Assembly (NCBI GenBank): GCA_030390025.1
Contig: CM059431.1
Coordinates: 117,244,001-117,308,000, forward strand
Direction: 5' to 3'
Origin: Squalus acanthias
Taxonomy: Eukaryota
Length of the DNA: 64,000 bases
Shown: in pieces, positions 1 to 64,000 of the stretch
Numbering within the stretch: the first letter of the stretch is position 1
How the letters are laid out: each line of letters begins with the position of its first letter
Made by a program: the position numbers and the translations under genes
Notes under the pieces: model-generated
Database searches by the model: none
Told to the model about the DNA's origin: nothing
The model's input: the letters and a program-made list of their open reading frames with translations, nothing else

Positions 1-7
1 ATAAAAA

Positions 8-146
8 CTTGCTGGAAATACTCAGCAGGTCAGGCAGCATCTGTGGAGAGAGAAACAGAGTTGACGTTTCAGGTCCTGAAACGCTAACTCTGTTTTTCTC
101 TCTCCACGGATGCTGCCTGGCCTGCTGAGTATTTCTGGCTTTTTCT
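8..146. repeat. Palindromic miniature element made of two inverted Penelope terminal-repeat halves
   Basis: gctggaaatactcagcaggtcaggcagcatctgtggagagag... is followed by its imperfect reverse complement; the same sequence forms the end of the Penelope element at about 10460-10560. Confidence 0.7.
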
Positions 147-459
147 GTAATCACTTCATTGGCCACTTGTCTTTGGTGCTACACTTATTGCTATTTCTAA
201 AGTGTCATTGCTATAGCAAATTACTGCATCAAATTGTATTACTGCCACTCTGATGATGGATGAAGCTGATATATTAACACAATGTGCCACAGACTGTTGG
301 GATGGAGGTTTACTCCCGAGTTCGCCCACACAATAACCTAGCTGCGCTTTCAGAGGAGGCAGAGCGATGAGGTGAACCCATCTTAAACAGGGAAAGATAA
401 ATTGATGAATATTAAATTCACAGTGGTGTAAGGATCTTCTGAAAATTAGCAGAAGAAAG

Positions 460-935
460 AAAGCATTTTATTTGTACAGCACCTTTCCCACATGACAACA
501 GTGACTACACTTCAAAAGTACTTCATTGGCTGTAAAGCACTTTGGGATGTCCTGAGCTGTATAAATGCAAGTCTTTCTTTTTTCTTTTTACCTTATCAAG
601 TCTTGAAGAAATTTCTGAAGGCACTTCACGTACAATGAATGACTTTGAAGTGCAGTGACTATTATTACATAGCAGCCATTTTGCACACAAGAACCTAGAA
701 ACAGCAAGGAGTTGAATGACCAGTTAATCTATTTTTGGTGGTGTTGGTTGAGGGAGGAATGTTGACCAGGATATCAGGAGAACTCCCTGCTGTTCTTTCC
801 ATATTGTCATGAGATTGTTACGATCCACCTCAACCACTAGACCGAACAGTCATCCTTGGTTTAATATCTCACCTGAAGGTTGGCATCTCCAGCAATGTAG
901 TGCACCCTCAGCATGGCCCTAGAATGTCAGTCTAA
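460..935 (-). mobile_element. Degenerate Deu-domain-type SINE fragments with L2-like tail
   Basis: Similar (partly reverse complement) to the SINE copies at 57420-57875 and 53560-53865; boundaries approximate. Confidence 0.5.
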
Positions 936-1011
936 ATTATATACTCAAATTGCAGGAAAATTACCGAATAAATTTGGTAATTCATTTGCTGCCTGAGTTC
1001 TTAATTAAAGT

Positions 1012-1432
1012 GCCACCTTGGCTCAGTTGGTAGGACTCTTTATCTGAGTCAAAAGGTGTGTGTTCAAGCCCTATTATGAATGAGTGCATAATCTAGGCGG
1101 ATACTTCAGTGCCAGTCTGAGAGAATGCTGCATTGTTGGAAGTGTAGTCTTTCAGATGAGACGTTAAACCAGGATCCCGTCTGCCTGTTCAGGTAGATTA
1201 AAAGATCCCATGGGACTATTTGAAGAACAGCAGGGAATTCCCCATGTCAACATTTCTCCCTCTACCAACATTATCAAAAAAAGAATGATTATCATTGTTC
1301 ATTTGTTATTTGTTGGACTTTGTCAATTTGTTGTGTGTTTGCCTTCAGAACAGTGACTGACTTCAAAAGTAAACCATATCTTGTAAAGCACTATGGGATG
1401 TTCTTAGGATTTAAAGTTTTATATAAAAGCAT
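1012..1432 (+). mobile_element. tRNA-derived SINE with Deu-like central domain (SacSINE1/AmnSINE-like)
   Basis: tRNA-like head (tggctcagttggtag...gttcaagcc), core gtctttcagatgagacgttaaacc, L2-like tail; homologous to 57420-57875. Confidence 0.65.
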
Positions 1433-3307
1433 GTTTGTTCTTCCTAGAGAATGCTGTATAGGGACCCTAAAAAGCCCCAGAATTGTAATTAAAATTTGAG
1501 GACTAAATGTAAATGAAACAAATGTTCTTAACAGTGCTGTCCATAGTGCCTAACCATGCCTAGTTGGAAGGCTCCTTTAAATAAACACGTTGCGAAGCTT
1601 TTGTGCATGTAGAGCACAGAATCGTGACTTTAACTGATTTTTAAATTTTAATATTTTTGCCATTAAAAATATAGAAAATGGAGGAACAAAATATTATCAT
1701 AAGCTTACGATGCCCATTGATTGGTAAAGCATTCTTCATTTGTGATAAATGACATGCATCGAGCGATTCTGTAACAAACTCAACAGATTGGGCCCAGTGA
1801 TTTTTGTCTCTTTGTGTGTGTGTTTCAAGGTAAGAGGTGATGTGTTGGCGCAGGGATCATTTTTCACTTTGCCCCTACTGACAGCATTAAGTAGACTTCA
1901 AGGTCAGGTATGTGGGACGGCATATTTACAGTGCAAGAGGTGTCCCAACTTGCATGTGGTGGTGCAGATTAAGATTTTTTGTAATTTACAACAGAAAATA
2001 ATGGCAATCTCATTCCACAGGTACAGTTGTCAAATGTAATTTAATGCAGCTGCAATTATAATTAGCTGCTAATGAGTCTACCCCTTTGCAGAGGGTAGGT
2101 TCTCTGGTCAAGAAAAAACTACGTAGACATAATGGGGTAAGCTGGGGATCATCTCTTGCTTGTATTAGAGCTGGAGAGATGACTCAGCTGCTTCTCTCAA
2201 GGTTAGTCAAGGAAATGAAAGCATGACATTCATTACAAACTGAGAATGAAGGTATTGGCAAGGACATTAAATCACTCCAAACGAATCATATTATTTTGCA
2301 AAGAAATTCTCTGCCTTGCACAAACTGGAACAATCTAAGCCAAAAGTAATGCAGGATTTCAAAAATCTTAAAAGTGCACTGAAAAATAATTCCTGTCATG
2401 TAATGAATGGATTTTAAATCCCTAACCTGACCATTTTAAATTCAATTGTGTCAACTCTGAACAAATCGCTTCTTTAAGTACAATTTTACTGCTACAAAAT
2501 ACTGCATTATCTTTAGTTTATATGTGACTGAATTGGTCACCCTTTACTATAAATTTTAACATAGCAGATTATATGATTTAGTTGATACAATCTTCCTTAA
2601 ATTACTCTAATAGTACGCTTAACTGTTAGAATAATAGTGCTTGATGCTCTCCTCTTCTCTTCTGAAGGCACTGTTTTATGCCACGGTGCAGTTTTGCGGT
2701 TGTTAGCAGTTGTCTCGCATCTGGTCCAAGTGGTCATTCTTCATGTGAGGTGCATCATTGAAGAGTGGAAGGCCATTTGACCATGGGGTTCATCGTGGCT
2801 GAGTCTATCTTCTTCTCATCTGATGCTCACACATGCACTCCATTTCAGCAGGTGATCAAGAGTATCATTAATGAGGAAGTCATAAGACATTCTGCAGCTG
2901 AACAATCAAATCGAAAATTGAGTGTTTTATGCCAGAACTTTATTACTGAACTTAATGAAAGGGAAAATTTCGACGCATCACCACGTAGGCAGAGGCTCGG
3001 GAGTAGCTCAGAGATCCAGCCATAACAGAGCATACTCTATGGAAAGGAGATAAAAGGAAATAAATGATGTTGATTAAGCTAGTTAACAAATTGATGGCTA
3101 TACTTTTCTACTTTTAAGGAAACCATCCAGTAGTGCTGGATTTAGAAGGTGTAAAATTAATTTTCCAGGGAGGTATGCCGCATCCACCCCAGAAACTTTT
3201 GATGCAATATCTTGTTTTATAGCTGCTCATTCACCTAACTAGCTCAATTTATGGGTTTCAGATTTAAAAAATATTATTCTAAATTAAATTCTGTGTTTTC
3301 CTATGGA

Positions 3308-3490
3308 AGGGTAATGGATGCAGATTCAATAGTAACTTTCAAAAGAGAATTGGATAAATACTTGAAGGGAAGAAAATTGCAGGGCTATGGGGAAAGAGCG
3401 GGGGGAGCGGGACTAATTGGAGAGCTCTTTCAAAGAGCCGGCACAAGCTCGATGGGCCGAATGGCCTCCTTCTGTGCTATAAGATTGTAT
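3308..3490 (+). mobile_element. CR1 LINE 3' end fragment
   Basis: ADSIVTFKRELDKYL is a typical CR1 ORF2 C-terminus, followed by the 3' UTR gatgggccgaatggcctccttctgtgct. Confidence 0.8.
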
Positions 3491-6400
3491 GAAATGTAAC
3501 TGATGCAGAATTTGTCAGCGATTGCATTACAGCCACTTCCAGCATTCACATTTCAGAGCAACTTCAAATGCGTGCTTATAAAAGCCTCCAATGAGAGCAA
3601 GTTCTGAGCTAAGTCTCTTAAAATTCAATGAGTCTGTTTTTAAATTATTGAGCTGGCATTGCGTGCTCATGGAGAGACATGATGGAAGCACTAATAGCTG
3701 TAGAAATAAATCTTCCTGCTTCTGGAGGGTAAATTGTTAAAGTCAATAATGGCATATGATCGAAATGGTGAAGCTGGAGGGCTCCTTCCAGATAATATTG
3801 CGTAGACCATAACTAATAGTTAGGAGCAGATACTGGAGCTTCATTTCATTTCAAAGATAGTGTAGTTGTCCTGTATAGTAATTAAACAGTATACAGATAA
3901 GAGAAATGCACCCCCAATAAATCTGGCGGTTGGAATCCTGCCCATAATCCAGCCTCTCCCGATGTAACTGTCACTGACGTCCTTTCCATACCCAGGAGTT
4001 TCGGGTCTGGTGTGCACATCTCACAAGGCTGTTCACAAGTGGGCTACCATATGAATCTTGGATGATAAAATTCAGGAACCATTTTCAATCCATTAGGGGC
4101 AAGAATGCAAACTACACTGTATGAGTGATTGCAAGTGTTTATACAGATTTATCGTTCTGTGCTCCAACAGACATATGGTCTTTGTGAGAACATGCTGTCC
4201 TGCAGTGTAAGGTAAGAGAGCATGCAGAGCTTGCTGATTTCTTTTTCCTGCATTAGCAGCAGTTCAGTGAGAGCATCAAACCTAGTACAGCTGTCAGTGG
4301 AACACATGGAGCACAACTCTGAGCCCTTGGGTATAGTGTGGACAACATCTCAGGAAGCTCCTCCAGAAACAGACCACGGCATTTCACAGCTACCAGCATC
4401 CGCGCCCCACCTCACCCCACCCAAAGCCCCTTTCCTGGAGACCCCTGAACGTGGAGTGAAGCAAGTACCCACACTTGGTAGCACCCATTTTCATTATGAT
4501 GCACATCAATCTTGACGCATAAATGCGCCATTCCACACATCACAGTTCTGCACAGATGCTCCGTTAAGTCACAGATACATTAAGGACACACATAGGCCTG
4601 CACAGAGAAATAAACATTGCCACTAATTAAAATATCATGCTGCCTATGCCTGTTGTGATAGATTCACAGGCTCATGTTGATGCTGGTGCTTCTCAATCCT
4701 GGTTGGGGGTGGCGGGGCGGGGCGGGGGGGGGTGTAAAAATACTGTTGCCCGCCACTTGCACTGGTTCCTGCTAATCATCGACAGACTGCTTGCTGATGC
4801 TTCTATCATTGGCAGTATTGTGCAGCGTACAACCCACTGTCATGATATTAGCAACTTCTGAGGGACATACATGAAACTTCCACCAGATGGTTAAGGCACC
4901 TGAACCACTGTTTGAGCAGACCAGTTGTTTTCTCGATACACATCCTGGTCCAGGCATAGGCTTCATTGTATCACATCTTAGCCTTGAACTGAAGTGTAAT
5001 GAGCCACGTTTGCATTAATGTTCCACATCTCCTGGCATCCTGTCATCAAACCTCTGCTTCGGAACAGCTTGCTAATGTTGGATTGGCATGTAATGTATGA
5101 ATTCTGGGTACTCTTCAAAATTGCAGGTTCCCCTTTTAACCTTCTCACAATCACTTCATTAATTGATAAGGAAAGAATGCTATGACCTCACATCTGTGCA
5201 CCTCTTAAACATATTTAGATAATATAGCTATTTTCTATTGGATTATAATAGAATATTACTACCTCTAGGCTAAATACTATTGTTTTTAAAGATACAAGAG
5301 GGACATTGTTAAAAAAAATATAAACTGCAGTAATGAAGGAGGCCCTGACTTAATGCAGACTGTTGCAAAATGCATGCAAGACATTCTCGTTATAACAAAA
5401 AATATTCTGGTAGATCGCTGGAGAAATGATTCAGTGCTCATTAGTCCTAATTTGCATTTTTAATTAACAGTGATCATTAACAAAATGTACCGCAATCATG
5501 AGGTCCTTTGGGTATACCTGCTTGCCAGCATTTAGCAGTAATTAGCACTGTTTAAAATCACTTAAATGAGGAGTTGCTTAGAAGTTACTGGTGATTTACA
5601 GACTGTAGCAAAAGTAATGCCAGTTGTAAAATGCACCAAAATATACTTGGTGCCGATTGATTTGAGTTCATATAAATCATACGCTCTTAAATGTTCTGTC
5701 AGATTTAAAACGAGCTGATTTTTTAAAAGATGGCTGTATACATTCCTATGGGGGCATGTCCCTCATATGGTTGAGAAAACAAGACGGACAATCTGTGTTC
5801 CCAAGTTAAAAGTATGGTAAGAGGTGAATGAATGGGTAAATACTGCTCAGTTAGCTTTCCTTCCAGGTGCAGCACAACTAACATTGAGAACTCAGCAGAA
5901 TGGTCAAGATCTATTTGTGTCCCTCCATTCCATAATGCCTTGTCCTGGAACTGGCAGATTCAACAGCTGCCAAGCTTATTTTTCCAACTACAGTAAGAAG
6001 CTGGACTGGTACCAGGTGACACTGAAGACGGCCTTTGCTCTCCCCCTCTGACTGTAGTTCCATACTATTAATTGCTAATTTCTGTAACTTTAGTTTAATC
6101 ACTCCTCTTTTCACCTAACTAACGGGCTTCCAAAACAGATAACCCATTCAGTAACGCAGATGCAGCCGTATTGATGTACTCAATCATTGCTACTTCAGTG
6201 ATGTCACATCAACATCTGCTCTTCCCACCAACACTAATGTTAATCTCCGTGGAATTAAAGCTTTATTCATTTTAAACACATTACAAACAGCTTTGAACTG
6301 ACAAAACAAATTCTATTTTTTTTTTTCATTAACTACAGTGAAATTAATTCAAATGAATTTTTTTATTAAATCACAGATTATTCAACAACAATAACATTTA

Positions 6401-6599
6401 TCTAGCATTCCTCACACCAAATAAATGGCATCAGAATGGCAAAGAAAGATTTCAAATTGAATATGGCAAGAGAAGTGAAACACAATAATATATATATATA
6501 TTTTTAAAGAGTACAAGAAAAATAAGGAACAGAGTGGGGTCACTGAAAGTGGAATTGGGTGAGGGCATGACAACTGATGTTACACAGGCTGCAATGCAC

Positions 6600-6976
6600 T
6601 TCAGTCCCACGCTCCTGATCTTTGGTCACCTGGTATGGGGGGGGGGGGAGCGAGCAGATCGGGGGACCTCCTCGTAGGACTGCTCCTGAGCCTGGCCAAA
6701 GTGGCCATCAACTGGTCCAGGCAGCGGGCGGTCGAGGGGGTCGTTCGGCCCGACTGCCTGCCTCTCTTCCGTGGCCACGTTCGCGCCCAGGTGGCCCAGG
6801 AGATGGAGCACGGGGTGTCCGCCAGCACGCTCGAGGCCTTCCGCGACCGGTGGGCACCGCAAGGACTGGAGTGCATCATCACCCCCGGCAATGGAATTTT
6901 AATGTAATTTATTAAGTTTCCTTTAATGTTTTAAGCTACAGTTTATTTGTTTACAGCATCACCAAAAAGAGTACAC
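6600..6976 (+). mobile_element. Tx1/L1-clade LINE 3' fragment
   Basis: Peptide LLLSLAKVAINWSRQRAV...LEAFRDRWAP; homologous to 48575-49240, which retains the upstream Cys/His zf-RVT-like segment. Confidence 0.65.
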
Positions 6977-7139
6977 AGGCTGCAAAAGTGCTAAATAAGG
7001 TTTTTGCCTCTATTATTACCAAGGAGGTATACAGGTGGCTTATTTGGGCAGGGAACCTAGAGTGTTTTGCACAGGCAAGTTGTGACACTATTCACATTCC
7101 TACCAGTATGGTTGCCAAACAGCTGTGCACACTTATGGT

Positions 7140-7950
7140 AATTAAATTTCAAGGGCCAGATAAGATGCATCTCAGGATTTTTAAGGAACTGAGAGGAAAT
7201 TGCAGGAACCCTGGCACAAATCTTCCATAAATCACTGAATACTGGAGAGGTGCCTGGTGAATGGAGAAAGGCAGATGTTACTCCTATTTTTAAAGAAGGT
7301 GGCAAAAGTGACCCAGCAAACTACAGAGCAGTGAGTTTGACGTCCACTGTGGGTAACTTTTTGGAAACCCTTATTAAAGAGAATTTCATAGAACATTCGG
7401 ATAGAAATAAAATTATAAACGGTAGCCAATATGGGTTTGTGAAGGGAAGGTCTTGCCAATCTAATTTATTTGTTTTCTTTGAGGGTGTGACAAAGGAGCT
7501 TGACCAGGGTAAGGCAGTGGATGTGGCATGTTTGGGTTTCAGTAAGGCCTTTGATGCAGTTCCTGTGGAAAGGCTGGTAATAAAAATAAAGTAGGAATCA
7601 GTGGGAATATTTTCGATAGGATGCAGAGGGTTGTGATAGAGGTATTGTCATCGGCCTGGGAGAATGTTACCAATAGATCCCACCGGGCTCTGTTTTGGGA
7701 CCTCCTTTGTTTAATATCTTCATGTTAATCTGGAGCCAGCTGTCACAGTGACTGAAAAACAAGATAAGCTACAGGAGGATTTGAATAATCTTGGTCATTG
7801 GGCAGCCAGGGGGCAGTTAAAATTCAATGTAGAGTAATACAATAAGCTCCACATAGTCCATTCCTGTAGTTTTTGTTGCTATTACTTAAATGGAAAGAAA
7901 TAATGTGTATGGAAAATGAAGGAGATCTGAGGGTACTAATTGACAACTAA
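7140..7950 (+). mobile_element. Degenerate CR1 LINE ORF2 (RT) fragment
   Basis: PGEWRKADVTPIFKEG..DPANYRAVSLTS...QYGFVKGRSC..DFSKAFD-like motifs with stops and frameshifts. Confidence 0.85.
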
Positions 7951-8232
7951 TCTGCAGAAACATTAGCCTTGATTTTAACTGGGCCCAGGGTGAGGGCAGT
8001 TAAAATAAGGCCAGTCACTTACCTCCTCTGATCCGGCTGCCTTCTAGCCATGTCCCAAGCTAAATATGCTCTTTTGAGGAGGCGACTGGGACACCCGCAG
8101 GAAGGCAGTGGGGTCCTTTTTTAAATATGCAGATCAGGTCTGATGATGTCATCAGAACCGGGTCTGCAATTTTAGTTGTTTTCTTTCTCCTCTCCTTTTT
8201 CTCCCCTCTCTCCAGACACCTCAGCAGTAGTC

Positions 8233-8262
8233 GTGGTGGTGGTGGTGGTGGTGGTGGTGGTG
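8233..8262 (+). repeat. (GGT)n microsatellite
   Basis: About 10 GTG/GGT units read directly. Confidence 0.9.
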
Positions 8263-8365
8263 ACCAGTGTCAGTCTCCTCCTCTTCCTGCTCCCAGAGAC
8301 CACCTCTCCTCCTCCCTCTGAGGCAGCTGTACAGCCAGCAAGGCTGAGAATGAGGTTTCAGACAA

Positions 8366-8492
8366 GTGTACTCTTTTGGTGCACACTATAAACAAATAAA
8401 CTATAAATTAAAAAAAAACATTAAAAAAAAATTAACAACTGAAGTTAAAATTTGGTTGGCCGGTGTGATGATGCACTCCAGTCCCTGCGGTG
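8366..8492 (-). mobile_element. Short Tx1-like LINE 3' end
   Basis: Reverse complement matches 6855-6976 (PQGLECIITP, tail caccaaaagagtacac). Confidence 0.65.
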
Positions 8493-9376
8493 GCAATTTT
8501 AGTTGTAGGCCTGAGCAGGGGAGCAGTGATGGCTTCCCCATCAGGCAACCCTGTCGGGAGCCAGATTGTGAGCCAGAAGAGGCCCAGAAAGTACATTTAA
8601 AAGGAGGGATAGGAGTGCTCCTCTGAGCCCCACAGGAAGCCTTGGGCCACCCATCTCCCGATTGCAAACAAAGCCTTCCCCCTCCCCTGATCATGGCCAG
8701 ACACCCCCCACCCACTGCCTGGCGGGGACCAATTCCATGGGTCCCTGGCTGCGGCCTCCTGCCGCCAAATTCCCACTCCCGCCCACCGGCCAGGTAGTCA
8801 ATCTGGCCGGGTGTCGGGCGGGACTCTGAGAAGATTTATTTAAATGAGGTGCTACCATTTAGCTCGACAGAGCCTCCACATCCCCGACCTGTCCGGGTGT
8901 GTCGCACGCTATTGGACTTGCGCGCACCCTTCCTGACCAGCTTTCCACCATGGGGGGTTTTCCTCGCCTCATGTCAGGGTATTTTGTAAACCGATTGATT
9001 GCCATGATTAGTAAACCACTCCATTATTATTGTTTCCTGCATCTATCAGGATTATAGAAATCAATGGACTGTGGTCTTTTTTCATCTAGCAATTCCTACC
9101 AGTTGAAAAAATGTCACTATGCATACTGAGGAATAAAAATCACCACACCATTTTGTGTATCTTGCCACTAATTCCCTGTTATTACTGTAGGTGGAAGGTG
9201 AGCTGCCTGTGACTGGAACAAATAAAGGCACATAACCTTTTTTTTTAAAAGGCATTTAGCTCTTTCTCCTAAGTTTGTACTTAAGATAAAGATAGCAATA
9301 AGTAAAGGTCATTTAGCCCACATTACTTGCTTCATTCATTACTACTTGCCCTGGCCAATACCAACAGGAAGATCCT

Positions 9377-10096
9377 ATGGGATTGAGAAAAGCAAGAAGT
9401 AAATCTTCCGACATGTCTTCCTTTTTCCTCAACCGAGGATTCCCCTCTACTGTGGTTGATACGGCCCTTGACCGTGCCCGTTCTATTTTCCGCACTTCTG
9501 CTCTCACCCCTTCCTCTCCCTCCCGGAACCACGATAGGGTTCCCCTTGTCCTCACCTTTCACCCCACCAGCCTCCACATTCAATGGATCATCCTCCGCCA
9601 TTTCCGCCACCTCCAGCGTGATCCCACCACCAAACACATCTTCCCCTCACCTCCCCTTTCAGCATTCCGAAGGGACCGCTCCCTCAGCGACACCCTGGTC
9701 CACTCCTCTATCACCCCCAATTCCCTTTCGCCCGGCACCTTCCCGTGTAAGCGCAGGAGATGCAACACATGCCCTTTTACCTCCTCCCTTCCCACTGTCC
9801 AGGGCCCCAAACACTCCTTCCAGGTGAAACAGCGATTTACTTGTACTTCTTGCAATTTAGTATACTGTATGCGCTGCTCACGATGCAGTCTCCTCTACTT
9901 TGGGGAGACCAAACGCAGATTGGGTGACCGCTTTGCGGAACACCTCCGTTCAGTCCGTAAGGGTGACCCCGAGCTTCCGGTCGCTTGTCACTTTAATTCT
10001 CCGCTCCACTCCCACTCAGACATCACTGTCCTCGGCCTCTTACACTGTTCCAATGAAGCTCAACGTAAGCTCAAGGAACAGCACCTCGTCTTTTGA
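9377..10096 (+). pseudogene. Penelope ORF C-terminal fragment (RT thumb/linker plus GIY-YIG endonuclease)
   Basis: 239-aa ORF with the GIY-YIG signature VY...YFGET.R.L..RF.EH; the RT core is missing. Confidence 0.8.
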
Positions 10097-10567
10097 TTCG
10101 GCACTTTACAGCCTTCTGGACTCAACATCAAGTTCAACAATTTCAGACCATAACCTCTGCCCCTATCATTTTTTTCCATTTTTCTTTCTCTCTCTCACAT
10201 GGCAGCTGTCTTTCATTCTGCCATCGCCATTTACACCTCATCTAGAGCCATCTTTTGTTTCTTAACTTGTCCCATTACCATCTCCTTTTGCCTTGCACCA
10301 TCATCCCTTTTGTCTCGTAATCTCTCCTGCCTTCCATCCTCTCACAGACCTTCCCTTTTGTTCTTTCCTCCCCTCCCCCCTTTCCCTGCCCCAACACTTG
10401 CTTAAAAACCTGTTCCATCTCCAGTTTTTTCCAGTTCTGACGAAGGGTCATTGACCTGAAATGTTAACTCTGTTTCTCTCTCCACAGATGCTGCCTGACC
10501 TGCTGAGTATTTCCAGCATTTTCTGTTTTTATTTCAGATTTCCAGCATCCGCAGTATTTTGCTTTTG
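9403..10567 (+). mobile_element. 5'-truncated Penelope-like element (GIY-YIG endonuclease region plus terminal repeat)
   Basis: ORF with RVPLVLTFHP, CxRxRCxTC and VYCMRCSRCSLLYFGETKRRLGDRFAEH; pyrimidine-rich 3' region; hammerhead motif. Confidence 0.85.
10431..10471 (+). ncRNA. Minimal hammerhead ribozyme motif in the Penelope terminal repeat
   Basis: CTGACGA (10437-10443), stem II AGGGTCA/TGACCT, GAAA (10458-10461), then TGTTAAC; Penelope elements are known to carry minimal hammerheads. Confidence 0.65.
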
Positions 10568-11682
10568 TAAGAAGTACATCTGCTTTTTTTAAATACAGCT
10601 CCTGCTGGCTATGATAAGGAAATCTTGGATTCAGCATGCTTTCTGCAGTGAGACCTCTATAATTTATTCTCCCAGGTTCTAGCACTGTTTTTCATAGAGA
10701 TTTTTTCCCCCAATTTTGCTGTGGAAACTTAAACAGATAATTAGTTCTTGCACTTGTTTTATGTTAAGTCTGTTGAAAGGCCTCAATTATCTTGAACTAC
10801 AGGGGGATATAATCCTTACCACGGGGCCTAACCTTATTATTTCTCGGGAGCACTCTGTTAAATTTAAAACATGGGGAAACTGATGATGCATTTTTAAAGA
10901 AAAATATGATAGAGCTGTAATGCAGAGAAAGTATAAACACTGTCCATATAAGTAAAAGAGAACTGACATATTTATGTCAATATCATGATATCCAATAAAT
11001 TGCTGGAAATATATGACTACATCTAGAAAGAGAAATTATTTCTGTGGAAATCCTTTTATTAAAATTCAAGTAGAGACCCTTTGCTCGTCTGTTGAAGGGC
11101 CTCCAGACAAAGAATTTAAACTATTGTTTTGTTCTTTTTAGGTGTTGATGAACCTACATCCAGCTTTCACTGCTTTCATTTTAGATTTTCCAGTAATTTA
11201 CACATTATTTCTTTTTAACCCATGATGACACATTATTACATTTATATTACATCATTAGATATGCTCCATAATTTTCCTCGAAGAGTATTCCAATAAATAG
11301 GATTAAAAGAAACTCCCTTTATCAAAATTAGAGTTGGGCTTAAGCATAAAATATGCAGATATGAAGAGGAGGACAAAAAGAAATAAGTTCAGCCAAAGAT
11401 TGAAATGTGAGGTTCTTAACATGGCTTTGTATTGTAAGGGATTCTGACCCTGCGTGTCTCGCAGCCTGTGAGATTCACGCGGCTCTGTGCAGCCTGTATG
11501 TCAGTGCGGGTCTAGGCCTTGTTGCCTGTTCTGGTCTCCAGCCAGTCTGGGAACACTAGACACACCTGTGAGTGGTTCGAATCACTCTCCCTTACGGTTC
11601 TAGACACTGGACTTAGATGCGAGAGCAGTAATGGAGATGAAACTCATGTAGACTTGGTTTGAATGGTACGAAATGGAAAATC

Positions 11683-11688
11683 TTTATT
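11683..11688 (-). terminator. LTR polyadenylation signal AATAAA (also at +7757 and +15514)
   Basis: tttatt on the + strand; conserved at the equivalent position in related LTRs (39094-39099 and 41682-41687). Confidence 0.7.
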
Positions 11689-11892
11689 GCATGATACTTA
11701 AGATTATGAAATACATGTCATAAGCACAGATTAATGACAGTACAATCTTACAAACAGTTATATAGTCGATCTTAGGGAAACGAGGAACGAACGGCACAAA
11801 GTAAATAGGGGCACACATTACAAATATCCTTAATCCTTAAACCTCCCCTATCAATATCTATCCTAAAACTAGATTCGTAGGATTTCGAGACT

Positions 11893-11904
11893 CATGCTCA
11901 CCAC
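11893..11904 (-). promoter_or_regulatory. Putative major splice donor in the LTR R region (TG|GTGAGCAT)
   Basis: TGGTGAGCAT is retained in all three LTR lineages (also 38879-38888 and 41835-41844) despite divergent surroundings. Confidence 0.55.
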
Positions 11905-12277
11905 TCGTGATAACTCGGAGAAATTCCGAATAGCTGATCGGATGTTTTTCACCGCAGCACCCACGTGTCGGTCAGGAGATCTCCTGGTCCCACTTGTTTA
12001 CTTGCTTTTACTGCTCCGGCTAGCAGGCTGGAACGTCTGCTGTGATGAAGACCTGTGTTGGTTGGTTTAACAGGTACTCTTCGAGCACAGTTGTCGATAT
12101 CGTCGATACGATATGGCTTTCACATTCCAGTTACTTTGGGCACAGTCCAGTTATCATCGATGCAATATGTTTCGTTATAAGTTCGAAGAAGTCTTCCCAG
12201 CGAGGAAAACGTGGATAATCGACCTACAGGCGCGGTCGGGATTTACTGACCGTGGCGATGGATATGGTCTTCCTCTC

Positions 12278-12312
12278 TTCTCATCTCATCTCATCTCATC
12301 TCATCTCATCTC
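12278..12312 (+). repeat. (TCTCA)n pentanucleotide run inside the LTR
   Basis: tctcatctcatctcatctcatctcatctcatctc, same length in all three LTRs. Confidence 0.85.
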
Positions 12313-12508
12313 GGGCCTTTGGTTCCGCTGCCAGTTACCAACATAGGTCTTCGTTACGCGACACGAGGTAGATCCGAACGGATCAGAAAGTTCAACAGTC
12401 TTTTTCAAAGAGTCAACAGGCAAGCAGGAGCCCGACTACGAGTACACAGGAGCAGCCACGAGGTTACGAAATAAGAGCACAGGATAAGAGAAAGCTGGAC
12501 GGTTTGGA

Positions 12509-12521
12509 GCCTGCAATTATA
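12509..12521 (-). promoter_or_regulatory. Putative LTR TATA box (TATAATTGCAGGC); 5' LTR copy at about 28023-28035
   Basis: gcctgcaattata here versus gccttcaattata at about 42177-42189 in the diverged solo LTR; GC box/E2F-like ttttcccgccc just upstream. Confidence 0.55.
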
Positions 12522-13123
12522 GTGCAAAATCTTCCGTTTTCCCGCCCAACTATAATGTCCATTCTTTTGTTTAGGGTTTGGCGCTCAAAATGTCTTGTAT
12601 GGGTGATCTCCGTTCTTAATGGGTTTCGGGGCTACTCGTAAATGTCTGAGTACCTGTTAATATTTCTCCCATTGTTAAATCGGTCGGTGTTCTCCCTGGA
12701 GGGGTTTGGGGCTTCCAAGTGTCCTGTATAACTACCTGCTAACGGCTCTCTCATCGTAGAGTCGTTGGGATTTTACATATTAATGTCTTTTGGATGGGCC
12801 CTTGATTACTCGGTACAATGGCTTTCCTTTGTACCTGGGAGACCGATTTCAGTATCTATGTGTATACTGCAAACCCATAATGTCTCGTGTATTATCTTCA
12901 CTGTGCTGAATCTTAATCGATCTTGCACAAATGTTTATTGGAACGCCATCTTGTCTGCCTGTTGAAAAGTCTAGAATGTTCTGTCACGAGGTGCGGCGGC
13001 CATTTTACAGGCTGCTTGTGTCCACTTTAAACCTGCCAGCATTCTACTGAAATAAAAGCTGTTTGAACGAAACTCTGTGTTTTCTCCTTATTAATAAAAT
13101 CGCGATATATTGCGAATTCTACA

Positions 13124-13135
13124 GTCCCTCCTGTT
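13124..13135 (-). promoter_or_regulatory. Polypurine tract-like sequence (AACAGGAGGGAC) abutting the 3' LTR
   Basis: Purine-rich run immediately 5' of TGTAGAATT on the minus strand. Confidence 0.6.
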
Positions 13136-13574
13136 GATGCGAATAACTCCGCTTATCGTATCAAAAATCATAGTGGTGAGCAATATTATCTTGATTTCTC
13201 TCCGAATCCAGTAAATTAATCCCATAATTTTAACTTAGCTAGGGTCTCTGTGTCGTCCTCATTTCCCAAGAAAATTACATTTTATATCACCGTAGGCATT
13301 ATTTGCCCTTAAACTTACACCACTTGTTTTCCTTCCCGGCGTAACCAGGCCGATGCCTCTCGTATCACCTGTATATTCATCTTTTATTCAGGGAAAGGAG
13401 AAACAGAACCCAAAACCAAACAATCATTTTTAACTGTAACACCATCACCAAAATAAATCAACACCAACTCTTAAAACATGTCGAGTTCCCAACGTATTTA
13501 CAATCTCTGAAAATCTTATATGAGTACAGGCTTCCGCGGCGCACGCGGCGAGCGGGAGTGACGCCATTTTCCGA

Positions 13575-15926
13575 TTACACGGTGCTCTCATCGTGCACGC
13601 GCACGTAACGTTCTCGCCACTCTCCCGTGTTTTCATGCTTGGTGAGGCGTTTGTCTCTTTTACAATGTACAACCAATAGGTACACTACAATGAAAACTTG
13701 GCATACGACTAAAATGTGGGAGGCTATTCTGATCCATGAAGGTACTTCAATATTGGTGAACAGATTCCACCACGGTGGAACTACTATATCCAGAATGTCT
13801 GTTCCTATTTCGACAGTTTTCTGCTCTAATGTGTAAAAATGTTTCTGTGACACCGCGACGGCTTTCAAAAGCTTGGTGAGGTGTTCAGGGAGAGGGGGAA
13901 TGAGGTATCCAAAATGCGCGACGAATCGCTGCAAGTCGGTGAAATTCTCTTTTACTGTGAGATGAACAGTGGATGGTTCAGGGATTGGGATAATTCGCTG
14001 TTGTGCTACTTGAACTTCCGCCCTGGGTTTAAAACAGAAACTGCTGTCACTCACCGGACACCGGCTACGGTTTCCATGCTGGTAGTGTTGCGCTGCAGTG
14101 GTAACACAATATGTTCCACCCCCGATGTATGCTACCTGCGGAGGCACATGATCTTGTGCCATTGCCTCCATGGTGCAATTCATGGACTTGGCGCCAGCCG
14201 TTCTGAACCCGCACTGTGGTGTTAAAAAGGCATTCAAGTGCTGGGGGCACAGTATTATGTGTGCTCCCCTGCCACGACAACCAGAGAGATCTGTACCTGT
14301 CATCGTTTGCTCCCAGCGGATGACGTAAGGTGGAACCGCTGCATAACGAATGTGGGCTCCCCCCTGAATGACACCGATGTTCTCTACCCGATATACCGGG
14401 GCGGGCTTTGCTGTGTCGCCCAAAACCGGCATACGTAAAACTATACCCATGATGGTATGGTTTGATCGTCCGCAGTCCACGGGGACTGGGTAAGCTTCTG
14501 AAGCTAGCCTGAGCTGGCATGGACTTAATGCGTTCTGAAAAGGGTGGAGCGCCCGCAGGTGTTTGTTACTTATCCAGGACGGAACCAAACCTTGTTTTAA
14601 ATCCTCCAAATTACTGCGGCCCTCGCCCAGTAACCACGCCCCGTAAAGCACGCACACCTCGTTCTGCGCAGCTTGATCGGATGCATTCCGATCTTCCCTA
14701 ATCAGGGCATTTACCGTCTTTGCATGTTTCTCCAACTCTGCTACAATTTCCTTTAAATGGAGAGTCATGGCTTGGTCCTCGTGTAGACCCGACCCTACCA
14801 CTTTATTCTCATCTGTTAGAATGTCCTTTAATTGTGTCTTTAAACCATTAATCTGGGTCTGCAGCTCCACACTGTCTAGAGCGTTGACCACAGATGTACC
14901 TGTGTTAAAAGCAGTGAACGCATCGTTCACCAAACCCCTTCTTTGCCTCCCTACTTGATCCAAAACTTCCTGTGGTGCGGTGTACAAACTTGTTTTATCA
15001 ATTTCCGCGAAATCGAATTCGTAAAATTGTCTGAACATCTTGGTCAACAGGACCTGGTACAACTGTTCCGTCTTTTTGGGGCACCACTCTGGTAACCGCA
15101 CCTCAGTGAGATTTAAAATCACCGAGGCCACCGCGTAATGTACCCCCTGAAATAGTATCTGGTCTGTGGGGACCAGTACCAAACCATTCCCGGGTCCCTT
15201 ACTAGTTTTAGGGCACCCTTCTTCCTCAGCTAGAACCACCGGAATCGTGGGCGGGGCTTTGCGTGGGCGCGTAATGAGCTCAGTGGCATTTACTGGGATC
15301 GGGGAGAATGGGGCTCCGCACCCCCTGGTGCTCGCATCCCACCTCATCCCCTGTCCGTTATCCTGCCATTGATTAATAAAAAATATGGAGATGCCTTTGG
15401 GGCAAACGTACTTTGACCCCCACATACATACATAAATTCCCTCATCCGGTTCCCACCATTTGTCCCAACAGACTTTCACTTGTCCGTCTGTCCCCGTAAT
15501 TGTCCGATGGGTATTATTACCCAGTCGTTCCCACTCGACCGAAGAGTTCCTCATAGTTTTGCTCAGCTTTCGCAGCCACCACCATCGGCTCAATGGGACC
15601 TTCCCACTACAAGTCAAACAAATCCGTTTGCCGACGGTGACGCTGATCCTGGGTGCGATGATCCTTACTTTGGGGCACAGTAAAGAAGTCTCTTTGTAGG
15701 CAAACCCCGATGTGCTGGAATACTCCGTTGAGTTCGTTCCCAGCCATCCTGGCCACCTTCCCTTGTGAAAATAGGTGCTGGTCTCCTCTGCCTCCCGTCT
15801 TCCGGTCCCATCCACCGCGATGGGGGCCGTGTCCCCGGAACATCCAAACACCACGACATCCTTGGTGCGGCCTCGATAGGCCAATCCACATCCGATTGCC
15901 ACGAGCAATACTAGAATTCGTTCCAT
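13575..15926 (-). CDS. env: Envelope glycoprotein, copy 1 (783 aa from the likely ATG; open frame extends to 16109): signal peptide, Ig-like domain, furin site, class I F-like fusogen, TM
   Basis: Signal-like MERILVLLVAIGCGLA in strong Kozak context (AAGATGG); LTC...W...DEGIYVC; RQRR|GLVNDAFTAFNTG; heptad repeat; Cys-rich region; TM IASHILVVCQVFIVVYLLVVHC; several N-x-S/T sequons. Confidence 0.88.
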   Translation of the reverse strand: MERILVLLVAIGCGLAYRGRTKDVVVFGCSGDTAPIAVDGTGRREAEETSTYFHKGRWPGWLGTNSTEYSSTSGFAYKETSLLCPKVRIIAPRISVTVGKRICLTCSGKVPLSRWWWLRKLSKTMRNSSVEWERLGNNTHRTITGTDGQVKVCWDKWWEPDEGIYVCMWGSKYVCPKGISIFFINQWQDNGQGMRWDASTRGCGAPFSPIPVNATELITRPRKAPPTIPVVLAEEEGCPKTSKGPGNGLVLVPTDQILFQGVHYAVASVILNLTEVRLPEWCPKKTEQLYQVLLTKMFRQFYEFDFAEIDKTSLYTAPQEVLDQVGRQRRGLVNDAFTAFNTGTSVVNALDSVELQTQINGLKTQLKDILTDENKVVGSGLHEDQAMTLHLKEIVAELEKHAKTVNALIREDRNASDQAAQNEVCVLYGAWLLGEGRSNLEDLKQGLVPSWISNKHLRALHPFQNALSPCQLRLASEAYPVPVDCGRSNHTIMGIVLRMPVLGDTAKPAPVYRVENIGVIQGGAHIRYAAVPPYVIRWEQTMTGTDLSGCRGRGAHIILCPQHLNAFLTPQCGFRTAGAKSMNCTMEAMAQDHVPPQVAYIGGGTYCVTTAAQHYQHGNRSRCPVSDSSFCFKPRAEVQVAQQRIIPIPEPSTVHLTVKENFTDLQRFVAHFGYLIPPLPEHLTKLLKAVAVSQKHFYTLEQKTVEIGTDILDIVVPPWWNLFTNIEVPSWIRIASHILVVCQVFIVVYLLVVHCKRDKRLTKHENTGEWRERYVRVHDESTV

Positions 15927-15938
15927 CTTTCCTTGGTT

Positions 15939-15960
15939 CCTGTGATCAGATAGAATGAGG
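15939..15960 (-). promoter_or_regulatory. Candidate env splice acceptor
   Basis: Minus strand CTCATTCTATCTGATCACAG|GAACCAAGGAAAG-ATG; the acceptor lies 13 nt before the env ATG. Confidence 0.5.
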
Positions 15961-16212
15961 TAGCCAGCCTCGCAAGAGTCTCTGGCTTTTGTGAAGGGTG
16001 AGCGGGTCCCCTGACCTCGCCTCACGTAAACTTCAACGTTCGCTGAATAAACTTTCACTAAACCTATCTTTAAAACTCCCATCATTTTATCGTTTTCTGT
16101 TAAAAACACTACAAACTTAACCTTATTAAAGCTATAAACTTAACCTTGAAATATTAACTTAAAACTTATTACTACTTACTATACAGTGCCGCCCGTTCTC
16201 AGGGCGGCCCCT

Positions 16213-17373
16213 TTAAATTCTGAGAAGGCTGCTGCGAGCTCTTCCCGACGGTGGGAGGGCACTGACCCTTCCCTCTGATCTGCCGCAGCCTGTTACTGCG
16301 CTGACCCTTCCCTCTGATCTGCCGCAGCCTGTTACTGCTGCGATGTGGCCGGTCTGTACCTGGGTTATCTTAACCTTAAATTTTCGCCTTGGGACAGTCT
16401 GGGGACATGACCACATCCTCCTGGGCTGGGGTTCTCTACTTGACCTACGGGGAGTTGCTGTGGGCGGGGGTTCCGTGACGGACGGACCGGGTTCCGAGAC
16501 CTCCATCGGGATGACCTGGGGTTCCATCACAGTCGCCGGCTCCGCCTCCGCTGACTCCGCCTCCCTAACCTCGGGGCTGGCAGTTCGTGGCTCCGCCCTG
16601 CTCGGCCCAGCAGGCGGCCCTTCACTCGTGATCTCTGCCTCCCCTGAGGACTGGACGTTCAAAGCGGGCGGCCACATCTCTGGGAGCCACACCGGTACTC
16701 TCTGTGCTCCCATAGCGGCTGGCCCTGCCTCCTCTAGCTCCTCCCTCCTGTCTTCGGGACCTGCAGCTCGTGTGTCCACCCTGTGTGGATCTCTACCTGC
16801 AGCCCCCGTCCCCTCCATATCGTAAAAGGGACCGTTCCTCCGAAACCACCCGTCGTCATCACTATCCTCATCTGCACTATCCTCATCTGACCCGGGTACC
16901 CTGAATTCTTCCTCATCTAACCCCCAATTCCAGAAAAACGCTGCATGATCGTCCGGGATGTCCCTTCCTCTGATGCAAGCTGCTATGCCTGCCTGTGTGC
17001 CTTGTGGTCCTACCTGGGGCTGTGCTTTCCCACTGGCGGGATTTACCCCTGTGATTTTCCCTTGCGCACCTGGCTTGTACAGTTTGCACTGGTTTGCATC
17101 CTCATACTCCCGGCTTTTGGCTACCCTGTAGGCTGCTTTTATCTCACTAAGCTGCGCTTCTAGCCTGAGCACGTCTAACTTTCCCATTGCTCGGGCGTTC
17201 TCCTCCCGCAGGGCCTGCTCTCTAAGCTGCCCTTCCAGCCCATCTATTTTCCCTATTAAGCGGGCGTTCTCCTCCCGCAAGGCCTGCTCTTTTAACCTGG
17301 CCTCCTCACCGCAGACCCCCTCCTGTGCGTGTCTTTTAAAAGGACACAGGTAGGCAGGCTGCGTGGGCTCTAG
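16213..17373 (-). CDS. ORF2, copy 1: 386 codons in frame with gag after a single TGA; coiled-coil N-part, acidic tract, Pro/Glu-rich C-part; function unknown
   Basis: Manual translation 3' of the gag TGA gives LEPTQPAYLCPFKRHAQEGVCGEEARLKEQA, continuing without a stop into the 355-aa ORF of the track (which starts at TTG). Confidence 0.75.
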   Translation of the reverse strand, partial: LEPTQPAYLCPFKRHAQEGVCGEEARLKEQALREENARLIGKIDGLEGQLREQALREENARAMGKLDVLRLEAQLSEIKAAYRVAKSREYEDANQCKLYKPGAQGKITGVNPASGKAQPQVGPQGTQAGIAACIRGRDIPDDHAAFFWNWGLDEEEFRVPGSDEDSADEDSDDDGWFRRNGPFYDMEGTGAAGRDPHRVDTRAAGPEDRREELEEAGPAAMGAQRVPVWLPEMWPPALNVQSSGEAEITSEGPPAGPSRAEPRTASPEVREAESAEAEPATVMEPQVIPMEVSEPGPSVTEPPPTATPRRSSREPQPRRMWSCPQTVPRRKFKVKITQVQTGHIAAVTGCGRSEGRVSAVTGCGRSEGRVSALPPSGRARSSLLRI

Positions 17374-19185
17374 TCATTGGGTACTATTAGACGGTCCTGC
17401 GGCACCTACGGGGCCGGTTGCGACCGCCACCTGTCCACGCGCATTCAAGACCAGCTTGCGCATGGCTCCTAACACTGCTTCGAGGTCGTCGGGAGGGGTG
17501 GGTGCCTTGGCTTCCTTAGCCGGGACAGGCGCCTGGGCTCGGACCGCGGGATTTTTATCCTTGGAATCCTTCCAAGGGTTCCTGCAATGCTTGCGCCAGT
17601 GCCCTGTCTTCCCACACCCGTAACAAGCATTACTTGCCTGTGGGGCGCGATTACCCTCTTGATGCCACTCTCTTTGATACGGGGCTGCGGGTCGTACCTC
17701 ATGTACTCTTCCCTTAAGGGGACGTGTTGCCATACCCCTTATATTGCGATAACCTAACGTGAGTCGATTCAAGATCGACTCTTCCGTAATGTTGGGGTCA
17801 TTGGGATCAAACCATGCTTTTGCCTGCTCTCTGACGGCTGGTAAACTGTTGGCTATTATGCACCTAAGCCAATGAGTTAAAGCTAAACCTTCCACATCTT
17901 CGCGCTCGGGCGCACCTAGACAGCTGCGCTCATATACTGGCCACAGCCTGTCGGCAAAAACCTTCGGGGGTTCTCCCTCCATCTGCACTGTCTGTCCCAC
18001 TCTAGCAAACGGACCTTCGTCGTTCGCCCCCAACACTTCCAGGACCTCATTCTTTAATTCCTCATAACTCTTGGTTCCCCTCTTGCTCTCGCCTGAGAGA
18101 CACTGAAGGACCGAGCTGTCTAATGAGAACAGCAGCATTTTTGCTGTCTCCCCATCATCGCAGCCGTTAATGGCTGCGGCTTGCTCAACTTCTCTGAAAT
18201 GTACGGAAGGGTCGTCTGCCTCGGTCAGCTTCCGTACGTGATTTATCATAGCTCTCAGCTGATGTGAACTGTGAGGCAACACCAGCTGTCCGAGGAGATC
18301 CCCCGGTTCTTCCCCACCGTTTCTGCTTGGGCCCCTTTTAATACCCGTTACTGGATATAACGATCCCTTTCCTACTTCTTTTTCAATGGGCTCTTTTGTT
18401 TCTTCCATTGCTTCCTCCCTAACCCAGGTTTCTGAATAGCTGGGTGGCACGGAGGGCGCAGTGACTACTACTCCTTCTGCTTTACTTGGTGGGGATTTTC
18501 TAAATCTCTCATTTACTAGCGGCTGGTGTGCCGACGGATTGATAAGGCACACCATGCCGTTCGCATTGTTCATGGCCTTTTTGAGGTGCTCTATCTCCCT
18601 TTGGCAGGCGCTATGATCGGCTCCCTGAAACTTATCCTCAAGGGCCAACTTATATGCCGCCCTAACCCCCGTCAAGCTCTCTTCTTGAGTTCTTATCTGG
18701 GCAGCTTGGCGGTTACATCTTTCCTTTAACCTGCTCTCATTCAATTTTGCCTCAGTGACCTGGCACTCGAGATAATCTATCCTTGTTTTAAGGTGACTGG
18801 AGACTTCCTGGCTTTCTTGGTGTAACTCATTTAAATTCTTAATGAGCACCTCCCCTCCAGAAACCTTCTCCTCCATTTCTCCCTCTAAATGACTGATTCG
18901 AGCTACTAGCGCTGTAATGGTCTGGTTGGAAATCTGAACCTGCCTTTTGTAACACATAAGCCAGACTGCTTTCTCAAGTGTCTTTTTATGTTCTTTACTA
19001 TCTGTCCACCTTTCAGCTGCCTCTAGCGGGCTTTTATCCGCTAACAATTCACTTATCCATTTCTTAGTTAGATTAACCTTTCCAAACACATAATCCGCTA
19101 TCTTTTCCTGCATAACATTTCGTACAGTCATTCCAAAATCTAACACACTACCCTCTCGCTGCCAGTGTCCTGCCGCGGTCGCCAT
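17374..19185 (-). CDS. gag: Gag polyprotein, copy 1 (603 aa)
   Basis: Coiled-coil N-part, PPSY late-domain motif, capsid-like region with MHR-like QMEGEPPKVFADRL, CCHC knuckle CYGCGKTGHWRKHC. Confidence 0.92.
   Translation of the reverse strand: MATAAGHWQREGSVLDFGMTVRNVMQEKIADYVFGKVNLTKKWISELLADKSPLEAAERWTDSKEHKKTLEKAVWLMCYKRQVQISNQTITALVARISHLEGEMEEKVSGGEVLIKNLNELHQESQEVSSHLKTRIDYLECQVTEAKLNESRLKERCNRQAAQIRTQEESLTGVRAAYKLALEDKFQGADHSACQREIEHLKKAMNNANGMVCLINPSAHQPLVNERFRKSPPSKAEGVVVTAPSVPPSYSETWVREEAMEETKEPIEKEVGKGSLYPVTGIKRGPSRNGGEEPGDLLGQLVLPHSSHQLRAMINHVRKLTEADDPSVHFREVEQAAAINGCDDGETAKMLLFSLDSSVLQCLSGESKRGTKSYEELKNEVLEVLGANDEGPFARVGQTVQMEGEPPKVFADRLWPVYERSCLGAPEREDVEGLALTHWLRCIIANSLPAVREQAKAWFDPNDPNITEESILNRLTLGYRNIRGMATRPLKGRVHEVRPAAPYQREWHQEGNRAPQASNACYGCGKTGHWRKHCRNPWKDSKDKNPAVRAQAPVPAKEAKAPTPPDDLEAVLGAMRKLVLNARGQVAVATGPVGAAGPSNSTQ
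19167..19184 (-). promoter_or_regulatory. Primer binding site, tRNA-Arg(TCG)-type
   Basis: TGGCGACCGCGGCAGGAC, 5 nt from the LTR end; complementary to the vertebrate tRNA-Arg(TCG) 3' end GTCCTGCCGCGGTCG-CCA as I recall it. Confidence 0.85.
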
Positions 19186-19189
19186 TTTC

Positions 19190-20880
19190 TGTAAGGGATT
19201 CTGACCCTGCGTGTCTCGCAGCCTGTGAGATTCACGCGGCTCTGTGCAGCCTGTATGTCAGTGCGGGTCTAGGCCTTGTTGCCTGTTCTGGTCTCCAGCC
19301 AGTCTGGGAACACTAGACACACCTGTGAGTGGTTCGAATCACTCTCCCTTACGGTTCTAGACACTGGACTTAGATGCGAGAGCAGTAATGGAGATGAAAC
19401 TCATGTAGACTTGGTTTGAATGGTACGAAATGGAAAATCTTTATTGCATGATACTTAAGATTATGAAATACATGTCATAAGCACAGATTAATGACAGTAC
19501 AATCTTACAAACAGTTATATAGTCGATCTTAGGGAAACGAGGAACGAACGGCACAAAGTAAATAGGGGCACACATTACAAATATCCTTAATCCTTAAACC
19601 TCCCCTATCAATATCTATCCTAAAACTAGATTCGTAGGATTTCGAGACTCATGCTCACCACTCGTGATAACTCGGAGAAATTCCGAATAGCTGATCGGAT
19701 GTTTTTCACCGCAGCACCCACGTGTCGGTCAGGAGATCTCCTGGTCCCACTTGTTTACTTGCTTTTACTGCTCCGGCTAGCAGGCTGGAACGTCTGCTGT
19801 GATGAAGACCTGTGTTGGTTGGTTTAACAGGTACTCTTCGAGCACAGTTGTCGATATCGTCGATACGATATGGCTTTCACATTCCAGTTACTTTGGGCAC
19901 AGTCCAGTTATCATCGATGCAATATGTTTCGTTATAAGTTCGAAGAAGTCTTCCCAGCGAGGAAAACGTGGATAATCGACCTACAGGCGCGGTCGGGATT
20001 TACTGACCGTGGCGATGGATATGGTCTTCCTCTCTTCTCATCTCATCTCATCTCATCTCATCTCATCTCGGGCCTTTGGTTCCGCTGCCAGTTACCAACA
20101 TAGGTCTTCGTTACGCGACACGAGGTAGATCCGAACGGATCAGAAAGTTCAACAGTCTTTTTCAAAGAGTCAACAGGCAAGCAGGAGCCCGACTACGAGT
20201 ACACAGGAGCAGCCACGAGGTTACGAAATAAGAGCACAGGATAAGAGAAAGCTGGACGGTTTGGAGCCTGCAATTATAGTGCAAAATCTTCCGTTTTCCC
20301 GCCCAACTATAATGTCCATTCTTTTGTTTAGGGTTTGGCGCTCAAAATGTCTTGTATGGGTGATCTCCGTTCTTAATGGGTTTCGGGGCTACTCGTAAAT
20401 GTCTGAGTACCTGTTAATATTTCTCCCATTGTTAAATCGGTCGGTGTTCTCCCTGGAGGGGTTTGGGGCTTCCAAGTGTCCTGTATAACTACCTGCTAAC
20501 GGCTCTCTCATCGTAGAGTCGTTGGGATTTTACATATTAATGTCTTTTGGATGGGCCCTTGATTACTCGGTACAATGGCTTTCCTTTGTACCTGGGAGAC
20601 CGATTTCAGTATCTATGTGTATACTGCAAACCCATAATGTCTCGTGTATTATCTTCACTGTGCTGAATCTTAATCGATCTTGCACAAATGTTTATTGGAA
20701 CGCCATCTTGTCTGCCTGTTGAAAAGTCTAGAATGTTCTGTCACGAGGTGCGGCGGCCATTTTACAGGCTGCTTGTGTCCACTTTAAACCTGCCAGCATT
20801 CTACTGAAATAAAAGCTGTTTGAACGAAACTCTGTGTTTTCTCCTTATTAATAAAATCGCGATATATTGCGAATTCTACA
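19190..20880 (-). repeat. LTR 2 (shared middle LTR), 1691 bp
   Basis: No difference from LTR 1 seen by eye; PBS on one side, PPT on the other. Confidence 0.95.
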
Positions 20881-20892
20881 GTCCCTCCTGTT
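20881..20892 (-). promoter_or_regulatory. Polypurine tract-like sequence, copy 2
   Basis: Same as 13124-13135. Confidence 0.6.
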
Positions 20893-21331
20893 GATGCGAA
20901 TAACTCCGCTTATCGTATCAAAAATCATAGTGGTGAGCAATATTATCTTGATTTCTCTCCGAATCCAGTAAATTAATCCCATAATTTTAACTTAGCTAGG
21001 GTCTCTGTGTCGTCCTCATTTCCCAAGAAAATTACATTTTATATCACCGTAGGCATTATTTGCCCTTAAACTTACACCACTTGTTTTCCTTCCCGGCGTA
21101 ACCAGGCCGATGCCTCTCGTATCACCTGTATATTCATCTTTTATTCAGGGAAAGGAGAAACAGAACCCAAAACCAAACAATCATTTTTAACTGTAACACC
21201 ATCACCAAAATAAATCAACACCAACTCTTAAAACATGTCGAGTTCCCAACGTATTTACAATCTCTGAAAATCTTATATGAGTACAGGCTTCCGCGGCGCA
21301 CGCGGCGAGCGGGAGTGACGCCATTTTCCGA

Positions 21332-23683
21332 TTACACGGTGCTCTCATCGTGCACGCGCACGTAACGTTCTCGCCACTCTCCCGTGTTTTCATGCTTGGT
21401 GAGGCGTTTGTCTCTTTTACAATGTACAACCAATAGGTACACTACAATGAAAACTTGGCATACGACTAAAATGTGGGAGGCTATTCTGATCCATGAAGGT
21501 ACTTCAATATTGGTGAACAGATTCCACCACGGTGGAACTACTATATCCAGAATGTCTGTTCCTATTTCGACAGTTTTCTGCTCTAATGTGTAAAAATGTT
21601 TCTGTGACACCGCGACGGCTTTCAAAAGCTTGGTGAGGTGTTCAGGGAGAGGGGGAATGAGGTATCCAAAATGCGCGACGAATCGCTGCAAGTCGGTGAA
21701 ATTCTCTTTTACTGTGAGATGAACAGTGGATGGTTCAGGGATTGGGATAATTCGCTGTTGTGCTACTTGAACTTCCGCCCTGGGTTTAAAACAGAAACTG
21801 CTGTCACTCACCGGACACCGGCTACGGTTTCCATGCTGGTAGTGTTGCGCTGCAGTGGTAACACAATATGTTCCACCCCCGATGTATGCTACCTGCGGAG
21901 GCACATGATCTTGTGCCATTGCCTCCATGGTGCAATTCATGGACTTGGCGCCAGCCGTTCTGAACCCGCACTGTGGTGTTAAAAAGGCATTCAAGTGCTG
22001 GGGGCACAGTATTATGTGTGCTCCCCTGCCACGACAACCAGAGAGATCTGTACCTGTCATCGTTTGCTCCCAGCGGATGACGTAAGGTGGAACCGCTGCA
22101 TAACGAATGTGGGCTCCCCCCTGAATGACACCGATGTTCTCTACCCGATATACCGGGGCGGGCTTTGCTGTGTCGCCCAAAACCGGCATACGTAAAACTA
22201 TACCCATGATGGTATGGTTTGATCGTCCGCAGTCCACGGGGACTGGGTAAGCTTCTGAAGCTAGCCTGAGCTGGCATGGACTTAATGCGTTCTGAAAAGG
22301 GTGGAGCGCCCGCAGGTGTTTGTTACTTATCCAGGACGGAACCAAACCTTGTTTTAAATCCTCCAAATTACTGCGGCCCTCGCCCAGTAACCACGCCCCG
22401 TAAAGCACGCACACCTCGTTCTGCGCAGCTTGATCGGATGCATTCCGATCTTCCCTAATCAGGGCATTTACCGTCTTTGCATGTTTCTCCAACTCTGCTA
22501 CAATTTCCTTTAAATGGAGAGTCATGGCTTGGTCCTCGTGTAGACCCGACCCTACCACTTTATTCTCATCTGTTAGAATGTCCTTTAATTGTGTCTTTAA
22601 ACCATTAATCTGGGTCTGCAGCTCCACACTGTCTAGAGCGTTGACCACAGATGTACCTGTGTTAAAAGCAGTGAACGCATCGTTCACCAAACCCCTTCTT
22701 TGCCTCCCTACTTGATCCAAAACTTCCTGTGGTGCGGTGTACAAACTTGTTTTATCAATTTCCGCGAAATCGAATTCGTAAAATTGTCTGAACATCTTGG
22801 TCAACAGGACCTGGTACAACTGTTCCGTCTTTTTGGGGCACCACTCTGGTAACCGCACCTCAGTGAGATTTAAAATCACCGAGGCCACCGCGTAATGTAC
22901 CCCCTGAAATAGTATCTGGTCTGTGGGGACCAGTACCAAACCATTCCCGGGTCCCTTACTAGTTTTAGGGCACCCTTCTTCCTCAGCTAGAACCACCGGA
23001 ATCGTGGGCGGGGCTTTGCGTGGGCGCGTAATGAGCTCAGTGGCATTTACTGGGATCGGGGAGAATGGGGCTCCGCACCCCCTGGTGCTCGCATCCCACC
23101 TCATCCCCTGTCCGTTATCCTGCCATTGATTAATAAAAAATATGGAGATGCCTTTGGGGCAAACGTACTTTGACCCCCACATACATACATAAATTCCCTC
23201 ATCCGGTTCCCACCATTTGTCCCAACAGACTTTCACTTGTCCGTCTGTCCCCGTAATTGTCCGATGGGTATTATTACCCAGTCGTTCCCACTCGACCGAA
23301 GAGTTCCTCATAGTTTTGCTCAGCTTTCGCAGCCACCACCATCGGCTCAATGGGACCTTCCCACTACAAGTCAAACAAATCCGTTTGCCGACGGTGACGC
23401 TGATCCTGGGTGCGATGATCCTTACTTTGGGGCACAGTAAAGAAGTCTCTTTGTAGGCAAACCCCGATGTGCTGGAATACTCCGTTGAGTTCGTTCCCAG
23501 CCATCCTGGCCACCTTCCCTTGTGAAAATAGGTGCTGGTCTCCTCTGCCTCCCGTCTTCCGGTCCCATCCACCGCGATGGGGGCCGTGTCCCCGGAACAT
23601 CCAAACACCACGACATCCTTGGTGCGGCCTCGATAGGCCAATCCACATCCGATTGCCACGAGCAATACTAGAATTCGTTCCAT
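21332..23683 (-). CDS. env: Envelope glycoprotein, copy 2
   Basis: Translation identical to copy 1. Confidence 0.88.
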   Translation of the reverse strand: MERILVLLVAIGCGLAYRGRTKDVVVFGCSGDTAPIAVDGTGRREAEETSTYFHKGRWPGWLGTNSTEYSSTSGFAYKETSLLCPKVRIIAPRISVTVGKRICLTCSGKVPLSRWWWLRKLSKTMRNSSVEWERLGNNTHRTITGTDGQVKVCWDKWWEPDEGIYVCMWGSKYVCPKGISIFFINQWQDNGQGMRWDASTRGCGAPFSPIPVNATELITRPRKAPPTIPVVLAEEEGCPKTSKGPGNGLVLVPTDQILFQGVHYAVASVILNLTEVRLPEWCPKKTEQLYQVLLTKMFRQFYEFDFAEIDKTSLYTAPQEVLDQVGRQRRGLVNDAFTAFNTGTSVVNALDSVELQTQINGLKTQLKDILTDENKVVGSGLHEDQAMTLHLKEIVAELEKHAKTVNALIREDRNASDQAAQNEVCVLYGAWLLGEGRSNLEDLKQGLVPSWISNKHLRALHPFQNALSPCQLRLASEAYPVPVDCGRSNHTIMGIVLRMPVLGDTAKPAPVYRVENIGVIQGGAHIRYAAVPPYVIRWEQTMTGTDLSGCRGRGAHIILCPQHLNAFLTPQCGFRTAGAKSMNCTMEAMAQDHVPPQVAYIGGGTYCVTTAAQHYQHGNRSRCPVSDSSFCFKPRAEVQVAQQRIIPIPEPSTVHLTVKENFTDLQRFVAHFGYLIPPLPEHLTKLLKAVAVSQKHFYTLEQKTVEIGTDILDIVVPPWWNLFTNIEVPSWIRIASHILVVCQVFIVVYLLVVHCKRDKRLTKHENTGEWRERYVRVHDESTV

Positions 23684-23969
23684 CTTTCCTTGGTTCCTGT
23701 GATCAGATAGAATGAGGTAGCCAGCCTCGCAAGAGTCTCTGGCTTTTGTGAAGGGTGAGCGGGTCCCCTGACCTCGCCTCACGTAAACTTCAACGTTCGC
23801 TGAATAAACTTTCACTAAACCTATCTTTAAAACTCCCATCATTTTATCGTTTTCTGTTAAAAACACTACAAACTTAACCTTATTAAAGCTATAAACTTAA
23901 CCTTGAAATATTAACTTAAAACTTATTACTACTTACTATACAGTGCCGCCCGTTCTCAGGGCGGCCCCT

Positions 23970-25130
23970 TTAAATTCTGAGAAGGCTGCTGCGAGCTCTT
24001 CCCGACGGTGGGAGGGCACTGACCCTTCCCTCTGATCTGCCGCAGCCTGTTACTGCGCTGACCCTTCCCTCTGATCTGCCGCAGCCTGTTACTGCTGCGA
24101 TGTGGCCGGTCTGTACCTGGGTTATCTTAACCTTAAATTTTCGCCTTGGGACAGTCTGGGGACATGACCACATCCTCCTGGGCTGGGGTTCTCTACTTGA
24201 CCTACGGGGAGTTGCTGTGGGCGGGGGTTCCGTGACGGACGGACCGGGTTCCGAGACCTCCATCGGGATGACCTGGGGTTCCATCACAGTCGCCGGCTCC
24301 GCCTCCGCTGACTCCGCCTCCCTAACCTCGGGGCTGGCAGTTCGTGGCTCCGCCCTGCTCGGCCCAGCAGGCGGCCCTTCACTCGTGATCTCTGCCTCCC
24401 CTGAGGACTGGACGTTCAAAGCGGGCGGCCACATCTCTGGGAGCCACACCGGTACTCTCTGTGCTCCCATAGCGGCTGGCCCTGCCTCCTCTAGCTCCTC
24501 CCTCCTGTCTTCGGGACCTGCAGCTCGTGTGTCCACCCTGTGTGGATCTCTACCTGCAGCCCCCGTCCCCTCCATATCGTAAAAGGGACCGTTCCTCCGA
24601 AACCACCCGTCGTCATCACTATCCTCATCTGCACTATCCTCATCTGACCCGGGTACCCTGAATTCTTCCTCATCTAACCCCCAATTCCAGAAAAACGCTG
24701 CATGATCGTCCGGGATGTCCCTTCCTCTGATGCAAGCTGCTATGCCTGCCTGTGTGCCTTGTGGTCCTACCTGGGGCTGTGCTTTCCCACTGGCGGGATT
24801 TACCCCTGTGATTTTCCCTTGCGCACCTGGCTTGTACAGTTTGCACTGGTTTGCATCCTCATACTCCCGGCTTTTGGCTACCCTGTAGGCTGCTTTTATC
24901 TCACTAAGCTGCGCTTCTAGCCTGAGCACGTCTAACTTTCCCATTGCTCGGGCGTTCTCCTCCCGCAGGGCCTGCTCTCTAAGCTGCCCTTCCAGCCCAT
25001 CTATTTTCCCTATTAAGCGGGCGTTCTCCTCCCGCAAGGCCTGCTCTTTTAACCTGGCCTCCTCACCGCAGACCCCCTCCTGTGCGTGTCTTTTAAAAGG
25101 ACACAGGTAGGCAGGCTGCGTGGGCTCTAG
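23970..25130 (-). CDS. ORF2 (gag-readthrough extension), copy 2
   Basis: Identical to copy 1; TGA-CTAG junction at 25127-25133. Confidence 0.75.
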   Translation of the reverse strand, partial: LEPTQPAYLCPFKRHAQEGVCGEEARLKEQALREENARLIGKIDGLEGQLREQALREENARAMGKLDVLRLEAQLSEIKAAYRVAKSREYEDANQCKLYKPGAQGKITGVNPASGKAQPQVGPQGTQAGIAACIRGRDIPDDHAAFFWNWGLDEEEFRVPGSDEDSADEDSDDDGWFRRNGPFYDMEGTGAAGRDPHRVDTRAAGPEDRREELEEAGPAAMGAQRVPVWLPEMWPPALNVQSSGEAEITSEGPPAGPSRAEPRTASPEVREAESAEAEPATVMEPQVIPMEVSEPGPSVTEPPPTATPRRSSREPQPRRMWSCPQTVPRRKFKVKITQVQTGHIAAVTGCGRSEGRVSAVTGCGRSEGRVSALPPSGRARSSLLRI

Positions 25131-26942
25131 TCATTGGGTACTATTAGACGGTCCTGCGGCACCTACGGGGCCGGTTGCGACCGCCACCTGTCCACGCGCA
25201 TTCAAGACCAGCTTGCGCATGGCTCCTAACACTGCTTCGAGGTCGTCGGGAGGGGTGGGTGCCTTGGCTTCCTTAGCCGGGACAGGCGCCTGGGCTCGGA
25301 CCGCGGGATTTTTATCCTTGGAATCCTTCCAAGGGTTCCTGCAATGCTTGCGCCAGTGCCCTGTCTTCCCACACCCGTAACAAGCATTACTTGCCTGTGG
25401 GGCGCGATTACCCTCTTGATGCCACTCTCTTTGATACGGGGCTGCGGGTCGTACCTCATGTACTCTTCCCTTAAGGGGACGTGTTGCCATACCCCTTATA
25501 TTGCGATAACCTAACGTGAGTCGATTCAAGATCGACTCTTCCGTAATGTTGGGGTCATTGGGATCAAACCATGCTTTTGCCTGCTCTCTGACGGCTGGTA
25601 AACTGTTGGCTATTATGCACCTAAGCCAATGAGTTAAAGCTAAACCTTCCACATCTTCGCGCTCGGGCGCACCTAGACAGCTGCGCTCATATACTGGCCA
25701 CAGCCTGTCGGCAAAAACCTTCGGGGGTTCTCCCTCCATCTGCACTGTCTGTCCCACTCTAGCAAACGGACCTTCGTCGTTCGCCCCCAACACTTCCAGG
25801 ACCTCATTCTTTAATTCCTCATAACTCTTGGTTCCCCTCTTGCTCTCGCCTGAGAGACACTGAAGGACCGAGCTGTCTAATGAGAACAGCAGCATTTTTG
25901 CTGTCTCCCCATCATCGCAGCCGTTAATGGCTGCGGCTTGCTCAACTTCTCTGAAATGTACGGAAGGGTCGTCTGCCTCGGTCAGCTTCCGTACGTGATT
26001 TATCATAGCTCTCAGCTGATGTGAACTGTGAGGCAACACCAGCTGTCCGAGGAGATCCCCCGGTTCTTCCCCACCGTTTCTGCTTGGGCCCCTTTTAATA
26101 CCCGTTACTGGATATAACGATCCCTTTCCTACTTCTTTTTCAATGGGCTCTTTTGTTTCTTCCATTGCTTCCTCCCTAACCCAGGTTTCTGAATAGCTGG
26201 GTGGCACGGAGGGCGCAGTGACTACTACTCCTTCTGCTTTACTTGGTGGGGATTTTCTAAATCTCTCATTTACTAGCGGCTGGTGTGCCGACGGATTGAT
26301 AAGGCACACCATGCCGTTCGCATTGTTCATGGCCTTTTTGAGGTGCTCTATCTCCCTTTGGCAGGCGCTATGATCGGCTCCCTGAAACTTATCCTCAAGG
26401 GCCAACTTATATGCCGCCCTAACCCCCGTCAAGCTCTCTTCTTGAGTTCTTATCTGGGCAGCTTGGCGGTTACATCTTTCCTTTAACCTGCTCTCATTCA
26501 ATTTTGCCTCAGTGACCTGGCACTCGAGATAATCTATCCTTGTTTTAAGGTGACTGGAGACTTCCTGGCTTTCTTGGTGTAACTCATTTAAATTCTTAAT
26601 GAGCACCTCCCCTCCAGAAACCTTCTCCTCCATTTCTCCCTCTAAATGACTGATTCGAGCTACTAGCGCTGTAATGGTCTGGTTGGAAATCTGAACCTGC
26701 CTTTTGTAACACATAAGCCAGACTGCTTTCTCAAGTGTCTTTTTATGTTCTTTACTATCTGTCCACCTTTCAGCTGCCTCTAGCGGGCTTTTATCCGCTA
26801 ACAATTCACTTATCCATTTCTTAGTTAGATTAACCTTTCCAAACACATAATCCGCTATCTTTTCCTGCATAACATTTCGTACAGTCATTCCAAAATCTAA
26901 CACACTACCCTCTCGCTGCCAGTGTCCTGCCGCGGTCGCCAT
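25131..26942 (-). CDS. gag: Gag polyprotein, copy 2
   Basis: Translation identical to copy 1. Confidence 0.92.
   Translation of the reverse strand: MATAAGHWQREGSVLDFGMTVRNVMQEKIADYVFGKVNLTKKWISELLADKSPLEAAERWTDSKEHKKTLEKAVWLMCYKRQVQISNQTITALVARISHLEGEMEEKVSGGEVLIKNLNELHQESQEVSSHLKTRIDYLECQVTEAKLNESRLKERCNRQAAQIRTQEESLTGVRAAYKLALEDKFQGADHSACQREIEHLKKAMNNANGMVCLINPSAHQPLVNERFRKSPPSKAEGVVVTAPSVPPSYSETWVREEAMEETKEPIEKEVGKGSLYPVTGIKRGPSRNGGEEPGDLLGQLVLPHSSHQLRAMINHVRKLTEADDPSVHFREVEQAAAINGCDDGETAKMLLFSLDSSVLQCLSGESKRGTKSYEELKNEVLEVLGANDEGPFARVGQTVQMEGEPPKVFADRLWPVYERSCLGAPEREDVEGLALTHWLRCIIANSLPAVREQAKAWFDPNDPNITEESILNRLTLGYRNIRGMATRPLKGRVHEVRPAAPYQREWHQEGNRAPQASNACYGCGKTGHWRKHCRNPWKDSKDKNPAVRAQAPVPAKEAKAPTPPDDLEAVLGAMRKLVLNARGQVAVATGPVGAAGPSNSTQ
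26924..26941 (-). promoter_or_regulatory. Primer binding site, copy 2
   Basis: gtcctgccgcggtcgcca on the + strand. Confidence 0.85.
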
Positions 26943-26946
26943 TTTC

Positions 26947-28637
26947 TGTAAGGGATTCTGACCCTGCGTGTCTCGCAGCCTGTGAGATTCACGCGGCTCT
27001 GTGCAGCCTGTATGTCAGTGCGGGTCTAGGCCTTGTTGCCTGTTCTGGTCTCCAGCCAGTCTGGGAACACTAGACACACCTGTGAGTGGTTCGAATCACT
27101 CTCCCTTACGGTTCTAGACACTGGACTTAGATGCGAGAGCAGTAATGGAGATGAAACTCATGTAGACTTGGTTTGAATGGTACGAAATGGAAAATCTTTA
27201 TTGCATGATACTTAAGATTATGAAATACATGTCATAAGCACAGATTAATGACAGTACAATCTTACAAACAGTTATATAGTCGATCTTAGGGAAACGAGGA
27301 ACGAACGGCACAAAGTAAATAGGGGCACACATTACAAATATCCTTAATCCTTAAACCTCCCCTATCAATATCTATCCTAAAACTAGATTCGTAGGATTTC
27401 GAGACTCATGCTCACCACTCGTGATAACTCGGAGAAATTCCGAATAGCTGATCGGATGTTTTTCACCGCAGCACCCACGTGTCGGTCAGGAGATCTCCTG
27501 GTCCCACTTGTTTACTTGCTTTTACTGCTCCGGCTAGCAGGCTGGAACGTCTGCTGTGATGAAGACCTGTGTTGGTTGGTTTAACAGGTACTCTTCGAGC
27601 ACAGTTGTCGATATCGTCGATACGATATGGCTTTCACATTCCAGTTACTTTGGGCACAGTCCAGTTATCATCGATGCAATATGTTTCGTTATAAGTTCGA
27701 AGAAGTCTTCCCAGCGAGGAAAACGTGGATAATCGACCTACAGGCGCGGTCGGGATTTACTGACCGTGGCGATGGATATGGTCTTCCTCTCTTCTCATCT
27801 CATCTCATCTCATCTCATCTCATCTCGGGCCTTTGGTTCCGCTGCCAGTTACCAACATAGGTCTTCGTTACGCGACACGAGGTAGATCCGAACGGATCAG
27901 AAAGTTCAACAGTCTTTTTCAAAGAGTCAACAGGCAAGCAGGAGCCCGACTACGAGTACACAGGAGCAGCCACGAGGTTACGAAATAAGAGCACAGGATA
28001 AGAGAAAGCTGGACGGTTTGGAGCCTGCAATTATAGTGCAAAATCTTCCGTTTTCCCGCCCAACTATAATGTCCATTCTTTTGTTTAGGGTTTGGCGCTC
28101 AAAATGTCTTGTATGGGTGATCTCCGTTCTTAATGGGTTTCGGGGCTACTCGTAAATGTCTGAGTACCTGTTAATATTTCTCCCATTGTTAAATCGGTCG
28201 GTGTTCTCCCTGGAGGGGTTTGGGGCTTCCAAGTGTCCTGTATAACTACCTGCTAACGGCTCTCTCATCGTAGAGTCGTTGGGATTTTACATATTAATGT
28301 CTTTTGGATGGGCCCTTGATTACTCGGTACAATGGCTTTCCTTTGTACCTGGGAGACCGATTTCAGTATCTATGTGTATACTGCAAACCCATAATGTCTC
28401 GTGTATTATCTTCACTGTGCTGAATCTTAATCGATCTTGCACAAATGTTTATTGGAACGCCATCTTGTCTGCCTGTTGAAAAGTCTAGAATGTTCTGTCA
28501 CAAGGTGCGGCGGCCATTTTACAGGCTGCTTGTGTCCACTTTAAACCTGCCAGCATTCTACTGAAATAAAAGCTGCTTGAACGAAACTCTGTGTTTTCTC
28601 CTTATTAATAAAATCGCGATATATTGCGAATTCTACA
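26947..28637 (-). repeat. LTR 3 (5' LTR of the array), 1691 bp
   Basis: Same termini; differs from LTR 1 and LTR 2 at 28502 (A vs G) and 28576 (C vs T). Confidence 0.95.
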
Positions 28638-28924
28638 TATATTTATATTAAAGAGTAACTAAACCTAGCACTAAGTTTTACTAAAATGTTACTCAAGCTA
28701 TTTTCCATTGTTTACTCTTCTAAAACAAGAAAGACAACAAATATTGCACCTTTTTAAAGTAATAAAATGTTCCAAAGCACTTCACAGAGGTAAAAACGGA
28801 TACTGAGCAGTGCTGTGAGAGAAACTTTCGGAGTTCTGACTGAAGGTATGTTCAAAGGGATAGAATTGAGAAGGCTTTTGATGAGAAGAGAGGTAGCAAG
28901 GGTTAAGACTTTGGGGGTCTGATG

Positions 28925-29300
28925 TTACAGTTTTTGGCCTAGAAATGGTCTGTGCAGCACCTGGTTTTCAGGTGCTACTTGTACTACACACATCCAGCTA
29001 GAAGTGGGCCACCAGCAATATTGGATAAGGACAAAATATAGGTGTCTTTTACCCACACCTGAAGCAGGTGTTAGACCCTTTGCATATGCGAATAAAGGGC
29101 CTAATACCTGTCTGAGGTCCCCTCTCCAAGATTGGTTTGCCCTGAAGCAGACAAAAGCAGCGTTGGCTGCACTCGGGGAAACCAATCCTAGGGATCGCCT
29201 GCTAGGCCCAATCGAGAAGATAAGTAACTTGCCTGAATGTAGAGCCAGGAGGAACAGGAGTGATCCTCTCAAACCTAGGTTAAATGAACAGATTGCCCAC
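28925..29300 (+). repeat. Unclassified interspersed repeat; related copy at about 38040-38280
   Basis: Shared blocks ttgcatatgc...cctctccaagattggtttgccctgaag versus cctctgcaatattggtttgccttgagg. Confidence 0.5.
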
Positions 29301-30650
29301 TGCCGGTCCAGACCCCTGATTTCCCCCACTCTCAGTGCAGACCCCTGATCTCCCCCGATCCCGGTCCAGACCCCTGATCTCCCCCGCTCCCGGTCCAAAC
29401 CCCCTGGTCTCCCCCGCTCCCGGTCCAGACCCCCTGGTCTCCCTCGCTCCCGGTCCAGACCCCCTGGTCTCCCCCGCTCCCGGTCCAGACCCCCTGGTCT
29501 CCCCCGCTCCCGGTCCAGACCCCCTGGTCTCCCCCGCTCCCGGTCCAGACCCCCTGGTCTCCCCCGCTCCCGGTCCAGACCCCCTGGTCTCCCCCGCTCC
29601 CGGTCCAGACCCCCTGGTCTCCCCCGCTCCCGGTCCAGACCCCCTGGTCTCCCCCGCTCCCGGTCCAGACCCCCTGGTCTCCCCCGCTCCCGGTCCAGAC
29701 CCCCTGGTCTCCCCCGCTCCCGGTCCAGACCCCCTGGTCTCCCCCGCTCCCGGTCCAGACCCCCTGGTCTCCCCCGCTCCCGGTCCAGACCCCCTGGTCT
29801 CCCCCGCTCCCGGTCCAGACCCCCTGGTCTCCCCCGCTCCCGGTCCAGACCCCCTGGTCTCCCCCGCTCCCGGTCCAGACCCCCTGGTCTCCCCCGCTCC
29901 CGGTCCAGACCCCCTGGTCTCCCCCGCTCCCGGTCCAGACCCCCTGGTCTCCCCCGCTCCCGGTCCAGACCCCCTGGTCTCCCCCGCTCCCGGTCCAGAC
30001 CCCCTGGTCTCCCCCGCTCCCGGTCCAGACCCCCTGGTCTCCCCCGCTCCCGGTCCAGACCCCCCGGTCTCCCCCGCTCCCGGTCCAGACCCCCTGGTCT
30101 CCCCCGGTCCAGACCCCCTGGTCACCCCCGCTCTCCCCGGCTCCCGGTCCAGACCCCCGGTCTCCCCCGCTCCCGGTCCAGACCCCCGGTCACCCCCGCT
30201 CCCGGTCCAGACCGCCTGGTCACCCCCGCTCCCGCTCCAGACACCCCGGTCACCCCTGCTCCCGGTCCAGACCCCCGGCCCCCCCCGCTCCCGGTCCAGA
30301 CCCCCTGGTCACCCCCGCTCCCGGTCCAGGCCCCCTGGTCACCCCCAAACCCGGTCCAGACCCCCTGGTCACCCCCGCTCCCGGTCCAGACCCCCTGGTC
30401 ACCCCCACTCCCGGTCCAGACCACCGGTCACCCCTGGTCTCCCCCGCTCCCGGTCCAGACCCCCGGTCTCCCCCGCTCCCGGTCCAGACCCCCCGGTCTC
30501 CCCCGCTCCCGGTCCAGACCCCCCTGATCTCCCCCGCTCCCGGTCCAGAACCCCTGGTCTCTCCCGGTCCAGACCCCCTGTTCTCTCCCGCTCCCGGTCC
30601 AGACCCCCCTGATTTCCCCCACTCCCGGTCCAGACCCGTGATCTCCTTTG
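29300..30650 (+). repeat. GC-rich 30-bp minisatellite (CCCCTGGTCTCCCCCGCTCCCGGTCCAGAC)n
   Basis: More than 20 near-perfect units at about 29401-30090, with degenerate units on both sides. Confidence 0.95.
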
Positions 30651-31179
30651 CTCCCGACCCTCGATCTCCACCATTCCTGGCTCTGACCTCCAGATCTCCT
30701 CTGCTCCTGTCCCCCGACCCCTGTTCTCCTCCGCTTCCGACCCTCAATTTCTCCTGCACTCAACCCCAACCCCTGATCTCTCCTGCTCCCTGCCTCGACC
30801 CTCAATTTCTCACGATTCCCAGTCCCCGGACCCCCGAACTCCCAATTCCTGGAGCCCTGATTCCTAGCCCTGCGAGTCCCAAAGCGACCCCTAAATAAAC
30901 AGTGTGTAACCCAGGAATGGTACAGAGAACCCTTCCAACTGCTTCTTGGAATGTATCATGTGCCGCCAAGTAGTTCCCTCACTTCAGTAGGTGAAATGAA
31001 TATACACTGTATCAGAGTCAAGCTATATACCAACAGACACTTTCACATAGAACAGGTAAATGAGCAATATTCAAAGATAGAATTTTCATTCAAAATGCAA
31101 TTTTCACATTAGAATTGAGAATTTGCAACTACCAGAAATGATTGAGCAGATTATAGCTCTCTGAAAAAGAGACAATATG

Positions 31180-31545
31180 AGGAAACCTGATAAGAGGTCT
31201 TTAAAATCATGAAGGGGTTTGATCAGGTGGGTGTGGAGAAATAGTTTCCACCTGTGGGTAAATCCAGAACATGGAGACATAGATATAAGATAGCCACTGA
31301 CAGATTTCCAAATGAATTTAGGAGGAATTTGATTGCACAGAGAGCGTTGAGAATGTGGAACTCACTGCTACATGGAGTAGTTAAAGCAGAGAGCATTGAT
31401 GCATACAAGAGGGAGAAGGGAATAAATGGATTCTAGGGGCAGGATGGGAGGAAGATAATTAGAGTGGGAGGAGGCTTGTGCGGTGTATAAATGGTGGCAT
31501 AGAATAGTTGCGCCAAATGGCCTGTTTATGTGCTGTAGATTCTTT
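31180..31545 (+). mobile_element. Degenerate CR1 3' fragment
   Basis: RALRMWNSLLHGVVKAESI peptide and CR1-like 3' UTR. Confidence 0.7.
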
Positions 31546-31687
31546 GTAATTCTGAGATTTTTGCTGTCTGGCTTCTTATCATGTGATGAGGATGTGACAA
31601 CGTTAAATGTATTTATTGTCAACCTCTATGTCTTTTTTTAATTAGCAAGACCTGTGAGGGTACTTGTAAATTGATTACTACAGACTT

Positions 31688-32317
31688 GGGGGGGGGGGGG
31701 GGGGGGAAATCCAGGTGATTTGCGCCCGGGCGCCAATGCCTCCCACGAAATTCAGTGGGAGGTTAGTGGCGGCGATAAGTTAGCACCCCGTGGCGCTACG
31801 CCTCCAGCGATGATGTCATCGCCCTGCGCAGTCCCCCCGGCCGCGATCTTCGGTAGCGCCCCCTGACTTACCGCCGGACGCTATCTCCGACAGGGTCAAG
31901 GGGGCCTACCTGCGGCCGGGGCAGCGCAAATTAAAGGAGAGGTGCCGGGCAGCCATTTTTGTTGCTGGCCACCTGCCAGCACCTGCCCCTGTTGCTGTCT
32001 CTGGCCTCCTGTGAAGCCCCCCCGCAGGGTGACGGCTATGCTCCTTGAGCCCGGCACTCCTCTTGAGCGCCGGGCTCTTTTGCCGGCACTCCGATCCCTG
32101 GTGGCCCAGCTGGGCCCTGCGTCATGCTGCTGCTAGGCCCCTCCCCTTTAATTACGGGAGGAAGGCCTGCAGTACCGTCGCACATAGTGCCATGATATTC
32201 ACTCGCAGCGCCCCAAGAGGGAGGCGGGGCACTTCCAGTAGCGCCCCGCCTCCCTCTTGGGGCATGACCAGTGAATTTTGGGGGCGGGGGCGGGGCACGA
32301 CCCCATTTTGCCCCCCT
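31688..32317. mobile_element. GC/CpG-rich putative non-autonomous DNA transposon (MITE)
   Basis: Starts with a poly-G run plus GAAAT and ends ATTTTGCCCCCC; GC-rich island in AT-rich flanks; TIRs imperfect. Confidence 0.4.
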
Positions 32318-32529
32318 GGTTCGCTGTATTGAAAGGGAATCCACTTTCCCACGTGGGATTGGAAATAGATAAGAGATCAAAATACCTTGAAATCAGGCTA
32401 TTGCCTGCAAGCAATCACTTCAACAGTTTTGATTGTTTATTCTATCACCCTAGGTCTATAGCAAAATGTCACAGATCACGATGCTACTGATACGTAATAT
32501 CATTCCTAATTCTCAGGTTATCAATGCTA

Positions 32530-33093
32530 TGGCAGTTGATTCGGCCTCAACTGGAGTATTGCGTCCAATTCTGGGCACTGCACGTTAGGAAGGATGTGAA
32601 GGCTTGAGAGGGTGCAGAAAAGATTTACGAGAATGATTCCAGGGATGAGGGACTTCAGTTACGTGGATAGACTGGAGAAGCTGGGTTTGTTCTCCTTGGA
32701 GCAGTGAAGAATGAAAGGAGATTTGATAGAGGTGTTCAAAATCATGAGGGGTCTGGACAGAGCAGATAGAGAGAAACTGCTCCCATTGGCATAGGGGTTG
32801 AGAACCAGAGGACACAGATTTAAGGTGATGATTGGCAGAAGAACCAAAGGCGACATGAGGAAAAACATTTTTATGCCGCGAGTGGTTAGGATCTGGAATG
32901 CACTGCCTGAAAGAGTGGTGGAGGCAGACTCAATCACCGCTTTCAAAAGGAAGTTGGATAAGTATCTGAAAGAAAAAAATTGTAGGGCTGTGGGGAAAGG
33001 GCAGGGGAGTGGGACTAACTGAATTGCTCTTGCAGAGAGCCGGCACGGGCTCGACAGGCCAAATGGCCGCCTTCCGTGCTGTAACCATTCTAT
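32530..33093 (+). mobile_element. CR1 LINE 3' fragment
   Basis: RPQLEYCVQFW-like segment, RTRGHRFK, WNALPERVVEADSI; tail (attctatg)n split by a MITE. Confidence 0.85.
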
Positions 33094-33836
33094 GGCCCAA
33101 AAATTAGTCTCAGTACGCGAGAGTACGCACTGTGTACTCTCGCGTATTCTGTCTCCAATTGCCGGTTTTCTGCATGCACTGCGCATGCGCTGAAAACCGG
33201 CACTTGGTGAACTCAAAAGGGGGCGGTTCCTAAGTGAACCGCGTGCGCGCTACAGGCTGCGCGCACGCAGTGCACTTAGTGCTTTGAACGCGCAGGTAAG
33301 CATGGAAGATTTTGCACATAAAGAAAGGAGGCGTAAGACCCTCTTTTAACAAGGTAAGTAGTTAATTAAGTATTATTTTAAAAAAATTTCAACAGGTATA
33401 TCTTTTTTAGAGACTTTAAAGAAAGGTAAGTTTATTTTTATAACTTTTAAAAAGATTTTACATTTTTTCAAAAATTTAATTTTTTGTTTAAAGTGGTTAT
33501 TTTAATAAACTATACTTATTTTATTAATGTGATGGTTTTTTTATAAAAAATAATTGAGGTTTAGCTGTTCTTTTGGGGGGTATAGATTCATAGCTTTGAC
33601 AGCCCTTGCTGTCAAAACTATGAATGAAAGATGGTGTGCTGCCATTGGCTCTAACTGAATCACGTGATCCCACAGCTCGCACGAATTAACTGCGTCTGTG
33701 GGATACGCACACACTGCACAGCTGCAGCCTTGAAACTAAAGTTCGTGTGAGCTCGGAAGGAAAAGGCAGGCACGCAGTGAGATATCGCGGGGAAGCCTTA
33801 CCCCCGCAGGAAGGCTCCGTCTTTAATTTCTGGGCC
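33094..33836. mobile_element. PIF/Harbinger-type MITE inserted in the CR1 tail
   Basis: TIRs GGCCCAAAAATT / AATTTCTGGGCC and 3-bp TSD TAT (33091-33093, 33837-33839). Confidence 0.7.
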
Positions 33837-34107
33837 TATGATTCTATGATGCCCTTGCTCGACAAATGAAAGTCAGCTAGATACCAATTTACCTTTCTTT
33901 TGATGAGTGGCAATTTCAAATGCATGAGCTTAGGTAATGTGGTTCTAATAACAAGGCATGTACATTAGGTAACCCTGGGGGAAAATGTTGATTTGATAAC
34001 TCCATGTCTAGACAAAGTGATATATTCTGAAACCTTCGGCTAGTTGGGCAGACATTATTGTTCTATCAATATGGAAATGAGCAGATTAAAGTTCCCTAGA
34101 GTGGATG

Positions 34108-34527
34108 TGGCACTGGACCCTGCAACAGCAGCCAGAAGGCTCAAGGGTATCAGTCAGCAGCGGAGCCTTAAGCCTTTCAAGTCTACAGCTGTGCTCCTGT
34201 TTCCTTCCTGATGTTTAAGCATAAATGTTGTGTTACGAACACTGGTCCAGATTCAATGTTATTAGGAGACTTAATGAAGCGTCAAGACTTATTATTTTGT
34301 GAACCAGTCAATTAAAGGGAACTGCACCTGTCATTATCAATATTCCTGCCCCGAGCCACTTGCATGGCCCTGGCACATGCCAGGTGTAGGCCTGTCCCCT
34401 GGCTAGGCCTCATGCCTGAACATAAGGCAGGAAACAGGAGAACAGCTGTAGGATTGAAAGGCTTAAGTCAGCACTGCTGTCTGCTGCACCGTTGACCTTC
34501 TGGCAGCTGTTGCACGGTCTAGTGCCA
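34108..34527. repeat. Foldback element with about 115-bp imperfect inverted arms
   Basis: 34108-34222 is the approximate reverse complement of 34411-34527 (e.g. cttaagcctttcaa...ctacagctgt versus acagctgtag...ttgaaaggcttaag). Confidence 0.75.
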
Positions 34528-35334
34528 GCAGAATGGGGATAAAATGTGAGGCCTCAGGACTGCAGCTGCATGTCAGACCTTCAAGATTGGGGCCTTCTGG
34601 CTGCAGATGGATCTTGGACTCCAGTCAGCAGGGGTCTGAGGCCAGGCATGCTGCCATGTTTCACTGGTCACCCCTACTCTGTGGCATCCAGCAAAACAGG
34701 TTCCACTCCTTTTTCTGTCTTTGTGCATGGGCAAATGAGCATTCTGGCGGGGCAAAGGTTAGAAAAATTAACCCCAATTTCTTTACATAGAGGATAGATA
34801 GAATGTGGAATTTTCTGTCACAGAATGTTGCTTGAAAACAGAGGCATGAGGATCAAGCTGGAGATTGGGATTAGACTATACGGCTCATGTGGAGAAGGAC
34901 ACTGGCACAGACTTGATGGGCCAAATCCTTGTTGCTGTGCTGTGATATTCTCTGATTCTGTGGCTACTAACTCTTATGTAATTTGTATTTGCAGCATATC
35001 ATAATTCCTCAGGCGTACTGTTCCAAGTGCCATTCTAAACAGAGGTGGAAAAGGGTAAACAGAATATTGCAAATGCTTAAAATGAATAAGTCCCAACGTC
35101 ATTTGTAATCTTGCCATTGATTCATTGCACCAGCTTTTTTTATTACCTCATGCATATTTGTATAATGATTGGTAGCACTTAAATCCTAAAGAATTCGTAG
35201 TCCTAATTGTTCTTGTGACACAAAATAAATATAATTTGCAAAATGCAATAAGAGCTTCTAAATGGGAACAGCGTTGAAGGTGTTATACTCCGTTCTGAGG
35301 AAGAATTTATAACTGAAGCATCAACTGATTTGTG

Positions 35335-35822
35335 TCACCCGTGTCCTAACTCGCACCAAGTCCCGTTCTCCCATCACCCCTGTGCTCGCTGACCTACATT
35401 GGCTCCCGGTTAAGTAATGCCTCGATTTCAAAATTCTCATCCTTGTTTTCAAATCCCTCCATGGCCTCACCTCTTCCTATCTCTGTAACCTCCTCCAGCC
35501 CCACAACCTGGGGTAAAGAGATATCTGCGCTCCTCGAATTCCGGCCCCTTGAGCATCCCTGATTTTAATCGCTCCACCATTGACTGCCGTGCCTTCTGCT
35601 GCCATGGCCCTTAGCTCTGGAATTCCCTCCCGAAACCTCTCTTTTCTTCTTTAAGATGCTCCTTAAAACATATCTCTTTGACCCATCTTTTGATCATCTG
35701 CCCTAATTTAGCCTTATGTGGCTCAGTGTCAAATTTTGTTGATAACGCTCCTGTGAAGCGTCTTGGGATGTTTTACTATGTTAAAGGCAGTATATAAATA
35801 CAAGTTGTTGTTGTTGTTGTTG
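35335..35822 (+). mobile_element. L2 LINE 3' end
   Basis: ITPVLADLHWLPV coding motif; tail tatataaatacaag(ttg)n. Confidence 0.8.
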
Positions 35823-36569
35823 TCTTGACAGATGCTGCCTGACCTGCTCAGTGTCGTCTTTATTTCTTGCTTCCATTTCAGATTTCAAGAAACTGTGGGA
35901 TTTTGCTGTTTGTAGCTGGCAAACTGCTCCCTTGATCCAAGTATTCCTATTATAACTAAGCACCATCAAAAGTCTGGCTGCTTGTTTTGAGTTCCAGATC
36001 TAAATGGCAGTGGGCGAGAAGACCGTGTCCAGTGATTCTGGTCTTGCTACCACCCCATTCCTTTTGAATGGCAGTGGAGAGACCAAAAATTGCCCCTTTG
36101 GTGTCAGGATCTGAAGCGGGGCAGGAAGCTGAGCTTGAAGTCAAGGAAGATGTATGCTTTGGCACTTCTCGGCTTATACTGAGATGGTAGCAAAAAAAGT
36201 CTGGAGGTTCAGGCTGGAGATACTTCAGGATTTGCGGGTGTCAAAGAGGATTCCTTTGATATTGCCAACATCCAGCTGGAAGTAGTTTTGGTACATCCAG
36301 GTCTTAATGTCAGATGGGCCGTTGTAGAGAGTGGCAACAGCCCTTGCATCAATGGAGGAGCCCAAGAAGCAGAGAAATAACTTTTATTTATATAGGGCCT
36401 TATCACATCTTAATAATGTCTTTAAAGATCTTTACAACCAACTAATTATTTACTGAAGTGCTGTTGTTATGTAGGTTCCAAATGATTAAGTGACCAGATT
36501 ATTGTTTCTCGTGGTTTTGATTGAGGTAGAAATGTTGGCCAGCATACCAGGAGAATTCCCTGCTCTTCA

Positions 36570-37940
36570 AACAGGGAACGACAGACCAGTTAGCCTGACA
36601 TCAGTAGTAGGGAAAATGCTAGAAACTATTATTAAGGATGTGGTAACAGGGCACTTAGAAAATAATAATAGGATTGGGCAGAGTCAACATGGATCTATGA
36701 AAGAGAAATCATGTTTGACAAATCTGTTGGAGTTTTTTGAGGTTGTAACTAGCAGAATAGATAAGGGGGACCCAGTGGATGTGGTGTATTTGGAATTTCA
36801 GAAGGCATTCGATAAGGTGCCATACAAGAGGTTATTAAACAAAATTAGTGCTCATGGGATGGGAGTAATAACCTAGCATGGATTAAGGATTGGTTAACGG
36901 ACAGAAAACAGAGAGTAGGAATAAATGGGTCATTTTCTGGTTGGCAGGCTGTAACTAGTGGGGTATTGCAAGGATCTGTGCTTGGGCCTCAGCTATTCAC
37001 AATCTATATCAATGATTTGGATGAGGGGACCAAATGTAATATATCCAACTTTGCTGTTGATACAAAGCTAGTTGGTAATGTAAGTTGTGAGGAGGATGCA
37101 AAGAGGCTTCAAGGGAGTATAGACAGGCTAAGTGAGTGGGCAAGAACATGGCAAATGGAATATAATGTGGAGAAATGTGAAGTTATCCACTTTGGTAGGA
37201 ACAATAGAAAAGCAGAGTATTTTTTAAATGGTGAGAGATTGAGAAATGTTGATGTTGATGTTCAGAGGGACCTGGGTGTTCTTGTACACAAATCACTGAA
37301 AGTTAACAAGCAATTAAAAAAGTAAATGGTATGTTGGTCTTTATTACAAGAGGATTTGAGTATAAGAGTAAAAATGTCTTACTACAATTATATAGGGCCC
37401 TGGTGAGACCACACCTGGAGTATTGTGTACAGTTTTGGTCTCTACCTAAGGAAGGATGTACTTGCCATAGAGGGAGTGCAACGAAGGTTCACTAGACTGA
37501 TTCCTGGGATGGGGGGATTGTCCTATGAGGAGAGATTGAGTAGACTAGGCCTATATTCTCTGGAGTTTAGAAGAATGAGAGGTGATTTCATTGAAACATA
37601 CAAAATTCTTACAGGGCTTGAAAGGGTAGATGCATGGAGGATGTTTCCCCTGGCTGGGGAGTCTAGAACCAGGGGTCACAGTCTCAGAATAAGGGGTCGG
37701 CCATTTAGGACTGAGATGAGGTGAAATTTCTTCACCTAGAGGGCTGTGGAAGCTCAGTCGTTGAGTAAGTTCAAGGCAGAGATTGATAGATTTTTGGATA
37801 TTAAGGGAATCAAGGGATATGGGGATAGTGCAGGAAAGTGGAGTTGAGGTAGAAGATCAGCCATGATTTTATTGATTGGAGGAGCAGGCTCGAGGGGCGG
37901 AATGGCCTACTCCTGCTTCTATTTCTTATGTTCTTATGTT
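36570..37940 (+). mobile_element. 5'-truncated CR1 LINE (RT pseudogene plus 3' UTR)
   Basis: RPVSLTSVVGK, QHG, VDVVYL.FQKAFD, QGSVLGP, NVEKC motifs; tail (ttcttatg)n. Confidence 0.9.
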
Positions 37941-38322
37941 CAAATTGTGCCATGGGATCTCTTAGGTCCCGTTGAATAGGTAGCTGGCGCCTTGGTTTAA
38001 CATCTTATGTAAAAGATAATGACATAGAAATTTGATGGCTCTGTGTCTGTTTTTTGGGTGCTAAACAAGTGCCTAAGCCTCCAACATGGCCAGAAGGAAG
38101 TGCATGCTCATCATGAGCCAGAAGTGCATCACCCACCATTTTGGTATTGGCAGAAAAATAGGCGCCATAAGCCTGTGCCTGAAAGAAGGTTTGAGACATT
38201 TTGCATATGCTGAGAAGTGGCCTACCTCCTGCTTGAGGCCACCTCTGCAATATTGGTTTGCCTTGAGGTAGCCTGCTTGCTACCCTCCCTCTCAATCGGC
38301 CCCCTTCCCAAATACTCCATCG

Positions 38323-39328
38323 GTCTCTTATGCACTTGAATCAACTCTTATTCTCTTTTTCTGATCCTCGGGTATCGCTCTGCTGGACGAGCAGCCTTCT
38401 GTGTTTCTCTGGACTGTGTTGACTCTTGACTTTTAGCCGCACTGGTCGGTTAGTCGAATGTTGGGTGGAGCTCAATCGGAACGAGCCACCCCGACAAGGG
38501 CAAGTGACCGGGTGCACCATCCCGAGAGTCGGTAAACGGTGTCTGGACCCGAAGGCCCGAAGAGACAAGACGAAACGACAAGAAAAGAAGAAGAATCCAT
38601 GTGCCGACACGGTCAGTAAACCCCGACCGTGCCCGAAAATATAAGAAAGACTCTTCATTGAAATCTACCGACAACCGGTGTCGGGCACAGGAAGGCTCTT
38701 CTTTGAACTGTGTCCGAGTTCTGTTGAGTTCTTCATGACAACAGGGAGCCTGGCCTGCTTGTCGCAGCAGCGAAGATAAACAAGTGGGGTACAGAGACCC
38801 TTCCAAACACGTGACAGTCAGGCGCTGCAGCGAAACGAGCCGAGTGCCTCACTTTAAAATTTTCCGACGTAGCACGAGTGGTGAGCATGTTTCCCGATCC
38901 TACAAATCTAGACGTAGTGTAGGTATTGATAAGGGAGGGTGGTTTTATTAAGGATAAAGTATAATGTGTTCCCCTTTTTACGATGTGTCGTGCGTTCTTC
39001 ATTACCATAGACCAAGCTTTATGAATGTATGTATACTTGTACTCTCGTTAGTTTGCGCCTATGACATGTACTTCATGATTTTGGACGCTATGCAATAAAG
39101 ATTTCCATTTCGTACTATTCAACCGGGTCTATTTGAGTTTTCTCTGCATTACTGCTCCCTACACCTAAGTCCAGTGTTAGAACCGTAAGGGCGAGTGGGT
39201 CGAACCACTCACAGGTGCTTATTGCAAAAAGGCTGGCCGGAGACCAGAGCAAGCAATAGTTTTAGGCAACAAAGGCCTAACCTCGCACCAGCACCGTCTG
39301 AGACACAGGCACGACAAAAACCCTTACA
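38323..39328 (+). mobile_element. Diverged relative of the provirus LTR, R-U5 part only, opposite orientation
   Basis: Shares ordered blocks with the LTR (cacggtcagtaaa.cccgaccg, taaacaagtggg, cacgagtggtgagcatg, tgcaataaagattt, ctaagtccagtgt, agaaccgtaaggg); ends CCCTTACA with no PBS after it. Confidence 0.85.
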
Positions 39329-41530
39329 CATGGGTGTGGAACCATGAAAGAGGAAAGCATCAGAGATGGTAAGGAGATCAGTGGGGAATTTGTGGCAAAT
39401 GCAGCCACAGAGGCCAAGAATAGTTTTCAGGAAAGGATTGAGGGAATATGAGAGGCAGAGGCATAGAGAGAATGTCTGGAGTGCAGAGAAGGAATAAGCA
39501 GGGCAGGAAGGAGAGGGATAGAGAGGCAGAAGTGCTCGGTTCTGGGGCATCAATCATTTTGCATGCATAATAAGATGAGCAAAACAAGTTTACCAAACTT
39601 CTATTTGATTAAACCTCTCCATTTCATGAACTGTTGCAACATACTCAGTATATGTCAACCCTTTCATAATGACCTCCAATTATCGGAGTTCTAGAATATC
39701 AAATTTAGTGTCTTTACAGTTGAAGTAAATAGGGAAAGCATGCATAAGATTTCTTAGCCTCAAATTGTTTCCATGTAACATTTTAAGTTGCATATTTTGT
39801 TATTAAGTTCTTGAAATGTTCCAGAATATTCCGTTTGTTTTGAGCATTCCTACTTCATTTGTCCCACTTCAGCATGTAGCCTATTTAAGTTTAGATGGTT
39901 TTTGATAAACTTCCCCCATTAATCTCTATAGATGTTGTGTTAAATTAAGTAATCTTGCATGCATAGTTTTATACACATCATTGGCCTTGGATCTGACTAC
40001 TCATATCCTTTGCAGCTGCCCCCATAGACATTAAACAGAGGCTATAACATTAACCTTATACAATATTGATAAGAGTTTAGGTAAGCGAGTTTGTTAAGGA
40101 CACAGTGGTTGGAATGAGATATGTTTAAACAGCATAAACCATGCATGTGACAAAGTATTGTATGTGTGTGTGTTGGTTCAGAAATCTGCATGTCACTCAT
40201 GAAGTTTGGGTGAGTTGGACAATCTAAAGTCATTCTATTAAAAGACTATGAAGACTTTCCACAGCTAAGCCAGAAAACTTTTCAGCTCGGTGCAGCTGAT
40301 TCACAGATGTCCAAAGTGTTTTGTGGCTTGAATAATAAGGTGGTACAAAGCTGACAGACAGATTTATATTCTGTGACTTGACTAGATTCAAACTAGGATA
40401 AAGTCAGTGAAGCCAGCACCAAGAGTCAGGAACAGAGTGATGTCATATTCAAAATCCATAAGTTCTAATTCATTGGTCTTGTCATAAACCACATTGGGCT
40501 ATTGCCACTAACAACATCCTTTTATCACTGTTCAGATTAGCTTGACATATCCATTACATTTAGACCAGAATCAAGGCTTGCGAAGTCTTCAAAGTTCCCT
40601 TTCCCTGCAAATCCATTGTGTGGAAACATTTTAACAGTGGGACAAGTGGCGAAGTATAGAGGTCTTTGCTTTCTACAGAACAGTGCTACTGTCAGCCAGA
40701 CATCTCTTTTCAGGTTGTAACTCAAACTCCATCATGAGATGGTTTAGAAATAATTTAGGAGAAAAATGAACATTTGTTCCCTTCGATTTATTGCCATTTT
40801 ATCAAAACAAATAAAAGGCATCTGAATAGAAAAGGAGACTGGGTTACTTGAGTAAATCATTTCTTATTTGACATTTAGTACAACACATATATGGTTACCC
40901 AACTTCTGTTTGATTGAATGGCTCCATTTCATGAACTGTTGTGACAGACTCAGTACATGTTAACCCTTTCATAATGACCTCCAATATCTGAGCTGTAGAA
41001 TATCAAACCAAGGCCAAGAAATTCAGGGTGTGTCCATGGTGGAGGGGTGCGCAGGTTCAATGATTGGTGTGAACCGAGGTGCCCCCAATATTGGACATTG
41101 GGCGTTGGGACTCATATCCATCAAGCCAGTGAGCTGCTGAGAGTAAGGGGCAGCTCACCGGTGAAACGTGTTTGAGCGGCTCTTTGGTAAGTGAGGAAGG
41201 CCTGGTTGGGAAGGGGGTGATTGGGTTGGGAGATAGCAGAGGGTGTTGGGGGAGGCGATCGGTGGCTGGGCAAGTGGGAGGGGAGCGGCAGCGATCAAGG
41301 GGTGGGGGCCAACGGCCTGCCTTCTTTTAATGTGGGGTCTCTTCCCACTCTTCCCGGCTCCACATTCAGGTAAGTATATTTTAAAAGCTTACCTTGTTGG
41401 CTGCGGCCCCTTTAAGGTCCGCCAATTATGCTGCACGTAATTCTGGTTTTCTTGAGTACAGCCGCCAATCCAACATGGTTACTTTTACTGGTACTAGCTT
41501 TTTATTTCCAGACTTTTTTAACGTGAGTTC

Positions 41531-42721
41531 TGTAGGGGGTGGTGTGTGGGGGTCAGCCTCACCTCCGACTCAGTGAGCAGTTCGAATCGCTTCCAGGCCC
41601 CTGGTTCTAGACCTTGGACTTATTTAGGGGTTGTGAACAAAGGTGCAGTAGACAACAGGTTTGATGATAGAACTTTGACTTTTATTCAAGGAAGTAAAAC
41701 ACAACACAAACACTCTTATCACTCTAAAGGTGGGGAACGTTTCGGTACAAGCGAGGGAAATAACATTAGAAGAATACTTCACTCCTTCCAATCTCACTTC
41801 ACTAGCTAGGTTGGACTCTGGAGAACCAGGGATAATGCTCACCAAACAAATCCTTGACAGTTGAGAGTTAGGGTTTAGAGTCTTTTGAGTAAAAGGTTTT
41901 GTGAGGCCCTTGTTGCCGCGAGGTGTCCGATGGTCACTGACGCAGTCGCTCTGGTTTCTTGCGTGTCGGTCTGCTTGTGAAGCTGTTGGCCTTCTTTGTT
42001 GAACTTCTTGCTGTAACTCTGCCTCTGTTTAAACTGTCTTCTTCCGAGCTGTGGAACTGCCTTCTTGCAGAACTGTGGCTGCCTGCTTGTCCTGAACTCT
42101 GTTCAACACAGGCTTTCAATTCTGTTGAACTTGAACTCTTTACTGGAGAACTTCAACTGTTGTAACTGCTTGATGGGCCTTCAATTATACTAAATTGAAG
42201 TGGCCTTGTCAAAAACCAAATCAAATCCTGGTCATTGTAAGACCTCGTCAACAGTAACGACTTTACTAAGTGTCAAATGGCTTGCGTCCTGTCGATCTGT
42301 TGTTTAATCGGAGTTTGCATTGTCCTCATGTTTTGGGTTTCTTGCTGGGCCTAGCACTCCTATCTTTATGCATGTCTTTAATGGGTTCTGTGATAGGTTT
42401 TAATGGTTCCTGTGTTGTGGGCTTGGCTGCCTTCTCCCAGAGCCTATTGTCCAAATGTTGATGCTTGCTGGGGCTTGAGTGAGGTCATCCCGATTCCCAG
42501 ACAATGCAATACCCAAAACTGCTATTTACAGAGGTTGACCCACCTCCTGTGCAGCCTTTTCTCCCTTACATGTCCAGACATGTCTTTTTTAAAATGCCAA
42601 AACTTGGTTTTTGGTCTTAAATTCCTTATGTTAGGCCCAAATGCACTTTTATCACTCTGGGGTAGTTCCAAAGTCCTTTTTCCTTAGGTTTTGGGGATCT
42701 GCAAATTTTGGAAACCTTACA
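41531..42721 (-). mobile_element. Solo LTR of a more distant member of the same family, inserted in a SINE
   Basis: TGTAGG...CCTTACA termini; 4-bp TSD gttc/attc (one mismatch); shared blocks gttcgaatc, ggttctagac..tggactta, tttatt, atgctcacca, caattata; the flanks rejoin into a SINE like 62162-62579. Confidence 0.75.
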
Positions 42722-43784
42722 ATTCAAATTCTTAAATGACCATGGTAGGATTTGACTTCACATTTTCCAGATTACTAGTCCAGTAATATAACTACAATGC
42801 TACTGCACCCTAATGTTATGAGATGATAGCTCCATGATGTGTTATATCCTTGAAAGACACCAGTCTGTTATGATTTATGATATATGCAGATGAAATTGTC
42901 AACAAGTCTTTCTGCTAATGATGGCTTTTACGACAGACAGTGATGGATAGCTGCCTCTCACAATCCAATCACATAATTTCACCAAAAGAAGCTAAGAAAG
43001 ACGTCCACTATACTTCTTTACAAAGAACGACCAATGACTGGAATAGTTTTTGGTTAGGTTAGTGGATGCAAAACTCTGGAATTGTTCAAGAGGTAGTTAG
43101 ATGCTGTGATGGGGGAATTGCAGGTTTCTGGGGAAGGATGAGTGAGGTGGACCGAATTATCTCCCTCATCTGTTTGGGAGACTTCCTGTTGGAGTGCAAA
43201 AATCAGAAAATTACCCCATGGTGTATTGATTATTGTTGGTGCTTTAGCTATTTTGTATGGTGAGCATGCCTCGAACAGAAAACATTTAATTGGTTTACAT
43301 TGCATAGTAGCCTTCTCACTGCCATGTAGAAATATTTAATTTGCCAGTTATAATTTCCCGTATTTCCCATAATCTGTCATGATATTCTATTTAATTGCAT
43401 TGAGAAGTAATGTCTCTCATTGTGGTTTCTTGTATCTGTCATATTTGCTGACATTTTTGTCTGATAGAATGTCTTTTTATAGTTATCTTACCTTTGCTTT
43501 TCATGAAACTTTTCATACACAATATCTGTAATTGGTTCTATATGGTAGTTTCTTATCAGCTGCTTTCACCAGTTTTATTAAGTAGCAAAAATGTGGAAGA
43601 TATCTAAATGACCAATGATACTGTCTTATGAAATTTGTCATTTATGTTGTTAAGGAGGCATGTCCTTACAAAGCAATTGGTGTATCATTTTATTAGATTG
43701 TAAACGACGGATGCCATTGTGCCGCTGACTGTGAAAAAAATCTTAAAACAATGAACTGTTTTCCATAATACAAAACATCAAACA

Positions 43785-44897
43785 CGAAAGTAAAAGCCCA
43801 TGGGATCCAAGGCAAAGTGGCAAGTTGGATCCAAAATTGGCTCAGAGGCAGGAAGCAAAGGGTAATGGTTGATGGGTGTTTTTGTGACTGGAAGGCTGTT
43901 TCCAGTGGGGTGCCGCAGGACTCAGTACTAGGTCCCTTGCTTTTTGTGGTATATATCAATGATTTAGACTTGAATGATTAAGAAGTATGCAGGTGATACT
44001 AAAATCAGCTGTGTGGTTGATAATGAAGAAGGGAGCTGTAGACTGCAGGAAGATATCAATGGACTGGTCAGGTGGGCAGAACAGTGGCAAATGGAATTCA
44101 GTCCGGAGAAGTGTGAGGTAATGCATTTGGGGAGGGCTAACAAGGCAAGGGAATACACATTAAATGGTAGGACACTGAGAAGTGTAGAGAAACAAAGGGA
44201 CCTTGGAGTGCAGGTCCACAGATCCCTGAATATAGCAGGCCAAGTAGATAAGGTGGTTAAGAAGGCATTCGGAATAGTTGCCTTTATTAGCCAAAGCAGG
44301 AGCAGGGGTGTTATGCTTGAACTGTATAAAACACTAGTTAGGCCACAGCTAGAGTACTGCGTGCAGTTCTGGTCACCACATTACAGGAAAGATGTGATTG
44401 CACTAGAGAGGGTACAGAGGAGATTTACAAGGATTTTGCCTGGACTAGAGAATTTTAGATATGAGGAAAGATTGGATAGGCTGGGGTTGTTTTCTTTGGA
44501 ACAGAGGAGGCTGAGGGGAGACCTAATTGAGGTGTATAAAATTATGAGGGGCCTCGATAGAGTGGATAGGAAGGGCCTATTTCCCTTAGTAGAGAGGCCA
44601 ACAACCAGGGGGCATAGATTGAAAGTAATTGGTAGGAGGTTTAGAAGAGATTTGAAGGGAAATTTCTTCACCCAGAGGGTGGCTGGGGTCTGGAACTCAC
44701 TGCCTGAAAGGGTGGTCGAGGCAGAAACCCTCACCACATTTAAAAAGTGCTTGGATGTGCACTTGAAGTGCCGTAACCTACAGGGCTACGGACCAAGAGC
44801 TGGAAAGTGGGATTAGGCTGGATAGCTCTTTGTCAGCCAGCGCAGACAAGATGGGCCAAAATGGCCTCGTTCCGTGCTGTAAATTTCTATGATTCTA
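43785..44897 (+). mobile_element. 5'-truncated CR1 LINE
   Basis: 280-aa ORF 43974-44816 with YAGDTK, FSPEKC, LVRPQLEYCVQFWSP, WNSLP; tail ttctatgattcta. Confidence 0.9.
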
Positions 44898-45825
44898 AAC
44901 AGAAATGACTTGTATTTCAGCATATATCACACTTCGTGCCGCACAACACTTTCATAGTGGATGGACAGTATGGCTGCTGTATAAATAAAGCTTTTGGACT
45001 GGGCTGATCATGTCTCAAGAAATGAACCTGCTAAGAATGACGGAATATTTATGTATATTGTAAATTTGAAGTTCAAAAACACTTATGTCATTAAATGTGA
45101 ATAATTAATGACCAATGGGAGCACTAAAGATTATTCTCAACATGCTGCCCATTATTCACCATTAATGCGTTTCAGCTGATCACAATGGAGCAGTGATTAT
45201 CACAGTTTAGCACCTTAACAGCAAGGAAATTAGCCTCTTGACCCTATTAGAAACAAGCTTATCTCCAAAAATGATGTGTAGAATGAACAGAGAGCACCTC
45301 CATACCCTATGCACTAGAATCTGGATGGTTCAATTTGTTCTTCAGGGATAAAGTAAGGTTAGATCATTTTTACATTGGAAAATCAAACCGAGAGGTATTT
45401 TTTTACAGATGCACTGGTACTACATCATTTGTCTCTGGAACGACCCACCCCTCCTCCCCAAAATGCATATAGAAATAACATTTTGGAAGGAGATCACCAG
45501 CTGGGGCAACACTAGAAGTCAGGAAGAGATTCTATGAAAATAAATCAAGGTGTAGCTTTCAATCAATAGGCACAGAAGACTATAGTTGGTGGGTCAGATT
45601 ATTGATATTATCCAAACAAGCTGTTGTGGAATTGTTTAACATAAAATGTCTGGAGGGAGTGTTGGAAGCCATAGTGGCGATATATGCCATTGACAATGGT
45701 AAGTTCTACTTTATGTTTTGCTGTGCATCTTCCTAGATAAGAATTGTAGCTTGTGATAGGAATTGGGCTTCTTAATGGATACTATTATCTGTCAAGCAAC
45801 AAGTACACATGAGCAATAGTTTTTA

Positions 45826-58339: not shown

Positions 58340-60620
58340 TGAAATAAAAGCAGAAAATGCTGCAAATTCTCAGCAGGTCAGGTACCAACTGTGGAGAGAG
58401 AAACAGAGTTAATGGCTGGAATTTTTCAGGGGTCAGCGGGGGCATTTGGAGGTGGGTCAGCTGTGAACCCGCTGTCAACCTGCCTCCCCGCTAGTCTCCC
58501 AGATGTCTGGTCTATCATCGCAGAACAGACCCGACACCAAGCAGCGGGGGAGGCAATTGACATCATTAGATACATTGTTAAGAGCCAATTAAGTATTATT
58601 TTATGCCTACCTTCCAATTTTACGTGTGCCCCCACGGCTTCCCCGCTGCTCGGGGATCACGTCAGGTAAGGAGGTCGGGTGTTGTGTCAGCATGTGATGA
58701 TTTCTTTATTTGACAGCTTGAAATGTTCAACAAAAAACTCCCATTTCATAGGTCTTCACTTTGCAAGGTTAGAAGCTGTTACTTACTGCATTTGGAAGAC
58801 GTATTGAGCTTTATGCAGCTAGCAAATGTTTGGTGCTAACTCTCTATCCAGTGTCATCTCACTGGAACAACCTCTCGCACCATTGACAGATCGGTTCCGT
58901 CATCTAAACCTCACCTGCCATCTATTCCATCAGCATGGGTGCCCTTGAAAAAATCTCACCTCGGTCCTCAGAATCCCACCACGATCAGCCCCAACACCAG
59001 CAGCACCAGGCACACCAGCAGCACCAACAACAACACCAACCTTCTCCACAATCAGCTGGTGCTGCACAGGACACTGCATCAGCACCCGACCACATTGCAA
59101 CCCGGGATTCCAGGGATGGCCTCACCATGGCCAGATTTACTTCACTTGACGTTGTACACCCTGGCTGTCACATGATGCGCCAGGTTGGCACCATCCCACA
59201 CCAACACCATAAAGCATCCCAACAATTTCCAAGCCATTCCTTTCACACTCATCAGCATTGCGGGGGATACCATATGTCTCACCATCACTGTAACTCACTA
59301 AGCCACTTCCAAAGGTGAACACAAATCTGTCCAAGAACGCAAAGTATTGAAAATAAAGGTTTCAATTTGACACTACATTAACAGAATCTTTACATGTGCT
59401 ATTAGTTGGTATGATTGGACTAGGATGAGGCTGAGTGTGAGGGGTGGCTGGTGAGATGGGGATGTGATAATGTAGATAGAGAGGGATAGGTGGCAGTGCA
59501 AGGTAAGTTGGTGTGAGTAAGGATGTGCAGGAGTAGGGTAGGAAAGACAGAGTGATAGGGATGGGGATGTGTGGCACAGCAGGATGAGGTTGAGTGTGGC
59601 TTTGCAGTAACGTTTCGTGATTTACTGAGATCATTGAAATGTTTGCTCCACTGCAGCCTGGTCCTCCTAATGACATCCCTACTTGTGTCTCCTGTGCAAT
59701 GTGCAACCAGGCTGCGTTGGTCTCCTGGGGAGGTCTCTTCCGTTCATGGGAAAGGAAGAGGACCTCCCTGCATGCTGTGACTCCCTCCATAAGCATATGC
59801 AGGGAGTCATGGGAGAGCCTAGGTCCAGCCCTGCACCTCTGTTCAGTGTTTGCAGCACTCCAATGCTGCAGAACACTGACTGCAGAACTGTCAAAAACAA
59901 TTTGTGCATGGTCCCTTTTAGGAAGCTAGCTGATGACGTGTCATCAAATGATGTCATCAGACCCGCTTCCTTTAATTGGCCGGCAAATGCGCTGGGCGGG
60001 CTTAACAAGCCCAATCAATGTAAAATTCTTTTCAGAGCAGGGTGGAACCAGCAGTGGGGTTGCATCCCACCACCGATCCCGGACTCGCCTCGGAAAGCAA
60101 AATTGCAGCCAATGTTTGAGGTCGATGACCTTTCATCAGAACTGGAAAATGTTACCTATGTAACAGTTTTTAAGCAAGTACAGAGGCAAAGAAAGGGGGG
60201 GATGGGAGGAAAGAACAAAAGGGAAGGTCTGTGATAGGGTGGAAGGCAGGAGAGATTGAATGACAAAAGGGATAAAGGTGCAAGGCAAAAGGGGGTGGCA
60301 ATGGGACAAGTAAAGAAACAAAAGATGGGCCTGGTGGAGGTGTAAATGGGAATAGCAGAATCATCAACAGCTGCTGTCCGAAAAAATGTGATCAGTGGTT
60401 ATAATCTGAAATTGCTGAACTCCGTGAGTCCGGAAGGCTGTAAAATTGCTTAATCAAAAGATGAGGTACTATTCCTCGAGCTTATGTTGAGCTTCATTGG
60501 AACAGTGTAGGAGGCCCGAGGTCAGATTTGGAGTGGAGTGGAGAATTAAAATGACAGGCGAATGAAGCTTAGGTTCACGTTTGTGGACTAAATGGAGGGG
60601 TTCCGCAAAACAGTCAACAG
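58340..60620 (-). mobile_element. Penelope 3' fragment split by the Harbinger insertion (58340-58413 plus 60111-60620)
   Basis: Reverse complement of 9930-10540; hammerhead remnant CTGATGA...CAAA. Confidence 0.75.
58414..60110 (-). mobile_element. Harbinger-type element with a Myb/SANT-like remnant, inserted in a Penelope terminal repeat
   Basis: TIRs GGCTGGAATTTT / AAAATTGCAGCC; 3-bp TSD AAT (58411-58413, 60111-60113); peptide LMEGVTACREVLF...TNAAWLHIAQE. Confidence 0.75.
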
Positions 60621-62119
60621 TCTCTGCTTAGATGGATAACCAAATGCTTTGCCAAAGAGATGGATTTTAATGGAAGGTCTTAAAGGAGGAAAGGAAGCTG
60701 GAGGGCTTTAAAGAGGGAATCCTACAGCGTGGTTGCCAATGTTGGGACAAAAGGGGAGGGGTATGCACAAGAGTTGATGTAGCACGGCACAGGCTCTGAC
60801 CAGTTCTAACCTAAAATGACAATTGGGGTCATAGGACCCCAATTTCCATGTTAAAAGAGGCCAATCGCCTGAAACAGGCAGGTGCTTTGGACACCCGGTG
60901 GAAGGCCCCTTTCAAAATGGAGTTGGCCGCATCACTGGTGTTAAGAGCGGTAAGACTACCATTTTGAGGCCATTACCAGCCCGCTAACATCAGGCGAAGG
61001 CAGTGAGAATCAACCCCAAAATGTCTATGCTGAAAATTGTAGGAAATATAATATTTTTGAACGTTACAGACTAATTAGGCTGTCATTGGTACTTTTCTAC
61101 TATGTGAACTGATGGAATTTTTTAATTTGCACAGATGTAGTGCAAAAAGCTCTGGCAAAACCCGGGGTTACATAATTATATTACTCTAGAGTGACCTCTG
61201 ATGACAAGAAGGTTTTATACTAATAATATCCCTATAGTACAGGTACTCAAACAATGACAGGAGGCCTAACTGCAGGAGGTTTTCAAGCTGCTTTCTTAAA
61301 TCATCTCAGGGAATACTTTAATTACTTCTGTGCTGAGGCACTTGGCTATTTCTGGAAATAGTTCCACTAATAAAAATTACAGCAATAGAACTTTTGAAGA
61401 CTAACAGGTGAAAAGTTGTTTTAGACCTTAACTAGGATTGGCAGTATATATATGTTGCCATGCATTACTTGATGGCCATGCATATCAGGAAGTTATAGCT
61501 GTGTTGCGTCTGAATTCTGATTATGCTTTGCCCCCCACAAGCAGTGTAAAATTATGCTCAGGATGTAACTAATTTTGAGATGCGTTGCTCTGAAAGTAGT
61601 CTTTTGGGGCAGGGATCAATAGTTCAGTTGCACATCCCTTCCATTCAATTTCATGCAGCCGTTGTTCACCCCCATGTTTAAATGGGTTTGCAATCAAAGT
61701 TGTTCTCGATGGTCATAAATCTCATCCAAAATATTTCCTGGGGCAACATTTGACCAATTTGGCAGGATGATGGTTGAAGGGAAGAAATTGGAGTATAGCT
61801 GTGTTTTAAATTCTCTTTTTCTCTTTTTCCCTTCAGCTGCAAAGGAAACTAAATTTTCTGCTGGCCACTGGTCGATTTTTGTGGCTGGAATCAGGCAGGC
61901 AGTGGCAGGAAATGGGACACAGACCCATGATGCTGATTCCCACCTAGTTTAGCATCCATTCCATTTTACATAATTTTTACCTCATTTGTGCTGATTTTTA
62001 TTCGTGCCAGTTTTATTGCCACATGCTGCAAGAGACCATATAGCCTTTCTCCACCACAGGTACCACGCTGCCAGTGGCTGTTGAGGTCACCATTGCCTTT
62101 ATTTGCTATGCTACAGATC

Positions 62120-64000
62120 ATCCCCAGAAGTAATAGTCATGGATTTTAACTACCCAAATATATTTTATATTCATTCATGGGATGTGGACGGCGTCGGCAA
62201 GGCCAGCATTTATTGCCCATCTCTAATTGCCCTCGGGAAGGTGGTGGTGAGCCGCCTTCTTGAATACAAATGGCTTGCTGGGCCATTTCACATGGGCAGT
62301 TAAGAGTCAACAACATTGCTGTGGGTCTGGAGTCACATATAGGCCAGACCAGGTAAGGACAGCAGATATCCTTCCCTAAAGGACATCAGTGAACCAGATG
62401 GGTTTTTACGACAATCCGATAGTTTCATGGTCACCATTACTGATACTATCTTTTTATTCCAGATTTATTCAATTAACTGAATTTAAATTCCCCAGCTGCC
62501 ATGGTGGGATTTCAACTCATGCCTCCAGATCGTTAGTCCAGGCCTCTGGATTACTAGTCCAGTAACATAACCACTATGCCCCAAATATTAACTGGGGTAA
62601 AAATCAGTGTAAAAGGTATAAAGGGTACTGAATTTTAAATGCATTCAGGAGAATGTTTCTTAGCCAGTACGTAGCAAGCCCATCAAGAGCGGGGACAGTT
62701 CTAGACTTAGTTTTAGTGAATGAAACTGGGCAGGTGGAAGGCATATCAGTGGGAGAGCATTTTGGTGGTAGTGATCATAATTCAGTTAGATTTAGCGTAG
62801 TTATGGAAAAGGACAAAGATTGACCAGGAGTAAAAGTTCTCAATTGGGGAAAGGCCAATTTTACTAAACTGAGATGTGATTTAGCAAAAGTGGACTGGCA
62901 GTGGGAGGCATTCAAGGAGGAGATAGTGAGGAGTCAGTGCAAATATGTTCCCACAAAGAAAAAGGGTGGGACTTCCAAATCTAGAGCCCCCTTAGATGTC
63001 AAGAAGCATACAGGGTAGGATAAGGCAAAAAAGGGACGCTCAATACTTCAGAAAGCCTAGAGGAGTATAGAAAGTGCAGGGGTGAAATTAAAAAGGAAAT
63101 TAGGAAAGCAAAGAGAGGGTATGAAAAAATATTGGCAAGTAAAATCAAGGAAAACCCAAAGATGTTTTATAAATACATAAAGAGCAAGAGGATAACTACG
63201 GAAAGAGTAGGGCCTATTAGAGACCACCTGTATGTGGAGGTGGAAGGCGTGGGCATGGCTCTTAATGAATACTTTGCATCTGTCTTCACAAAAGAGGGGG
63301 ACGATGCAGACATTGTAGTTAAGATGGAGGAGTGAGAAATATTGGATGGATAAACATAGTGAGAGAGGAAATATTAAGGGGTTTAGCACCTTTTGAATGT
63401 AGATAAATCACCAGGCCCGGATGAAACGTATCCCAGGCTGTTAAGAGAAGCAAGGGAGTAAATAGCGGAGGCTCTGACCATCAATTTTCAATCCTCTCTG
63501 GCTACAGGCGTGGTGCCGGAGGACTGCTAATGTTGTACCGTTGTTTAAAAAGGGAGTAACAGATAGACCGAGTAATTACAGGTCAGTCAGCCTAACCTCA
63601 GTGGTGGGCAAATTATTGGAAAAAAATTCTACGAGACAGTATTAATCGTCATTTCGAAAGGCACAGATTGATCAAGGACAGTCAGCATGGATTTGTTAAT
63701 GGAAAGTCGGGTCTGACTAACTTGATTGGGTTTTTTAAGGAGGTAACAAGGAGGGTCGATGAGGGTAGCACATTTGATGTAGTCTACGTGGATTTTAGCA
63801 AGGCTTTTGACAAGGTCCCACATGGCAGACTGGTCAGAAAAGTAAAAGCCTATGGGATCCAAGGAAAAGTGACGTTGGATCCAAAATTGGCTCAGTGGAA
63901 GTAAGCAAAGGGTAATGGTTGACTGGTGTTTTTGTGACTGAAAGACTGTTTCCACTGGGGTTCCGCAGGCTCAGCACTAGGTCCCTTGCTTTTTGTGGTA
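62120..64000 (+). mobile_element. Degenerate CR1 LINE (endonuclease C-terminus, tether, RT N-part), running off the window
   Basis: DFNYPNI, GSDHN, IKENPKMFYKYIKSKR, LNEYFASVFT, SQHGFV, DVVYVDFSKAFDKVPH motifs with stops. Confidence 0.88.
62162..62579 (-). mobile_element. tRNA-derived SINE with a 9-bp TSD, nested in CR1
   Basis: TSD cccaaatat at 62153-62161 and 62580-62588; 3' tail shared with the LINE at 45826-47075. Confidence 0.7.

Follow-up and report, generated by a model that had tools for sequence, protein, structure and literature searches.

A putative helper-dependent endogenous retrovirus with a predicted F-type envelope, arranged in tandem in Squalus acanthias

Deleted forms of endogenous retroviruses (ERVs) that are complemented in trans are well known, among them mouse IAP I-delta-1, ETn/MusD, the deleted form of human HERV-H and chicken ENS-3, with which chicken ENS-1 is grouped here. 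In IAP I-delta-1 an in-frame deletion yields a novel Gag-Pol fusion protein. To our knowledge, IAP I-delta-1, ETn/MusD, the deleted HERV-H form and ENS-1/ENS-3 are all without functional env and spread inside cells. The element described here resembles them in being a deletion derivative with a copy number of the same order as that of its autonomous partner, but differs from them in that env is kept (ω 0.09-0.21). Retroviral reverse transcriptases (RTs) make deletions by template switching, tandem proviruses with a common middle LTR are known, for example at a human HERV-K locus, and the snakehead retrovirus (SnRV) has a tRNA-Arg primer site.

The zebrafish elements BHIKHARI (Bik-1 and Bik-2) are described as non-autonomous endogenous relatives of the lokiretroviruses (bioRxiv 10.1101/2024.03.25.586437). 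They share with the present element recent activity, multiple copies and lack of autonomy, as well as an intact gag whose product has a coiled coil at its N-terminus. According to the same source BHIKHARI encodes gag only, without pol or env, whereas the element analyzed here keeps an env under purifying selection as well as a remnant of pol. By its RT motifs it also belongs to a lineage different from that of BHIKHARI.

Organization of the locus and its cis-acting signals

The window, i.e. the whole stretch of 64,000 nucleotides of S. acanthias DNA that was analyzed (contig CM059431.1, positions 117,244,001 to 117,308,000), contains an LTR-int-LTR-int-LTR array at 11433-28637 on the minus strand, on which all features given below are located. 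Direct repeats of 1691 bp begin at 11433, 19190 and 26947 with a spacing of 7757 bp. The presence of three LTRs and two internal regions thus identifies a tandem dimer in which the middle LTR (19190..20880) is common to units A and B. This LTR is identical to the 3' LTR of unit A (11433..13123), and the 5' LTR of the array (26947..28637) differs from the other two at only two positions, 28502 and 28576. Each internal region comprises 6066 bp with three open frames, gag, 'ORF2' and env. The gag frame of unit A (17374..19185) encodes 603 amino acids and ends in TGA; that of unit B (25131..26942) was assigned by ORF and unit identity. Gag starts with a long coiled coil, followed by a helical domain and a CCHC knuckle at residue 521, and a low-confidence model of the protein gave weak matches to capsid-like folds.

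The cis signals and the young, CpG-rich appearance claimed in the first-pass annotation were recovered. The LTRs have TG..CA termini, with AATAAA at sense LTR positions 185 and 1436 and a TATA-like site at 1360. An 18-nt primer binding site (PBS; 19167..19184 in unit A and, by unit identity, 26924..26941 in unit B), which overlaps the first gag codons, is complementary in 18/18 nucleotides to the end of a host tRNA-Arg(TCG), as given by the 3' end of the gene with CCA added. A short polypurine tract read from the sequence (13124..13134, sense ACAGGAGGGAC) adjoins the 3' LTR. The observed/expected CpG ratio is 0.79 in the element versus 0.34 and 0.37 in the flanks, and LTR pairs show 0-4 mismatches and 0-4 gap openings per ~1.65-1.7 kb. 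For the LTR, 41 matches at 92-100% identity were obtained in the genome, the best 40 of 4477 first-look candidates having been scored. Perfect 4-bp target duplications, all different and with distinct flanks, were present at 8 of the 11 loci examined, as expected of independent insertions. TG..CA LTRs, a tRNA primer site, a polypurine tract and a short target duplication (at these 8/11 loci) are Retroviridae-type features.

Loss of pol and the complete partner

In the three ORFs of the unit, Pfam detected no domain of a protease, RT, RNase H or integrase. By BLASTN the entire internal region, apart from a 246-nt filler, is covered by a full-length relative from the same genome, so that there is no room for pol. 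The three open frames without pol seen at first reading were thus borne out; 'ORF2/X' as a separate gene was rejected. This frame (324 amino acids from the first ATG, 386 from stop to stop) matches Pol 1201-1498 in BLASTP with 274/311 identical residues (88%), and consists of the last ~280 Pol residues, which follow the integrase SH3 domain, together with the filler, in frame behind the gag TGA. In unit A, the codons for the C-terminal tail (~residues 1220-1498 of full-length Pol; BLASTP, BLASTN) form the bulk of 'ORF2' at 16213..17095. They are preceded in sense direction by the filler at 17096..17341, which replaces ~3.6 kb of pol and is absent from full-length copies, and by the first 32 nt of pol, retained directly after the gag stop (17342..17373; alignment to a full-length copy). 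Accordingly, unit positions 1009-3539 and 3786-8729 show 97.5-99% identity with a full-length copy, of which positions 4740-8360 are missing from the unit, with 246 nt in their place. The filler contains an internal repeat of ~70 nt and codes for a stretch resembling a coiled coil. The whole frame (16213-17373; 23970..25130 in unit B by unit identity) is uninterrupted and continues the reading frame of gag.

The full-length relatives carry a Pol of 1498 amino acids (PR-RT-tether-RNase H-IN), in which the tether is a degenerate RNase H that accompanies a second RNase H, with matches to RVT_1 (5e-36), RT_RNaseH/RT_RNaseH_2, RNase_H (2e-19), Integrase_H2C2 and rve; RVP scored 20.0 bits, just below the cut-off of 20.7. 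In these copies gag and pol are in frame, separated by an in-frame TGA, and env follows downstream of pol, giving a gag-pol-env arrangement of the Retroviridae type. The partner and the pol-less form have the PBS, gag and env in common, as well as LTRs of 95-100% identity. A pattern for the 5' deletion junction had 1083 matches genome-wide and one for the intact gag-pol boundary 1710, with no match for the reversed-pattern control in either case; the 3' junction of the window's own type had 181. All of the 40 junction matches scored were 99-100% identical over the 446-nt query (some lacking its first two bases) and came from many contigs. The earlier view of a non-autonomous element rather than a one-off deletion, with a pol-containing partner of the same termini and PBS and with independent insertions, is upheld by these counts and by the flanks at the loci examined. 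In sequencing runs containing the junction, which are not on record as RNA, splice-like joints were not seen.

For the comparisons below, 16 of the ~1083 pol-less copies (eight loci with the best LTR matches and eight, on three contigs, whose junction matched without a mismatch) and 3 of the ~1710 full-length copies, all of the young group, were sampled. The filler was found in all 16 pol-less copies at 92-100% identity. In the same copies the pol-remnant frame contains no stop, versus 16-23 stops in the other two sense frames.

Envelope fold and lineage placement

The env frames of unit A (13575..16085) and unit B (21332..23842) are identical and encode 836 amino acids. A furin-like RQRR read from the sequence at residues 380-383 is followed by a hydrophobic GLVNDAFTAF... 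stretch, and a hydrophobic segment at ~785-808 forms the C-terminal membrane anchor, leaving a cytoplasmic tail of ~28 residues. The AF2 model of Env, which has a mean pLDDT of 60 and starts after residue 290, shows long heptad helices. With this model all of the Foldseek PDB matches listed at ranks 1-50 were paramyxo/pneumovirus F proteins (best E 3e-11, probability 1.00). In VIA, residues 298-768 aligned with residues 26-484 of hPIV3 F over 371 residues (Z 12.9), within a range of Z 12-13 for F proteins. Env is thus predicted to have an F ectodomain fold of the paramyxo/pneumovirus type, in agreement with the F-type envelope proposed at first reading. Together with the furin-like site, the heptad helices and the C-terminal anchor, the predicted ectodomain likens it to F of paramyxo- and pneumoviruses and to the Env of foamy viruses and lokiretroviruses. 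It differs from F-type proteins by ~290 additional N-terminal residues, which carry a weak Ig_3 hint (E 0.51), and by the lack of a match to Pfam Fusion_gly (PF00523) at E up to 1; no PF00523 match was obtained at E up to 0.1 in the 19 of 49 Env relatives scanned either.

Matches of the Env model extend to structures predicted for the Env of walleye epsilonretroviruses, and the Env profile matches a chain of 8ozh named 'Envelope glycoprotein' (988 aa, E 7e-4), which we take to be the Env of prototype foamy virus. A link between foamy virus Env and F is in print (PMC12390576); the F-like fold is therefore not specific to lokiretroviruses. As a separate observation, a 63-aa ORF overlaps the end of env; of 11 copies, 3 have it interrupted.

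The first-pass annotation had connected the element with lokiretroviruses, whose RT clade is sister to the other retroviruses. This membership was rejected on RT motifs, by a comparison with the rows shown in three reference RT alignments of the lokiretrovirus paper supplement. In the rows printed there, Loki-Xla, Loki-Xtr and Loki-Npa read ..PFGYINAGHEF.. and ..SYVDDILIKS.., whereas the present RT reads LPQGFHNSPSIFHQ and QYVDDLLL. Four of its six motifs (DISNGFW, LPQGFH, IFHQ and KINPKK) match only SnRV rows among those shown; QGVLR is common to SnRV and foamy viruses and FAFTF to SnRV and WDSV. Further differences concern the coding strategy, since Loki-Xtr is printed as a single Spc7-Gag-Pol polyprotein whereas an in-frame TGA separates gag from pol here, and Env, in which the PF00523 sequence match is missing while the predicted likeness exists at the level of the fold. 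In the supplement of that paper, lokiretroviruses are given for 0/3 genomes of Orectolobiformes (Chondrichthyes).

The Pol sequence is closest to proteins of frog and coelacanth (43-45% identity). In a Pol tree built for this analysis, the element clusters with them (SH-aLRT 98), apart from gamma/epsilon-like ERVs. The SnRV clade is described as uniting SnRV with ERVs from fish, amphibians, reptiles and birds (PMC12193657). In comparison with SnRV, for which an Env cytoplasmic tail of 136 residues is stated, the tail of the present Env is short, and SnRV-like accessory ORFs were not found in this element.

Origin, selection and competing readings

Overall, we consider it likely that the pol-less form is a helper-dependent retroviral lineage that exists beside its complete relative in the same genome. 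It would descend from an endogenous retrovirus of the same family that had gag, pol and env complete, and in which one event exchanged ~3.6 kb of pol, from the protease to the integrase core, for the 246-nt filler coding for a coiled coil. What remained were gag, env and the last part of pol, together with the LTRs and the primer site for tRNA-Arg. Transcription would start from the LTR of the defective genome, Gag would package the transcript into particles, and full-length copies expressed in the same cell would provide in trans the Pol that reverse-transcribes and integrates it. The F-type class I fusion Env may then carry spread to new germline cells by reinfection, with 4-bp target duplications left at the insertion sites. 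If the gag stop is read through as in the parent, a fusion of Gag, coiled coil and tail would result instead of Gag-Pol; however, only 32 nt of parental sequence follow the stop, so that the readthrough signal may have been lost. RNA folding around the stop shows nothing remarkable in either form (z 0.05 and -1.36).

Selection was assessed in the 16 pol-less copies by counting differences from the commonest codon, a crude measure that is uncorrected for multiple hits and in which shared variants are not independent events. For env, shared variants comprise 27 nonsynonymous and 86 synonymous changes (ω 0.09) and singletons 75 and 107 (ω 0.21). The values are 0.33-0.46 for gag and 0.94-1.10 for the Pol tail. 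Thus, env is under strong purifying selection, gag is under purifying selection and the Pol tail is under none. The env frame is broken or shortened in 5/16 copies, whereas the remnant frame, despite ω near 1 in the tail, is open in all 16. The gag, env and tail trees are ladder-like with pol-less copies on every rung sampled, which speaks for a long-lived lineage; in the gag tree the trunk measures ~0.125 and the terminal branches 0.007-0.015 in five of the six basal copies (0.17 in L036). Among the copies of the young crown group, those with and without pol are intermixed in the gag as well as the env tree, with 3 label changes, a count no better than that of label shuffles. The constraint on env may therefore come from the helper and reach defective genomes by recombination.

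It is accordingly possible that the pol-less genome replicates as a defective passenger whose gag and env are continually replaced from the helper through co-packaging and template switching, with selection on env acting in the helper. Besides the interleaving in the young clade, two pol-less loci (C4a and C4b) that have the LTR variant of full-length copies argue for such exchange, as does the remnant Pol tail, which evolves like that of full-length copies. This reading refines helper dependence and does not contradict it, and since either genome needs Env for cell-to-cell spread, particles carrying either would be under constraint. A more far-reaching proposal, which we put forward tentatively and regard as doubtful, is that of a long-lived infectious 'satellite retrovirus' that depends on its helper, has co-evolved with it through the whole diversification of the family and maintains capsid and F-type entry genes of its own by selection. 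Its deletion scar would have given rise to a new readthrough protein of Gag, coiled coil and integrase tail that aids competition for helper enzymes or particles.

The locus itself probably holds a single insertion, duplicated in tandem, of this helper-dependent (non-autonomous) retroviral lineage of a cartilaginous fish, and unequal exchange between LTRs may have duplicated the unit after insertion. An assembly artefact at a locus with a single provirus appears improbable. Units 11433-19189 and 19190-26946 do show 0 differences in 7757 positions, which would fit such an artefact, and the 4 bp on either side of the array in the window are mismatched (GTAT left, TATA right), unlike those of 8/11 loci examined. 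Against it, the middle LTR has the 3'-LTR states at both variable sites, as expected under unequal exchange, and arrays of the same period recur elsewhere: among the first 100 matches listed in each case, 7 junction matches lie ~7.7 kb and 6 full-length pairs ~11.1 kb apart. At one such locus, C11, three LTRs that differ among themselves by 1-2 bases are flanked by one GAGA duplication, i.e. the LTR-int-LTR-int-LTR structure with a single target duplication of known tandem proviruses. Unlike these, arrays here make up several percent of the listed copies, in the deleted and the full-length form alike.

That pol-less proviruses are recurrent dead-end products, arising anew by a favored template switch during reverse transcription and never replicating themselves, would agree with the interleaved crown group and with the template-switch deletions known for retroviral RTs, but is highly improbable, as the junction is no simple deletion and holds a 246-nt filler unmatched in the full-length element, which is present in 16/16 sampled copies, has diverged along with them and, in the sample, occurs only in copies forming one lineage, with pol-less copies on each sampled rung of a tree spanning ~12% gag divergence, so that a single origin followed by propagation fits far better.

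Layout of the tandem element and its pol-bearing partner

Three direct repeats of 1691 bp start at window positions 11433, 19190 and 26947, at a spacing of exactly 7757 bp. The units 11433-19189 and 19190-26946 show 0 differences over 7757 positions, and the third repeat differs from the other two at 2 positions. With three equally spaced repeats and identical units, the span 11433-28637 on the minus strand is thus LTR-internal-LTR-internal-LTR, a tandem dimer whose middle LTR is common to both units. The internal region of 6066 bp per unit contains, on the minus strand, open frames for gag (603 aa), a middle frame previously termed ORF2 (324 aa; 386 codons from stop to stop) and env (836 aa). 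The LTR termini are TG..CA, and an 18-nt primer binding site (PBS) begins 4 bases behind the 5' LTR. Its complement together with a T-loop motif was detected at 574 sites in the host genome, and since the fetched ones were called as tRNA-Arg(TCG) by ARAGORN, the PBS is complementary to the 3' terminus of this host tRNA together with its CCA. A short purine run adjoins the 3' LTR, an AATAAA signal is located at sense LTR position 1436 with a TATA-like site upstream at 1360, and the CpG observed/expected ratio is 0.79 in the element as compared to about 0.35 in the flanks. No Pfam match to protease, reverse transcriptase (RT), RNase H or integrase was obtained in the three frames of the internal region. 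The first-pass annotation, which had described an element with intact LTRs, PBS and purine run, encoding gag, ORF2 and env but no pol domain, was thereby confirmed. The outer 4-bp flanks of the array are unequal (GTAT vs TATA) and depart from the family pattern.

Some observations concern the surroundings of the element and its primer tRNA. A minisatellite at window 29296-30637 (30-bp unit CCCGCTCCCGGTCCAGACCCCCTGGTCTCC, 44.7 copies, 91% match) starts about 660 bp past the end of the element and produces long but spurious ORFs on either strand. The genome contains 574 occurrences of the 20-nt 3' end of tRNA-Arg(TCG); most of those listed belong to extended tandem arrays whose period is about 1623 bp (contig C26 at about 38.99-42.2 Mb, loci L040 and L041; also locus L039 on contig C23). 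One unit of such an array also contains a tRNA-Ser(GCT) gene.

In the host assembly of 3.7 Gb, the LTR gave 41 matches of 92-100% identity (40 of 4477 first-look candidates scored), and LTR pairs have one of two spacings, about 7.7 kb and about 11.1 kb. In three fetched pairs of the wider spacing, gag is followed by one stop codon, a long in-frame ORF and then env. Two of these copies encode 1498 aa in the long ORF, the other 1276 aa. The 1498-aa protein matches the Pfam families RVT_1 (5e-36), RT_RNaseH_2, RT_RNaseH, RNase_H (2e-19), Integrase_H2C2 and rve, with a protease match slightly below the Pfam cut-off, and represents a retroviral Pol that includes both a tether and a second RNase H. 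As compared by BLASTN, the window unit is 97.5-99% identical to the full-length copy throughout, except for one replaced stretch: positions 4740-8360 of the long copy are absent, and 246 nt without counterpart there (the filler) are present instead. The pol-containing partner anticipated by the first-pass annotation therefore exists, both by its Pol domains and by its identity outside the replaced stretch. The middle frame is not the separate gene it had been taken for. It matches Pol residues 1201-1498 at 274 of 311 positions and consists of the Pol tail behind the integrase SH3-like domain plus the filler, in the gag frame. From the gag TGA onwards this frame runs unbroken and in gag phase through 32 nt from the start of pol, then through the filler and the tail. 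The filler codes for a coiled-coil-like stretch and contains an internal repeat of about 70 nt, which was the sole similarity seen when its source was sought; comparison with the full-length element returned chance words only. The filler showed no significant similarity to the coiled coil in Gag of the element (E 1.2), and Pfam gave one sub-threshold coiled-coil match (Rab11-FIP3, E 0.0065).

Copy number, constraint and probable helper dependence

The 5' breakpoint pattern (40 nt, up to 2 mismatches) occurs 1083 times in the genome, with 0 occurrences of the reversed-pattern control, and the corresponding pattern of the intact gag-pol boundary occurs 1710 times. The two boundary patterns together count roughly 2800 internal regions, of which about two fifths are pol-less. 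A 446-nt junction query gave 40 scored matches on many contigs, all at 99-100% identity and covering either the entire query or everything after its first two bases. The 3' breakpoint pattern of the window's own subtype was found 181 times; this side sits in the fast-evolving tail, whose first approximately 57 nt are unalignable in 4 of 16 sampled copies. Flanks were examined at 11 loci (3 full-length, 7 pol-less and the window). Perfect 4-bp target duplications, all different, are present at eight of them, two loci continue into further tandem units, and the window flanks mismatch. The two LTRs of any one copy have 0-4 mismatches over about 1.65-1.7 kb. Thus, junction counts, distinct duplications and near-identical LTR pairs identify the deleted form as a family of independent, recent insertions, and the one-off deletion considered in the first-pass annotation does not apply.

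For a closer comparison, 16 pol-less copies were used, eight from the best LTR matches and eight from zero-mismatch junction matches on three contigs, and three full-length copies were added. The gag, env and tail trees are ladder-like, with pol-less copies on every sampled rung. Along the trunk of the gag tree, branch lengths add up to about 0.125 substitutions per site, and terminal branches measure 0.007-0.015 in five of the six basal copies; that of the most basal copy, L036, is 0.17. The long trunk and short terminal branches argue that most of the change arose in a replicating lineage and not after insertion. To judge from these trees, the deleted form is present throughout the history spanned by the sampled ladder. 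Within the young crown, all three full-length copies are intermingled with pol-less ones, and two pol-less loci on contig C4 (L025+L026 and L027+L028) have an LTR variant, differing by about 36 bp around LTR positions 973-1008, that is otherwise seen in full-length copies. Both observations make exchange between helper and defective genomes likely.

Identity to the window copy is 93-99% in env, 81-99% in gag, 92-100% in the filler and 74-99% in the Pol tail. As crude counts on a small sample, and weighed accordingly, ω values are about 0.09 for shared env variants (27 nonsynonymous, 86 synonymous), about 0.21 for env singletons (75 and 107), 0.33-0.46 for gag and 0.94-1.10 for the Pol tail; the filler has too few sites (shared 9 and 3, singletons 12 and 10). 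On these counts, env of the pol-less form appears to be under strong purifying selection. It is broken or shortened in 5 of the 16 copies. The remnant frame contains 0 stops in all 16 copies, as compared to 16-23 stops in each of the other two sense frames. Opposite the pol remnant, an antisense frame of 202 codons is open at window 16217-16825 (+); its reverse phase has 2-4 stops across most copies vs 10-17 in the other reverse frames, a low count that the base composition of the GC-rich tail may explain.

We consider it quite probable that these copies belong to a helper-dependent retroviral lineage with its own cis signals, gag and env. Enzymes would be supplied in trans by the 1710-copy partner, cis signals, Gag and Env by the pol-less genome, and the constraint on env suggests that Env would be involved in its spread. 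Retroviral env splicing signals usually lie within the 3' part of pol, so the tail may perhaps have been retained for them. That the Gag-filler-tail frame is open suggests a fusion protein, which might be made by stop-codon readthrough with 32 nt of parental context left; the mouse IAP I-delta-1 element is a parallel for a fusion protein of a deleted form. Alternatively, the constraint on env could be borrowed from the helper through recombination. We regard this as a possibility of some weight, albeit the less probable account; it would refine the main reading, and the likelihoods given to the two need not sum to one.

The tandem arrangement in the window fits unequal exchange between LTRs, given that the middle LTR has the 3'-LTR states at both variable sites, that a second array elsewhere in the genome is bounded by one target duplication, and that LTR-sharing arrays recur in both forms, with full-length copies spaced at about 11.1 kb and pol-less ones at about 7.7 kb. 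Examples are C1:103331065/103342182, C2:105116589/105127655 and C6:53079979/53091104 as well as loci L013+L014 and L029+L030; at two fetched loci the outer LTR is continuous with another internal region. An assembly artefact, a reading that would concern the tandem in the window alone, is unlikely. Recurrent de novo deletion as the origin of the pol-less copies is highly improbable.

Many examples are known of deleted endogenous retroviruses with borrowed enzymes; usually env is lost in them and multiplication is intracellular. One non-autonomous derivative, zebrafish BHIKHARI, contains gag only (bioRxiv 10.1101/2024.03.25.586437). What appears unusual in the pol-less form is that env is kept and conserved, that the form is abundant and persistent, and that a fusion frame is open over the deletion scar. 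In the literature on lokiretroviruses, snakehead retrovirus (SnRV), foamy Env and shark endogenous retroviruses (ERVs), and in the portion of the deleted-ERV literature covered, no description of such a form was found. An abundant, persistent and env-constrained pol-less form points to a defective genome that would still be spreading between cells with a helper.

Predicted envelope fold and provisional lineage of the retrovirus

In Pfam, Env gave sub-threshold matches only (DUF6360, E 0.033; Ig_3, E 0.51), and phmmer against the PDB gave E values above 1. A protein-atlas search returned a single unnamed chordate cluster at 0.84. A full HMMER scan yielded 49 relatives, those looked up by name being from sharks, a skate and frogs. 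The profile from an alignment of the query with 38 of these (11 gene-fusion or very short rows were left out) matches a 988-aa 'Envelope glycoprotein' chain (E 7e-4), which we take to be prototype foamy virus Env. Mean pLDDT of the AF2 model is 60, with 80-95 over about residues 290-370 and 450-700 and poor values over 1-290. Its listed Foldseek matches in the PDB (ranks 1-50) are all paramyxo-/pneumovirus F proteins (best E 3e-11), a second-look aligner gave Z 12-13 with 290-371 residues aligned, and model residues 298-768 align to F 26-484, the whole ectodomain. The sequence contains RQRR at 380-383 followed by a hydrophobic stretch, and a short tail behind the predicted membrane anchor (785-808). 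The F-type envelope proposed in the first-pass annotation is therefore supported at the level of the predicted fold.

Among predicted Envs in BFVD, the model matches those of walleye epidermal hyperplasia virus 1 (E 2e-11) and walleye dermal sarcoma virus (WDSV; E 3.5e-9), further arli/lispivirus glycoproteins, baculovirus F, paramyxovirus F0 and feline foamy virus Env (E 6e-4). Foamy virus Env is described as F-like in PMC12390576. As foamy Env and the two walleye epsilonretrovirus models are alike in this respect, the F-like fold is not specific to lokiretroviruses. Taken together, this element, foamy viruses, lokiretroviruses and the walleye epsilonretrovirus models suggest that the F module is widespread in retroviruses of lower vertebrates and no marker of a single lineage.

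The RT-RNase H part of Pol scored 245 bits with Ty3, 238 with MLV/XMRV and 218 with foamy virus PDB chains, and the best PDB match of the integrase region is PFV integrase (E 1.6e-33). The nearest named relatives of Pol are frog and coelacanth proteins (43-45% identity), with which it forms a clade in a tree of 69 rows (SH-aLRT 98), separate from gamma/epsilon-like ERVs and gypsy-like outgroups. Six short motifs of this RT were searched in three reference RT alignments of the PMC7947760 supplement. Among the rows shown there, DISNGFW, LPQGFH, IFHQ and KINPKK occur in snakehead retrovirus only, QGVLR also in foamy viruses and FAFTF also in WDSV. SnRV is the sole exogenous member of a clade of reptile, bird, amphibian and fish ERVs, according to PMC12193657. 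From the SnRV-only motifs and this clade, we provisionally place the family in or near the SnRV clade; an F-type fusion protein would thus be found in a retrovirus with an SnRV-like RT.

The lokiretrovirus link drawn in the first-pass annotation does not hold: the RT motifs are unlike the lokiretrovirus RT rows printed in PMC7947760, and the layout is unlike the one-ORF Spc7-Gag-Pol arrangement described in that paper, whose supplement lists lokiretroviruses in 0 of 3 Orectolobiformes (Chondrichthyes) genomes. The PFV integrase match and the Env profile match to the 988-aa chain raised the possibility of a foamy-like ERV, which was not adopted. Against it stand a Gag with a CCHC knuckle that is joined to pol through an in-frame stop, and an RT-RNase H no closer to foamy viruses than to MLV/XMRV or Ty3. 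Further, QYVDDLLL occurs nine times in the PMC7947760 supplement, the passages shown being MuLV and FLV rows and none a foamy-like ERV row.

Gag, possible readthrough, RNA and other retroelement traces

The Gag AF2 model (4 sequences) reached a pLDDT of 49.7. Foldseek gave no match at E up to 0.001; the best weak rows, MLV and HIV capsids, Arc and PNMA2 (E 0.06-0.36), do no more than suggest a capsid-like fold. A 63-aa ORF at window 13445-13636 (-), which overlaps the env end in another frame and has the position of the SnRV 3'ORF, was rejected as an accessory gene; it contains stops in 3 of 11 covering copies.

Behind the gag stop, the MFE fold of 106 nt was no better than shuffles in the full-length form (z 0.05) and only slightly better for the pol-less copy (z -1.36), by a method blind to pseudoknots; 32 nt of the parental context are left in the latter. 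None of the sequencing runs with the junction is listed as RNA. Over window 13124-20880, contigs of four runs (X1, X4, X9 and X11; four organism codes) span the whole internal region at 90-100% identity. Two of them, X1 record 5 and X9 record 30, bridge the 5' junction with 0 differences. No splice-like joints were present in the run contigs aligned over the internal region, the RNA status of the junction contigs being a guess. As the contigs come under four organism codes and two cross the junction unchanged, this pol-less form may also occur in related species or samples.

Two other frames in the window resemble retroelement remains. The 259-codon open frame at 9317-10096 (+), with a sub-threshold GIY-YIG match (E 0.0057), is presumably the endonuclease end of a Penelope-like retroelement, and the 280-codon open frame at 43974-44816 (+), with a weak RVT_1 fragment match (E 0.0039), is probably another decayed retroelement.

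Follow-up and report, generated by a model that had tools for sequence, protein, structure and literature searches.

An envelope (env) gene in the genome of the shark Squalus acanthias probably encodes a divergent immunoglobulin-like (Ig-like) domain in front of its membrane fusion machinery. In the reading proposed here, which is given a probability of about 60%, this domain belongs to an N-terminal add-on of approximately 220 residues, placed before the class I fusion core of a lokiretrovirus-like env and likely to serve in receptor binding. The gene is found in a stretch of 64,000 nucleotides, referred to as the window, where it occurs twice.

The env frame is 844 amino acids long and covers positions 13575-16109 of the window on the minus strand. 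Its first codon is a GTG, taken as a start under translation table 11. Translation more likely begins at Met62, where the sequence (MERILVLLVAIGCGLA) resembles a signal peptide and where the alignments of relatives start. Thus the frame reported in an earlier note on this DNA keeps its coordinates but probably not its start, and the numbering of the mature protein is shifted because of the likely start at Met62. Residue numbers given here are those of the 844-residue frame. The second copy of the gene (21332-23866, minus strand; 21332..23683 from the Met start to the stop) translates to an identical protein, and the two repeat units are 100% identical across 7757 nt.

The N-terminal module and its Ig-like region

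The probable signal peptide (residues 62-77, 15879..15926, minus strand) is followed by an N-terminal subdomain (residues 78-145, 15675..15878, minus strand) that is recognized by invariant columns in relatives and contains Cys90 and Cys145. Its motif GRWPGWLG-NST-YSS-GF-Y is conserved more strongly than any other in the N-terminal region. No Ig signal was found in this subdomain by hhalign, and its pLDDT is low in both AlphaFold models. Next comes the Ig-like domain, residues 146-245, encoded by nt 15375..15674 of the minus strand and translated as PKVRIIAPRISVTVGKRICLTC...GIYVCMW...FFI. Its counterpart in the second env copy is identical and lies at 23132..23431 (minus strand). The earlier note had given both intervals and the residues correctly. 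Residues 246-298 (15216..15374, minus strand) form the end of the module, with Cys264, and the proline-rich linker which the same note had described, with 7 prolines within residues 262-298. Between lineages this is the fastest-evolving part of env (dN 0.39-0.56).

The V/I-set signature of the Ig superfamily was defined by a tryptophan approximately 10-15 residues after the B-strand cysteine, a D-x-G-x-Y-x-C motif, and a distance of approximately 55-75 residues between the two cysteines. Residues 146-245 carry this signature. The B strand reads ICLTC (Cys164 and Cys167), a tryptophan run at 176-178 within RWWW (from residue 175) begins 9 residues past Cys167, the F strand reads DEGIYVC and ends in Cys228, and Cys167 and Cys228 are 61 residues apart. 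These elements were verified in the translation, including the tryptophan that had been placed about 10 residues after Cys167. Cys167-Cys228 is the predicted core pair, and Trp177/178 the predicted C-strand tryptophan. Other features are atypical for the Ig family, namely the extra cysteines at 164, 214 and 236 and the high tryptophan content (8 of 100 residues).

The motif is not a matter of chance. When the 783-residue env was shuffled 20,000 times, the pattern C-x(8-18)-W-x(25-65)-D-x-[GAS]-x-Y-x-C, with a cysteine spacing of 50-80, appeared in 18 shuffles. Among all six-frame ORFs of at least 100 aa in the window (15,086 aa in total), the pattern is confined to the two env copies. Likewise, both B-strand cysteines, the tryptophan run and DxGxYxC are kept in related env genes at 45-74% identity, which come from skate, shark and sawshark and from two older lineages within the same genome. 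Of the 8 sequences covering the position of the F-strand cysteine, 7 have it, the exception being the decayed copy L029. Asn198 lies in a conserved N-glycan sequon.

Profile comparisons point in the same direction. The Pfam family Ig_3 was matched by 12 of 15 N-terminal sequences (best E 5.9e-4), in a constant place and register, and was the sole family matched by more than one of the 15. Its scores among the matches listed are 11-17 bits, against a gathering cut-off of 30, and no Ig profile reached the Pfam curated cut-off for any of the 15 sequences. Because of these scores the domain is named Ig-like, probably a divergent member of the Ig superfamily rather than a filed one.

An alignment of the env Ig region was also compared by hhalign with 20 aligned Ig_3 exons taken from the same genome. 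The score was 28.2 (E 4.9e-5, probability 68%) over 71 columns in the canonical register. The reversed alignment scored 9.4, and 200 column shuffles gave a mean of 11.1 and a maximum of 19.7, with 0 of 200 reaching 28.2. Seven other env segments scored 7.8-12.9; the similarity to host Ig domains is specific to this part of the protein. The earlier note had assigned the domain to the Ig superfamily and named Ig profiles as a check. As a divergent Ig-like domain it is supported by motif, Ig_3 and hhalign, but not by any Pfam score above the cut-off.

Language-model neighbours of residues 143-250 that have a family label all belong to the Ig clan, with a top score of 0.91 (0.88 in another search). 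A sequence-profile search of the PDB with a clean N-terminal profile gave the IgV domain of CRTAM as its best match, at a non-significant E of 0.45. A single env sequence gave nothing useful and no viral match in the PDB, and an earlier N-terminal profile, polluted with the zinc fingers of a chimeric gene model, gave nothing useful either. An exhaustive phmmer search of representative proteins returned 50 matches in total, approximately 8 of which span the N-terminal module. These 50 matches include 0 host Ig proteins, apart from chimeric gene models containing pieces of env; the claim that the domain was captured thus finds no host donor there. A profile search across 5.8 billion proteins yielded one further homologue (P0069).

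Two structure models were made with AlphaFold, both of low confidence. The first (residues 62-300, alignment of 9 rows) has a mean pLDDT of 45.0, with 10 residues above 70. It is all-beta across the Ig-like stretch, with strands at the sites expected for A, B, C, D, E, F and G. The best 50 Foldseek rows for this low-confidence model are all antibody V domains (best E 7.8e-3), with a TMt (TM-score normalised by target length) mostly of 0.45-0.63 and, in the rows that fit well, an rmsd of approximately 2.2-3.5 Å over approximately 87-94 columns. VIA, a search independent of Foldseek, likewise returned only Ig domains in its best 50 rows for the same low-confidence model (V, I-set, CD79b, VNAR and TCR), with Z of 6.2-7.5, where according to the tool a Z below 8 may mean merely a common arrangement. 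The second model (residues 78-272, a cleaner alignment of 15 rows) has a mean pLDDT of 42.7 and 0 residues above 70. Several strands are missing from it, leaving an incomplete sandwich, and Foldseek gave it only weak rows (E at least 0.14, rmsd mostly poor). Structure prediction followed by Foldseek, which had been put forward as a check, gives nothing but Ig domains among the best rows of its low-confidence first run and matches them weakly in its second. Motif, profiles and the low-confidence first model together suggest that residues 146-245 or thereabouts probably form a divergent V/I-set-like beta-sandwich.

The fusion core and its distant relatives

The fusion core opens at Cys299 with a family-wide CP..GP.nGL motif. 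Its F2-like start (residues 299-391, 14937..15215, minus strand) is the point from which distant homologues align, and it ends in a furin-type site, RQRR (residues 388-391); homologues retain this cleavage motif. The F1-like subunit (residues 392-844, 13578..14936, minus strand) was delimited by sequence, hydropathy and a profile match to foamy-virus Env. It consists of a hydrophobic fusion peptide (GLVNDAFTAFNTG), a heptad region, a cysteine-containing beta region, a second heptad region and a PPWW motif, followed by a membrane anchor at approximately residues 793-815 (nt 13665-13733) and a short tail. The basic cleavage site, fusion peptide, two heptad regions and anchor in a fusion subunit of approximately 400 residues correspond to the layout of F-type class I proteins.

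Sequence matches to known F-type proteins are weak. The best match of the fusion-core profile in the PDB is foamy-virus Env (8rm1_D, E 0.015). Baculo_F (E 0.0011) and Fusion_gly (PF00523, E 0.036) were each matched by 1 of 37 members (P0042 and L036, respectively), in both cases under the cut-off and collinear. A profile of the distant env group gave no viral match in the PDB. The earlier note had called the protein an F-type fusogen; the architecture agrees with this, but the sequence matches are sub-threshold, and together they point only weakly to an F-type core.

The N-terminal module is an add-on to this core. Distant full-length homologues can be aligned only from the CP motif at Cys299 onward. 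One related env, P0039, lacks the entire N-terminal module. Its signal peptide is joined directly to the core, so that the mature protein begins at the first conserved core cysteine. The earlier claim that the domain precedes the fusion module as an N-terminal addition agrees with this, and the survey of related env genes which that note had proposed thus finds the Ig motif kept in some relatives and the module absent in another.

Over 595 aa, P0039 shares 38% identity with another distant relative, P0036, in which the additional N-terminal part is Ig-like by hhalign (E 5.3e-5) and has a Pfam V-set match at E 0.045. When distant N-termini were compared with host Ig exons by hhalign, one at a time, P0036 alone was clear. 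The probabilities for the others were 5.4% (L036), 3.2% (P0015, whose UniRef label is “Ig-like domain-containing protein”), 1.3% (P0050), 0.3% (P0021) and at most 0.8% (P0014 and P0025). Module types differ among lineages, being Ig-like, of another cysteine-rich type (P0014 and P0025), or missing. Since hhalign gives a probability of 1% between the N-terminal alignment and the distant group (P0015, L036, P0021, P0050 and P0036), with the B-C strand stretch alone aligned, a common origin of the modules is not demonstrated.

Proposed receptor binding and known systems

In the proposed mechanism, the add-on would run from the conserved subdomain 78-145 through the Ig-like domain and the proline-rich linker to the core at Cys299. 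After cleavage by furin, the N-terminal module would remain linked to the fusion subunit, where it would act as the receptor-binding or attachment part, and engagement of a receptor would release the fusion core. In paramyxoviruses, receptor binding is carried out by a separate attachment protein. An F-like fusogen with such a module would gain the role held by that protein, or by the inserted receptor-binding domain (RBD) of foamy viruses. Both the position of the module and the analogy with these systems suggest receptor binding.

The shark Env shares its furin site, fusion peptide, two heptad regions and the long cysteine-containing beta region between them with the F proteins of paramyxo-, pneumo- and baculoviruses. 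In those proteins F2 is short, and an add-on domain at the N-terminus is not known. Another parallel is the SU of murine leukaemia virus, whose N-terminal receptor-binding module has a beta-sandwich core regarded as Ig-like and is followed by a proline-rich region. Gammaretroviruses of this kind differ in their gamma-type TM fusion subunit, and no search that was run gave a sequence relation to the gammaretroviral receptor-binding domain. Cellular Ig_3, I-set and V-set domains resemble the shark domain in the Cys-Trp-DxGxYxC signature with its 61-residue spacing, in the similarity to 20 host exons and as structural neighbours. They differ from it in the sub-cut-off scores, extra cysteines and many tryptophans described above, and no close cellular relative was found.

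The envelope of foamy viruses (8rm1) is likewise a retroviral Env with an F-like fusion core and a receptor-binding domain of its own, and is the best PDB match obtained here. Its RBD is an insertion that follows the heptad-repeat C (HRC) helix and immediately precedes the furin site, and the excerpted text does not call it Ig-like (Sci Adv 2024, PMC11468914). The shark module differs in being at the extreme N-terminus, ahead of the first core strands, and the shark element has a gag with a CCHC knuckle. The Env of lokiretroviruses has a signal peptide, cleavage at R-x-K/R-R, a fusion peptide, coiled-coil regions and an anchor in the membrane, and is described as akin to paramyxo- and pneumovirus F (Wang & Han 2020, PMC7947760). 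The shark Env has the same list of parts, also in a vertebrate LTR retrovirus, and frog proteins are among its distant homologues. It differs from the published lokiretrovirus model as excerpted, in which no Ig-like domain is listed at the N-terminus; the word “immunoglobulin” is found 0 times in the paper, and “shark” and “cartilaginous” 0 times in its main text (PMC7947760). A literature search found no description of an Ig-like domain in lokiretrovirus-like Envs.

Selection on the module has been purifying. Lineages differ from one another by a dN of 0.24-0.28 in the Ig part and of 0.115 in F1, and dN/dS is 0.07-0.08 in the minority of comparisons in which it could be computed, dS being saturated between lineages. 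There is thus no visible diversification of the kind usually seen in receptor-binding surfaces engaged in an arms race.

Two alternatives concern the fold. The Ig signature might have arisen by convergence or chance in a beta-rich viral domain of another fold, rich in tryptophan and cysteine. Sub-threshold Ig profiles, a non-significant PDB match, two AlphaFold runs of low confidence with an incomplete sandwich in the second, and the unusual extra cysteines and 8% tryptophan would all fit such a domain. It is distinctly unlikely, however, given an hhalign score far beyond 200 column shuffles and specific to the Ig segment, a motif so rare in shuffled sequences (18 of 20,000), Ig_3 in 12 of 15 relatives where any other family appears in at most one, and the uniformly Ig content of the best 50 structure rows in each of two independent aligners. 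The signal could also come from the fusion protein itself, with no added domain. F-type and foamy-virus fusion proteins have their own Ig-fold domain II, which lies C-terminal of the fusion peptide and derives its first strands from the N-terminus of the ectodomain (PMC11468914). This domain II is distinct from the domain at residues 146-245. The shark signature forms a contiguous, complete unit of 100 residues that ends 55 residues ahead of Cys299, whereas distant homologues and the module-less P0039 align from Cys299 only. Env residues 521-720, which would hold the segments of domain II, give no Ig signal (hhalign Ig scores 8.5-12.9). Such an origin of the signal is very improbable.

A further alternative accepts an Ig-like domain and gives it chiefly another role, such as a cap or clamp on the prefusion core, a glycan-bearing shield, or an immune-modulating or decoy surface. 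Purifying selection and the conserved sequon at Asn198 are in its favour, some relatives do without any module, and the subdomain 78-145, being the most conserved, could be the true ligand-binding part. Still, the module lies at the membrane-distal N-terminus of the surface subunit, where receptor-binding domains of retroviruses are located. Its type varies among lineages, which is typical for parts that switch receptors, and no result points to a decoy or immune role, so that the immune decoy proposed in the earlier note goes unsupported. A chiefly non-receptor role is considered unlikely.

Receptor binding by the Ig-like module would bear on a wider question, as no account was found in the literature consulted of receptor recognition by F-like Envs in ancient lineages of retroviruses. 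One concrete and testable answer would be a modular Ig-like domain at the N-terminus, which would also offer a handle for receptor discovery. Comparison without engineering is possible among natural relatives, since some have an Ig-like module, some another module and some none. F-like retroviral envelopes would also be extended to the cartilaginous fishes.

The retroelement

The env gene belongs to an LTR retroelement with the layout LTR-int-LTR-int-LTR, which has no pol in this copy. Repeat comparison places the LTRs, all on the minus strand, at 11433..13123 (the 3' LTR of unit 1, 1691 nt, TG...CA), 19190..20880 (the middle LTR, common to both units) and 26947..28637 (the 5' LTR of unit 2, 99.9% identical to the other LTRs). 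Five nt behind the LTR is a TGG... stretch resembling a primer-binding site (26924..26941 and 19167-19184, minus strand). A gag-like ORF with a CCHC knuckle (17374..19185, minus strand; second copy 25131-26942), identified from the ORF list and the sequence, is 40-49% identical to the gag of a pol-bearing relative, L055. Directly after the gag stop and in frame is ORF2 (16213..17373, minus strand; second copy 23970-25130), at the site where relatives carry pro-pol. ORF2 begins with a coiled coil similar to the gag N-terminus and continues in low-complexity sequence; neither ORF2 nor the window's own copies contain an RT or an integrase.

In L055, directly upstream of env, there are a CCHC gag, RVP (weak), RVT_1, RT_RNaseH_2, RNase_H (30.9 bits, above the cut-off), Integrase_H2C2 and rve. 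The genome plan of lokiretroviruses, LTR-gag-pol-env with two RNase H domains, is thus found in this relative, and the arrangement of RT, RNase-H-like and RNase H domains in relatives of the shark element resembles that of lokiretroviruses as far as described in the excerpted text (PMC7947760). The RT_RNaseH_2 match in L055 is interpreted as the RNase-H-like “tether” of lokiretroviruses. Because RT, two RNase H domains and integrase are present in its relatives, the env family looks like a lokiretrovirus-like endogenous retrovirus of cartilaginous fishes. The element in the window is a pol-less derivative, and this endogenous retrovirus is very young and high in copy number.

A possible, though doubtful, history is that a cellular adhesion-type domain of the Ig superfamily was acquired long ago by a lokiretrovirus-like lineage and fused to the N-terminus of an F-like fusogen, making it self-sufficient in receptor recognition. 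Modules would later have been swapped or lost repeatedly between lineages, and in the shark genome the Ig-bearing env would have been kept open in a pol-less gag-env element with hundreds of near-identical copies. If true, this would mean a recent spread that depended on env, with pol supplied by relatives. The very high copy number of an element that has env but no pol is relevant to the question of how endogenous retroviruses amplify.

The tandem repeat was considered as a mere assembly error, and this was rejected, as the env spacing of approximately 7.7 kb recurs at several other loci. At the window locus in particular, there may be an assembly artefact. No joint between leader and env was seen in the contigs of seven runs, presumed to be RNA, in which the whole element is covered. 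The listed ATG of gag overlaps the stretch resembling a primer-binding site, and the true start may be a later Met.

The probable immunoglobulin-like part of the envelope protein

The envelope gene (env) of this LTR retroelement lies on the minus strand at 13575-16109, in a frame of 844 residues whose numbering is followed here. The listed start is a GTG codon (table 11), and Met62, with a 16-residue hydrophobic, signal-like stretch directly after it, is the likely true start. An earlier note had claimed an immunoglobulin (Ig) domain at residues 146-245, followed by a proline-rich linker, and a second copy. Translation of the frame agrees with that position (15375-15674, minus strand), and the second copy, at 21332-23866 (minus strand), codes for an identical protein. 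Cysteines stand at 164, 167, 214, 228 and 236. The claimed pattern is present as Cys167, a RWWW run beginning at residue 175, and DEGIYVC ending in Cys228, with a cysteine spacing of 61. C-terminal to it, residues 262-298 hold 7 prolines. The combined signature arises in 18 of 20,000 residue shuffles of env, and among all six-frame ORFs of at least 100 aa in the window it is found in the two env copies only.

Residues 146-245 very probably adopt an Ig-like fold, in which Cys167 and Cys228 would be bonded. The Pfam family Ig_3 is matched by 12 of 15 N-terminal sequences in the same register (best E 5.9e-4), and it is the only family with matches in more than one of them; however, every Ig match falls below Pfam's 30-bit cut-off. 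When the alignment of the env Ig region was compared by hhalign with one of 20 Ig_3 exons taken from this genome, the two aligned over 71 columns (score 28.2, E 4.9e-5, probability 68%), superposing V-x-V-x-E-G-x-x-V-x-L-x-C, W and D-x-G-x-Y-x-C. The controls scored lower: 9.4 for the reversed alignment, a mean of 11.1 and a maximum of 19.7 for 200 column shuffles, and 7.8-12.9 for seven other env segments.

Two AlphaFold runs gave low mean pLDDT values, 45.0 (10 residues above 70) and 42.7 (none above 70). With the better, still low-confidence model, the best 50 Foldseek rows are all antibody V domains (best E 7.8e-3), the well-fitting ones covering about 87-94 columns at 2.2-3.5 Å. The best 50 rows of VIA, which is independent of Foldseek, are all V- and I-type Ig domains at Z 6.2-7.5, although by the tool's own caveat a common arrangement alone may account for scores below 8. 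The second model, in contrast, has an incomplete sandwich and weak Foldseek rows. Language-model neighbours with an assigned family all belong to the Ig clan (0.91 for residues 143-250, 0.88 for residues 80-262). Against the assignment, the best match of a PDB sequence-profile search with the env N-terminal profile was the IgV domain of CRTAM, at a non-significant E 0.45, and the part has an atypical 8 Trp per 100 residues and three extra cysteines.

A variable add-on ahead of a fusion core

Fifty relatives were recovered by an exhaustive phmmer search. Those that are distant but full-length show 17-31% identity and align only from query residue about 221-237 onward, roughly Cys299 of the frame, where they share a CP..GP.nGL motif with env. 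Downstream of this motif, RQRR (388-391) precedes a hydrophobic fusion peptide; two heptad regions then flank a long Cys-containing region, and the chain closes with a PPWW motif, one membrane anchor (about 793-815) and a short tail. A profile of 37 family members has foamy-virus Env (8rm1_D, E 0.015) as its best solved relative, whose core is described as common with paramyxo- and pneumovirus F in the accessible part of PMC11468914. Baculo_F (E 0.0011) and Fusion_gly (E 0.036) are each matched collinearly by one of the 37 members, under the cut-off of the respective family. Another profile, restricted to the distant env group, matched no viral protein. Taken with the lokiretrovirus Env described in the available portion of PMC7947760, which fits the label, this architecture and these weak matches make the earlier designation of an F-type fusogen plausible.

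The env product reads as a cleaved class I Env whose surface part begins with an Ig-like, putatively glycosylated and disulfide-rich module. Comparison of relatives indicates that the Ig-like part is an add-on ahead of the core, and that the add-on varies. In the natural relative P0039 the signal peptide is directly joined to the CP motif. P0036, with which it shares 38% identity over 595 aa, is longer by about 130 N-terminal residues, and these in turn resemble host Ig domains (hhalign E 5.3e-5; Pfam V-set E 0.045). The N-termini of P0015 (named "Ig-like domain-containing protein" in UniRef), P0021, P0050 and genomic locus L036 show a Cys...Trp...Cys pattern by eye, at an hhalign probability of only 0.3-5.4%. 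Those of P0014 and P0025 are Cys-rich, of a different kind.

The N-terminal alignments of the window's family and the distant group have no relation detectable by hhalign (probability 1%), so either one ancient acquisition or several separate ones may lie behind them. Among the 50 phmmer matches no cellular Ig donor was found, except gene models chimeric with env pieces. Such public models (P0005, P0006, P0013, P0042) join env pieces to host genes, under Niban 1-like and ZFP2-like names or with cadherin or F-box domains, and are probably annotation chimeras caused by this abundant element. Another env family in this genome, of the P0015 type (L036 and other loci), is deeply diverged, with about 28% identity in the core. 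Its copies are mostly decayed; one has an open 784-aa frame with an N-terminus that looks Ig-like by pattern.

Selection was examined by comparing the window's lineage with two older ones in this genome. Identity and dN are 52-56% and 0.35-0.43 for the preceding subdomain (residues 78-145), 57-65% and 0.24-0.28 for the Ig part, and 43-53% and 0.39-0.56 for the linker (246-298). For the fusion subunit (392 onward) they are 83% and 0.115, from the one pair with adequate cover, the window's copy and locus L032. The dS between lineages is saturated; where computable, dN/dS of the Ig part is 0.07-0.08, a low ratio which indicates that the module has been maintained as a functional part of the protein. 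Purifying selection has conserved it, and it is modular among relatives. Its rate of change exceeds that of the fusion subunit, which is usual for surface subunits.

Proposed role of the module

One model for the module is that it binds a cell-surface ligand, and that this binding would give the fusion core its trigger. Such a role has a probability of about 55-60%. Paramyxoviruses use separate attachment proteins, to which the module would be analogous in role. Another proposed analogue is the receptor-binding domain inserted in foamy-virus Env, as described in the accessible part of PMC11468914.

The main rival is that the module caps or shields the protein. Alternatively, the binding site may lie in subdomain 78-145 (15675-15878, minus strand) instead of the Ig-like part. 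This subdomain has an invariant glycan sequon and Cys90/Cys145, and its motif around GRWPGWLG-NST-YSS-GF-Y is the most conserved of the N-terminal region. It matched no family, gave no Ig signal in hhalign and was predicted only at low confidence; this stretch may be what actually binds the ligand. The decoy role suggested earlier is supported by no result. Ligand binding by the module is the preferred reading.

N-terminal receptor-binding modules of retroviruses, F-like retroviral Envs and the use of IgSF domains by viruses are each known separately; their combination, an N-terminal Ig-like module on an F-like retroviral Env, appears to be new. The literature searched holds no report of it and no paper naming both "lokiretrovirus" and "immunoglobulin", nor is such a domain mentioned in the accessible parts of PMC7947760, PMC13524379, PMC13709493, PMC11468914 and PMC12440569. 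The main text of PMC7947760, as far as accessible, does not mention sharks or cartilaginous fishes; its supplements may list hosts.

The element and its abundance

The gene is carried by a repeat unit of 7757 nt, present in two exact copies with one env each. Three LTRs of 1691 nt with TG...CA ends give the arrangement LTR-int-LTR-int-LTR (11433-28637). A stretch that begins with TGG and resembles a primer-binding site follows the LTR at a distance of 5 nt. Three frames make up every unit: a gag-like one with a CCHC knuckle, one of 386 aa (ORF2) and env. ORF2 (16213-17373 and 23970-25130, minus strand) lies in frame directly behind the gag stop, the pro-pol site in relatives. It starts like a gag N-terminal coiled coil and is otherwise of low complexity. 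No similarity to reverse transcriptase or integrase was found anywhere within the window, and the same pol-less sequence lies upstream of env in 20 of 20 sampled young copies. ORF2 contains a 41-nt direct duplication (16259-16338, arms 98% identical), whose copy number seems variable because alignments of other copies break there.

In older relatives from this genome, env is directly preceded by an integrase frame. One of them, locus L055, has the genome layout of a retrovirus and two domains related to RNase H, in the order CCHC gag, RVP (weak), RVT_1, RT_RNaseH_2 / RT_RNaseH, RNase_H (30.9 bits, above its cut-off), Integrase_H2C2, rve with an SH3-like domain, and env. By their names, the protein homologues come from a skate, several sharks and two frogs. 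From the LTRs, gag, this domain order and these hosts, the gene is interpreted as an env that belongs to a lokiretrovirus-like endogenous retrovirus of a cartilaginous fish, here in a pol-less derivative.

The env family is very young, very abundant and mostly intact in env. In the 3.7-Gb genome, a 209-aa N-terminal query has 150 scored places at 100% rounded identity, among 5932 first-look candidates, and 108 of the 150 (hand count) have open frames of at least 840 aa. Tandem arrays seem typical of the family, since env pairs or triplets with a spacing of about 7.7 kb are found again on at least six other contigs (e.g. C3311, C9, C11, C2, C352 and another part of C7). Twenty public runs, which come from eight studies and bear the labels of four coded organisms, contain 60-82% of env's sampled 31-mers. 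Near-identical env copies therefore also occur outside the assembled individual and, apparently, under more than one species label. None of these runs is recorded as RNA; some are guessed to be, and their contigs contain no spliced joint.

Two further features lie in the window. A GC-rich tandem array with a repeat length of 30 nt (29221-30511, 32 register copies reported) adjoins the 5' LTR. On the opposite strand, a 409-nt stretch (38858-39256) shares 77% identity with part of the LTR (unit coordinates 11522-11925) and is probably what is left of an older, related LTR.

Follow-up and report, generated by a model that had tools for sequence, protein, structure and literature searches.

F-like envelope proteins (Env) have been published for lokiretroviruses (PMC7947760), invertebrate gypsy elements (10.1101/2023.10.26.564294) and foamy viruses (PMC11468914), and the general point that a retrovirus can carry such an Env is already in print (here and below, statements on published work refer to the accessible portions of the papers cited). 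The Env of the epsilonretroviruses has been set aside as unclassified (PMC9967133, 10.1101/2021.11.05.467493), and that of the walleye viruses was described as a "distinct Env" without gamma-type features and treated as a recent oddity (PMC9967133). Wang and Han favour independent origins for the Env of canonical retroviruses and of lokiretroviruses, as similarity between the two was undetectable (PMC9040795). An endogenous retrovirus (ERV) lineage resembling snakehead retrovirus (SnRV) is known from the elephant shark (PMC4422223, PMC4977317). The accessible portions of three other papers (PMC12583693, PMC13709493, PMC11089739) make no mention of the shark family described here or of an F-like Env in SnRV or the walleye viruses, and no description of either was found in the literature searched, in which few subscription journals were covered.

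The window, that is, the whole stretch of 64,000 nucleotides of Squalus acanthias DNA that was analysed, contains an element with the order LTR-gag-ORF2-env-LTR-gag-ORF2-env-LTR at 11433-28637, with a period of 7757 nt (Table 1). We consider it probable that the env under study is the intact gene of a young, pol-less ERV likely near SnRV, and that its product is a predicted class Ib fusogen with a probable immunoglobulin-like (Ig) head, which likely binds cells.

Table 1. Features of the element and of its env gene (positions in the window).
Feature	Position	Strand	Basis or remark
5' LTR, 1691 nt, TG...CA	26947..28637	-	2 nt differ from the other two LTRs, both near the 5' (U3) end
PBS, 18 nt, overlapping the gag start codon	26924..26941	-	sequence
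gag copy 1, 603 aa	25131..26942	-	identical to copy 2
ORF2 copy 1, in frame past the gag stop	23970..25130	-	open frame
env copy 1	21332..23683	-	100% identical to env copy 2
Middle LTR, shared by both units	19190..20880	-	TATA-like box near 19521, AATAAA near 19445
gag copy 2	17374..19185	-	coiled coil at the N-terminus, then a capsid domain and a single CCHC knuckle
ORF2 copy 2, 386 codons, in pol position behind the TGA-CTAG stop	16213..17373	-	no enzyme domain
Splice-acceptor-like site (pyrimidine tract + CAG), 13 nt upstream of the env Met	15940..15962	-	use presumed
env copy 2 (gene under study), 783 aa	13575..15926	-	open frame and translation
Probable Ig V-type head, residues ~85-177	15396..15674	-	Cys103, Trp, DEGIYVC; predicted fold
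F2-equivalent part of the F core, residues ~238-330, furin site at its end	14937..15215	-	model; F matches begin at residue 238-245
Furin-type site RQRR, Env residues 327-330	14937..14948	-	sequence
Predicted fusion peptide	14877..14936	-	sequence; position kept in relatives
First heptad-repeat helices (HRA-equivalent)	14592..14876	-	model
Second heptad helix (HRB-equivalent)	13785..13889	-	model
Transmembrane anchor, residues ~734-754	13665..13727	-	sequence
Short purine tract (PPT-like) before the 3' LTR	13124..13133	-	sequence
3' LTR, identical to the middle LTR	11433..13123	-	sequence comparison
Left flank TGTAT	11428..11432	+	right flank TATAT at 28638-28642

The stop-to-stop open frame that holds env copy 2 extends over 13575-16139 on the minus strand. 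Translation likely starts at the Met at 15926; a signal peptide follows, and the gene models of relatives share an equivalent start Met. No env splice joint was among the joints listed for the sequencing runs, none of which is on record as RNA. An earlier note on this DNA had placed an intact Env at 13575..15200. The motifs it named do lie there, and its reading of an intact gene agrees with the uninterrupted 783-aa ORF; the start has to be moved, as the ORF begins upstream, likely at this Met, and 15200 is close to the beginning of the F core. The RQRR site and the fusion-peptide-like stretch behind it were found on the minus strand at the place given, the sequence immediately after RQRR being GLVNDAFTAFNTGTSVVNA; the fusion peptide has only modest hydrophobicity (Kyte-Doolittle mean of 0.68 across 20 aa). 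The post-cleavage subunit, estimated earlier at about 450 aa, measures 453 aa, and a scan of Env for the gamma-type features LQNR (ISD) and CX6CC found neither, as had been claimed. In the Env model, long helices at residues 319-374 and 383-444 are followed by a beta-rich Cys region (477-645), a second heptad helix (680-714) and the TM helix, so that the long heptad repeat, the Cys-rich beta region and the TM anchor of the first reading all recur. Neither the Ig-like head nor the lack of pol figures in that reading.

When the Env model was compared with the PDB, 240 matches had E<=0.001, and the 39 rows listed were all paramyxo/pneumovirus F; the F alignment covers Env residues 238-717, across the cleavage site. 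This is the outcome that the F-like architecture of the earlier note called for, which had proposed a structural comparison with RSV and paramyxovirus F. The features by which a class Ib fusogen is recognised are present: the model has an F-type domain I-III core to which the N-subunit contributes, and the cleavage site, fusion peptide, HRA, HRB and TM anchor occur in that order. A Pfam search with the single Env gave no F family and no significant match, phmmer of Env against the PDB gave nothing below E 1.8, and the Env family profile reaches measles F0 at E 0.19. On the predicted structure, Env almost certainly has the F fold. It is probably still fusogenic too, judging from the intact ORF and the third-codon-position bias among family variants. 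The contrast with the orthoretroviral TM that had been drawn is not supported in the form given, as the Envs of SnRV and of the walleye epsilonretroviruses are detectably homologous; the true contrast is with the gamma/beta-type (class Ia) Env. In BFVD, the rank 3 match of the Env model (E 2.5e-13) was a filovirus glycoprotein from fish, that of Wenling thamnaconus septentrionalis filovirus, although filovirus GP is classed as class Ia (PMC11468914).

Ahead of the F core, the shark Env has about 230 extra N-terminal residues with a predicted Ig-like fold, and on the model this part probably holds an Ig head. By analogy, binding the host cell as the receptor-binding part is its likeliest role, since F scaffolds accept such modules N-terminally or between the subunits (PMC11468914). 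CLTC (residues 103-106) was considered as a gamma-type CXXC isomerase motif and rejected: its first Cys corresponds to the B-strand Cys of the Ig fold, and distant members do not keep the motif. At the N-terminus of SnRV Env (locus L001 6191-6520, +) a V-set-like pattern is faintly visible (Pfam E 0.16), and 3 of 500 shuffles attain its score with the family head profile. Such a head may therefore not be unique to the shark family.

Regarding the rest of the element, the gag ATG runs into the opening bases of the PBS (19167-19185 and 26924-26942, -), so that the PBS codes for the first residues of Gag; the N-terminus is MATAAGH in the shark element and MATTKGH in a skate protein (P0003). Without a leader between PBS and gag, the packaging signal must sit in R-U5 or in gag. 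The PBS likely matches tRNA-Arg, and its motif had no match in the literature searched. The TATA-like box and the AATAAA of the middle LTR point to a long U3. The capsid region of Gag gave a poor model, with the MLV capsid as a weak best fold match (E 2.7e-3) and nothing at E<=0.001; zf-CCHC is present in the Gag of relatives. The element lacks pol, and Pfam found no enzyme domain in ORF2, which continues in frame after the gag stop TGA-CTAG (17374-17376, -). UGA-CUAG is a leaky stop context, and from this context and the SnRV parallel, readthrough into ORF2 is plausible. A readthrough-stimulating hairpin past the stop is unsupported (z -1.14), and longer Gag-Pol forms were absent among 7693 candidates, which is weak evidence. 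The start of ORF2 resembles a duplicated piece of the Gag coiled coil: for its first ~120 aa against the Gag coiled coil of the same element, none of 500 shuffles attains the score, also with 7-residue blocks, and against P0004 0 and 1 of 500 do so, compared with 37 of 500 against skate Gag and 52 of 500 against the SnRV control. The remainder is acidic and proline-rich, with short internal repeats at 16259-16338 and 17143-17303. Considered as a possible pol remnant, ORF2 showed no similarity to the pol of SnRV, the one pol compared: its scores were equalled by 62 of 200 and 283 of 300 shuffles.

The insertion is young, because CpG is undepleted (observed/expected 0.79 in env vs 0.35-0.37 in the flanks). 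The flanks TGTAT and TATAT differ at one position and may be a 5-bp target-site duplication. The internal region was likely doubled by an unequal crossover between LTRs. Such a crossover predicts that the two diagnostic sites near the U3 end read alike in the middle and the 3' LTR, as they do; a false duplication could match there as well. That the two internal units of 6066 nt each are 100% identical and that contigs are unable to span the tandem would also suit an assembly artefact, which we consider a possible but doubtful explanation and which would touch the tandem only, not Env. Elsewhere in the window there are older related LTR pieces on the opposite strand (38581-39256, 77-80% identical), a GC-rich array of 30-bp tandem repeats that starts about 600 nt from the 5' LTR (29220-30900) and a fragment of a Penelope-type GIY-YIG endonuclease (9377-10096, +; Pfam E 0.005).

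In order to place the element, 40 retrovirus records were fetched and their 194 peptides scanned with the family Env profile; the SnRV record (L001) was named by its RT match to the SnRV row in the accessible part of the PMC7947760 supplement. Among the 194 peptides the profile scores 21.8 bits with WDSV Env, up to 18.9 with foamy Envs and 18.2 with SnRV Env, while no gamma Env was detected (best 1.8 bits). HHalign of the family Env gives 96% for WDSV (E 3.7e-9), whose Env (L004 5962-9651, +) shares the homologous F-like core, 94% for SnRV, with a homologous core over 292 columns (E 1e-7), while a foamy Env reaches 43% and a gamma Env 5%. At the sequence level, then, homology to SnRV Env is not exclusive, as WDSV scores as well. 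SnRV also has, like the shark element, a coiled-coil Gag with one CCHC, an in-frame stop after gag and a PBS starting with TGGCG; a capsid-only family profile misses SnRV Gag. Whale-shark gene models fuse the family env to pol pieces, of which the RNase H piece has its highest score with SnRV (90, the second-ranked of the 40 records reaching 63), whereas the integrase-region piece prefers a foamy locus and the RT pieces have no preferred group. We lean, on these sequence comparisons, towards assigning the shark element to the SnRV-like lineage.

A non-autonomous lokiretrovirus, similar to zebrafish BHIKHARI but with env, would be the first in a cartilaginous fish and is unlikely, even though an F-like Env with an RXKR-type site is found here as in that group. 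The Env of lokiretroviruses is described as F-like and runs from a signal peptide through an RXKR site, a fusion peptide and a coiled coil to a TM (PMC7947760). By eye, Loki-Bsp Env shares motifs (the GP..G.VL start, G..P and G.IL..P...Y....VG), and in both Loki and BHIKHARI a coiled coil lies at the N-terminus of Gag. However, Loki Env matches Pfam PF00523 (E 2.2e-7; PMC7947760), which the shark Env does not, and the F core of Loki-Bsp Env begins directly past the signal peptide, without an Ig head. Loki RT was reported in none of six chondrichthyan genomes, whale shark included (PMC7947760), and by eye four Loki RT rows read GAKIS..K.QW against GFKVNPKKAQ in the whale-shark relatives, which are nearer to the SnRV and gamma rows. 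A search through 300 of the 318 pages of the Loki supplement, where line breaks can hide matches, gave no match to motifs from the Xenopus or coelacanth relatives. BHIKHARI and ENS-1 ERVs are, like the shark element, pol-less LTR elements with a coiled-coil Gag; Bik-2 has neither pol nor env and Bik-1 is a single long ORF (gag), whereas the shark element retains env and a second ORF (10.1101/2024.03.25.586437). BHIKHARI Gag also has a glycine-rich patch, in contrast to the CCHC knuckle of shark Gag.

In the ESM Atlas, the top clusters carry Gypsy and Baculo_F families when Env is the query and Ty3-type capsid families when Gag is, baculovirus F is among the BFVD matches of the Env model, and invertebrate gypsy elements widely carry an F-type env (10.1101/2023.10.26.564294), all of which would suit an env-bearing, errantivirus-like Ty3/gypsy element with an F-type envelope. 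This origin is nevertheless very unlikely: in the accessible portions of that paper no intact vertebrate homologues of those elements are reported, the named sequence relatives of the shark Env are all vertebrate, and the associated whale-shark RNase H piece is retroviral in type. A fish foamy-like ERV seems extremely improbable. Foamy Gag lacks a Cys-His box, while the shark element has the CCHC knuckle and the in-frame gag stop; its Env has no leader-peptide TM and no receptor-binding insert of ~330 aa between the subunits, the 93-aa N-subunit core running directly to the furin site. The HHalign match to a foamy Env covers only 137 columns. In the Env tree (14 rows, fragments and near-duplicates among the 50 relatives described below being omitted) the four foamy rows are on their own branch, and SnRV and WDSV are unplaced on long branches. 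Membership of the SnRV-like lineage remains our preferred reading.

A search of 1.84 billion representatives identified 50 Env relatives at E<=0.001; viral and metagenome contigs yielded no relatives of Env or Gag. The sources of 22 relatives are 15 sharks or skate (Rhinoraja, Pristiophorus, Rhincodon, Heterodontus, Mustelus, Chiloscyllium, Scyliorhinus), three frogs, one coelacanth and three unnamed, a distribution that supports a cartilaginous fish as host, in line with the probable shark genome of the first reading. The frog Mantella has 16 near-identical members of a distant family Env (the P0049 cluster), most of full length, which suggests a recent burst there too. At least half of the element's words are present in 20 of the 24 sequencing runs listed (8 studies, 5 organism labels); in the four runs examined all 30 bins of the element are covered, with many variants, at a depth that is not a copy number. 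Among the best-supported 40 of 683 variable places, 16 are in env, 12 of them at third codon positions (p 0.0008), compared with 4 of 8 in gag and 2 of 4 in ORF2. Env-family pieces are also spliced into annotated shark host gene models (P0002, P0009, P0010 and P0041; cadherin-like, Niban, ZFP2-like and fbxo15), which may be annotation chimeras or exonisation.

Host co-option into a syncytin-like env gene, raised as a possibility in the first reading, could account for the intact ORF, the third-position bias of the env variants, the family fragments within host gene models and the 73-76% identity to the closest relatives, in skate and sawshark. Yet identity of this order across species fits infectious spread as well as conservation, and most relatives in other species are broken fragments. 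A syncytin-like gene would be a single old orthologous locus in a decayed provirus, which is not what is seen here: env sits in a complete provirus with intact gag and undepleted CpG. The full LTRs, with 2 differences in 1691 nt, and the multi-copy, variable family disfavour co-option of this locus, which we regard as highly improbable. Infectious spread from one elasmobranch species to another may be continuing in the shark family.

For a young ERV with a working Env, a spliced mRNA would yield a signal-peptide Env precursor that forms a trimer and that furin cleaves at RQRR. The F2-like piece would remain woven into the Env head, in front of which the Ig domain would lie. Once Env is triggered, HRA would extend, the fusion peptide would insert and HRB would fold back to complete a six-helix bundle. 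For its spread the element would rely on RT and integrase from pol-bearing relatives while retaining its own Gag and Env, complementation in trans being a known route for the copying of pol-less elements (PMC10435555). That env is kept under apparent constraint suggests that such copying passes through cell-reinfecting particles.

Because the same type is found in snakehead and walleye fish retroviruses, F-like Env is likely more widespread among retroviruses than usual descriptions allow. The shark family forms a sequence bridge, its profile reaching SnRV, WDSV and foamy Env and its model reaching paramyxovirus F, and the origin of retroviral Env thereby becomes testable by an RT tree combined with mapping of Env types. 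Tentatively, the F-like fusogen could be the ancestral retroviral envelope, surviving in foamy viruses, lokiretroviruses, SnRV, walleye epsilonretroviruses and the shark-frog-coelacanth family, each having added a receptor module of its own (in this family, a host-type Ig domain acquired by capture), with the gamma/beta-type Env a later replacement; we would not yet call this probable. The intact gene with its compact, probable Ig head offers a tractable model of a minimal F scaffold gaining its own receptor-binding module.

Compared with the known systems, paramyxo/pneumovirus F depends on a separate attachment protein, whereas the shark Env has a probable built-in Ig head. The two are alike in the three-domain core (predicted here), in internal cleavage with a short F2-like piece and in HRA/HRB, at an identity of 7-17% (PDB 1ZTM, 3MAW, 3RKI, 7SEM). 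Foamy Env (PDB 8RM0/8RM1) likewise places a class Ib core on a retrovirus, but its RBD is inserted between the subunits, while the extra module of the shark Env is N-terminal, as in the coronavirus spike (PMC11468914). The walleye epsilonretroviruses, with a class I backbone, have Envs that match the Env model in Foldseek (WDSV and WEHV1, the latter in BFVD; E 4e-11 and 2e-7) and that differ from the shark Env in a longer N-terminal part and a long tail. SnRV Env has a post-cleavage part of 509 aa, against 453 aa in the shark, and a much longer N-terminal part, the cleavage site being at residue 625 of the open frame. Pol is complete in SnRV, which also has 3' accessory ORFs, and in the shark element ORF2 takes the place of pol; the stop after gag is TAG in SnRV and TGA in the shark element, and only in the latter does the gag ATG overlap the PBS.

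Follow-up and report, generated by a model that had tools for sequence, protein, structure and literature searches.

The locus raises the question of whether the stop codon of gag in an endogenous retrovirus of Squalus acanthias is a site of translational readthrough and, if so, why a long open reading frame (ORF2) persists behind it. The stretch of DNA that was analysed (64,000 nucleotides; hereafter the window) contains, in tandem, two copies of a helper-dependent endogenous retrovirus, termed type A, on the minus strand. The array has the order LTR–internal–LTR–internal–LTR with a period of 7757 bases. Period identity spans positions 11433 to 28640, with zero mismatches between 11433 and 20744, and the only inter-unit mismatches are at 20745 and 20819, both within the LTR. 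In the downstream unit, all of whose features lie on the minus strand, the 3′ LTR (11433–13123) is 1691 bp long, has TG...CA ends and is homologous to the 1663-bp LTRs of an autonomous comparator element. An env-like ORF (13575–16139) has 854 codons from stop to stop, its first ATG at 16085 and a signal-peptide-like start near 15926, and gag (17377–19185) has 603 codons and encodes one CCHC zinc knuckle. The middle LTR (19190–20880) is, by period identity, common to both units. The second, identical unit (21332–28637, minus strand) carries its env-like ORF at 21332–23896, ORF2 at 23970–25130, the TGA at 25131–25133, gag at 25134–26942 and the 5′ LTR at 26947–28637. A joint from 20883 to 13127 seen in contig alignments was discarded as the normal internal/LTR junction of the chosen stretch.

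At the end of gag the minus strand reads ACC CAA TGA CTA GAG CCC, with the TGA at 17376–17374 and CTAG at 17373–17370. Reading-frame analysis and conservation among copies single out this TGA as the proposed readthrough codon. As the first-pass annotation had stated, positions 17373 to 17281 (93 nt) comprise 31 sense codons in frame with gag and lead to the TTG at 17280 where the ORF track starts; a total of 386 in-frame sense codons follow the TGA, running to 16216. Because one continuous frame passes through the UGA, ribosomes that read through it would make a 990-residue Gag-ΔPol fusion (603 residues, one for the TGA read as X and 386), the size predicted earlier. The second junction noted at 25127–25133 is indeed an exact copy, 7757 bases away. 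Contigs from four runs, of uncertain type, span the junction with no difference from it (X1 and X9 records) and show neither splice, start nor level; no run recorded as RNA contained the stretch.

The comparator, a type-B sibling from the same genome, contains gag (4206–6014), a TGA (6015–6017), a 1495-codon pro-pol in the same frame (6018–10505) and env (10598–13162). Its gag frame is open for 627 codons, ending at that TGA, and Pfam recognizes RVP, RVT_1, RNase_H, Integrase_H2C2 and rve in its Pol. As gag and pro-pol lie in one frame with one UGA between them, we infer from the layout that Gag-Pro-Pol must come by occasional readthrough. The same single-stop, one-phase arrangement was present at 15 of 15 type-B loci and at 11 of 12 loci of two divergent autonomous lineages (lineage 2). 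A CCHC knuckle, CYGCGKTGHWRKHC, lies ∼70 residues upstream of the gag stop and, in type B, LLDTGAS lies 34 to 40 residues downstream; thus, the stop sits between the NC knuckle and the protease D(T/S)G.

The context of the stop recurs throughout the family. TGA followed by CT(A/G)G was present at 83 of the 84 gag ends examined, which are best matches to the window's own sequence and so biased to young, intact copies. Specifically, TGA-CTAG was found in all 39 young type-A sequences and all 15 autonomous type-B siblings, and at 30 of the 30 best gag loci. The 18 older type-A copies all have the TGA, followed by CTAG in 8 and CTGG in 10, and UGA-CU(A/G)G is therefore intact in 57 of 57 type-A copies. 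Lineage 2, with a gag only ∼43% identical, has the context in 11 of 12 copies (one is damaged): five copies (2a) carry TGA-CTAG and six (2b) TGA-CTGG, all in frame with the protease. Hence TGA-CTAG or TGA-CTGG separates gag from an in-frame pro-pol in the autonomous relatives as well, and recurrence in type-A, type-B, older type-A and lineage-2 copies makes the junction more than a chance occurrence. UGACUAG in the window is the extended form of the type II readthrough motif (UGACGG or UGACUA of Beier and Grimm). The gammaretroviral signal combines UAG-GGA with an 8-nt purine-rich spacer and an H-type pseudoknot; it is absent here, the stop being UGA, its context CUAG or CUGG and the predicted 3′ element a stem. 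Together these data indicate that, as first proposed, gag ends in a genuine retroviral stop codon set in a readthrough context; judged by layout and conservation, this TGA would be the family's Gag/Pro-Pol readthrough site.

Alignment to the comparator also accounts for ORF2. Window positions 27629–25099 and 19872–17342 align to comparator 3520–6049 at 98.8% identity, and 24852–19909 and 17095–12152 align to comparator 9623–14613 at 96.6%. Between these blocks lie 246 unmatched bases, and comparator positions 6050–9622 (3.57 kb) are missing from type A. PR, RT and IN are absent from type A by both Pfam search and this alignment, and their lack implies that it would depend on a helper for enzymes. 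ORF2 is made up of a retained protease start of 11 codons (17341–17373; LEPTQPAYLCP), a type-A-specific coiled-coil insert of 246 nt or 82 codons (17095–17340) that replaces PR-RT-RNaseH-IN, and a C-terminal part (16213–17094) that consists of the final 293 codons of Pol, which form its tail downstream of the integrase SH3-like domain, together with the native pol stop (16215–16213). Both joins are in frame; ORF2 residues 94 to 386 correspond to Pol 1203–1495 of the comparator in the same frame, leaving the frame from gag to the remaining pol continuous through the UGA. The first-pass annotation had taken ORF2 for a separate gene missed by the ORF track, a view that the alignment replaces with that of an in-frame pro-pol remnant. 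By this evidence ORF2 is a leftover of the polymerase gene after enzyme loss and not a new gene.

The polymerase most resembles MLV/XMRV and foamy-virus enzymes, with MLV/XMRV RT the closest among solved structures. Gag has two homologs, P0002 of Rhinoraja longicauda at 50% identity and P0003 at 43%, and the same Q is the last residue of both. The env-like ORF is collinear with an 854-codon ORF after pol in the comparator; dN/dS between types A and B is 0.07 for env (off-frames 2.0–3.0) and 0.18 for gag. Beyond the zinc knuckle, nothing significant came from comparing gag, ORF2, env and the junction with Pfam, PDB sequences and Rfam (Rfam had no match to the junction), and no longer fused Gag-Pol protein was found in the protein collection, a search that is itself weak evidence. 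Type A is a mosaic, its identity to the comparator being 98.8% across gag, 96.6% in the 3′ half and 93.5% in the 5′ part of the LTR. In autonomous elements the tail forms the end of Pol, and recombination from these could in part bring an open tail into type A.

A search of the same genome with the insert gave 1339 first-look candidates; the 40 matches that were scored were all 100% identical and lie at 32 distinct loci, 7 of which are tandem arrays holding 15 of the matches. The older type-A subfamilies gave 2706 and 2843 first-look candidates. Many copies are 99 to 100% alike with open gag, pol and env. The family is very young and very abundant in this cartilaginous fish genome, and its size and near-identical intact copies bear on recent retrovirus activity in cartilaginous fish genomes.

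We consider it likely that, in helper-dependent type A, a Gag-ΔPol fusion is made by UGA readthrough and that its frame is selected to stay open. Type A would have arisen when protease, RT, RNase H and integrase were swapped for the 82-codon, gag-like coiled-coil segment, with the stop, its 3′ context, the 11 protease codons and the 293-codon Pol tail retained in one frame. Readthrough efficiency might be one to a few percent, a range taken from UGA-CUAG in mammalian systems rather than in sharks. The fusion would end at the native pol stop and could enter particles through its Gag part, and the Gag-Pol-like stoichiometry and packaging that had been suggested for it may apply. Autonomous siblings would supply the enzymes in trans.

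An unlikely alternative, though one with evidence on its side, is that ORF2 is carried along as inert baggage: with the native stem partner deleted, the UGA would terminate translation efficiently, and the frame would be open through in-frame deletion, youth and recombination with autonomous elements. Young copies are 97 to 100% alike, so their openness (at least 369 codons in 35 of 39) says little; type A is the mosaic described above, and in older copies one and the same insert is found behind differing gag ends, which indicates that recombination is frequent. The diverged copies argue otherwise. Two older type-A subfamilies (L074 and L075) share the layout with tails only 67 to 75% identical to that of the window, yet ORF2 is open in them for 350 and 370 codons, and at least 350 codons are open in 14 of 18 older copies. 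Across the three type-A subfamilies, over 25 to 33% nucleotide divergence, ORF2 has 0 in-frame stops versus 8 to 14 in each off-frame, and the insert and both type-A-specific junctions are in frame in all three despite at least seven indel events, including ones of 75 nt and 6 nt, every one of which keeps the frame. Shared ORF2 indels within the young family are likewise in frame (−12 in 24 copies, −39 in 14 and +33 in 2), and the three frameshifts found there are each a singleton. Moreover, the 33 bases past the stop are identical at 32 of 33 positions between the window and L074/L075, compared with 77 to 87% for neighbouring gag and 89 to 90% for the insert, yet this stretch differs from type B at 5 of 32 positions; and, as noted, the stop context is unchanged in every type-A copy. 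GCGCAGCCYGTCYACCTGTGT is conserved between the autonomous lineages, synonymous sites included. A frame open behind the stop across diverged subfamilies argues for translation as a Gag extension, and its openness in propagating lineages over such divergence suggests that the extension, or its translation, matters to the element.

ORF2 is weakly constrained at the level of residues. In the tail, dN/dS between types A and B is 0.53 and between subfamilies 0.58 to 0.90, values that do not improve on off-frame controls (0.56–1.01), which favors inert baggage. For the insert, dN/dS is 0.42 to 0.64, from only 14 to 24 differences. Tail variants in the young family have a similar synonymous share whether shared (35:63) or singleton (16:26).

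The first-pass annotation had also described a stem-loop beginning 24 nt past the stop, in which CCTGTG (17350–17345) and CACAGG (17327–17322) enclose CTTTTAAAAG. The letters are present (17322–17350, minus strand), but the hairpin is not statistically distinct: the 92-nt fold that holds it has z = −1.21, with 22 of 200 shuffles folding as well, and we set it aside as a distinct feature. Its 3′ arm lies within the type-A-only insert, and it is outside the fold that RNAalifold gave on 16 distinct type-A sequences. The latter is a candidate 78-nt extended stem-loop (17359–17282, minus strand) that starts 15 nt past the stop, its 5′ arm formed by the retained Pro codons and its 3′ arm by the insert. 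As a single sequence it folds at −31.7 kcal/mol (z = −2.38; 2 of 200 shuffles as good), and 97.7% of cells in the 16 sequences are paired, versus 38 to 55% with a slid partner. Its covariation is not above that of shuffles (168 of 500), and L077–L079 carry uncompensated mismatches. The predicted stem of the autonomous lineages shares the 5′ arm and has two compensatory pairs, a score reached by 4 of 500 shuffles and based on three lineages only; type B folded as a single sequence has z = 0.14, and the 3′ arm of this stem is deleted in type A. An inverted-repeat scan found no pair of at least 8 nt, and a small hairpin, GCGCAG(N9)CUGUGU, nine nt past the stop was dropped because its columns never vary. 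The modeled 78-nt stem-loop is thus a better candidate 3′ element than the CCTGTG/CACAGG hairpin.

That ORF2 is instead an accessory gene in its own right, with a separate function and put into particles at Gag-Pol stoichiometry, appears improbable. Its frame is maintained, its tail has conserved islands in common with lineage 2b Pol, among them a basic PQPR(K/R) motif close to the C-terminus, and the insert resembles a coiled-coil oligomerisation segment. The insert contains an internal duplication of ∼85 nt, has no match in the comparator and is 36% identical over 58 amino acids to residues 142–197 of P0003 (E 9e-6); against the element's own gag there was no significant match (E 0.38). An exhaustive protein search with its 82 residues returned two weak, many-stretch coiled-coil matches (E 2.6e-5 and 4.2e-5) that we judged generic. 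Against an independent accessory gene, 293 of the 386 ORF2 codons (76%) come from the end of Pol, 11 from the start of protease, and the other 82 resemble a gag coiled coil; in addition, no part of ORF2 has a family or fold match, and its residues are weakly constrained. Less likely still is translation of ORF2 without readthrough, either off a subgenomic spliced RNA or through internal initiation at the conserved insert Met: all three type-A subfamilies have an ATG in the ENAR(A/L)MGK repeat, and the env acceptor has to be located within or close to the tail, but the frame is open from the first codon past the UGA in every subfamily, the 11 pre-insert codons, needless for internal initiation, are the most conserved, and contigs of uncertain type contain no spliced joint.

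Type A is a natural deletion experiment, in which the enzymes are gone while the stop, the first 33 nt and the open frame persist in three subfamilies of different age. Such persistence points to a role other than enzyme delivery for the extension itself or for its translation. Tentatively, the enzyme-free extension may have been kept for so long because translation is itself useful, either through particle delivery that favors the element's own RNA in cis or as a shield from nonsense-mediated decay, with the 5′ arm re-paired to a 3′ arm supplied by the insert, preserving a type II signal. In the first case, the fusion would bring the basic motif of the Pol tail and an extra Gag-type coiled coil into particles, like the fusion of the mouse element IAP 1-delta-1. 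In the second, ribosomes running the 386 codons to the native pol stop would shield the genomic RNA, and this would account for strict openness of the frame alongside nearly free drift of its residues.

Stop-codon readthrough between gag and pro is textbook knowledge for gammaretroviruses. A 2026 review attributes it to gamma- and epsilonretroviruses and describes it as experimentally unverified outside the gammaretroviruses (PMC13517186). Similar to our family, MoMLV and the epsilon-like WDSV, SSSV, ZFERV and RMEV have one frame with a single stop between the NC knuckle and the protease DTG, and SSSV, ZFERV and RMEV also have UGA instead of UAG (PMC13517186). The contexts differ. MoMLV has UAG-GGA and an H-type pseudoknot after an 8-nt spacer, whereas here UGA-CUAG or UGA-CUGG is followed by a candidate stem 15 to 20 nt past the stop; the other contexts described, UGAAGA, UGACGA and UGAAGU, likewise differ from the type II UGA-CU(A/G)G (PMC13517186). 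Indeed, that review lists UAG-GGA and, behind UGA, AGA, CGA or AGU as retroviral contexts, with UGACUA in none (PMC13517186), and our search of the literature on shark ERVs and retroviral readthrough yielded no account of this family and none of a UGA-CUAG site in a retrovirus. UGACUA is a type II motif, and UGACUAG is given as supporting at least ∼1.3% readthrough in human genes (PMC13517186). Type II sites also occur at alphavirus nsP3/nsP4 (UGA-CUA), in the triatovirus PSIV and in human UGACUAG genes such as MDH1, the heptanucleotide UGACUAG being identical to that seen here, and the alphavirus Trocara virus has a UGACUG variant (PMC13517186). MDH1 UGACUAGAC, with 7.8% readthrough, compares with UGACUAGAG or UGACUAGAA here (PMC13517186). 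A 3′ extended stem-loop is described as an optional enhancer in type II systems, that of CTFV being 78 nt long (PMC13517186); here the structure is predicted only. Unlike those systems, the site here is in a retrovirus, where gag meets pro. This family adds a UGA-CU(A/G)G retroviral context, kept between lineages with Gag only ∼43% identical, and offers a natural system for weighing context against structure in retroviral readthrough.

Among non-autonomous elements, ETn/MusD and other ERV pairs resemble type A in high copy number and in LTRs and ends common with an autonomous helper, but ETn is described as without coding capacity, whereas type A has intact gag and env and an open ΔPol frame (PMC6466679). 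Closer is mouse IAP 1-delta-1, described as a non-autonomous ERV derivative with an internal deletion and a continuous gag-pol fusion frame, which relies on full-length elements in trans, is at least as successful as its helpers and encodes a fusion protein that promotes retrotransposition in cis (PMC6466679). Type A likewise has an internal deletion relative to its sibling, a continuous frame and many loci, would also rely on full-length elements in trans and is no less successful than its helpers. However, IAP 1-delta-1 is reported to have part of gag fused directly to pol, with no recoding (PMC6466679), whereas type A has a complete gag, a remnant behind a putatively leaky stop, the loss of all pol enzymes, an added foreign coiled coil and an env retained under strong purifying selection.

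On the minus strand of the window, the gag junction reads ...AGT ACC CAA TGA CTA GAG CCC ACG CAG..., with the TGA at 17376-17374 and the CTAG at 17373-17370. The gag open reading frame (ORF) runs from ATG to stop over 603 codons (19185-17374, minus strand), and behind it lies ORF2, a stop-to-stop open frame of 386 codons (17373-16216, minus strand); the ORF track begins its entry 3′ of gag at a TTG at 17280 on the same strand. Translation of 19185-16213 with the TGA read as X gave 603 + X + 386 residues. The repeat unit has a period of 7757 bases with zero mismatches over 11433-20744, so the junction at 25127-25133 is an exact copy. The stop, the frame, the hairpin arms (CCTGTG at 17350-17345 and CACAGG at 17327-17322, minus strand) and the second junction were all as the first-pass annotation had described them.

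The repeat (11433-28640) covers 2.2 periods and resolves into LTR–internal–LTR–internal–LTR, with LTRs of 1691 bp bounded by TG...CA (28637-26947, 20880-19190 and 13123-11433, minus strand) and a purine tract preceding the 3′ LTR. Every internal part encodes gag, ORF2 and an env-like ORF of 854 codons, and no protease, reverse transcriptase (RT) or integrase was found in these internal parts. We refer to this helper-dependent endogenous retrovirus as type A. Type-A elements often lie in head-to-tail arrays with common LTRs (for example, C16:35635472-35651203 and C3:64285889-64318571 in the window's own genome, G000). The two-unit array of the window (11433-28640) is flanked by ATATA and ATACA; among the 40 best matches to the insert of ORF2, 15 lie in 7 arrays, one of them with three units; and an older type-A subfamily includes a six-unit array with a spacing of ~6417 bases. 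At 19167-19189 (minus strand), the LTR end ...CCCTTACA is followed by just GAAA and then ATGGCGACCGCGGCAGGAC, so that the PBS-like TGG... overlaps the gag start codon, with no leader between LTR and gag. Just past the 5′ LTR of the array, 29221-30511 holds ~30 or more tandem copies of a 30-nt unit. Public runs X1-X14, with five coded organism labels, carry 40-75% of the words sampled from a type-A-specific stretch, and the family may therefore be common to several labels or species; four of the runs, made up of contigs of uncertain type, were compared with the window, and in two of them contigs cross the type-A junction without difference, but the four gave no signal of splicing or of expression level. 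None of the runs catalogued as RNA contained the stretch.

The gag protein contains a single CCHC knuckle and has only two database relatives: one of 588 residues from Rhinoraja longicauda (50% identity) and one of 619 residues from a public assembly (43%). The two terminate at the same glutamine. A gag query of the window's own 3.7-Gb genome returned 8896 first-look candidates, a floor and not a copy number, as are all candidate counts here; identity was 98-100% in each of the 73 that were scored, and their frames are open. TGA-CTAG was present in 30/30 of the best gag loci, which fell into two types, 15 like the window and 15 of an autonomous sibling, type B. After the stop, type-B loci continue ...CCGCTTAGCTATG..., and their frame 3′ of the stop encodes LEPAQPVYLCPLSYDAWRRPVVEMEVEKQKGSYLLDTGAS..., then LDISNGFWSIPL and YVDDLLL, corresponding to protease followed by RT.

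One type-B copy was taken whole as a comparator (L031 plus L032). Its LTRs are 1663 bp and 99.88% alike; its gag and TGA are followed by a pro-pol of 1495 codons in phase with gag, and then by an env of 854 codons. Pfam assigned RVP, RVT_1, RNase_H, Integrase_H2C2, rve and SH3 domains to its pol. The nearest solved chain was the Ty3 Gag-Pol polyprotein (7q5b, E 3.5e-71), followed by the ‘p80’ RT/RNase H chains 4hkq, 5dmq and 4mh8, which we take to be MLV/XMRV, and by foamy-virus PR-RT and integrase. The window unit matches the comparator at 98.8% through gag until 32 nt past the stop; there follow 246 unmatched window bases, after which the match restarts at comparator position 9623 with 96.6% identity. 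Comparator 9623 and window 17095 are each the third codon position of their own frame. At the protein level, ORF2 residues 1-11 correspond to the protease start and residues 94-386 to Pol residues 1203-1495, and ORF2 ends at the native pol stop. Thus, ORF2 is pro-pol minus residues 12-1202, plus an 82-codon filler (the insert), with both junctions in frame. Rather than a hidden new gene, ORF2 is the gutted pol of a helper-dependent retrovirus. Relative to the comparator, type A is a mosaic, with 98.8% identity in gag, 96.6% in the 3′ half and 93.5% in the 5′ part of the LTR. The env-like ORF, at 13575-16139 in the window and 10598-13162 in the comparator, is kept in the non-autonomous form and had no Pfam match and no PDB sequence match.

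The insert is coiled-coil-like, with an internal duplication of ~85 nt. Searched against 1.8 billion representative proteins, it gave two weak generic matches and nothing else, and it showed no significant match to the gag of its own element. It aligns with residues 142-197 of P0003, the more distant gag homolog, in the N-terminal coiled-coil region of this divergent-lineage gag (36% over 58 residues; composition-adjusted E 9e-6), and the alignment terminates at a common ...KAAY..A....EDA. From this alignment we infer that the insert is probably a segment of another lineage's gag, gained through recombination.

A P0003 query of the same genome revealed a second, older group, ~85% identical to P0003, of which 12 loci were examined. 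Five (lineage 2a) read ...CTA TGA CTA GAA CCA GCG CAG CCT GTC (C/T)AC CTG TGT... and six (lineage 2b) read ...CAA TGA CTG GAG GCC GCG CAG CCT GTC TAC CTG TGT...; the remaining locus, L046, is disturbed over 4 bases at the stop site. All 11 lineage 2a and 2b loci encode a (L/V)DTGA(A/S) protease in frame 3′ of the stop. Thus, three lineages with Gag proteins at ~43% identity share the single-frame gag-UGA-pro-pol layout. Invariant across the three are the UGA, C at +4, U at +5 and G at +7, with A or G at +6, and the following 21 nt are kept, synonymous sites included. The post-stop 32 nt (window 17341-17373) carry 5 differences between type A and type B (L006 and others), against ~1% in the adjoining upstream gag, and this stretch is nearly invariant among type-A subfamilies.

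We compared 39 young type-A sequences, consisting of the window copy, 13 from the genome gag search and 25 further fetched copies, which were picked as best matches to the window gag or insert and are biased to close relatives. Within this sample, TGA-CTAG was kept in 39/39 and ORF2 was open for at least 369 codons in 35/39. Lesions in the four broken ORF2s are private: L018 has +1, L055 −1, L049 a frameshift and L048 a nonsense change. Indels common to several copies are all multiples of three, namely −12 (24 copies), −39 (14 copies) and +33 (2 copies). Substitutions among the 39 copies revealed no residue-level constraint on the tail, the last 293 Pol codons: its ratios of synonymous to other variants were 35:63 (shared) and 16:26 (private), whereas the shared variants of gag numbered 21 synonymous and 14 nonsynonymous. 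Between types A and B, dN/dS was 0.18 for gag and 0.53 for the tail (0.87 and 0.69 in the tail off-frames); at 0.07, the env-like ORF is under strong purifying selection.

When the type-A post-stop sequence with a non-T base behind it was searched as an exact pattern, two elements emerged, L074 and L075, with the full type-A layout (TGA-CTAGAG, 11 codons, insert and tail) and no gag stop in the 1494 nt examined. Their respective identities to the window were 87% and 77% over the last 30 nt of gag, 32/33 each over the post-stop 33 nt, 89% and 90% in the insert and 67% and 75% in the tail, and their ORF2s are open for 350 and 370 codons. The aligned tails of the window, L074 and L075 contain 0 in-frame stops, compared to 8-14 in each of the other two frames. 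The three ORF2s differ by at least seven indel events, 25-codon and 2-codon ones within the insert among them, and every event preserves the frame. Among the three, dN/dS was 0.42-0.64 in the insert, where differences are few, and 0.58-0.90 in the tail, with off-frame controls of 0.56-1.01. Searches for the L074 and L075 families returned 2706 and 2843 first-look candidates, of which 40 were scored, at 94-98% and 95-98%. All 18 copies drawn from these families have the TGA, followed by CTAG in 8 and by CTGG in 10, the latter joined to a different gag end, and ORF2 is open for at least 350 codons in 14/18. The type-A design is thus old, with at least three waves and gag modules swapped near the stop. 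The UGA, its context and the open frame have been kept through all type-A waves. The idea proposed at first pass, that a leaky UGA-CUAG links gag with the frame behind it, has strong comparative support.

The ORF2 frame is tolerant of residues yet not of stops or frameshifts, which fits a disordered linker crossed to reach conserved islands, or a need for translation itself. Two such islands, FW..G..EEE and a basic ...PQPR(K/R).W... near the C-terminus, are conserved in the tail and are also found in lineage 2b Pol. Open tails could have been imported by recombination with autonomous elements, but import cannot account for the insert and both its junctions remaining in frame. In this retrovirus group, the Pol tail (16216-17094 in the window and L073:1000-1830, minus strand) comprises 190-290 mostly unconstrained residues after the integrase SH3-like domain (WFHINQCKLYK), with FW..G..EEE as an acidic motif.

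The CCTGTG/CACAGG hairpin, put forward at first pass as a stem-loop 3′ of the stop, is not the relevant structure. Although it forms part of the minimum-energy fold predicted for the first 92 nt, this fold is not above shuffles (z = −1.21, 22/200 equal), and an inverted-repeat scan found no pair of at least 8 nt. RNAalifold, applied to 16 distinct type-A sequences from three subfamilies, predicted a 78-nt extended stem-loop (window 17359-17282) starting 15 nt 3′ of the stop, which is also the centroid on the window sequence alone (−31.7 kcal/mol, z = −2.38, 2/200 shuffles equal). In this stem-loop 97.7% of cells are paired, compared to 38-55% with slid partners, and changes are mostly one-sided and pair-preserving; covariation among the 16 sequences was not above shuffles (168/500), and the copies L077-L079 have three uncompensated mismatches. 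The 78-nt stem-loop is the better candidate in type A. For the autonomous lineages, the predicted stem joins this same 5′ arm, UCYACCUGUGU, to ...GAUGGRGGURGA located 37-55 nt further 3′, with 96% of cells paired, two compensatory pairs and a covariation score reached by 4/500 shuffles, in a comparison of three lineages only; the type-B single-sequence fold is unremarkable (z = 0.14). Type A has lost this 3′ partner by deletion, and its insert provides another; the predictions are suggestive of a conserved 3′ stem with a replaced partner in type A.

The data show the layout, the homology of each ORF2 part and a conserved stop, context and frame. We propose that the product of low-rate readthrough of the UGA would be Gag-Pro-Pol for type B and, for type A, a Gag-ΔPol of 990 residues, that Gag-ΔPol would co-assemble via its Gag part, and that type B would supply PR, RT and IN to type A. 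The extension might be a fusion acting in cis, by analogy with mouse IAP 1-delta-1, a non-autonomous element with a gag-pol fusion ORF, the fusion acting in cis (PMC6466679). It might otherwise bring a Pol-tail motif into particles, or its translation might shield genomic RNA from nonsense-mediated decay.

According to a 2026 review (PMC13517186), gag-pro readthrough is required by gamma- and epsilonretroviruses and verified by experiment in gammaretroviruses only, and the known retroviral contexts are UAG-GGA, UAGGGC, UGAAGA, UGACGA and UGAAGU. The same review describes UGACUA as the ‘type II’ motif, found in alphaviruses and a triatovirus and needing 3′ structure only conditionally, with readthrough of at least ~1.3% for UGACUAG in 23 human genes and 7.8% for MDH1 (UGACUAGAC). 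New here would be a retroviral gag-pro readthrough site in a type II context, unlisted for retroviruses in that review (PMC13517186), and a long-lived, enzyme-free readthrough extension. The shark family thus has the same genome logic as retroviral gag-pro readthrough, whereas its UGA-CUAG context is that of alphaviruses and cellular genes and not one of the retroviral contexts listed in the review (PMC13517186).
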